Shown here: piece after piece, positions 1 to 29,139 of the stretch
How the letters are laid out: each line of letters opens with the position of its first letter
How positions within the stretch are numbered: the stretch's first letter is position 1
Assembly (NCBI GenBank): GCA_035289145.1
Contig: DATDXZ010000063.1
Coordinates: forward strand, 1-29,139
DNA: 29,139 nucleotides
Source: Candidatus Nanoarchaeia archaeon
Lineage (GTDB): Archaea > Nanobdellota > Nanobdellia > SCGC-AAA011-G17 > UBA489
Reading direction: 5' to 3'
Notes under the pieces: model-generated
Seen by the model: only the letters and a program-made list of their open reading frames with translations
The model's database searches: none
What the model was told of the DNA's origin: nothing
Program-made: the position numbers and the translations under genes

Positions 1-113
1 TGCTCAAGCGAAGAGCAGGCAGCGCGGTACGTGCCGTAACAGTGCGGATGCAAAATAGAGAAGTAAGCTTCAAGATACTTGCATGCTCTGCATTGCGGAG
101 AGCAATAAGTTCC

Positions 114-212
114 CTATTCAGGGAACTTTTCTACAGAGCCATTTACAGAGCATCCTGATACTAATAGCATCGTCGCAATAATTCCTAATAAGCATAATTG
201 TTTATTCATCAT
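114..212 (-). CDS. Short lipoprotein-like ORF (32 aa), possibly truncated
   Basis: Manual translation MMNKQLCLLGIIATMLLVSGCSVNGSVEKFPE*: hydrophobic stretch plus lipobox VSGC; TATA-like tatatata about 22 nt upstream on the minus strand; ends in TAG at 114-116. Confidence 0.45.
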   Translation of the reverse strand: MMNKQLCLLGIIATMLLVSGCSVNGSVEKFPE

Positions 213-321
213 TCAAAATAGTTCTTAGAATTCCTATATATATGTTGCTTTTTGAGAGTATTCTCTGATTCAGTTCTTAGTCAAAAGCCTTCTTTTAGCC
301 ATTTTAAACCACTCCAAAGGC

Positions 322-329
322 TTTATATA
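322..329 (+). promoter_or_regulatory. TATA box of scpA (leaderless-type spacing)
   Basis: TTTATATA lies 23 nt before ATG 353; the same spacing recurs at 16071/16101, 19088/19118, 26184/26213 and 27520/27551. Confidence 0.65.
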
Positions 330-352
330 GCTCTCCAGCACCTTTGTCACGT

Positions 353-1093
353 ATGAAAGACAAAATCTATGACCTTTTAACTAAGCAAGGCGAAGTTACT
401 TGGCAGACTGTTATCCAAGACTTGATCAAGAAAGAAGAACTAGACCCTTGGAACATTGATATCAGCCAACTGGCTCATAGATACATGCAAACTTTGAAGA
501 AACTTCATGAACATAATTTCTTTGTTTCTGGTAAAATGTTACTGGCTTCTGCTATTCTCCTGAAGATGAAATCTGATCGATTACTGTATGGAGATCTAGC
601 AAGCTTTGACCAGCAATTGTTTCCCCAGGATGATGCACTGCTTGACGGCGAAGATGACTTTGTTGACAAACAGCAATATCGACTGACTGATTTCCCGCAA
701 TTATTGATCAAGACTCCTCAAGTCAGAAAGCGGCAACTTACCTTAAATGACTTAATGTCTGCTTTAGAGAAGGCTTTGGAAGTCGATGAACGTAGAAACA
801 TCAAACGACTGCAAGAAGTTGAAGTGTTCAATCAAGCTGTCCTTCCTCAAAAAATCTATGATATCACAGAATTAATCAAAGAGATGTACGAAAAAATTAC
901 TTATCACCTAGGGCATAAACCTACCTTAACGTTTGATGACTTAGTACCTTCACAAGAGCGGGCAGACAAAATCATGACTTTCATTCCTTTGTTACATTTA
1001 GATGGACAACAAAAAATCGACATGCACCAAGACAAGCCTTTTGGCACCATTCATATTAGGTTAGGAACTGGGCCTAGTGAAGAAACTTCTTGA
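353..1093 (+). CDS. scpA: Segregation/condensation protein A (kleisin)
   Basis: LDPWNIDISQLA, SGKMLLASAILLKMKSDRLL, C-terminal winged helix with TFIPLLHL; start moved to ATG 353 on TATA spacing. Confidence 0.88.
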   Translation: MKDKIYDLLTKQGEVTWQTVIQDLIKKEELDPWNIDISQLAHRYMQTLKKLHEHNFFVSGKMLLASAILLKMKSDRLLYGDLASFDQQLFPQDDALLDGEDDFVDKQQYRLTDFPQLLIKTPQVRKRQLTLNDLMSALEKALEVDERRNIKRLQEVEVFNQAVLPQKIYDITELIKEMYEKITYHLGHKPTLTFDDLVPSQERADKIMTFIPLLHLDGQQKIDMHQDKPFGTIHIRLGTGPSEETS

Positions 1094-2339
1094 TAAATTG
1101 TTTTGTCGTAGTTGTTTCTTCTTTTCCTGATTGCATGTCCTTAACTTTGATCTTCTTTTCTTTGACTTCTTCCGGACCTATGACTACTACATAGGGAATG
1201 CCTTGCACGTTTGCGTAATCGAAATTCTTAGAGACACTTCGACCCATCACATCTATTTCCGTGTTGATGCCTGCGTCACGCAATTCTTGAGCCACCTTAT
1301 TTGCCTCAATGAACTCTTTGATAGGCAAGACAAAAACTTGTGTGACACTTTTCTTGACTTCTTTCTTCTGCGTACTTACAACATCCATAATCGTGTCCAA
1401 ACCAAAAGAGATACCGACAGCAGGGACTGTGCCAGAACCCCTAAACAAGCCAATCATGTTGTCATAACGGCCACCAGCTGCGATTGAAGAACTGATGGGA
1501 CTATTGACTGCGAAGACTTCAAAAATAGTGCCTGTGTAATAAGATAAACCGCGAGCAAGTGAGACCTCAAATACTGCTTCCGGAGCATATGACAAGACTT
1601 CTTCCATTTCTAGCAGACCTTGTTTGTTGAGCAGAATTTTTTTTAATTCTTTTATTTTTTGATCATTGGTTCCTTTGATAGAAATCCATCTGCAAAGATT
1701 ATCTATAGGCTCTGAGAATATTCCTTTTTGCTGCAATTCTTTTTTGACTACTTCTAACCCTAGTTTTTTCAGTTTATCAAGGGAGAGAATTGCTGTAGTT
1801 CTTTTTTCTTCTGGAATCTGCGCTGTTTCCATTAATGCATCGAGAATTTTTCTGTTGTTGACTTTGATAACTACTTGCAATCCTATAGCCTGAAAAGCGT
1901 CTTTTGCTAAATTAATCAATTCTGCATCCTGCCTCATGGAAGAACTGCCGATGACATCGACGTCACACTGCGTGAACTCACGGTACCTTCCAGCTTTTAA
2001 TGGACCATCCCGAAAAACGACACCAATCTGATATCTTCGGAAAGGCATTTTTAACGTAGGATTCATGGCAACGACACGCGCTAGAGGGACTGTTAAGTCA
2101 TAGCGCAAAGCCAGATCACGATCTCCCTGATCTTTCAACTTGAACGTCTCCTTGAGGATCTCATCGCCTCCAGCGTACTTTGAAGCTAATACATCATATC
2201 TCTCTAAGATAGGAGTCTCTGCTGGAGAAAACCCGTAGTGCTCGAAGATTTTTTTGAGCGTATTCTCTACTGATTGACGAATAATTTTTTCTTCTGGCAA
2301 GAAATCTCGAGTGCCTTTTGCTCTGCTGAGTTCTTCCAT
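1074..2339 (-). CDS. hisS: Histidyl-tRNA synthetase
   Basis: KGTRDF, LRYDLTVPLAR, GRYREFTQCDVD, ARGLSYYTG, GGRYD, anticodon-binding domain; SD-like GAGGT upstream. Confidence 0.98.
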   Translation of the reverse strand: MEELSRAKGTRDFLPEEKIIRQSVENTLKKIFEHYGFSPAETPILERYDVLASKYAGGDEILKETFKLKDQGDRDLALRYDLTVPLARVVAMNPTLKMPFRRYQIGVVFRDGPLKAGRYREFTQCDVDVIGSSSMRQDAELINLAKDAFQAIGLQVVIKVNNRKILDALMETAQIPEEKRTTAILSLDKLKKLGLEVVKKELQQKGIFSEPIDNLCRWISIKGTNDQKIKELKKILLNKQGLLEMEEVLSYAPEAVFEVSLARGLSYYTGTIFEVFAVNSPISSSIAAGGRYDNMIGLFRGSGTVPAVGISFGLDTIMDVVSTQKKEVKKSVTQVFVLPIKEFIEANKVAQELRDAGINTEIDVMGRSVSKNFDYANVQGIPYVVVIGPEEVKEKKIKVKDMQSGKEETTTTKQFIKKFLH

Positions 2340-2365
2340 TAGTTATACCTCTTAAGATTAGGAAG

Positions 2366-2451
2366 GGCGGAAGGGGAGAGTCGAACTCCCTTCTCGAGCT
2401 GACTGTCTTGCGACCACAGGCTCGAATCATAACCGTTAGACCACAACCGCC
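2366..2451 (-). tRNA. tRNA-His(GUG) with 13-nt canonical intron, encoded G-1, no encoded CCA
   Basis: GGCGGTTG TG GTCTAACGGTTATGAT T CGAGC CTGTGG[intron]A GCTCG AGAA GGGAG TTCGACT CTCCC CTTCCGCC; G-1:C73 pair typical of tRNA-His. Confidence 0.95.
2401..2413 (-). other. tRNA intron at 37/38 forming a bulge-helix-bulge
   Basis: Intron TCGCAAGACAGTC; exon CTGT (32-35) pairs with intron ACAG, flanked by 3-nt bulges GG/T and TC/A; GCAA tetraloop. Confidence 0.9.
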
Positions 2452-2656
2452 ATGTTGAAATTGATAGAATTTTGTTTATATTTTTTTTATAAATCTTCTG
2501 TGAAAAAGCCAAGCTAGAAAAAAGGGTATTACCGATGATGAAGACAACCAACTCGGGTCATTGTATACTCTTGATTATTGAACAGTATTTAAATCCTTCG
2601 CCGCCACAATCTTTATGTATATCCTCATCTTGTCCTTTTTATGGAGGTGTTGAGTT

Positions 2657-2800
2657 ATGTGTAATGTTAAAATCTTTGAAACCGTTATAGCTTTGATAGT
2701 GATTATTTTTAGTTTTTGGGTAACTGACTACTCTCAATGGATCACTGTTTTAGCTGGAGTTGTGTTGTTAGTACATGCATTGTTCTGCAAACACAAATAA
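2657..2800 (+). CDS. Small two-TM membrane protein (47 aa), not in the ORF track
   Basis: MCNVKIFETVIALIVIIFSFWVTDYSQWITVLAGVVLLVHALFCKHK*; strong SD GGAGGTG at 2643-2649; T-rich tract follows. Confidence 0.75.
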   Translation: MCNVKIFETVIALIVIIFSFWVTDYSQWITVLAGVVLLVHALFCKHK

Positions 2801-2806
2801 ATAATC

Positions 2807-2830
2807 TTTTTCTTTCTTTTTTTACTTCTT
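2807..2830 (+). terminator. Oligo-T/pyrimidine terminator-like tract
   Basis: ttttttctttcttttttttacttctt-type tract immediately after the 2657-2800 stop. Confidence 0.4.
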
Positions 2831-2917
2831 TAGGACTTGGAGATTAGCTTGTCGACGCTATTTAGTTATATTCTCCAACTATAGGCGTTATACTTTATTG
2901 ATTTTTTTCTCTTTCTC

Positions 2918-4114
2918 TCAAATTTCCTTTAGCAACTCCCAAATATATTTTCCTCTTTTTTCTCCCTTTAATCCTATAGTTACTGTTTTACACTTATATA
3001 TCTCTGAAAAGAATTTTAGGCTTCTATTGTCTGTATTTTGAAAGTTAGACTTTACTTCAATTGCGTGAATTTCTTTGTTTTTAACTATAAAATCAATTTC
3101 CTGCTTGTTTGTTGTTCTCCAAAAATTAATCTTTTTACCAGATTTCATCAACTCAAGAAAAACAAATGTCTCAAAAGAGCTTCCAAATATAACTTTGGGA
3201 AATTCTTTTAGCCACAAAAGATGCATCATTCCAGTATCTAAGAAAAATATCTTAGGATTCTTTGAAATTTCACTCCTTAAATTTTTATGAAATGGAGTTA
3301 TTCTTTTTATGATAAACGTATTTTCCAGCAAATCAAGGTACTCTAAAACAGTCTCCCTGTTAATATCAAGCGTGTTTGAAATTTCTAAAACATTAAGCAG
3401 TTGTCCAGACTGCGACGCAAGTAGCTCAATCAGCTTATTGAAAGAGGAGATGTTTCTGATATTTCCTATATTTCGTATATCTTTTCTCACATAGGTGCTG
3501 ATTATCTGCCCAAGATATGCTGTTTTTTTCTCTTCTGAATTTTCCAAAACAATTTTAGGGTATCCGCCAAATATAATGTATTCTTCCGCCAGCTTAACCA
3601 GCTCCTCGTTTATCGCTTTTGTATTTTCCTTGCTCAGCTTGTATTCTTTCTTCTTGAATATAAGAAACTCTTCAAAACTTAGAGGATAAATCTCAAAATT
3701 AATCGTCCTTCCAGCGAGGCTTTCCTTAAATTTCTTCTTGATCTCAAATGTTGATGAACCAGAAACTAGCAATTTTATCTTTGGGTAGTGATCATGAATT
3801 ATTTTCAGAAACTTTGTCGGATCATCCATATATTGAATTTCATCAATCACAAGAAACATTTTATTTTTTTCATCAGCTTCTCTTTGGATTAAATAGTTGA
3901 AAACGCTTTCTGCTCCTTGGTTACATAACCCAAGCAAATGTGGCAGTTCCAAGTCAAAATAAAAAACATTTTTTTTAATATAGTTCTCAATTAAATAATT
4001 TAGTAGGGATGTTTTTCCAACTTGTCTTGCTCCATAAATGATGATGATCTCCCGCGATCCAAGATATTTTACTATTTCATCCACAATATTTCTTTTGTAT
4101 ATTCTGTCTGTCAT
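2918..4114 (-). CDS. AAA_14 + DUF4143 ATP-binding protein
   Basis: Walker A GARQVGKT, Walker B LVIDEIQ, GSS, NPKIFFLDTG, C-terminal EIDFIV...IEVK. Confidence 0.92.
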   Translation of the reverse strand: MTDRIYKRNIVDEIVKYLGSREIIIIYGARQVGKTSLLNYLIENYIKKNVFYFDLELPHLLGLCNQGAESVFNYLIQREADEKNKMFLVIDEIQYMDDPTKFLKIIHDHYPKIKLLVSGSSTFEIKKKFKESLAGRTINFEIYPLSFEEFLIFKKKEYKLSKENTKAINEELVKLAEEYIIFGGYPKIVLENSEEKKTAYLGQIISTYVRKDIRNIGNIRNISSFNKLIELLASQSGQLLNVLEISNTLDINRETVLEYLDLLENTFIIKRITPFHKNLRSEISKNPKIFFLDTGMMHLLWLKEFPKVIFGSSFETFVFLELMKSGKKINFWRTTNKQEIDFIVKNKEIHAIEVKSNFQNTDNRSLKFFSEIYKCKTVTIGLKGEKRGKYIWELLKEI

Positions 4115-4336
4115 GCGCGATGTTGCCTCTTACAATGAACATACAGAACATCTTTAAGAGATATTTCCACTATGTCATTATGTTATTTGTATGGTATAGT
4201 ATGCATAAAATATAGTTTATAAATCTTTCGATTTAATATGCTCCTTTTGTGATAATCTTAACTTTCCTCAGAGACTTTCCTATTCGATGATCTATGGTTG
4301 AATGGCTGAGAAAGCAATTGATAATAAAATTATTAC

Positions 4337-4717
4337 TTAACATAACTTTAGTATATCTTCAGTATAGTATCTATCTATAAATTCTACGAGGCATAACCCA
4401 TCGTCTATATCGTCACCCAACGCTTCTTTAATTATTAGAGCTACTTCATCAGCTTCTAACATTTGTTCCATTACCTGTTGTAAATCCTTATTTAATGCTG
4501 GTAATCGAGACCTATGATTCACTTTTATTGACTCATAGAGTTGACTTCCTTCATATATCCTCACTTCTCTTATGCGACTATTTCTGTGAGTATCTTCTTT
4601 TGGGAACCCATCTTTATCAAAGTTTTCGACAATACCTCTTCGTTGACCGTAAGCGAATGTTACTTTAACCCTTTCTCCTCTATAATCTACATATTTCATT
4701 AACGTTGTTTCTTTCAT
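4337..4717 (-). CDS. Hypothetical protein (126 aa)
   Basis: ATG with a TATA-like element about 23 nt upstream; plausible composition; no family recognised. Confidence 0.7.
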   Translation of the reverse strand: MKETTLMKYVDYRGERVKVTFAYGQRRGIVENFDKDGFPKEDTHRNSRIREVRIYEGSQLYESIKVNHRSRLPALNKDLQQVMEQMLEADEVALIIKEALGDDIDDGLCLVEFIDRYYTEDILKLC

Positions 4718-4812
4718 AGTAAACCTATATTTTCTACTATATAATAAACTTTTTATGTAAAAATTATCTTTCTTACGATATATTTATAAATACGTCTTGA
4801 TTAGGATAAATT

Positions 4813-5781
4813 ATGGATATAAAACTAACAAAAGCTGATAGAATCATTTTAAAGTCTCTAGCTTACAATTCCAGAATTCTTGAAAAAGAACTGGCAAAAC
4901 GCTGTAGCTTATCTAAAGATAGCATTCGCTATAGAACTAAGAGACTTGAGAAATTAGGTGTTATCAAAGGTTATGGAGTTTTTATTGACTATACTTCTCT
5001 CGGTTATCAGCCTTATAAATTATATCTAAAGTTAAATGCAACTAATCAACAGAAGGAAGGACTTATAGCATTTTTGAAAAAGCAACGTCATGTCTTCTCT
5101 ATTTTTGAATCGTATGGTACTTGGGATATAGGTACTGCGATCTTTGCAAAGGACAGAATGGACTATTATACTTTTGAGACTCAACTCTTGTCTGAATTCG
5201 GATCTATTATTAACTCTAAACACTTTTGTTTAATGTTGGATGCAGTTATCTTTAACAATAATCTTCTTTATGAGGATAAAAATATAACAGAATATTCCTT
5301 CTGGAAATCAGAACATATCGAGACGATAGATGAAAAAGATAAACTTTTACTTCATGAACTTCATAAAGATTCAACAACAAACTTAGTTAAACTATCAAGA
5401 AAAGCACATTTAAGCATTGATTCTGTAAGCAAACGCATCAGGAGACTCAACGACAAAAAGATTATCTCTTTTTATCCCACAACCATTGATTATAATTTAT
5501 TAGGCTATGAAAAATATAAACTCTTTATCTCTGTCAAAAACTACTCTGTTGAGGCTGAACGAAAGCTTTTTGCTTTTTTGAAAACGCAGAAGCAGACATT
5601 AAATATTATCAGGATTATTGGATCGTGGAAATTAGAAGTTGAATTTTTAATAAGAGAGTATGCTGAACTTTATAACCTCTTATCAGCATTACAAGAGAAA
5701 TTTTCAGACAATATTCTTAAACTAGAATTTTCCATATTTAGAAATGAACTTTGGTTTCCTTCAGAACATCTGTTACTTTAA
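4813..5781 (+). CDS. Tandem (double) Lrp/AsnC transcriptional regulator
   Basis: Two HTH+RAM units (DRIILKSL...IRYRTKRLEKLGVI; DKLLLHEL...VSKRIRRL); TTTATAAA upstream. Confidence 0.9.
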   Translation: MDIKLTKADRIILKSLAYNSRILEKELAKRCSLSKDSIRYRTKRLEKLGVIKGYGVFIDYTSLGYQPYKLYLKLNATNQQKEGLIAFLKKQRHVFSIFESYGTWDIGTAIFAKDRMDYYTFETQLLSEFGSIINSKHFCLMLDAVIFNNNLLYEDKNITEYSFWKSEHIETIDEKDKLLLHELHKDSTTNLVKLSRKAHLSIDSVSKRIRRLNDKKIISFYPTTIDYNLLGYEKYKLFISVKNYSVEAERKLFAFLKTQKQTLNIIRIIGSWKLEVEFLIREYAELYNLLSALQEKFSDNILKLEFSIFRNELWFPSEHLLL

Positions 5782-6237
5782 TTGTGTAAAATCATACCAT
5801 TCGAACTTATGAACTTCAAGATTAATACTTGTTTTCCAATCAGCTATAATCTTCCTAAAGCGTTGTCTTACCCTGTAGGATATATCATTCAGCTCTTTGG
5901 TATTCTTGGCTATTAAAACACAAGTGATATCAAAATCACCAGAAATGGAAATGAGCTCTATGCAATTTGGATGTTGAACTAAATGCTGTATAAGCTCTTT
6001 AATTTTTTCTTCAGTTACATTATGCAGCTTCATCTTGATGTCTACAATTAGATCATATTGCAATACTTTGGGGTTAATAAAAATTCCATATCGATTAATG
6101 ATTCCAGAGTTATGCAATTTTTTAAGTCTTTTATGCGTAGAGTCTATGGAAAGGCTGATTTTCTTTGCTAAATTTGTCAAGGATTCTCTGCTGTTTTCCT
6201 GCAATAGCATTAGAAGCTGTTTGTCTTTTTTATCCAT
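5773..6237 (-). CDS. Lrp/AsnC transcriptional regulator
   Basis: MDKKDKQLLMLLQENSRESLTNLAKKI...HKRLKKL, ISGDFD RAM motif. Confidence 0.93.
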   Translation of the reverse strand: MDKKDKQLLMLLQENSRESLTNLAKKISLSIDSTHKRLKKLHNSGIINRYGIFINPKVLQYDLIVDIKMKLHNVTEEKIKELIQHLVQHPNCIELISISGDFDITCVLIAKNTKELNDISYRVRQRFRKIIADWKTSINLEVHKFEWYDFTQLK

Positions 6238-6352
6238 AATCTTAATAATTAAGACTAATATTTAAACCTTTCTGAAGAAATTAAGTAACTTAGGTAGATA
6301 TACTTATTAATATCAATTACCACCCATATGTAGTTAATAAATTACTATTCCT

Positions 6353-6881
6353 ATGAAGAACATGTCAAGGTTATTAAATACTGTAAAATGGCATATCAAA
6401 AAAATTGTAGTTGGTACACTTATTCTAGGATCACTTATAGGGATTAAAAGCTGTAGAGACAACACCGGAAAAGTAGTTTACCGTGGTACCATTGATGGGT
6501 ATGAAGTTACCTACGAAGAAGGAAAATTCATGCCTTTTTTTTTCTCGTTATAAAAAATTCTCAACGACTGGAAATATCATGGTCTTAAGGAAAGACGAAA
6601 AAGAGTATAGATTTGAAGACTATTATCAAGAGTCTCGATTATTTAGGGGAAATCAAAAGAATCCAGGCTATTTGATAGACATACTTGATGAAATCATTTT
6701 AAAGGATACTTCAGAGAATGCAAGACATTACACTTTGAGAATGGCTTATTATTCCCCTAGGGATTATTTTGATGAACAATTCATCTTAGATATGAAAAAA
6801 CGTGAGGCAGTAGAATTTGAACACTGTAATAATTTGTATAGAGAAATCAGGGGAAAAATACAAGATCTGCTTGTTAAATGA
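6353..6881 (+). pseudogene. Membrane-anchored/lipoprotein gene split by a frameshift at a T9 tract
   Basis: ORF 6353-6553 (signal-like IVVGTLILGSLIGIKSC) and ORF ending 6881 join into 175 aa if one T is removed from T9 at 6535-6543. Confidence 0.7.
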
Positions 6882-6909
6882 TGTTAATAGGAGAAACAAA
6901 AAATAAACA

Positions 6910-7734
6910 ATGAAAATAAAAATAGCAGTAGTTCAATTTGACATACGACAGTTTTGTCCTGAAGAAAATCTCAAAAAAGCTGAACTCTTTATTAGCAAGG
7001 CAGCATCAGCTAAAGCACATATTATTGTTTTTCCAGAGGATTTCCTTACAGGTCCGATTGAAAGGAGAAGTGAATTAGCTGATGGAAATAATACTTATAG
7101 AAAACATTTTCAAAACTTAGCTAGACAATACAAAATAGATATTGTACCTGGCTCTTTTATAGAACTAGATCACAAAGGACTACACAATACTACATATTAT
7201 ATTGATGCTACTGGAAAAGTCAAGGCAAGATATAGAAAAGTAAATTTATGGCTTTCTGAACGGAAATATATTACTCCGGGAAATGAAGTTTCGGTATTCA
7301 ATACCCAATTTGGCAAAATCGGATTAATTATTTGTTGGGATTTGATTTTTCCTGAAATTTTCAGAAAGATGGCAAATAAAGGCGTCAATATAGTAATCTG
7401 TCCCAGCTATTGGACTTTTGAAGATGCTTCTGTTGGTTTGAAATACGATAAAAATTCTGATGCCAAACTTGTTGATGCAATGTGTGTTGGCAGGGCTTTT
7501 GAAAATGAAATAATTATGGTTTATTGTAATTCTGCCGGAAATCTAATTCTTCCGAAGTTTAAGGGAAAATTGCTCGGACATTCTCAAATTGCTGTGCCAT
7601 TTATGGGTGCGATTAAAAAGCTTGAACATAATAATGAAGAAATGTTTGTTCAAGAAGTTGATACAGCTATTTTGAAAGATGCGGAAAAAGCGTATAAAAT
7701 TAGAAAAGATTTGAAAACCAGAGTGTTATCGTAA
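6910..7734 (+). CDS. Carbon-nitrogen hydrolase (nitrilase superfamily)
   Basis: Catalytic triad context FPED, YRKVNL, ICWDLIFPE. Confidence 0.95.
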   Translation: MKIKIAVVQFDIRQFCPEENLKKAELFISKAASAKAHIIVFPEDFLTGPIERRSELADGNNTYRKHFQNLARQYKIDIVPGSFIELDHKGLHNTTYYIDATGKVKARYRKVNLWLSERKYITPGNEVSVFNTQFGKIGLIICWDLIFPEIFRKMANKGVNIVICPSYWTFEDASVGLKYDKNSDAKLVDAMCVGRAFENEIIMVYCNSAGNLILPKFKGKLLGHSQIAVPFMGAIKKLEHNNEEMFVQEVDTAILKDAEKAYKIRKDLKTRVLS

Positions 7735-8490
7735 TCCAATCAACCAACGCATAGCTTTGTAGATCTTCGGGATTTCATCATTTGCCAAGAATTCTGGGTG
7801 CCCTGCAAAGTATGCTGCTAATCTCTTATAGGCAACAGCAGAAGGAGCTTGCGGGAATACGTGCACTACTGGTTCTCTTTTTACTAGAGATGCTTTAATC
7901 ATACGGTCTTCCGGGATAACACCAATAACAGAGTGTTCTAAGATGGTTTCTACGTTCTTGATTTTAAGATCGAGATGATGACCTGCTCTGGTCAAGACTA
8001 CACCACGCACATGCTTGCCATGATGCTGAGCAATGCGCACTGTTTTCAAGGCGTCTGCAACTGAAGGCAATTCTGGTGAAGCGACTACTAAGACTTGATC
8101 AGACATTTGAATAGGAGCTTGCGCTTCTGCGTCAATGCCTGCTGCTCCATCGAGAATGACAAATTCTGACTTGACATGAGGCAAATGGTTTTGCAAATCT
8201 GCAAGATTCACTTCTTCGAAATTCCGCATAGAAATAGATGCAGGAATAATTTTTGCACCTGAAACATGTTGGTATGTAGCTTCGTGAATATGCGCCTGTC
8301 CTTGAAGCACATGCTGCAAAGTGATAGGCAGATTTGGAGCTCCCAAGTACATACTGAGATTGGGCGTGGAAAGGTTTGCATCAATAACTGTGACGTCTTT
8401 TCCTAACTGCGCAAGAGCAACCCCCAAATTAATAGCCGTCGTGGACTTTCCAGAGCCTCCTTTTGAAGAAGAAACACTTACTAACACCAT
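7726..8490 (-). CDS. minD: Archaeal MinD-like ParA-family ATPase
   Basis: Deviant Walker A KGGSGKST, IDANLSTPNL, LDGAAG, IPED, SKREPVV-like motif; start ATG 8490 chosen on TATA spacing (track start 8502). Confidence 0.85.
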   Translation of the reverse strand: MVLVSVSSSKGGSGKSTTAINLGVALAQLGKDVTVIDANLSTPNLSMYLGAPNLPITLQHVLQGQAHIHEATYQHVSGAKIIPASISMRNFEEVNLADLQNHLPHVKSEFVILDGAAGIDAEAQAPIQMSDQVLVVASPELPSVADALKTVRIAQHHGKHVRGVVLTRAGHHLDLKIKNVETILEHSVIGVIPEDRMIKASLVKREPVVHVFPQAPSAVAYKRLAAYFAGHPEFLANDEIPKIYKAMRWLIGLR

Positions 8491-8515
8491 GAGCATTATC
8501 AAGAAGCTATTCTAT

Positions 8516-8686
8516 TTAAACGTTTCTAACCTTATTTTGAAAATCATCTTTTTTCTTCTCTGCAGCGCAAGCAAAACAGAATCCCATTTTCGTATGCTGA
8601 TTACACACCAGAATACCACATATTGCGCAAGCAGTGACTGCCATGTTCTTCTTGCAGATCATGCAGGGCTTGAATAGATCGACCAT
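8516..8686 (-). CDS. Small zinc-finger protein (56 aa), not in the ORF track
   Basis: MVDLFKPCMICKKNMAVTACAICGILVCNQHTKMGFCFACAAEKKKDDFQNKVRNV*: CxxC-x8-CxxC-x4-CxxH-x5-CxxC; starts 4 nt after the upstream stop. Confidence 0.85.
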   Translation of the reverse strand: MVDLFKPCMICKKNMAVTACAICGILVCNQHTKMGFCFACAAEKKKDDFQNKVRNV

Positions 8687-8690
8687 TTTT

Positions 8691-9197
8691 TTACTTCTTC
8701 TTTTTCTTCTTTGTTATTCTTGCTTCTTTTTTTATGGCAACCGCAGCGAGCTCATTTTGAATCATCTGCGTCAATTCCACATATTCTATGGTTTTCTGAA
8801 AGAACTGACGCAACACTTCAATATTCACTTCTTCTTTTGTCTCTGGTGTTATTTGTGCGATAAGCGCGACATTTTTACGGTACTCTTCTTTTTTCGTGTA
8901 AGGCGCTTGATCTATCTTGACTAGTTTTTCATAGAGCTTCATATTTTCCTTGAGCTTTGGCAGTGTCTTGAGCATCTCTTCCGCTTGCTTTCTCGAAGTA
9001 GGAGGCACTTCAGAAATCTTTTTGTGCTTTTGCAAGGTAATCAATGTTCTGTGTGTAGCCAATTCGAATGCAGAAATTAATCTTTTAATAGTATTCTTAA
9101 TGATATCAGTTGTCCTTGTATACTTTAACGTAACATAAATAGAATGGTCTGCCCGCTTTAACTCTTCTTTCGGGTCACTCAAAAAGTCGTCGATCAC
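8691..9197 (-). CDS. Hypothetical helical protein, paralogue of 9175-9663
   Basis: GTG start overlapping the upstream gene; KRADHSIYVT motif shared with its neighbour. Confidence 0.8.
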   Translation of the reverse strand: MIDDFLSDPKEELKRADHSIYVTLKYTRTTDIIKNTIKRLISAFELATHRTLITLQKHKKISEVPPTSRKQAEEMLKTLPKLKENMKLYEKLVKIDQAPYTKKEEYRKNVALIAQITPETKEEVNIEVLRQFFQKTIEYVELTQMIQNELAAVAIKKEARITKKKKKK

Positions 9198-9663
9198 CGG
9201 TTTGAATTATCTGATTGACCTTACTTATAAACATTTTGGTATTTTGCACTAATTCTTTGATTTTCTCCAAGTTTATGGTTTTGAGACGATAATCTCCAGA
9301 GGCAATGACTAGACGATCTTTTCGAATGAATTCTATGGGGCTTTCTCTTCTCCTGGTCACTATTTCATCGACTTCTTGTATGCACTTGAACGAGATGGGA
9401 CTGAATCCATATTTTTTTTGTGCATATTGCTGAAACAAACTTAACCGTGTTTGAAATTCAGCAGGAACAAACTGAATGCGCTTATACAGATAATCAAACT
9501 CTAACACCGCACACATGCCCTTGTCCAGCGCTTCTTTGAGCTTTTCTGCGACTGTCGCGAATAATCTTTGATCATTCAATAATGGAAAGGTGACATAGAT
9601 GAGATGGTCTGCAGTTTTGAATGCTTTTGTGGCTTCATTCACTAGGAGGATTGCTTTTTCCAT
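9175..9663 (-). CDS. Hypothetical helical protein, paralogue of 8691-9197
   Basis: KTADHLIYVT motif; TATA upstream. Confidence 0.8.
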   Translation of the reverse strand: MEKAILLVNEATKAFKTADHLIYVTFPLLNDQRLFATVAEKLKEALDKGMCAVLEFDYLYKRIQFVPAEFQTRLSLFQQYAQKKYGFSPISFKCIQEVDEIVTRRRESPIEFIRKDRLVIASGDYRLKTINLEKIKELVQNTKMFISKVNQIIQTGDRRLFE

Positions 9664-9712
9664 ATACTTCTCAGCAGCGGCTTAATCTATATAAACATTT
9701 GCGAGAACTTTC

Positions 9713-10561
9713 TTATTTCACTTTGAAAGTCTTTAACTCTAAGGTGTAAGTTACTTTTCCTTCCCCATCATATTGCACTTCTTTTACTAATCCAACATTT
9801 TTTGCGAAGAAAGACTCTGTCTTGAAACACCCAAAATCTCCCACATATTCTGGAATTGCGCCATTGAACAATACCTCTTCAAGATTTTTTCCATACACCA
9901 TTCTACAGTTCATGAGACAATTGGAGAACGTACCTGCAGGAACTGTTATCTCTCCATCACACATTTTAGCGCCTATAGCCCAATTAGGAGCCTCATTATC
10001 TTCTGTCGACGGTGAAATAATTATATCGGGCTTTATTACCACTGACCAAATCTGGTTTCTTGTTTCATCACCCATATGTTCTCCTTTTATAATCTCCCAA
10101 GCACCATCACCTACATATCCCCATATTACTTCTGGAGTTTCTTCTGTTTTACCAGTTCTTGGTTCATATCTCCCATCTCTTGGGTTGTCTCCTTGGACAT
10201 TCACTTTCCAAAAAATTCCTTTATCTTTTTCCGTAACACTATAAGTCTCTTCAGAACGAGAAGGCATTTCGTTTATTGCATTTCCTAAACTTACTACAAG
10301 GTAAGTTAATCCTTTTGGTTTATCCCAGCTTTTTTCAATTGTTGCTTCAGTACAATTAAAGACTTTTGCTCCTTCTTGTACAGTACGAACATAAGTCCAT
10401 GTATTTCCTTCTTGCAATGGAAAATGTTTTTGCATTACTTCCTTGGGTGTTAGATGTTCTTCAATTGCTATCTGGTTTTTTTCTTTTTGTGTTTGTTCTT
10501 CGTTACATGCACCTATTCCTAATAGTGCATATAATCCTGCTGTTTGCACTAGCTTTCTCAT
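9713..10561 (-). CDS. Lipoprotein, DUF3108-like beta-rich domain
   Basis: Lipobox LGIGAC; FPLQEGNTWTY, ITVPAGTFSNC, FAKNVGLVKE motifs. Confidence 0.75.
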   Translation of the reverse strand: MRKLVQTAGLYALLGIGACNEEQTQKEKNQIAIEEHLTPKEVMQKHFPLQEGNTWTYVRTVQEGAKVFNCTEATIEKSWDKPKGLTYLVVSLGNAINEMPSRSEETYSVTEKDKGIFWKVNVQGDNPRDGRYEPRTGKTEETPEVIWGYVGDGAWEIIKGEHMGDETRNQIWSVVIKPDIIISPSTEDNEAPNWAIGAKMCDGEITVPAGTFSNCLMNCRMVYGKNLEEVLFNGAIPEYVGDFGCFKTESFFAKNVGLVKEVQYDGEGKVTYTLELKTFKVK

Positions 10562-10600
10562 TTTGAATTCTCAGCTCTTGTTTTTCTTAAATACTTTTCT

Positions 10601-12127
10601 TTATCTTGGTCTCTCACTTGAGACTCCATGCAGGACATCGACCCCATTCACTACAGGCAGCACAGGATGCACTGGGACATATGTAGGCACTACTAGGTAA
10701 GAATTGATAGGTGTTCCGAACTGATCAATCCCTCCTGTTGTGATATCTGTAACCCAAGTACCGTTCGGAGCTATCTGTGTCAGAGGATTCGCGAAGGTTG
10801 GCTTCATCCACCAGTTTCCCACTGCATAGATATAAGTTGAAATTCTGTAATTCTGCGGTCTGACATTAACCACTCTTCCTCTTAAATCATCAAAACCTCC
10901 ATAACTTGGAACAAACGTATGTAAAACTTGTGGTCTAGCAACTGCTTTAGGAGTTCTTTCTGATGTAAAAAATCCCCAATATGGCTCTACTGGAGGATTA
11001 TTCTTCCATGGCTGATCAAAAGCTTCAAAATGAACTGTCTTTGTATGGGGAGAATTTAATAATCTAGTTTCAAGCTCACGATAGTAAGTATTTTGGTTTT
11101 CTGGACTTAATCCTTGCTCTCCTTCACTTGGCAATCCTACTTCTTTCAAAACTACCATCAAGGGCGTTTGTCCAGCTAAACTATTGTGCTGCTCTACTGT
11201 CCATTGCACTGCTGCACTAGGCTCTCTGATACCATGCCAATATGGATGAGCATTCGGGAACACCCAGTCACCAATATCTAGCATTTGCGGATTGTTGTAA
11301 TTCTCGATGACTTCTGTTGTCGTCACAGGCTTGTTTGTCTGCGCCCTTAGATTAGTTATTGCTGTTTCTAAAGCTCCAAAAGTATACCTGCTGTTTAACC
11401 CTTCATTTCCGACACAGTATCCGTCGACATATGCTTGCGCCTGCAGAGCATTGTTCAATTCTTCCTGATTAAATGGATCCCAGATTCCCATGACTACTTT
11501 CTGTATACCTACTTCCTTGGCAATTCTTGGTACTTGCCCTAAACTATTCTCAGAGCCATATGTCACTATTCCTCGTGTGTTTATGCGCACTAAGGTCTCT
11601 AAGTCTGTTCTCAAGCTTGCCTCATCAGGATATTGATGTGTTACTGGATTAAAATTTGTAGGTGCATATGCCATCCACACTCCATTTGGTGTAAAAAAAG
11701 AAGGACTATTTCTAGAAAAAGTGTCTCTCTGCTCGAGAGCAAACGAGCTTCTTGTTTTTGCTCCCTTGTCGTCTGCAACCTCAATCTGTACCATATATTC
11801 ATTGTTATTTCTGTCTAGGTCTTTTCTGTCTTGATAAGTAAACATACCTTCTTGTATTTCTCCTGCGCCTGCCACTTTAGTAATGGTTATAGGATCTCTA
11901 TCTGGATCAGAGACGTACGCTCTTAGATCTAGACTCAAAGGATCTCCCTCATTTACTATCTGTCTTGGAATCATTTGTATCACCGGAGGTCTGTTCTCAG
12001 ACGTATTACTTGTAGTCCTATGACTTATGTCACATCCAGAACCTACTAATGCACCCAACGTGAGTGCGGTCTTCAGCATCCATGATTTCATCCTGTTTTT
12101 CTCTGTCATTGCTAGTACCTCCGACAT
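10601..12127 (-). CDS. Lipoprotein: Ig/cadherin-like domain + GH17-type beta-1,3-glucanase + C-terminal beta domain
   Basis: Lipobox LVGSGC; NRPPVI...VSDPDRDPIT Ig-like; YAP/TYGS, VGNEGL (acid/base), PNAHPYW, KEVGLPS (nucleophile), FEAFDQPWK. True start uncertain. Confidence 0.85.
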   Translation of the reverse strand: MSEVLAMTEKNRMKSWMLKTALTLGALVGSGCDISHRTTSNTSENRPPVIQMIPRQIVNEGDPLSLDLRAYVSDPDRDPITITKVAGAGEIQEGMFTYQDRKDLDRNNNEYMVQIEVADDKGAKTRSSFALEQRDTFSRNSPSFFTPNGVWMAYAPTNFNPVTHQYPDEASLRTDLETLVRINTRGIVTYGSENSLGQVPRIAKEVGIQKVVMGIWDPFNQEELNNALQAQAYVDGYCVGNEGLNSRYTFGALETAITNLRAQTNKPVTTTEVIENYNNPQMLDIGDWVFPNAHPYWHGIREPSAAVQWTVEQHNSLAGQTPLMVVLKEVGLPSEGEQGLSPENQNTYYRELETRLLNSPHTKTVHFEAFDQPWKNNPPVEPYWGFFTSERTPKAVARPQVLHTFVPSYGGFDDLRGRVVNVRPQNYRISTYIYAVGNWWMKPTFANPLTQIAPNGTWVTDITTGGIDQFGTPINSYLVVPTYVPVHPVLPVVNGVDVLHGVSSERPR

Positions 12128-12206
12128 ACTTTACTCTTCTGTAAAAAACATCTTAGAACCAACATTATAAGTTACTTTACCTTATTGTTCTTGACTAACA
12201 CTATAC

Positions 12207-12216
12207 TCACTAGTGA
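12207..12216. promoter_or_regulatory. Perfect palindrome TCACTAGTGA directly upstream of BRE/TATA in the divergent GH17/phoU-like intergenic region
   Basis: 10-bp palindrome; TTTAAATA at 12224-12231. Operator role is inferred. Confidence 0.3.
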
Positions 12217-12282
12217 AAAACTATTTAAATATATACTCTTCCTTTTTGAACTTTAAGCATGCTATTTTCAAAAGGTCACACC

Positions 12283-13272
12283 ATGAAACGAAGAATAGTC
12301 AAACAAGGGCATAATACTCATACTATTACTTTGCCTAGCCAGTGGGTTAAATTGAATAACTTGAAGTCTGGTCAGGAACTTGATGTTGTTGAACAAGAGA
12401 ATAGGCTTATTATTACAACATAACCCTCCAGTGAATATAAAACTGCGACCTTCGATATTACTGGCGCGACTATTAGTACTATCTGGAAATATTATATGGC
12501 CATCTATCGCCAAGGTTATGATGAAGTGAAAATCACTTATGATCCAACACATACTCTGCCCAATCCCTATCGATACTATCGAAGGCAGACATATGACTCA
12601 CGATTCACGAAATATAATCAAACTAAAACTATTGAAGAAGCAGTCCGCCTTTTTACTAACCGATTTGTTGGTTTTGAAATTGTTGAACATGGAATCAATT
12701 ACACCCTTATTAAATCTATAGGGGATGTTTCACTGAAAGAATTTGACAATTCTTTGAGAAGAGTATTCTTGCTTTTGCAATCCATGGCACATAATGTTCT
12801 TGATGCTCTCAAAACTACCGATAGTAGAAAAATAGAGACTATATGGGATACTGATATTAATCTTGACAAATTCCACGACTACTGCGTGCGTGTTACTAAC
12901 AAATATAGAGTGACACAGCCACAACATACTACGCCAGTTATAGGGATTCTTCAATTTATTGAGCTTGTTGGCGATGAATATAAAAATATAACTAATCATT
13001 TACTTTTTGACCTTCCTAAAAATAATTATAAAAATGTTTTATGGATTACAGAATTGATAGCTCAAGCTATTGACCTTTATGTAGATGTTTATTACAAATT
13101 TAGCAACAATAAAGTACATACTCTTGCAAAATTAGATGAAAAAATTTATACGAGCATTGCAAAATTCATTAAGAAAGCGACATTTTCAGAACAGGAGCTT
13201 CTTCATCACTTCAGATTTATTCGACGTTATCTCAACAGCCTTCTTGAGCTTAGAATACAAATGGAATTCTAA
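12283..13272 (+). pseudogene. AbrB-PhoU phosphate-uptake-regulator family gene with an in-frame TAA
   Basis: MKRRIVKQGHNTHTITLPSQWVKLNNLKSGQELDV (AbrB) stops at TAA 12421-12423; the same frame continues into the 12496-13272 PhoU-like ORF (DTDINLDKFHDYCVR, IELVGDEYKNI). Confidence 0.85.
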
Positions 13273-13282
13273 ATGGGCTCCT

Positions 13283-13330
13283 TTACTCTCGCAGGTCGAG
13301 AATCGTCTGAGCTAAATAACCACTAAATTT
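13283..13330 (-). repeat. Degenerate second copy of the nac 3' end
   Basis: Translates KFSGYLAQTILDLRE* versus nac KSNGDLAEAILSLQQ (15262-15309): 7/15 aa and 27/45 nt identical by manual alignment. Confidence 0.65.
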
Positions 13331-13340
13331 TCTAGAAGTT

Positions 13341-14453
13341 TTATTCTGTTATTCTAATAAATTTCCCATTTTCTACAGTTTTAGGAACATATCCCTTGTC
13401 CGTAACCCGTCCCTTACTATCGAAAGAAATAGTATTTGAAATTCCATCATATTCTTTTATGGACGAAAGATACTGGGCTATTTCTTCAGGAGTAGTTTTA
13501 CCTTCTCTTAAGGCGCTGGCGATTAATTGTAATGCATCATACCCATAAGATGCAGGAGGTGATGCTTCTATGCTAAACTTTGCAGTATATTTTTTTCTAA
13601 ATTCTGCTTCTTGCTCATCTATTTGCGGATATCCGTAGATAGTTCCTTCAATTCCAGGAAATGCTTTTAAAAGCATAGGATTTTCTGTGCCTGATGGGGA
13701 ATATATTTGTAGGTTTAACTCAAATTCCTTAGCTTGTTTATTAAATGCTCCCTGGCTTGGATAGAATGCGAAGGGGGCAAAAATCGCATCACTATTTGTC
13801 TTCTTTATTTTGGTTATAATGGTTCTAAAATCGTCTTCATCTGGATCTGTGGGAAAACTCTCCCCAATAGAGATACCGTTTTTTCTAGCTTCTTCTAAAA
13901 AATTATTTTTGACTGACTCTGACCAATCATTTAAACTGTAAATAACTACTACTTTTTTTACATTATGTTCCTTCATATGTTTAATAATAGGCAGGACTTC
14001 TTGTTTTTCTGTCGGCCATAAACTAAAAAAATATTTGCTTGGTTCTAAAATAACTCCTCCTGATGGGGAGATCATTAAAACTTTTAACTGCTCTGCAAGA
14101 GGGCTAGCTGCTTGCGCAAACCATGTTGGACCAATAATCACTTGCAAATTATCTGTATTGACTAGCTTTTGAATTGCATTAACCGTCTTTACAAAATTTG
14201 TTTCTGAATCCTCTACGATTAAGACTAGTTTCTTTCCATTAATTCCTCCTTGACTATTAATTTCTTCAAGCGCTAGATTTGCACCATTTAATTCTCCAGT
14301 GCCCCAAAAAGCTCCTTCTCCAGAAAGATGAAAGACCCCACCTATAGAAATAGTTTCTTCTTCAACTTCATTTGATTTGTTGAGTGTTATGGCTATTATT
14401 ATTACTATTAGAACCGTGATTATTCCAATTCCTATTTTGTATATCTTTACCAT
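13341..14453 (-). CDS. LivJ/LivK-like ABC substrate-binding protein, membrane anchored
   Basis: N-terminal TM; IGGVFHLSG, INSQGGINGKKLVLIVED, IIGP, YGYDAL, YDGISNTISFD. Confidence 0.92.
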   Translation of the reverse strand: MVKIYKIGIGIITVLIVIIIAITLNKSNEVEEETISIGGVFHLSGEGAFWGTGELNGANLALEEINSQGGINGKKLVLIVEDSETNFVKTVNAIQKLVNTDNLQVIIGPTWFAQAASPLAEQLKVLMISPSGGVILEPSKYFFSLWPTEKQEVLPIIKHMKEHNVKKVVVIYSLNDWSESVKNNFLEEARKNGISIGESFPTDPDEDDFRTIITKIKKTNSDAIFAPFAFYPSQGAFNKQAKEFELNLQIYSPSGTENPMLLKAFPGIEGTIYGYPQIDEQEAEFRKKYTAKFSIEASPPASYGYDALQLIASALREGKTTPEEIAQYLSSIKEYDGISNTISFDSKGRVTDKGYVPKTVENGKFIRITE

Positions 14454-14495
14454 TTTCTTCTAATAAACGTCTACAGAAATGCTTATAAATTATTA

Positions 14496-14514
14496 TTCAA
14501 CAGTAACTATTGAA
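14496..14514. promoter_or_regulatory. Imperfect palindrome between TATA and trmB start (candidate operator)
   Basis: TTCAACAGTAACTATTGAA is 16/19 self-complementary; shared TTATAAAT at 14483-14490 can serve both divergent genes. Confidence 0.5.
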
Positions 14515-15278
14515 TGAAAGAAGCATTACAGAACCTCGGACTTACTGATGGTGAAATCTCTGTTTATCTCGCGTTGCTAAAATTAGGCACAGTCACTAAT
14601 AGCCCTATTGCGAAAGAATCTCAATTACAGAGCTCCACTGTCTACTATTGTCTCAACTCTTTGGTCAAAAAGGGCTTCGCAACCTATATTTTAAAGGGAA
14701 ATAGAAAACATTTTAGCGCAGTTGATCCTGAAGTGATCCCGGAAATATTAGATGAAAAACAAAAGCAATTAGATCTTCAAAAGAAGGAGATACAACATAT
14801 TGTTAAGACACTGCGTCAGTATAAACGCTCTTCGGAAGAACAAACAACTGCTGAAGTATTTGAAGGATTTAGAGGATTTCAAATGATCTTTAGAAGCATC
14901 CTTAAACAAAGTAAGAGAGGGGATTATTATGAAGCTTTTGCCTATGAACAAAAAACGACAGAGTCTCCAGCCATTAAATTATTATTCATGCAGCATAATC
15001 AAAAATTAAAAAGAAAAGGGGTAAAGTTACGACTAATTGCTTCTTTATCGATGAAAAACGCTTTATTAGATATTTATGGAAAGCAGTTCTTACAAAAATT
15101 TCAAGAGATTAGGTACACTCAAACTGTTATTCCTGTGGGCATTACTCTCTTTAAAGACACAGTGATTACCCATATTCCTGAAAATGAAAAAATTATTTCT
15201 ATAAAAGTAAAAAGTCATAAATTAGCGACCATGTATCGTGATTATTTTAATTTTGTTTGGAAATCTGCTGAAGACTAA
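14514..15278 (+). CDS. TrmB-family transcriptional regulator
   Basis: LQNLGLTDGEISVYLALLKLG...VYYCLNSLVKKG, AVDPE, EVFEGFRG. Confidence 0.9.
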   Translation: MKEALQNLGLTDGEISVYLALLKLGTVTNSPIAKESQLQSSTVYYCLNSLVKKGFATYILKGNRKHFSAVDPEVIPEILDEKQKQLDLQKKEIQHIVKTLRQYKRSSEEQTTAEVFEGFRGFQMIFRSILKQSKRGDYYEAFAYEQKTTESPAIKLLFMQHNQKLKRKGVKLRLIASLSMKNALLDIYGKQFLQKFQEIRYTQTVIPVGITLFKDTVITHIPENEKIISIKVKSHKLATMYRDYFNFVWKSAED

Positions 15279-15591
15279 GGATTGCTTCAGCTAGATCGCC
15301 ATTAGATTTTTCCAAAGCTGCGCGTGCTTTGTCTTTTGAGACTTTGGCTTGCTCTGCTACTGTATCTACATCTTCTTCTGAGAATTTCTGTGCTTCTACT
15401 TCTTCAATGGTACCACTAATTTGCAATGTTTCTTGACCCATAGCAATTACTTTTGATACTTGAGGATTACGAATTACTAAGTCTTTAGTTGGTGTTTTGA
15501 TAATAACTTCAGTTGCCTCTATTTCTTCTTGCTTAATTCCCATTTTTTTCATGGCTTCCTTTACCATTTTGGGATTCATGCCTGGAAACAT
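15247..15591 (-). CDS. nac: Archaeal nascent polypeptide-associated complex protein
   Basis: MNPKMVKEAMKKMGIKQEEI, NPQVSKV, ETLQISG, UBA-like EDVDTVAEQA...GDLAEAIL. Confidence 0.96.
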   Translation of the reverse strand: MFPGMNPKMVKEAMKKMGIKQEEIEATEVIIKTPTKDLVIRNPQVSKVIAMGQETLQISGTIEEVEAQKFSEEDVDTVAEQAKVSKDKARAALEKSNGDLAEAILSLQQISKQN

Positions 15592-15768
15592 CTTGTAGCA
15601 GCTTTCTTCTCCCTATAAAAATCTTTCTTGTTATCTTTCTCTTGCTAGTTTTTCTAAACTCATCATCTTCTGAAAAAATTATTTTCTTCTAAGCTTTTAT
15701 CACTGTGCTTTCCAACATTCTTCTACATTATACAAATCTTTTTATAGTTCGCATATACCTCTTTTTGC

Positions 15769-16056
15769 ATGAATTCATCACTTGAAGATTCTCTGCGACG
15801 AGCTTCTTCTCTTGCACTACGCAAACGTTCTATGGAGGAAGAACTTTCTGAGCTCCCAGCCGTCGCATTAATATCAATTAGTGGATTATCCTTCTTTGGA
15901 TCTCTTTATAGTCCTATTGCCAGTGTCGCCTTGGGAGCATTTGCTGCTGGCACTTTTGCACTAGAGTATGTTAAGCTTAGAAAAGCATATCGCCTCTTAG
16001 ATCCACAACTACAATCCAGTTCTCAACCTCAGTTCCCTCAAGATACTACTTCTTAA
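15769..16056 (+). CDS. Small membrane protein (two hydrophobic segments)
   Basis: ATG 22 nt after TTTTTATA; two TM-like stretches. Confidence 0.7.
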   Translation: MNSSLEDSLRRASSLALRKRSMEEELSELPAVALISISGLSFFGSLYSPIASVALGAFAAGTFALEYVKLRKAYRLLDPQLQSSSQPQFPQDTTS

Positions 16057-16100
16057 CTTCCCTCATAATCTTTAAATAGGTTCTTTTCACAAACTCTCTC

Positions 16101-17930
16101 ATGAGCTGGGGCGTTTATTCTTCTGACAAGGCACTGTTGCCTCCTTTAGTATACTCTAATAAAAAAACCCAGGAAAGCGTGGTTGATGAGATTGAGCAAG
16201 CGATTAAAGAAGGCCATAAGATTATCTTTGTGCATGGCAAATGTGGCAGCGGAAAAAGCCTGATCGGATTGGAATTGGCAAGACGACTAGGAAAAGCATC
16301 AGTTGTTGTTCCTGTGAAATATCTACAGAAGCAATATGAAGAAGATTACACTAATAAGATGTATCTGCAAAAAGACACTGGAGAAAAACTTAAGATTACA
16401 ATTTTAACAGGCAGAAATAATCATCAATGCCTCTATGATTCGCAACATACTGCTGATCATCATCTTCTGCCCTGCACTGTTGAGATCAAAAAAGAAAACT
16501 TACAACTTTTGGATAAATATCTAGAAGAAAATCCCATGGTAGATGTCGAGAACTTTAAAAATATTGACGATATCCGAAGAGTTTCTGTAGCAGCTGCCTG
16601 CCCTTTTTGGAGCCCTGTCATCAACAAAGACTGGTTTGGCAATGACTATGGATTGAAAGACGCACAACAAGTAGATTATGAGGGACTCAGGAACAGACAA
16701 TTCGCCTACTTCAGAAGAAAACCTGGCTGCACCTATTATGCGCAATTCATGAGCTATATCACCGCTGACGTGCTAGTTTTTAACAGCAAAAAATACGAAA
16801 TAGAAGTCACGATGGACAGAAAACCTGTCACTGCTGTTGAAATTATTGATGAATGCGATGAATTCTTGGATAACTTCAGCAACGAGAAGAGATTTAACCT
16901 AGACATTCTCTCTACAAAGCTTAATTCGCTTATTCAACAATGCAAGGACGAAGAGACCAAAGAAGCATTATTGGATATCAGCGATCAAGCTCAAAAATTC
17001 CTGAGGTCAACTACCTTTGACTCTTTTTTGCAACAAGAAAAAGTTTTTTCCTTCAAGAACTCACAGGCATGGGAACTTTTGAATACTCTACTGCAACATG
17101 ACAAGATCCTGGAATATGAGGAATTAGAGCCATATATCATGATTGCGAAATATTTTGAACACCTCCAAGAAGACACCTATTATACCTATTATCACGACAG
17201 AAAAAATTATAGAGGCATCTTACTGGTCAATGTGAATCTAGAAAAGAAGTTCAAAGAGTTCTTGGAGAAAAACAAAGTATTTGTGCTCATGAGCGGGACT
17301 CTGCATAGCAGAAAAGTTTTGGAAACAGTTTTTGGCATTACTGAGTTCAAGACTATCACGGCAGAAACTAAGGACATGGGCACAGCGAAGAAAACTTTTA
17401 CACGACTGGAGAGAAACTTTCGATACAAAGAATTTGAAGACGGCAGATTGACTAAAGAAGATTATTTGAAAGCCCTAGCAAAATGTTTAGAAGTAGCAGA
17501 AAAACCTGTTCTTGTGCATGTGAATAGCTATGCTGATCTCCCTAGCGAAGAGGAAAAACAACAGTACAACTTAACTTCTATCCAAAGCCGCGAGAAACTA
17601 GAAGAGCAACAGGAAAAATACAAACAAGGAGAATTACTGCAGATGTTTAAAGAGGGCAAAATACCTATTTTATATTCTACTCGCTGCTCACGAGGTGTAG
17701 ACTTTCCAGGAGACATGTGCAGAAGCATAGTCTTTACTAAATATCCTTATCCCAGCATGCATTCTTTATTTTGGAAAGTCTTGAAGCTCAGCAGACCTGA
17801 ACACTTTATGGACTTCTATTTTGATAAAGCACGAAGAGAATTTTTGCAACGCGTTTATAGAGGACTGCGTTTTCCAGAAGACAAAGTCACTCTCTTAAGT
17901 CCTGATATGAAAGTATTAGAAAGCTTCTGA
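16101..17930 (+). CDS. DinG/XPD(Rad3)-like SF2 helicase with Fe-S cysteines
   Basis: GKCGSGKS, GRNNHQC, LPC, ACPFW, GCTYY, IIDECD, MSGTL, RGVDFPGD, KYPYP, QRVYRGLR. Confidence 0.88.
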   Translation: MSWGVYSSDKALLPPLVYSNKKTQESVVDEIEQAIKEGHKIIFVHGKCGSGKSLIGLELARRLGKASVVVPVKYLQKQYEEDYTNKMYLQKDTGEKLKITILTGRNNHQCLYDSQHTADHHLLPCTVEIKKENLQLLDKYLEENPMVDVENFKNIDDIRRVSVAAACPFWSPVINKDWFGNDYGLKDAQQVDYEGLRNRQFAYFRRKPGCTYYAQFMSYITADVLVFNSKKYEIEVTMDRKPVTAVEIIDECDEFLDNFSNEKRFNLDILSTKLNSLIQQCKDEETKEALLDISDQAQKFLRSTTFDSFLQQEKVFSFKNSQAWELLNTLLQHDKILEYEELEPYIMIAKYFEHLQEDTYYTYYHDRKNYRGILLVNVNLEKKFKEFLEKNKVFVLMSGTLHSRKVLETVFGITEFKTITAETKDMGTAKKTFTRLERNFRYKEFEDGRLTKEDYLKALAKCLEVAEKPVLVHVNSYADLPSEEEKQQYNLTSIQSREKLEEQQEKYKQGELLQMFKEGKIPILYSTRCSRGVDFPGDMCRSIVFTKYPYPSMHSLFWKVLKLSRPEHFMDFYFDKARREFLQRVYRGLRFPEDKVTLLSPDMKVLESF

Positions 17931-17935
17931 TTTGT

Positions 17936-18100
17936 TCATAAAAACTGGTATTTTGCATCTTCAAATATTGGTATAACTATTACTTCTTTGATTATATCAA
18001 ATGCATCTTTCAACTCAACAACAAACTTATAGCCAGCTTCTGTGTTTTGTACTGCCAATTCCGCTTCAAATTCCCAACTGCTGACGACTGCGTACGCTAC
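17936..18100 (-). pseudogene. 5'-truncated Lrp/AsnC RAM-domain fragment
   Basis: VAYAVVSSWEFEAELAVQNTEAGYKFVVELKDAFDIIKEVIVIPIFEDAKYQFL* aligns without gaps to the 4813 Lrp C-terminus over the core (SW-x-[LF]E-x-E...Y...L...F); in-frame TAG upstream and no ATG. Confidence 0.7.
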
Positions 18101-18139
18101 CTAGGAAATGATAAATCTAACAACACAGTAGTCTCAGTA

Positions 18140-18382
18140 ATGTACTCAGATCTTGTTAGACTCCTTGTCTTTAATACAGATGGACAACTTATTACTCAAC
18201 ATCCAGTCTTTGTTAGCCAAGGATCTGAATTTAATAAGCCCAAGTTAAGCAGTGTTGTTGCACAAATGAGCATGGACTTTCCACTTGGAGTAGCAGTAGA
18301 CAGAATGTTAGAAACTGCATCTCGATATCAAAAAACTACTTCCTACGATACCCTGTTTAAAGACTATGCATGCGGGCAATAA
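18140..18382 (+). CDS. Hypothetical protein (80 aa)
   Basis: Start moved to ATG 18140 because the track's N-terminal extension is antisense to the Lrp fragment. Confidence 0.55.
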   Translation: MYSDLVRLLVFNTDGQLITQHPVFVSQGSEFNKPKLSSVVAQMSMDFPLGVAVDRMLETASRYQKTTSYDTLFKDYACGQ

Positions 18383-18404
18383 ATAATATCTAGAAAGCAT
18401 TTGA

Positions 18405-18560
18405 CTAAAATACATTGATGGCAATCGCGATAACTATAATTACTGCGATAATAACCATGACTGTCATTGGAGACATCTTTATGCGACTGCCTGTTTCTTC
18501 GCTGTAGCGCATTAATCCTCCACCAGATGATGGTAATGAAATTCTGTTGTCTTGTGCCAT
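18405..18560 (-). CDS. secG: Preprotein translocase subunit Sec61-beta (archaeal SecG), not in the ORF track
   Basis: MAQDNRISLPSSGGGLMRYSEETGSRIKMSPMTVMVIIAVIIVIAIAINVF*: GGLMRY and SP+TM signature. Confidence 0.95.
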   Translation of the reverse strand: MAQDNRISLPSSGGGLMRYSEETGSRIKMSPMTVMVIIAVIIVIAIAINVF

Positions 18561-18571
18561 TGTGAATAGGA

Positions 18572-18980
18572 TATGTAGGGAGCGTTAAGCCGCCTTTTGT
18601 CTGTTCCCGAAACAAAAACATATGGTTTCTGTACTTCCCTTACGAGAAGCCGGACGAACAATGTCTCATTCGACTAAGCGTTTCTTACGAAACTTACACC
18701 AACCCTGTCTTGCTGTTTCATCGTTTCCGATGCGCACTTGTTCCGTCGGTTATCTCTGCATCCTCGCGGACACATTCAAACTTCGATGTTTTTTACGAAG
18801 CCAAGGCTTTGCATCCTTGCGACATCATGACTACGCAGCGGCCGTGTCATTTCTGTGCATAGACCTTCAGTTTCCTGAACTGCTGGTTAAAGCAGTGGTC
18901 TCCTGTCGTATACATAAAGTATACCGGTGGGCGGACTTTCCTCAGTTCTTGCGAACCGATAGAGACTCGCTTCCTACCTA
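18572..18980 (-). ncRNA. rnpB: RNase P RNA
   Basis: P4 halves GAGGAAAGTCC (18933-18943) and AAAAGGCGGCTTA (18586-18598); P1 GTAGGAAGCG/CGCTCCCTAC; P2 GTCTC/GAGAC; P3 GGTTC-GCAA-GAACT; ACAGAAA and TGAAAC conserved segments. Confidence 0.95.
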
Positions 18981-19000
18981 GTTATTTAGTACTTGGACGC

Positions 19001-19008
19001 TTTAAAAA
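19001..19008 (-). promoter_or_regulatory. TATA box of rnpB
   Basis: TTTTTAAA on the minus strand about 20 nt before the P1 5' end. Confidence 0.6.
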
Positions 19009-19117
19009 TCTTTCTTTACTCGCTCTAGTTTACCACCTTTAGTTTTGAACCTTTCTTTTGCAATCTTCTTTTTTTAGCACCTATATCTTTAAATAAATGG
19101 GATGTAGGAATTTTTGT

Positions 19118-20293
19118 ATGGCTCAACGACGACTCACGTCTAAAGATGTTCTGGGACAACCTATTGAACATGTGGACATAACAGCGTTTGATTCTCGCCC
19201 TCTTATTGACCAATATAGACGAGCACGAGGCTCAGCTGGAGACATTGCAGCAGCAGCAGATACTTACAACAAAATGCTTACAGACCCTGGATGCACTATT
19301 ATTCTTACTCTAGCAGGAAGCTCGAGCGCTCAAGGTCTTATGCATGTTTGGCCAATTTTAGTCAGGAATAATATGGTTGATGCTGTCATAACGACTGGCG
19401 CCTCTGCTATTGATATGGATCTTTTTGAAGCGCTAGGATTTCGCCATTATAGAGGAACAGGAATACCAGTCAGCGATAATCAATTGGGAAAGTTAGGCAT
19501 TGACCGCATTTATGACACTTTTATACAAGAGGATGAGCTGCAGCAAGTGGATGCGTTTTGCAAGCGTTTCTTAGACTCTCTTCCATCAGGAACCTATGCT
19601 CCTTGGCAACTCTTGAGCAAGCTTGGTGAAAGACTCTCTGAGAAAGAGTCAGCCGCAAAAAAAGAAGGGTCACTTCTTCAAAGATGTTATGAACATAATG
19701 TTCCTCTCTTTTCCATAGGTCTTACAGACTCAGCATTCGGCATGGGATCTCCATATCATCAAATTGAAAGACATTTACAAGCTGGAGCACAAGATAGACT
19801 TCAAGTAACTGTAGACACAACTCCTGAATATACAGACCTAGCAAAAATAAAACTTGCTTCACCTGCAACTGGACTCTTTATGATAGGCGGCGGACTTCCT
19901 AAAAATCATGCTCAAGACACAGTCATTGTTGCGCAAGGAATTCTTGCAGAATTGAGGAAATCAAGGAGCAATTTTTCTCTTCTCGACCGCATGGGATATG
20001 GTCTGCATGGACATAAAGATGAGGTTCCTTTACATAAGTATGCTATTCAGATTACTGTCGCAGATCCGCGAGACGGCGCCTGCTCCAGCTCAACTCTAAG
20101 CGAGGCGCGCTCCTGGGGAAAAGTCAGCTTAGAGGATCAAGTCATGGTCTTCGGAGAAGCAACAGGCATAACTCCATTAATCCTCTCAGCAGTATATCAT
20201 GAGGGTCTATGGCGCGACAGAAGCCCACGCGAGCATCTAACTTCCTTGGATAGTCTGCGAGGACCTGCAGATTTCATCCCTCTCTCCCGCTAG
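19118..20293 (+). CDS. Deoxyhypusine-synthase family protein, bacterial SpeY-like subtype
   Basis: LTLAGSSS, VDAVITTGAS-IDMDLFEALGFRHY, IDRIYDT, IGGGLPKN, HKYAIQITVADPRDGACSSSTLSEARSWGKV (catalytic Lys in SWGK). Start by TATA spacing (track start 19097). Confidence 0.92.
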   Translation: MAQRRLTSKDVLGQPIEHVDITAFDSRPLIDQYRRARGSAGDIAAAADTYNKMLTDPGCTIILTLAGSSSAQGLMHVWPILVRNNMVDAVITTGASAIDMDLFEALGFRHYRGTGIPVSDNQLGKLGIDRIYDTFIQEDELQQVDAFCKRFLDSLPSGTYAPWQLLSKLGERLSEKESAAKKEGSLLQRCYEHNVPLFSIGLTDSAFGMGSPYHQIERHLQAGAQDRLQVTVDTTPEYTDLAKIKLASPATGLFMIGGGLPKNHAQDTVIVAQGILAELRKSRSNFSLLDRMGYGLHGHKDEVPLHKYAIQITVADPRDGACSSSTLSEARSWGKVSLEDQVMVFGEATGITPLILSAVYHEGLWRDRSPREHLTSLDSLRGPADFIPLSR

Positions 20294-20412
20294 ACTAGAT
20301 CTAGAAAATAACATTTTGATTTCTTTTTGTCCTTACACTAGAGTTAATTTTACCCACCATCTTTAAATATTTATTCAACCCTCTTATTTTATCAATTTAT
20401 GGAGGAGAGATT

Positions 20413-20811
20413 ATGAATGCATTTTTAGGAAAAATCTTATTGACTTTTTTTGTTTTTATGCTTGCCTTTTCTATTTTTGGACAAACAACAACGACTGCAA
20501 TACAGGACCCGATCCGCACACTTGTTCCACCTCAAGCACCCATGTGTGAGAAAAGTGACAAGGGTTATTGCCAGGCTGTTTGTAATGTAGCTAGAAACTC
20601 TGATGGGACATCAAATCCTGCAGGATGTGTAACTGCGTTTACGCCAATGCAGCCTCAAGGAATTTTGTGCCGCTTGGATCAAACCACTATCTTAATTGGT
20701 TGTGATATGCCCAGCGCAGATTCATGCGTGAGCTCAAGTGGTCAACAAGGTGTTTGGTGCAGCTGTTATTACAGATGCCAAGATCTTCCATCACCACGAC
20801 AAGGTGAATAA
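20413..20811 (+). CDS. Secreted cysteine-rich protein (10 Cys)
   Basis: SD GGAGGAG; signal peptide; 8-Cys core shared with the next gene. Confidence 0.85.
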   Translation: MNAFLGKILLTFFVFMLAFSIFGQTTTTAIQDPIRTLVPPQAPMCEKSDKGYCQAVCNVARNSDGTSNPAGCVTAFTPMQPQGILCRLDQTTILIGCDMPSADSCVSSSGQQGVWCSCYYRCQDLPSPRQGE

Positions 20812-20813
20812 CT

Positions 20814-21146
20814 ATGCAACAATATTCTCTACTCTTTATTGTCGTGGTAACAATGATCAGTTTTTTTCTATTTGAATCTATTCAGGCGCATGCTGATACT
20901 CCAGCAGACAAAAAACAAGCTGTTTGCAATGTTTCACCTACTCCAGCAGGAGCTTATGAAGAAGAAGGCTGTAAAACTGCATTTAATGCGTTACCAGCAG
21001 GAACACTTTGCGCAGTAGGAGAAACTGCAAAAGTAGGCATTTGCACAGTCAACTCTGACGCCTGCACTAACAGCGCTTCTAGGACTGGAAAATGGTGCAC
21101 CTGCACTTACACCTGCGAGAAAAAAGCAGCTACTGCTCTAGAATAA
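20814..21146 (+). CDS. Secreted cysteine-rich protein (8 Cys), paralogue of 20413-20811
   Basis: SD GGTGA overlapping the upstream gene end; signal peptide ending AHA; QAVCNV...WCTCTYTC. Confidence 0.85.
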   Translation: MQQYSLLFIVVVTMISFFLFESIQAHADTPADKKQAVCNVSPTPAGAYEEEGCKTAFNALPAGTLCAVGETAKVGICTVNSDACTNSASRTGKWCTCTYTCEKKAATALE

Positions 21147-21180
21147 CTTTTTTTCTTTTTTATTCCTTCTTTTTCATTTC
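21147..21180 (+). terminator. Oligo-T terminator-like tract after the Cys-rich pair
   Basis: Two long T runs (21148-21161) directly after TAA 21146. Confidence 0.45.
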
Positions 21181-23268
21181 TATAGAAATTGTTTGATCTC
21201 TTCCTTTAGTTATTTCTCTTCTGTCAGAGGGAGTATATCCTGGAGCCTGCACCACCACTCTTAAAGGAAAGAAAGGATCTTGCAATGGAAAATATAGTAT
21301 TCCTTGCTGATCAAAACCATTCCTTATAGTTACTCTTTTTGGTCCTTCAGTTTCAATAAATGTCGCGCTATATACTGGAACTGGTTGTCTGCTCGCAGCA
21401 TCTGCCACTTGTACTGTTAGATATTTACTTTCTCTTAACATAATTCTTTGCTGTCCTGCACTTGCATCTAGATATCCTCTCTGCTCTTCAAGAACTCCTT
21501 CTCTGCTTTCATTTTTCCACCACGCAAAATAGTTTACTGGTCCATTTGGCGCCACAACAGCAAAATTTCCTCGATCATCTGTTCTTGTATATGTTTCCCA
21601 AGTACTATCTCTTTTAGTCAATCTCAAGTTGACGTCTTTAGCAGCTTCTCCATTGTACTGCAATACTCTACCTTCTAAAGAAATACCTTCTTCGAGCATA
21701 ATCTGCACAGGATTATCAGTTGGAACATTTATCTCTTGTCTTGTTTGCATACTTCTTTCTGCGTCTCTTCCAGGGAATGCAGTGATCATATATCTTCCTG
21801 GCGCTATGTCTGGAACTATGAACGAACCATCCGGGGTTGTTTCTATACTATACCTTTGCCAAAAAGGCGCATTGGAGACATTGTTACTTCCCAGCAGATT
21901 CATTAATGAGATTTCTAATAATGATCGCGCTGGATTATTGTTTCTATCCACTACTCTTCCTTCTATTTTGTCGATTGTTTTTACTATCCTCAGAGTAATT
22001 TTATTCTGTGTATTTTCTTCCCCAATATTCTCAAGCACTATCGCTTCCAAAACTGGCTGCATATATCCTTTTTTTACAGCAACAGGAACATAGAATTGCA
22101 GCCCTGGCTCCCAGAGCGGAGGGCGATTTGGATCAATGCCTTTTATCTCAAACTCTCCTTTATTATTGGTCATTCCTGGAGCTAAGCCTCCAAAAGGAGA
22201 CAAACCTAAAGGTTCCAGAAGATAGACTTCAGCACCAGCGATATGTTTACTCTCTTGATCGATGACTTTTCCTCTCAATGCTGCTCCTTGTTTAAGCCAT
22301 ATTATTAATTTTTCTTCAGCGTCTAATTCTGCGCTATTTATTTCTTTTCTGATGTAACCTTCCGCATTCGCTTCAATGCTATATTTTGTTGGTGTCAGCC
22401 ATCCTTGCCATATGCCATTCTGATCTGTAGTTACTTTTTCAGCAAATATTTTTTGATCGATGTTGGGCAATGTTAATGTTACTACAGCTCCAGCAATTCC
22501 AGACTTTTCTCCTGTGTCTCTTGCTTGTATCTGACCAAATACTGCCTGTGGAGCACTGTATGTTCGCTCTACATCTTTGTCAAATACTGGAATCTGATCT
22601 TGAATAACTGCTCTGTTTATTGTTGCGATAAAAGCGTTGTAGATCGTTCCTTCTGGAACATCTTCGAACACTGCTTCATTCCCCTGCACTAATCCTTCCA
22701 GCGTTTTCTGGCCGGTCGTCTGTAGCACTGCTCTTCTAATATTGTCATTTACCTTTAATCTTACATCTGGACTATCGTTGAAAGCAATGAGAATATTGTC
22801 GCTTGGCGCATGCGTCACTTCTCTTCTTTTCTCTTTTCCATAAGGCGTAGTAAACCGCGCTTCAATATCATACGAAGTCAATGCAGGCACTCTTATTGAG
22901 AATCTACCTTGCTGATCTGTTTCTGTTCTCCAGGCTTTCTGCGTGTTTCCCACAATACTTGCTACTCTCGCTTCAATATCGACGTTGCTTAGCGGTTTTT
23001 GCTCTTGTATTACTTGTCCATTTAATATGAATCTCTCATATTTTTCTCTGAGATCTTCCTGTGCCTTTGGTTCTTCACTAACTCTTATCCTGGTTGTTCC
23101 ATTTTCTTCTTCTTGCTGGGCTTCTGTTGTTATTTGTTGCGTTCTTTGCGGATCACTCGATGGCTGATTTATATATGGAGGAGATTCTTCTCTAGTATGC
23201 ATCAGTGCAGCAGCTCCTAAAAGTGTCACACCTGCCAGAGATAGGATCCATTTGTTGGTATTACGCAT
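21160..23268 (-). CDS. Membrane-anchored surface protein with 6-7 carboxypeptidase-regulatory-like (Cna-B-type) repeats
   Basis: N-terminal TM; repeated [LI]xG[RK]V[VI]D...P...A.V....T.TD..G.F units (e.g. LRGKVIDQ..MTNNKGEFEI; IEGRVVDR..TTPDGSF; LEGRVLQ..TRTDDRGNF). Confidence 0.85.
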   Translation of the reverse strand: MRNTNKWILSLAGVTLLGAAALMHTREESPPYINQPSSDPQRTQQITTEAQQEEENGTTRIRVSEEPKAQEDLREKYERFILNGQVIQEQKPLSNVDIEARVASIVGNTQKAWRTETDQQGRFSIRVPALTSYDIEARFTTPYGKEKRREVTHAPSDNILIAFNDSPDVRLKVNDNIRRAVLQTTGQKTLEGLVQGNEAVFEDVPEGTIYNAFIATINRAVIQDQIPVFDKDVERTYSAPQAVFGQIQARDTGEKSGIAGAVVTLTLPNIDQKIFAEKVTTDQNGIWQGWLTPTKYSIEANAEGYIRKEINSAELDAEEKLIIWLKQGAALRGKVIDQESKHIAGAEVYLLEPLGLSPFGGLAPGMTNNKGEFEIKGIDPNRPPLWEPGLQFYVPVAVKKGYMQPVLEAIVLENIGEENTQNKITLRIVKTIDKIEGRVVDRNNNPARSLLEISLMNLLGSNNVSNAPFWQRYSIETTPDGSFIVPDIAPGRYMITAFPGRDAERSMQTRQEINVPTDNPVQIMLEEGISLEGRVLQYNGEAAKDVNLRLTKRDSTWETYTRTDDRGNFAVVAPNGPVNYFAWWKNESREGVLEEQRGYLDASAGQQRIMLRESKYLTVQVADAASRQPVPVYSATFIETEGPKRVTIRNGFDQQGILYFPLQDPFFPLRVVVQAPGYTPSDRREITKGRDQTISIEMKKKE

Positions 23269-23367
23269 TTATTTTTCTAAGCAGTTTCTCTTAATAAATG
23301 TTATTATTCAGTAATAGTATCAATAGCTCTCAAAAAGCTTTAAAGACTACCTGCTTCTCTTTCCTTC

Positions 23368-23727
23368 ATGCAAACTTTGTTTATTCTTCTCATTTTTATC
23401 TCCTTAGCTCTTTTTCTCTTCTATTTTTTCCGCTACCAGAAGCTTTACCAGCAATATCATAGTTTAGAGTTTACTTATCGCAGCTCGAATGTCAAACATG
23501 GACAACATTGGGAACAATTTGTGCCTTTCATGGAGGACTTTAACAAGGTAGCGCAACGGGAGAATTTTGTTTTCATTGGCATGCCTATTGATGGGATCAG
23601 CTTTGACGATGATGGGATTAAGTTTATAGAGATCAAGACTGGGAAAAGCCAGCTGAACCAGAAACAAAAACAAGTCAAAAAATTGATAGAAGGGAAACAA
23701 GTTGAGTGGATAGAACTGCGATTTTAA
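23368..23727 (+). CDS. Membrane-anchored Holliday-junction-resolvase-like PD-(D/E)xK nuclease (Endonuc_Holl-like)
   Basis: N-terminal TM; GQHWEQFVPF, FIGMPIDGISF, FIEIKTGKSQL. Confidence 0.88.
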   Translation: MQTLFILLIFISLALFLFYFFRYQKLYQQYHSLEFTYRSSNVKHGQHWEQFVPFMEDFNKVAQRENFVFIGMPIDGISFDDDGIKFIEIKTGKSQLNQKQKQVKKLIEGKQVEWIELRF

Positions 23728-23742
23728 GGCAAGGAACTTATT

Positions 23743-25044
23743 TTAAGCACTAATCAACCATTTCCATATAGGCGTTATATATATCTTTTTCTTATTTATA
23801 GTTCTTATTTCTTCTTGATCCTCTGTTAGTATTGTTCCTTCATTGAGCTTATAGGCATCAAGCGCCTCTAGTAAACCTCTTACTTCTCTTTCTTCATTTT
23901 CTTCACTGAGCTTTGCAGTTACTTGTATAACAGATTCTACTTTATTCTTTGCTACTATTATGAAATCACACTCATATTTTCCCCTATGATAATAGACTTG
24001 CTTGTTTTTTCTTCTTAGCTCTAAAAATACAGCATTTTCCAAAAGTTTTCCAGTATCTTCAGAGAATTTGAAGCTTATAGAGTTGAGCAACCCATTGTCT
24101 ATGCAGTATACTTTTTTTATAGAACCAATCTGCTTTGCTACCGCATATTCATATTTCATATTCTGGAAGAACAGATAAGCGTCTTCAAAATAGGCTATAT
24201 GCTCTATTATTGTGCTTTTGCTGGTCTTAAATCCAATGAACAGGAGTTTGTTTGCTAGTTTAGTATAAGACATTTCACTAGATACTGACTGAAATAACAA
24301 TTGCGCGAGAGATTTTAGTTTTTTTACATCTTCAATGTTATGTCTTTCTACTATATCTTTGAGGATCATAGAATCATAATATCCCTGTAGAATTGTTTCC
24401 TTGGGAATACTTTTATTTATTAGTATGGCAGGATATCCTCCATCTACCAGATATTTAGAAAATACTTTTTTTACAGCTATTTTTTCTTTGCTGTAAGCTA
24501 TTGTTTTTAGATTATAGGACACTTTATTCCATAGAAGCATTTCCTTAAAACTTAAAGGCATTATTTCCCTATTTATCATACGCCCTCTTAATTTGGTAGA
24601 TATTTCTCTGCTTAATAATTTTGAACTGGAACCAGTCACGATGAGTTGTATATCTTTTCTGGTATCATATATCTTCCTAACCCACGCATCCCAATTCTCG
24701 ACTGTCTGTATCTCATCTAAGAAAAAATACATCTTCTGCTTTTTGCTAATTTCAGACAACTCTAGAAAATATTCAAGAATCTTCTCTAAATCATCAGCAC
24801 TTGCACCAAGAAGCCTATTGTCTTCAAAATTGATATAGAACATATTTTCTCTAGGAACTCCCTGCCCCAGAAGTTTCTGCATAAGCTGGAAACAAAAATA
24901 AGTCTTTCCTGCTCTTCGAGGACCAGTAATGGTCACAATAAAGTCTATATTCAGGTCTATATCGTTCAATCTAGGCAAATGATCTGGAATTTGAAATTCC
25001 TTCCAATTAACAACTATTTGTTTATAGTACATGTTTTTTTCCAT
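23743..25044 (-). CDS. AAA_14 + DUF4143 ATP-binding protein
   Basis: GPRRAGKT, FFLDEIQ, TGSSSKLL, GGYP, KKVYCIDNG, ECDFII. Confidence 0.92.
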   Translation of the reverse strand: MEKNMYYKQIVVNWKEFQIPDHLPRLNDIDLNIDFIVTITGPRRAGKTYFCFQLMQKLLGQGVPRENMFYINFEDNRLLGASADDLEKILEYFLELSEISKKQKMYFFLDEIQTVENWDAWVRKIYDTRKDIQLIVTGSSSKLLSREISTKLRGRMINREIMPLSFKEMLLWNKVSYNLKTIAYSKEKIAVKKVFSKYLVDGGYPAILINKSIPKETILQGYYDSMILKDIVERHNIEDVKKLKSLAQLLFQSVSSEMSYTKLANKLLFIGFKTSKSTIIEHIAYFEDAYLFFQNMKYEYAVAKQIGSIKKVYCIDNGLLNSISFKFSEDTGKLLENAVFLELRRKNKQVYYHRGKYECDFIIVAKNKVESVIQVTAKLSEENEEREVRGLLEALDAYKLNEGTILTEDQEEIRTINKKKIYITPIWKWLISA

Positions 25045-25196
25045 CGAACAAATTGTATCATATTTGTATTATATAAAATACAATTCCTATATAAGCTTTT
25101 CTCTTTCTTCTTGCTGTTATTTTTTGACAGTTTCTAAATGACAATATCTCTCCTTGCTGACATCCTTTTAGTTGTCGAAGCTCAGATACTTAAAAT

Positions 25197-25274
25197 CAAC
25201 TGAATCAGAAACAAAAACAAGTGAAAGACCATGTCCAGAACAGAAATATTGAGTGGATTGAGCTTAGATTTTAA
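25197..25274 (+). repeat. Diverged second copy of the resolvase-like gene 3' end
   Basis: QLNQKQKQVKDHVQNRNIEWIELRF* versus QLNQKQKQVKKLIEGKQVEWIELRF* (23650-23727): 17/25 aa, 55/78 nt; in-frame TAA just upstream. Confidence 0.92.
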
Positions 25275-25318
25275 CAAAAAATAAAAACGCTTTTATATGA
25301 TAAGTGTTTTTTGCGTCT

Positions 25319-26152
25319 ATGGAAGACATAGCGACGTTTGTTGAACCCTCTACTCTGGAGTTTTTTACAAATCTACGAGCTACCAAGCTCATGTATATCA
25401 CCCAAAGAAAAACTGATAATGACATTTCAACAGAAGATCGTTACTTGCAGATTGAGGTCAACATCTTTGTCAGATCTGACATAGGTTATGATCGAGAACA
25501 ATTCCCTACAGAAATCAAAAAAATGCCTCATGGCTCATTACGCACTTTAAAAGAGCTTTTATCTCAAGGCATTGCCAAGAAACTTATTGACAAAGGCGAT
25601 AAAGTCTTGTGCGTAGTTGATGAAAGTTTAGGGATAGGCTACAAAGGCGTGAGCTTTGTCTTTGACATTGATCATGTCCTGGTAAATATCTCTCGTCATC
25701 GTCTTTCTGACAATATTCAACCAGAAATTCTTGAAGCTGTTATTGACATCGCAACAGAGATTGCTACTGAGGGACGAGAAGGCAAAAAGATTGGCACTGC
25801 TTTTATTATTGGCAACAAGGCTGATATCCTGAAGTATGTGAAACAGCTGGTTTTAAACCCTTTCTTAGGCCATATGGAAAGCAAAATCAAGATTTCTGAT
25901 CCCACTATACGTGAAACTGTCAAAGAGTTTGCTCAATTAGATGGAGTCTATATTCTTGATACTGACGGCAGCATTATCACTAGCTGTGCGTATTTAGACG
26001 TCCCGACCGATGGCATTGAACTTCCAGGACTGGGCACGAAGCACTTGAACTGCGCAGCCATTACCAAACATACTGACAGTGTAGCTGTTGTGGTCTCTTC
26101 TACGGGCACTATTCGTGTTTTCAAAGACGCCAAGATTGTTATGAAGATTTGA
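25319..26152 (+). CDS. Diadenylate cyclase (DisA_N/DAC domain), archaeal DacZ-like with N-terminal extension
   Basis: EGREGKKIGTAFIIG, KEFAQLDGVYI, GLGTKH, VVVSSTGTIRVF; start ATG 25319 by TATA spacing. Confidence 0.88.
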   Translation: MEDIATFVEPSTLEFFTNLRATKLMYITQRKTDNDISTEDRYLQIEVNIFVRSDIGYDREQFPTEIKKMPHGSLRTLKELLSQGIAKKLIDKGDKVLCVVDESLGIGYKGVSFVFDIDHVLVNISRHRLSDNIQPEILEAVIDIATEIATEGREGKKIGTAFIIGNKADILKYVKQLVLNPFLGHMESKIKISDPTIRETVKEFAQLDGVYILDTDGSIITSCAYLDVPTDGIELPGLGTKHLNCAAITKHTDSVAVVVSSTGTIRVFKDAKIVMKI

Positions 26153-26212
26153 TGTTACTCTGTAGTAGCTACAAATAGGAAGATTTATATAGTGGTTTAA
26201 CCTCTATTTTCT

Positions 26213-27001
26213 ATGGGTAAAATAAAAAGATCTAGGGTAGAAAAATCAACTTCAGATAGTTATGCTCTTAGCTCTCAGCAGATTACTTTTTCACAATTAT
26301 ATACGAAGGCTAGAGAGGAAATTCCGCTTCATTTAGTAAATACAACTGCGTTAAACGCGGTTGCAACTCCTCCTTATGCGGCTCTTGAAGTTGGTCTTGC
26401 TAAAATGACTGATGATATCTCATTGGGGTCTAGATTAACTGCTGCTGGATTAGGTTACGCAGGAATTGCATGGCTTTACTCAAAAGGTAGAGACTTATCA
26501 AAAAGAGTTTTACAGATAACTGATAAATCTAAAGAACGCATACAAGCTGTTCACGATGCTATTTATACAGCAGCTTTTAACGGTGTAGCTTGTTTCCCCC
26601 TTTATTTATGGATGGGTGCTGATTCAAAACAGGCAGCTATTGGATCACTTATTGGTGCAGCAGTATCTGTACCTCTTGGACCAGTACTAGGGTACGCAGT
26701 AGATGCTGCAGGAGAGTTAACTGGCATTAGACCGAATCATAGGATATCTCATTCTTTTGACAGTCTTGCTGAAACGTTGGAAAATCGTAATAGATTAAAA
26801 CCTACGCTTCATTATTTAGCTAACAAATCAAGACGTGTTGGAGAATTTGTGTCAGAATTAAGACCTCGTTCTAAGAAAACCTTAGCTGCTTTATTGTTAA
26901 CAGGTTCAATTGCAGCTACTGCTGGAGTCTATGCTTTAACATCTGATGAAAGTGATACTTCAATTTCAACTCCGCAAACTATTGAGATTCAAAATAAGTA
27001 A
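26213..27001 (+). CDS. AlaE-like (L-alanine exporter family) membrane protein
   Basis: Pattern NTTAL...EVGLAKM...SLGSRL...Y..GRD and GPVLGYAVD recalls AlaE; from memory, not searched. Confidence 0.55.
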   Translation: MGKIKRSRVEKSTSDSYALSSQQITFSQLYTKAREEIPLHLVNTTALNAVATPPYAALEVGLAKMTDDISLGSRLTAAGLGYAGIAWLYSKGRDLSKRVLQITDKSKERIQAVHDAIYTAAFNGVACFPLYLWMGADSKQAAIGSLIGAAVSVPLGPVLGYAVDAAGELTGIRPNHRISHSFDSLAETLENRNRLKPTLHYLANKSRRVGEFVSELRPRSKKTLAALLLTGSIAATAGVYALTSDESDTSISTPQTIEIQNK

Positions 27002-27034
27002 TAACTATTCTATAAACTTCCTTAAGAGAAGACT

Positions 27035-27454
27035 ATGACAGAACACAAGAAAAAGAGCAAGTTTAGAAAAACTTTAACAGGTATCAAACGTGTAGCTTTA
27101 GCAGGACTTTTAGGATTAGTAACTGCATGCGGCAATGACACTGATCATGTTTGGATTGTACGACCGAACGCTGCAGAACGCTTTACTCTTACTAGATACG
27201 CAGGATCTGGCAGCGAACCTCGATCTCTCTTTCTTTTTGATTTAGAAGGCGATGGAAAGATAGACCAAGCAGTAGCGACTCGAGGAATAGAATGTTCAAA
27301 CATAGGTTATCTTCGAGGAATTCCTAAAGAACATGTAACATTTTATACTGCTCCGGGCACGCAACCAAGCGACTATGTTATCAGTGGCGTTGCACCTCAA
27401 CCTCTCACTGAAACCCTGGTTATGGAGTTTCTAAACTCTAGTCAAAACAAATAA
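27035..27454 (+). CDS. Lipoprotein of unknown function
   Basis: Basic N-region, hydrophobic core, lipobox LVTAC; DLEGDGKID Ca-loop-like motif. Confidence 0.75.
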   Translation: MTEHKKKSKFRKTLTGIKRVALAGLLGLVTACGNDTDHVWIVRPNAAERFTLTRYAGSGSEPRSLFLFDLEGDGKIDQAVATRGIECSNIGYLRGIPKEHVTFYTAPGTQPSDYVISGVAPQPLTETLVMEFLNSSQNK

Positions 27455-27550
27455 ATCAGGCTAACATTTTTTCTTTCTTTTTCTTCTTCTTTCATTCCTT
27501 ATTCTCCTGCAATAGCAATCTATAAAAATCATCTTTTTGACTTCTTTCTC

Positions 27551-27931
27551 ATGACTCAGAACTATAAACACACCATCTTGAATCTCAAAGCTAGAAAAGA
27601 AGACAGAATTCAAGCGGCGTTCCAATTAGAAAACAACGCTGATGACGCGGCGGTAGACGCCTTGGGAAAAGCGTTATTGACTGATCCCAGCCCTATAGTC
27701 AGACATGAATGCGCCTTTTCTCTGGGAGAAACTGGATATCCTGACAAAGCTAGTTCTTATCTCCTGCAGGCTATTCAGACAGACAAAAATATTTTTGTAG
27801 TGCATGAAGCGTTGCTTGCCTTAGCAACTTTAGGCGATGCAAAGTTTATTCCTTTTATTAAACAGTATCTCAAAGATCCACGACCAGAAATTGCAGAATC
27901 TGCGGAAATCGCGTTGGAACGTTTACAATAA
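27551..27931 (+). CDS. HEAT-repeat (PBS-lyase/DOHH-like) protein with two His-Glu motifs
   Basis: VRHECAFSLG (H52-E53), VVHEALLALA (H85-E86), GDAKFIPFIKQYLKDPRPEIAESAEIALERL. Confidence 0.85.
   Translation: MTQNYKHTILNLKARKEDRIQAAFQLENNADDAAVDALGKALLTDPSPIVRHECAFSLGETGYPDKASSYLLQAIQTDKNIFVVHEALLALATLGDAKFIPFIKQYLKDPRPEIAESAEIALERLQ
27845..27921 (+). repeat. 77-bp perfect direct repeat, copy 1 (inside the HEAT gene 3' end)
   Basis: tttattccttttattaaacag...cgcgttggaacg is identical base for base to 28976-29052. Confidence 0.97.
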
Positions 27932-27940
27932 GCTATTTTA

Positions 27941-28363
27941 TTACATTGATCTTGATTTTCCTGACATTCTTAACATGTCTATATTAGTGAATATTTTTAC
28001 TTTTTGTTGTTCTTTGAAATGAGGATCATGAGCCCATATGCCTTCTGCTTTACTAGCAAGACATGCAGCAAGATGCAGTGCATCATCTACATCACTTATG
28101 TCATTTTTACATTCCTCGATATAATCTTGATATTCCTCACGAGGCAGAATTTCTATATACTCAAAAATAAACACACGTAATATCTCAAATTCTTTTTCCG
28201 TTACTTTGATTCTCTTTAACAATTCGTCCTTATGCTCTTCTATTTCTATTAGTGTATAATCCGGTGTTATGAACTCGAAATATTCATCAAAGAGTATCTC
28301 TCTTGAAGTGCCATCTTTTACTAAGGCAGCTATAATCCTATTTGTATCTACGACAATTTTCAC
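27941..28363 (-). CDS. PIN-domain (VapC-like) toxin
   Basis: IVVDTNRIIAAL, DVDDALHLA, IWAHDPHF acidic PIN residues; GTGA overlap with the antitoxin. Confidence 0.9.
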   Translation of the reverse strand: MKIVVDTNRIIAALVKDGTSREILFDEYFEFITPDYTLIEIEEHKDELLKRIKVTEKEFEILRVFIFEYIEILPREEYQDYIEECKNDISDVDDALHLAACLASKAEGIWAHDPHFKEQQKVKIFTNIDMLRMSGKSRSM

Positions 28364-28587
28364 TTGACAAGACCGTGTCTTTTTGCCATTCCATGCTTTA
28401 TTTTATGACCTATTTCTTCTGCATCCTGCTCTGTTAATTCACTATCTGCCAACAGTTTGTCCATGAGCTCTAATTTTCTTGCTTTTTCCCACATCGCTTG
28501 CCTCGCTACTTCACTCCATTTAATCTCCTTATGCTTTTGTATGATATGCTGCAGATCTTCTGGCACTGCTAAGGTCATATTGGTCAT
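28360..28587 (-). CDS. Ribbon-helix-helix antitoxin
   Basis: MTNMTLAVPEDL...IKWSEVARQAM; 4-nt overlap upstream of the PIN gene. Confidence 0.85.
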   Translation of the reverse strand: MTNMTLAVPEDLQHIIQKHKEIKWSEVARQAMWEKARKLELMDKLLADSELTEQDAEEIGHKIKHGMAKRHGLVK

Positions 28588-28975
28588 TGTTCGCCACTCT
28601 CCACATAGTTATGTATATTATGTATTTTTACGTATTTAAATAGTTTATGGTTTTTTTGAGGTATTGTTGAGAAGTTTGCAAAAGTAGGTATCTTCAAAAT
28701 GTAATATGCTAGAAGGTCAGAATTTGATGGTTTTGAAAGGCTATTTCGCGAAAACATGACTTATTCAAAGTTCTCTGTTAATCATCAAAGATTACTTCTT
28801 AGAAATTCTACATAATCACATATTACTTTAGAACGACTTCACTCATATCTTACAGCAATCTATGCACCAAGCCATTGACTACGTTCTTGAGATCATCTCT
28901 ATGTGACAACCAATCCATCTTGTTCTTGGTATAACTGTAACTGCTTGCAGTCCTTGTTATACATGATATGTTAAT

Positions 28976-29052
28976 TTTATTCCTTTTATTAAACAGTATC
29001 TCAAAGATCCACGACCAGAAATTGCAGAATCTGCGGAAATCGCGTTGGAACG
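28976..29052 (+). repeat. 77-bp perfect direct repeat, copy 2 (displaced HEAT gene 3' end, stop at 29060-29062)
   Basis: Identical to 27845-27921, then CGA TTA GAC TAA versus CGT TTA CAA TAA. Confidence 0.97.
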
Positions 29053-29058
29053 ATTAGA

Positions 29059-29139
29059 CTAAGCTTTCATTTGTTTATACCCTTCAAAACCTGCGAGCAA
29101 TACTTTGTTCACGCCCACGAGCGCTCTATTCAAAACTCT
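29059..29139 (-). CDS. 3' end of a gene running off the window
   Basis: RVLNRALVGVNKVLLAGFEGYKQMKA*; its TAG overlaps the TAA of the displaced HEAT 3' end. Confidence 0.55.
   Translation of the reverse strand, partial: RVLNRALVGVNKVLLAGFEGYKQMKA

Follow-up and report, generated by a model that had tools for sequence, protein, structure and literature searches.

The window analysed here is the whole of one contig (29,139 nt) from a small groundwater archaeal genome. At three places within it, a resident gene is followed by accessory genes, referred to below as cargo, and then by a second, orphan copy of its own last codons, including the stop. The genes and repeats concerned are given below in order of position.

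13283-13330, minus strand: orphan nac tail (KFSGYLAQTILDLRE*)
13341-14453, minus strand: periplasmic-binding-protein gene (cargo 3; Pfam)
14514-15278, plus strand: TrmB-family regulator gene (cargo 3; Pfam)
15247-15591, minus strand: resident nac gene, 114 aa (Pfam NAC and UBA)
16101-17930, plus strand: helicase gene
18390-18404: 15-nt stretch claimed as a helicase orphan, outside the phenomenon
23368-23727, plus strand: Endonuc_Holl (resolvase-related) gene (Pfam 5e-14)
23650-23727, plus strand: proximal copy of the Endonuc_Holl tail
23743-25044, minus strand: AAA_14/DUF4143 ATPase gene (cargo 2; Pfam 1e-39 and 5e-19)
25192-25274, plus strand: orphan Endonuc_Holl tail (NQLNQKQKQVKDHVQNRNIEWIELRF*), a 78-83 nt repeat
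27551-27931, plus strand: HEAT-repeat gene, 126 aa (Pfam HEAT_2 1.6e-24)
27845-27931, plus strand: proximal repeat copy, the last 29 codons of the HEAT gene, ending RLQ*
27941-28363, minus strand: PIN_2 toxin gene (cargo 1; Pfam PIN_2 5e-19)
28360-28587, minus strand: 75-aa partner gene of PIN_2 (cargo 1)
28661-28776: 117-nt element within cargo 1
28822-28966, plus strand: older relic within cargo 1, 88% identical to G003:C30
28976-29065, plus strand: orphan HEAT tail ending RLD*, adjoining the native convergent gene
29059-29139, minus strand: native convergent neighbour gene, 3′ end only, truncated where the contig stops and reading ...RVLNRALVGVNKVLLAGFEGYKQMKA*

At the HEAT locus, the repeat covers 90 nt (27845-27934 versus 28976-29065). 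Positions 27845-27921 and 28976-29052 match exactly, reproducing the 77-bp identity reported in the first-pass annotation, and the following 13 nt agree at 10 positions. The two copies end differently, with RLQ* in the proximal copy and RLD* in the orphan, whose stop overlaps the stop of the convergent gene on the opposite strand. In G002, G003, and G004, the convergent neighbour comes directly after HEAT, making these empty sites; translation by eye suggests that the gene at 29059-29139 is homologous to this neighbour, which tblastn confirmed only after the relic on contig L153 and in L170. L153 has the same PIN cassette, again behind RLQ*, but RLT*, the native HEAT end in G002, closes its relic, and the left boundary of the relic differs from that in the window for the same gene and the same cassette. 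The right joint in the window is abrupt (28966/28976). In the older relic inside the cassette, the final codons of a HEAT tail like that of G003 are joined to ~40 codons of the convergent neighbour's 3′ end, frameshifted. A simple tandem duplication of the HEAT/neighbour junction was ruled out because this inner neighbour fragment is a G003-like allele, unlike the real neighbour. The 117-nt element, which had no Rfam match at the gathering threshold, has further copies on contig C46, behind a tRNA-Phe gene (91%), and in G003 (96%), and a minor contig variant among the Logan contigs lacks 28664-28776.

The case first described as a resolvase-like gene followed by an AAA_14 gene is real, as the last 26 codons of Endonuc_Holl are repeated in frame up to a stop at 25274, with 17/26 residues and ~56/81 nt identical. 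Its right joint is abrupt at 25192, the relic ends 30 nt short of the DAC gene, and the junction between Endonuc_Holl and the ATPase recurs at 83% nucleotide identity in G015:C68. Both tail alleles are found in intact genes of relatives. The middle part of the relic is the allele of the intact Endonuc_Holl genes in G003, G004, and G015:C68, and the tail of G002 corresponds in one part to the proximal copy (97% over ~60 nt) and in the other to the last 25 nt of the relic (25/25). Few sites in the last 25 nt are informative for this mosaic, and donor and recipient can be assigned in two ways; placing the crossover in the tail at TTGAGTGGAT is one of two readings.

The third cargo, at nac, spans 13341-15278. 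Resident nac is 5 codons longer than nac in G001 and G002 and overlaps trmB. The earlier count of 27/45 identical nucleotides between relic and resident gene was obtained again, and the match to the resident tail alone is not significant (tblastn E > 1; stop-anchored score 21); when the longer resident tail served as anchor for an ungapped 45-nt scan, the best value in the region was 24/45, the null mean being 23. On this comparison the case would be rejected; the relatives' intact tails, which match the relic, reverse that verdict. We regard the relic as real despite its weak match to the resident gene because it aligns stop to stop with the intact nac tail of the congener G002, 36/48 nt being identical (blastn E 3e-4). 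In both cassette-free congeners, G001 and G002, nac ends ...AILDLQQ*, as the relic does, and is followed by other genes. The block at 13328-15594, comprising resident nac and the cargo, is anomalously similar to G003 and G004 (88-93% identical), and the relic is a different allele from resident nac, which arrived with this block.

Three good cases and one weak one had been proposed in the first-pass annotation; HEAT, Endonuc_Holl, and nac hold, and the fourth does not. The supposed orphan of the helicase gene, placed behind an Lrp fragment and an ORF, matches at 12/15 nt, a level equalled in 4% of random 1.2-kb stretches, and was discarded as chance. An RNase P RNA gene lies within the supposed cassette (18574-18978, minus strand).

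Strain variants chained one behind another in a metagenome-assembled genome could mimic such an arrangement, and the window gives this some purchase, as it is a whole contig that stops 74 nt after the HEAT relic and is covered at 13.3-15.6 kb by a more abundant related strain. We nevertheless consider an assembly artefact highly improbable. An independent assembly crosses both Endonuc_Holl junctions (Logan contigs over 19408-25942, 0 differences) and the left HEAT junction (27051-28698, no differences); the architecture recurs in many MAGs of different projects, including on contigs of 260-300 kb, and L153 presents it on an 89-kb contig. The right junction of the HEAT relic is the least well checked because the contig ends so soon beyond it. 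Neither an excised circle nor an empty allele from the same species turned up among the Logan contigs, but the assembler's word size is below the 77-nt HEAT repeat, which makes these contigs uninformative on empty-site or circle joints.

The same architecture was sought genome-wide by scanning stop-anchored gene tails at a score cut-off of at least 40 and comparing downstream with upstream positions and the same with the opposite strand. Nine matches lay downstream on the same strand, five of which are true orphans (two each on C63 and C36, one on C78), compared to four upstream matches (one an orphan) and 1 and 0 on the opposite strands. The downstream same-strand orphan tails score 66-135 and are nearly absent from the control positions. 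Scan matches on C30, C57, C42, C45, and C41 were set aside as tandem paralogues or internal repeats. Orphan gene heads were rare, and further instances of the architecture lie at a gene's 5′ end and in intergenic DNA.

The C78 case, with a repeat of 49-60 nt, separates the origins of the two copies. Its empty sites in G004 and G001 hold a single repeat copy with a TAG stop followed by the native TATA region. All orphans end in the same TAG and native TATA region, and all proximal copies in cassette-bearing genomes end in TAA followed by ACTTTTCG, which is cassette sequence. The G003 orphan and the G004 empty allele differ at 1/37 nt. By the comparison with relatives that had been suggested for it, the empty sites at C78 and nac, together with L153, support the earlier proposal that the recipient's former 3′ end survives as the orphan, the new one having come with incoming DNA. 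For a tRNA-synthetase case in G016, no DNA match was obtained for a same-genus empty site.

These tail ends bear on whether both copies could be the recipient's own. In a strict long target duplication, staggered breaks in the recipient would be filled in, and allelic differences between the copies would come from later homologous exchange with relatives. Such a class is known for bacterial restriction-modification units, whose variable repeats often lie over stop or start codons (PMC2853133), and the 77 identical nucleotides at HEAT and the existence of head and intergenic repeats would suit it. Against it, the proximal tail ends go with the cassette (TAA and the last codons at C78; RLQ* in two lineages) and the relic ends with the lineage, the nac relic differs in allele from the block-imported resident gene, and another lineage is the source of the older relic within the HEAT cassette. 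In six pairs, proximal and orphan copies differ at 23, 14, and 50 sites of codon positions 1, 2, and 3, respectively, a third-position bias indicating that the copies diverged as working alleles in separate genomes; duplication in situ followed by drift is rejected only moderately by this measure (p of about 0.03 by hand arithmetic, with one copy under selection). Strict duplication is therefore, in our judgement, an unlikely account.

The PIN cassette of the HEAT locus allows the comparison to be extended beyond this genome. Homologous pairs of PIN_2 and partner are present in different contexts in other genera and phyla, and of 50 loci from several DPANN phyla, 10-12 have direct repeats of 21-195 nt on either side of a homologous PIN cassette. 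At eight of these, a long neighbouring gene overlaps the repeat with its 3′ end; L030, L052, and L074 lack such a gene end, and L051 is doubtful, the repeat there being probably non-coding. Target genes vary, both orientations occur, and the ends of the cassette are not conserved. At L044, the joint lies inside the toxin gene, and the relic provides the toxin gene's own last codons. The suggestion of a general DPANN route finds partial support in the wide spread of one toxin-antitoxin cassette family, but the closed relative G025 has one weak case only.

Integrative elements that enter the 3′ ends of tRNA and protein genes have integrase-less derivatives, such as CIMEs and satellites in additive genomic islands. 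The loci described here could be decayed or satellite elements of this kind, with the repeats as attL and attR and a tyrosine recombinase acting in trans on protein-gene 3′ ends. The geometry is exactly that of attL and attR with a replacement 3′ end, direct repeats flank the inserts as they flank such elements, and the nested relics at HEAT look like accretion, just as relics pile up at the hot spots of such elements. Pfam scans found no integrase or transposase in 10.6-29.1 kb or among the cargo genes of the inserted units, and profile scans found no integrase inside the repeat-bounded PIN cassettes. The term "integrase-free" from the first-pass annotation is therefore apt for the window and its cassettes but not for the genome, which encodes three tyrosine recombinases (PF00589), only on contigs C9, C73, and C82, that could act in trans. 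Integrative elements depend on a recombinase of the tyrosine or serine type and on a fixed att core, whereas no recombinase lies in or near the cassettes described here, and the repeats of 12 PIN loci and five cases from this genome share no visible att core and differ in sequence, length, and boundary. One cassette family entering many genes with unconserved ends, the shifted relic boundary between the window and L153, and the L044 relic likewise argue against site-specific integration, which we hold to be quite unlikely. The motif CCTCCTGCAT, present in four PIN loci, was considered as an att core and rejected; in our own reading it looks like target-gene coding sequence, and two of the targets are apparently related. 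Integron cassettes differ in having attC imperfect palindromes and intI, while the repeats here are neighbours' coding tails, coding-conserved in relatives, and no integron-integrase-like gene is present in the window.

The loci are probably the footprints of recombinase-independent, homology-anchored insertion. The transitions from gene to tail are seamless and in frame, and the right joints are novel and without extended homology. Donor DNA from a related lineage would already carry the cassette beside the orthologous gene; on one side, it would recombine with the resident gene through gene homology, and on the other, an illegitimate joint would form a few dozen bases short of the resident stop codon. 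The resulting order would be resident gene body, donor tail and stop, cargo, displaced resident tail, and native downstream junction, the displaced tail being an untranslated relic. Campbell integration of a small circle carrying tail and cargo, ends-in recombination, or break repair on a cassette-bearing template, from which tail and cargo would be copied before the ends are rejoined by microhomology, would be topologically equal. Host recombination and end joining would provide the enzymology, and the physical form of the incoming DNA, like the direction of each transfer, is something we infer. In compact genomes, the survivors would be only those joints that leave every gene intact, which would account for the relics being gene ends of varying length that touch the next gene or its promoter. 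The mostly addictive or defence-like cargo (PIN toxin-antitoxin pairs, AAA_14/DUF4143 ATPases) may favour retention. A more speculative possibility, which we put forward tentatively, is that these are self-propagating, recombinase-free mobile cassettes of small-genome archaea that use a neighbour's last codons as a portable homology arm and are moved by host recombination. Such cassettes would pop out between the repeats or be copied during break repair, and the displaced gene ends would stay behind as dated relics; if true, this would supply the missing mechanism of insertion with long target duplication.

Nobusato et al. reportedly described insertion with long target duplication in 2000 in Gene (259:99). 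Small selfish units without mobility genes are flanked in that class by direct repeats of 46-423 bp that are single-copy in empty sites and often lie over a stop or start codon, leaving the neighbour gene intact; the screen for it yielded no case from archaea (Furuta et al. 2010, PMC2853133). The loci described here resemble this class in their direct repeats of more than 30 bp (HEAT 90, Endonuc_Holl 78-83, and C78 49-60 nt), in the single repeat at empty sites of related genomes (C78; HEAT in G002, G003, and G004), and in the lack of a transposase or integrase within the unit. They differ in that the proximal end travels with the cassette and the copies are alleles, whereas both copies have been taken as the target's, and in that the cargo comprises toxin-antitoxin pairs, AAA_14/DUF4143 ATPases, and others in place of bacterial restriction-modification units. 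For orphan 3′ regions at Rhs, CDI, and T6SS effector-immunity loci, homology-facilitated illegitimate recombination has been given as the origin (Kirchberger et al. 2017, PMC5361080, and work cited there). There too, a module is anchored by upstream homology, the old 3′ part is displaced downstream, and serial events stack relics; what is displaced, however, is a working toxin tip and the matching immunity gene, kept by selection, whereas here it is 10-30 codons of an ordinary gene with no function of their own and the incoming unit is a tail with an unrelated cassette. Homology-facilitated illegitimate recombination itself was described in transformable bacteria (de Vries and Wackernagel 2002; Prudhomme et al. 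2002; both as cited in PMC5361080). It shares with our loci, as far as that citing account goes, a one-sided homologous anchor and an illegitimate joint, and, as in Campbell integration, donor markers lie proximally and recipient markers distally (TAA versus TAG at C78; HEAT; the nac block). By the same account, it is experimentally documented only in bacteria and usually deletes recipient DNA, while here the recipient tail is kept as a duplicate because the joint lies upstream of the end of the homology. A literature search of limited depth found no report of the process in archaea.

DPANN archaea have tiny, compact genomes with few recognisable mobile elements, and accessory genes differ strongly between close relatives. 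The relics would provide a readable footprint of how accessory genes enter such genomes without breaking core genes, of which side is donor and which recipient, and of the order of events. They would also offer a mechanistic clue to insertion with long target duplication, which has been without a mechanism since 2000, in that the "duplication" here is partly donor DNA. The identity of the repeat pairs spans 100% to ~60%, and the relics may thus be usable as metagenome markers to count and date transfers.

The HEAT gene of the window (27551-27931) has a terminal stretch of 90 nt (27845-27934) that is repeated at 28976-29065, with a PIN_2 toxin gene and a 75-aa partner gene lying between the two tail copies. 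The first 77 nt of the repeat are identical, followed by a match of 10/13 nt, and the copies end in RLQ-stop in the proximal copy, the working tail of the resident gene, and in RLD-stop in the relic beyond the cassette. In the congener genomes G002, G003, and G004, a convergent gene directly follows HEAT (empty sites), and by our own reading, the 3′ end of the same convergent gene probably also follows the relic in the window. On metagenome contig L153, whose HEAT protein is 83% identical, HEAT ending in RLQ-stop is followed by the PIN pair, a relic ending in RLT-stop, and the same convergent neighbor gene, and RLT-stop is the native HEAT end in G002. The RLQ end common to the window and L153, together with the differing relics, indicates that this end travels with the PIN cassette and that each lineage retains its own old end. 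The left boundary of the relic differs between L153 and the window, and relics are nested at this site, with a G003-like HEAT end and a neighbor-gene fragment at 28822-28966. Between the two HEAT-linked cassettes (L153:2881-3540 and window 27941-28587), the partner (antitoxin) proteins are 86% identical and the PIN toxins only 56%, suggesting that the PIN pair is itself mosaic.

A relic pair surrounding a 418-nt cassette on contig C78 of the source genome allowed the native and incoming copies to be compared with empty sites. These sites, in G004 and G001, have a single tail with a TAG end followed by the native TATA region. The cassette is present in the source genome, G003, and G002, where all proximal copies end in TAA followed by ACTTTTCG; the orphans of the source genome and G003 carry TAG and the native region, the G002 orphan having been lost, and the G003 orphan differs from the empty allele of G004 at 1/37 nt. 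The proposal of the first-pass annotation that the orphan is the old 3′ end of the recipient, the new end being incoming, is supported by these empty sites, by HEAT in L153 and G002, and by nac in the congeners. Across six repeat pairs, differences at codon positions 1, 2, and 3 number 23, 14, and 50, and most changed codons are synonymous. By hand arithmetic, the chi-square is ~ 24 against equal shares and ~ 7 (p ~ 0.03) against a model with one copy drifting and the other selected, indicating that the copies diverged for the most part while each was a functional gene end in a different genome.

The last 26 codons of the Endonuc_Holl gene (23368-23727), which had been described as resolvase-like, recur in frame with a stop at 25274 and 17/26 residues identical, and this relic ends 30 nt ahead of the DAC gene. 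The two tail copies enclose an AAA_14/DUF4143 ATPase gene. Two tail alleles exist in the genus: KKLIEGKQ, in the proximal copy of the window and in G002, and KDHVQ(N/K)(R/K)N, carried by the relic as well as by intact genes in G003, in G004, and on contig C68 of G015, where the same ATPase gene immediately follows Endonuc_Holl. Over its final 25 nt the relic is identical to G002, and the last codons of the proximal copy resemble G003 and G015. The tails thus read as a reciprocal mosaic, as would be expected from a single crossover, with few informative sites and two donor/recipient assignments that fit. The slot between Endonuc_Holl and DAC (23727-25304) is a hot spot whose cargo differs in each of the window, G002, G003, and G004: AAA_14 in the window and, among the congeners, a 156-aa ORF, a lipoprotein-like gene, and a nucleotidyltransferase-like plus HEPN-like pair, the pair being named by reading ORFs. 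In G004, Endonuc_Holl has lost its stop (TAT), and reading continues into the next ORF.

The nac relic (13283-13330, minus strand) matches the resident nac tail at 27/45 nt, reproducing the earlier count, a match that is not significant alone; the match to the G002 nac tail is 36/48 nt, with the two stops in register. G001 and G002 are without the TrmB and binding-protein genes after nac, and their nac ends in GDLAQAILDLQQ before the stop. At 13328-15594, the resident nac forms a block with the TrmB and binding-protein genes whose identity to G003 and G004 is 88-93%, and the nac genes of G001, G002, and G015 are 71-82% identical to the resident one. These values suggest that the block was recently exchanged between species; the entire nac gene would have arrived with the cargo, with just the tail of the old gene remaining. 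Genes outside the block are 73-89% identical to G003 and G004, and public runs contain a more abundant strain with the block at ~ 92% and different flanks on both sides.

HEAT, Endonuc_Holl, and nac thus stand among the four tail-relic cases originally claimed; the helicase case falls, as its 12/15 nt match is found by chance in 4% of random stretches and the supposed cassette is filled by RNase P RNA. The archaeal RNase P RNA gene (18574-18978, minus strand; Rfam RF00373, 93.5 bits) overlaps the mechanically listed ORFs 18622-18981 and 18364-18621.

The source is a metagenome-assembled genome (896 kb, 103 contigs, 83% complete, 38% G+C) of which the window is one entire contig (C63), and the window sequence is present in public groundwater and soil metagenome runs. 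Its RNase P RNA of archaeal type, its NAC and TrmB genes, and the names of the genomes holding the most similar PIN cassettes (Woesearchaeota and other DPANN) agree with a DPANN-type archaeon. Both 19408-25942 (0 differences) and 27051-28698 (1 gap) are covered by Logan contigs from other runs; none was listed with an empty-site or circle joint, but a repeat of 77 nt, as at HEAT, lies beyond the resolution of such contigs.

A stop-anchored scan compared the last 30 residues of 949 ORF-based genes to all stop-terminated frames within 5 kb. At scores of at least 40, it returned 9 matches downstream on the same strand, five of them true orphans (two each on C63 and C36 and one on C78; scores 40-135), 4 matches upstream with one orphan, and 1 and 0 matches on the opposite strands; a tblastn version gave the same picture. 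With upstream and opposite-strand positions as controls, the genome-wide comparison came out in favor of the claim (5 downstream orphans versus 1 upstream). Orphan heads were seldom seen: one lies ahead of a ThiF gene on C93, a mirror image at the 5′ end. A nucleotide repeat scan of the same genome yielded additional repeat-flanked cassettes, listed here with two further AAA_14/DUF4143 cases (C45 and C36):

Cassettes elsewhere in the source genome
C93, 2208-3110: MazE-type antitoxin and PIN_3 pair, between a ThiF-family gene and an orphan copy of its first 17 codons; repeat 52 nt, 94% identical
C82, 375-1953: AAA_14 gene, bracketed by 96-nt repeats, 97% identical
C45, 15700-18817: AAA_14/DUF4143 in tandem with a PIN pair
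C36, 4679-5135: AAA_14/DUF4143 fragment enclosed by a gene and the relic of that gene
C70 and C102: AbrB-like and RelE-like genes, repeat-flanked, named by eye from sequence

Given the downstream same-strand excess and these further cassettes, the phenomenon is real and is not strictly bound to 3′ ends. Most of the cargo consists of toxin-antitoxin pairs and AAA_14-type ATPases, and the AAA_14/DUF4143 family seems to be carried often.

The PIN pair has homologues in other genera, where the surrounding contexts are unrelated; by genome name, the closest are in Woesearchaeota and other DPANN. In the genome G016, the pair lies behind a probable aminoacyl-tRNA synthetase gene (identified by eye) whose last 14 codons are repeated after the pair (39/44 nt). 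Direct repeats of 21-195 nt, 89-100% identical, flank the pair in 12/50 reference-genome loci, drawn from Woese-, Aenigmat-, Micr-, and Nanoarchaeota. At 8 of the 12, one repeat overlaps the 3′ end of a long neighboring ORF, upstream or convergent; L030, L052, and L074 have no such gene end at the repeat, and L051 is probably non-coding. Target genes vary, cassette ends are unconserved, and at L044 the last codons of the toxin itself come from the relic. Flanking repeats were found at the cassette in 10/45 loci versus 0-4 of ~ 40 at shifted control positions. In the closed genome of a same-order relative (G025, 737 kb), there is a single weak orphan tail, indicating that the process is patchy, not universal. 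The idea of a general DPANN route accordingly holds in part, for repeats at PIN loci in several phyla, but not for this relative.

A mechanism would have to leave one seamless in-frame joint inside homology and one abrupt joint, with the proximal copy marked as donor DNA and the relic as recipient DNA. It would also have to fit variable boundaries and repeat lengths, many targets, a unit without a recombinase, and the nested HEAT relics. Three tyrosine recombinases are encoded on other contigs of the source genome, outside the window, making site-specific recombination in trans possible; it is disfavored because the repeats share no common core and the same gene with the same cassette shows different boundaries. 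No integrase was found within the repeat-bounded PIN cassettes. We infer homology-facilitated illegitimate recombination or a topological equivalent, namely Campbell integration of a circle, ends-in recombination, or break repair copying tail and cargo followed by microhomology rejoining. Selection in compact genomes is proposed as the reason that only joints just within the now redundant gene end would survive.

Among described classes, insertion with long target duplication comes nearest; it is known for restriction-modification units in bacteria, with variable repeats of 46-423 bp often across stop or start codons, without mobility genes and by an unknown mechanism; no archaeal case was recovered (PMC2853133; PMC3874152). 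That class assumes both copies to come from the recipient, whereas in the present cases they do not both do so. A second relative is found in Rhs, CDI, and T6SS loci, whose displaced 3′ regions are ascribed to homology-facilitated illegitimate recombination (PMC5361080). New here are the archaeal hosts, the toxin-antitoxin pair and ATPase cargo, the ordinary genes as anchors, and sequence evidence pointing to donor DNA as the source of the incoming tail.

Two further features were observed around HEAT. HEAT and the DAC gene are direct neighbors in G002, so the window's two intervening ORFs (26213-27454), encoding a 262-aa membrane protein and a 139-aa lipoprotein-like protein, count as variable cargo too; of these, only the first is present in G004. 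A 117-nt non-coding element, 91-96% conserved, occurs inside the PIN cassette of the window (28661-28776), 60 nt after a tRNA-Phe gene (C46 of the source genome, 248-364), and behind a gene stop in G003 (C111, 5265-5380); in one run, a minor variant of the contig lacks it. The element terminates in a 25-nt motif, AAAACAGACTTATTCAAAGTTCTCT, which is found ahead of genes on contigs C85 and C100 as well and so is perhaps a promoter.

Follow-up and report, generated by a model that had tools for sequence, protein, structure and literature searches.

Deoxyhypusine hydroxylase (DOHH, EC 1.14.99.29) is known from eukaryotes, with yeast Lia1, fission-yeast Mmd1, and fly Nero among its described members and with the solved structures 4d4z and 4d50 in the PDB. 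The eukaryotic enzyme is composed of two lobes of four HEAT repeats each, which are joined by a linker in a single chain of around 300 residues. For human DOHH, PMC9117371 names H56, H89, E90, H207, H240, and E241 as the anchors of the di-iron centre, and the Glu from every His-Glu pair together with two Gly residues as the binding residues for the side chain of deoxyhypusine, with G214 listed among them. The hypusine papers of 2012, 2016 (PMC5178350), 2018, and 2020 know of no DOHH orthologue in archaea, which bears out the view of an earlier note on the DNA described here that the archaeal hydroxylase of aIF5A had not been identified. A 2026 review adds nothing on archaeal DOHH, and in the literature to late 2026, with subscription journals mostly outside the coverage, no report of archaeal DOHH homologues (DPANN, Asgard, or Heimdall) was found.

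We analysed a stretch of 29,139 nucleotides (named the window), which is located on one contig of an 896-kb archaeal genome that is 83% complete. The nearest named relatives of this genome are Candidatus Woesearchaeota MAGs (DPANN), and the DNA of the window is found in groundwater and soil metagenomes. One forward-strand gene of the window (named the HEAT gene) encodes a 126-residue protein with two His-Glu pairs, H52-E53 and H85-E86, spaced 33 residues apart, and both the open reading frame and the codons confirm this earlier reading. Only generic repeat families are assigned to the protein by Pfam, namely HEAT_2 (E = 1.6e-24) and HEAT_PBS (E = 7.4e-11). Its four PBS-type HEAT repeats make up one lobe, and the first helices of the repeats start with R19-I20, H52-E53, H85-E86, and E116-S117, respectively. 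A TATA-to-ATG spacing of about 26 nt is expected for a leaderless archaeal mRNA, and the position of the TATA-like box ahead of the HEAT gene would fit such a transcript. The coordinates of the features are collected in Table 1.

Table 1 Features of the window and of the 126-residue protein (nucleotide positions in the window, except for the helices)
Feature	Position	Strand	Basis and remarks
Divergent second DHS homologue, 398 aa	19097-20293	+	Pfam DS, E = 2.3e-71; 7.3 kb upstream of the HEAT gene
TATA-like box tataaaaa	27522-27529	+	Read from the sequence; centred about 26 nt before the ATG
Gene of the 126-residue single-lobe DOHH-like protein (HEAT gene)	27551-27931	+	Open reading frame, ATG start
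H52-E53, first His-Glu pair (cat gaa)	27704-27709	+	Aligns with human DOHH H207-E208 (4d4z)
G59 codon, seven residues past H52	27725-27727	+	Aligns with human DOHH G214 (4d4z)
H85-E86, second His-Glu pair (cat gaa)	27803-27808	+	Aligns with human DOHH H240-E241 and H89-E90
Direct repeat, copy 1: last 95 nt of the HEAT gene including the stop	27837-27934	+	Repeat and own-genome search
Inserted cassette between the repeats	27941-28587	-	PIN toxin 27941-28363 (PIN_2, E = 5.4e-19); antitoxin-like ORF 28360-28587
Direct repeat, copy 2: displaced 3' end	28968-29065	+	Repeat and own-genome search; 94% identical, ends in RLD and a stop
Helices of the 126-residue protein	Residues 16-27, 32-44, 48-60, 64-77, 81-93, 97-108, 112-125		AlphaFold2 model

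A phmmer search of all PDB sequences matched the protein to human DOHH (4d4z) at E = 2.3e-19 in three stretches. Residues 17-124 align with residues 178-284 of DOHH, and both His-Glu pairs fall on His-Glu pairs of DOHH. The resemblances to human DOHH that the earlier note had described hold in this alignment. The segment likeness it had drawn is real as well (residues 82-126 against DOHH 91-135), but the DOHH segment concerned is the end of the N lobe and not the C-terminus of the enzyme, as had been thought. Designed alphaRep proteins also match the 126-residue protein among the PDB sequences (E from 1e-22 to 1e-8), and thus this search alone does not decide between DOHH and HEAT proteins in general. 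The AlphaFold2 model, with a pLDDT of 96, consists of seven long helices and a short N-terminal one. Its best match among the solved structures is human DOHH, with a TM score of 0.89 and an rmsd of 1.2-1.3 Å over 122 residues at approximately 31% identity. The designed HEAT proteins rank behind human DOHH in the fold search with rmsd values of 1.6-6.8 Å, and the top 30 fold matches in Swiss-Prot are all DOHH.

A profile of 23 family members was run on 1.84 billion representative proteins, and the best 150 were rescored for each lobe. The best lobes of single-lobe proteins (79-147 aa) reached 125-189 bits, those of compact two-lobed proteins (198-292 aa) 81-132 bits, and those of eukaryotic DOHH-type proteins 63-77 bits. 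Two or three His-Glu pairs were found in these lobes, except in one defective two-lobed protein (P0140), the best lobe of which keeps one pair. Among the 150 rescored proteins, nearly all lobes of at least 63 bits carry two or more His-Glu pairs. The long generic HEAT proteins scored at most 53 bits, and 97 of their 101 stretches hold no His-Glu pair. Such motifs thus occur in generic HEAT proteins too, as the earlier note had cautioned, but two pairs were found in only one of the 101 stretches. A maximum-likelihood tree built from 107 lobes splits the 98 with His-Glu pairs from the nine generic HEAT stretches with an SH-aLRT support of 89, and by profile and tree, the comparison which had been proposed for this protein, it sides with the DOHH lobes. 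The NCBIfam models of NblB and of the YibA-like lyases (PRK09687) gave 22.4 and 18.1 bits against cut-offs of 300 and 275, and membership in the PBS-lyase or NblB families was excluded since these scores lie far under the cut-offs. Based on sequence, profile score, fold, and tree, we conclude with high confidence that the 126-residue protein is a single-lobe member of the DOHH family and not a generic HEAT protein.

The search for relatives yielded 223 homologues of 114-159 residues from Woese-, Pace-, and Nanoarchaeota, which are 55-86% identical, and a few of them carry the automatic JGI name 'deoxyhypusine monooxygenase'. S47, V50, E53, G59, E60, V83, H85, and S117 are invariant in 109 aligned homologues, and H52, E86, and E116 occur in at least 90% of them. 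The His-Glu pairs are conserved among orthologues, on which the earlier proposal had depended, and chance does not account for the pattern. H52-E53 and G59 are also invariant in smaller sets of 23 and 20 sequences, and the Gly matching G59 never varies in either lobe across 36 two-lobed proteins. H52, E53, G59, H85, and E86 correspond to the residues of DOHH that anchor the di-iron centre and bind deoxyhypusine (PMC9117371). The dN/dS ratio of the HEAT gene against two same-genus orthologues is 0.05-0.06, with synonymous sites near saturation, and the gene is under strong purifying selection.

Eight repeats in two symmetric lobes are absent from the 126-residue chain, and with one lobe per chain a two-lobed unit can arise only by the pairing of two chains. 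Each chain provides two His-Glu pairs at DOHH positions, and four would be present only if the predicted homodimer is real. This homodimer, which the earlier note had put forward, is predicted with confidence: the ipSAE was 0.75 in three runs versus 0.01 for the best of three controls. The mark of 0.75 was reached by 20 of 30 same-chain pairs and by 1 of 23 single chains in calibration, which applies only roughly here, where a custom alignment was supplied. The predicted interface is symmetric and is formed by residues 15-18, 20, 47-49, 80, 82, 85, 113, 116-117, 119-120, and 123-124. It lies at the starts of the first helices, the site of the His-Glu pairs, and includes H85 and the residues before H52. 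Conserved columns account for 10 of the 18 interface residues versus 32 of the 108 others (one-sided Fisher p = 0.03). The confident prediction may reflect the memory of the model for the solved two-lobed DOHH structure. The functional form of the protein is probably a dimer of two identical chains. A heterodimer with a different second lobe was also considered and was rejected, since no second HEAT_2 protein was found in the genome (83% complete) and the HEAT gene is its sole HEAT_2 match.

The 3' end of the HEAT gene is covered by one of two 98-nt direct repeats, which bracket a cassette of 1.03 kb. The gene stayed intact despite this insertion, as the earlier note had read it: the end in RLQ and a stop is kept, and the displaced copy differs from it (Table 1). 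One part of the cassette (approximately 28663-28779) has a 91% match on another contig (C46) of the genome, and the stretch 28822-28880 is similar to the sequence flanking the orthologue on its 3' side in a same-genus genome (G003, 88%). No integrase was found between the repeats (27837-29065).

The earlier note had further pointed to a DHS homologue about 7 kb upstream. Such a gene is present, but a conserved link to the HEAT gene is not. The canonical DHS of the same genome is encoded on another contig (C26) and scores 418 bits, compared with 241 bits for the DHS in the window, and the two proteins are 25% identical. To any DHS in 40 relatives, the window DHS is at most 34% identical. It is located in a segment of around 5 kb (approximately 18.0-23.3 kb), which is missing from a same-genus genome (G002): there, the homologue of 23368-23727 comes next after the helicase gene (homologue of 16101-17930), less than 0.7 kb away. 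The window DHS may be horizontally acquired. The same segment also holds the gene of a 702-residue protein with a CarboxypepD_reg domain. A DHS gene occurs within 6 kb at only one of about 54 other HEAT-gene loci (G011), which is about the chance expectation. We therefore discarded the linkage of the HEAT gene with DHS as evidence, given the divergent second copy, the absence of the segment in G002, and this single locus.

A diadenylate cyclase gene (DAC domain) is located at 25304-26152 on the forward strand of the window. In G002, it is 40 bp from the HEAT gene, and in the window two open reading frames (26213-27001 and 27035-27454) lie between them. By clustering of open reading frames, no neighbour is conserved in more than 6 of about 50 loci, and no link with aIF5A beyond chance was found. 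One cluster present at eight loci is an antisense open reading frame that overlaps the HEAT gene itself. A look-up of expression data returned no RNA run for the HEAT gene. In the genome of the window, which is 83% complete, aIF5A was not found by PF01287 or TIGR00037, and it is present in all five of five relatives that carry the HEAT gene.

The HEAT gene is present in 7 of the 40 closest relatives (one copy truncated) and has about five true matches (one with internal stops) in 300 genomes of the phylum that are at least 90% complete. It was also found in 9 of 201 Asgard genomes and in 60, mostly of 1.4-1.9 Mb, of 351 genomes of the phylum holding a Marsarchaeota carrier. The named carriers in the species collection include Woese-, Pace-, and Nanoarchaeota, Heimdallarchaeota, Bathyarchaeia, and Marsarchaeota. 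Two decayed copies were observed: the match in one same-genus genome (G004, contig C9, 11276-11470) spans residues 62-126 only, and the other (G249, contig C31, 17498-17794) contains two TGA stops and one TAA stop. Both copies are in keeping with an accessory gene which some lineages are losing. To our knowledge, DHS and aIF5A are general in archaea, unlike the rare and patchy HEAT gene. Many of the carrier lineages respire or encounter oxygen, as would suit an enzyme that depends on O2, and the names of several carrier MAGs, such as RIFCSPHIGHO2 and Baikal-deep, may point to oxygenated waters. On the other side, many DPANN archaea live at low oxygen, which counts against an O2-dependent hydroxylase. 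Sulfolobus acidocaldarius has no HEAT_2 match, though the HEAT_2 model detects the window gene at 54.8 bits, and this species is among the archaea in which hypusine has been detected (PMC5178350). Another archaeal hydroxylase must therefore exist. With these counts and Sulfolobus lacking a HEAT_2 match, the idea that the HEAT gene encodes the general archaeal hydroxylase of aIF5A does not stand, and its product would at best be a lineage-restricted hydroxylase.

The lobe tree also bears on the origin of the two-lobed enzymes. The N and C lobes of the eukaryotic proteins form one clade (support 99), the N and C lobes of Heimdallarchaeota cluster with Heimdall single-lobe proteins (87), and a third two-lobed group is placed with single-lobe relatives of its own (100). 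A single lobe duplication common to eukaryotes and Heimdallarchaeota is disfavoured, as a tree that unites their C lobes is worse by 62 log-likelihood units (AU p = 0.02, for a group named post hoc). The lobe sequences suggest that single lobes were doubled into one chain on at least three separate occasions, a pattern which gene conversion between the lobes could also produce. Repeated fusion is expected if the single-lobe form already acts as a pair, and it speaks for two lobes as the working unit. From the lobe tree and the AU test, the single-lobe forms resemble the pre-duplication state, in agreement with the other possibility raised in the earlier note.

The two-lobed DOHH-like proteins of Heimdallarchaeota and Kariarchaeaceae (P0122-P0132 and L065) are 244-265 residues long and carry all four His-Glu pairs, and Heimdallarchaeota also encode single-lobe forms (L055, L056, L059, and L060). 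The model of a 258-residue Heimdall protein superimposes on the whole of human DOHH with a TM score of 0.86, and other eight-repeat HEAT proteins reach at most 0.46 against this model. The third two-lobed group (P0135, P0136, P0145, P0150, P0155, and P0158) has 252-292 residues and shares a PYRGxxEF-like C-terminal tail with its single-lobe relatives of 144-147 residues (L067, L068, and P0229). L067 is encoded in a complete Woesearchaeota genome of 1.54 Mb. The record of L068 is labelled as uncultured Methanosarcinales, with a genome of around 1.1 Mb; the protein groups with Woesearchaeota, and the label may be wrong. A further two-lobed His-Glu protein (P0194, 363 aa, from a Logan contig) has a hydrophobic N-terminus that resembles a signal peptide and groups with single-lobe proteins of Marsarchaeota and Bathyarchaeia. 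If exported, it could not act on a translation factor.

For the HEAT protein, the most economical reading is that of a homodimeric, di-iron, O2-dependent hydroxylase of deoxyhypusine-aIF5A, which we propose tentatively and rate at a little under an even chance. Two identical chains of 126 residues would pair face to face, and the four His-Glu pairs of the dimer (two per chain, H52-E53 and H85-E86) would hold a di-iron centre between the lobes, in the same arrangement as between the N and C lobes of the single chain of eukaryotic DOHH. Deoxyhypusine synthase would place the deoxyhypusine side chain on aIF5A, and the dimer would then activate O2 and hydroxylate deoxyhypusine to hypusine. This hydroxylation would be an optional step, which is kept only in some oxygen-exposed lineages. 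The iron binding, the oxygen chemistry, and the aIF5A substrate are inferred. A broader evolutionary reading, conceivable and in our estimation somewhat less likely than not, would take the single-lobe proteins as the ancestral DOHH. They would be homodimeric di-iron hydroxylases with which oxygen-exposed archaea, among them some DPANN, Heimdallarchaeota, Marsarchaeota, and Bathyarchaeia, already make hypusine on aIF5A, and eukaryotic DOHH would have arisen from them by duplication and fusion, as would, independently, the two-lobed proteins of Heimdallarchaeota and of the third archaeal group.

The choice of substrate is where the most serious competing explanation differs. The protein could be a homodimeric di-iron enzyme of the DOHH family which acts on something other than aIF5A, such as a free polyamine or another aminobutylated or lysine-derived group, or which reduces O2 or peroxide for protection; we regard this as somewhat unlikely, these candidates included. 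Such an enzyme would also keep the metal-binding residues, and the distribution of the HEAT gene does not track DHS and aIF5A, to neither of which it has a conserved link. Hypusine is made by Sulfolobus without a HEAT_2 family match, and an identity of only around 30% between the archaeal and eukaryotic lobes leaves room for a different specificity. Nevertheless, the Glu and Gly residues that bind deoxyhypusine in human DOHH are also invariant or nearly so in the archaeal family, and no other substrate is known for any protein of the DOHH family (PMC9117371). Deoxyhypusine-aIF5A should moreover be present, given the canonical DHS of the genome and the aIF5A of all five carrier relatives.

Explanations that dispense with the chemistry or with the dimer fare worse against the same data. 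A HEAT scaffold or adaptor without catalytic function, similar to the PBS-lyase or alphaRep proteins, in which the His-Glu pairs are structural or incidental, would be in line with the generic Pfam families, with the matches to the designed alphaReps, which embody a PBS-type HEAT consensus, and with the weak NCBIfam matches to NblB and the YibA-like lyases. These NCBIfam matches (22 and 18 bits) are nevertheless far from their cut-offs of 300 and 275, generic HEAT stretches do not exceed 53 bits and almost never hold two His-Glu pairs (1 of 101), and among HEAT structures that of DOHH comes nearest to the fold. An identity of 55-86% across DPANN orders with a dN/dS of 0.05 would also be unusual for a plain scaffold, and we consider this explanation quite improbable. 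A monomer, or a chain with an unrelated partner, in which the two His-Glu pairs bind one metal ion, appears very improbable. The dimer is only a model, and the two His and two Glu residues of one lobe could hold a single metal, but the dimer score is far above those of the controls, the interface is enriched in conserved residues, and two-lobed fusions arose repeatedly. Neither a second HEAT protein in the genome nor a conserved neighbour offers itself as the partner.

Some archaea contain hypusine, and the family described here provides a concrete and expressible candidate for the missing archaeal DOHH. It is rare in DPANN, and with no HEAT_2 match in Sulfolobus it cannot explain all archaeal hypusine. 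If the proposed function is true, the homodimeric half-enzyme would show how the site of a di-iron oxygenase can be built between two copies of one protein-binding repeat module, and eukaryotic DOHH would trace back to a single-lobe archaeal ancestor.

Among described systems, the single-lobe protein shares its repeat type (HEAT_PBS and HEAT_2) with CpcE/CpcF, NblB, E. coli YibA, and the designed alphaReps, and the stack of helical hairpins in alphaRep is similar to that of the window protein (TM around 0.8). The PBS-lyase HEAT and alphaRep proteins are, however, without conserved His-Glu pairs and have far lower profile scores, and their repeats stack into one continuous solenoid instead of a facing pair of lobes (TM at most 0.46 to the two-lobed archaeal model). 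The closest two-lobed relatives are the proteins of Heimdallarchaeota and Kariarchaeaceae, with 110-132 bits per lobe and a clade shared with the window protein (support 95), which are named 'HEAT repeat domain-containing protein' or, automatically, 'deoxyhypusine monooxygenase'. Unlike the window protein, they have two lobes fused in one chain. With a lobe of eukaryotic DOHH, the 126-residue protein has in common the PBS-type HEAT hairpins, the order of the first-helix motifs (R-x, H-E, H-E, and E-S/T), the spacing of 33 residues from one His-Glu pair to the other, and a Gly at the seventh position past the first His. The archaeal lobes form a clade separate from the one with both eukaryotic DOHH lobes. 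The archaeal chain of 126 residues equals one lobe of the two in the eukaryotic enzyme, and with two His-Glu pairs per chain a di-iron site would need a homodimer, unlike in eukaryotic DOHH.
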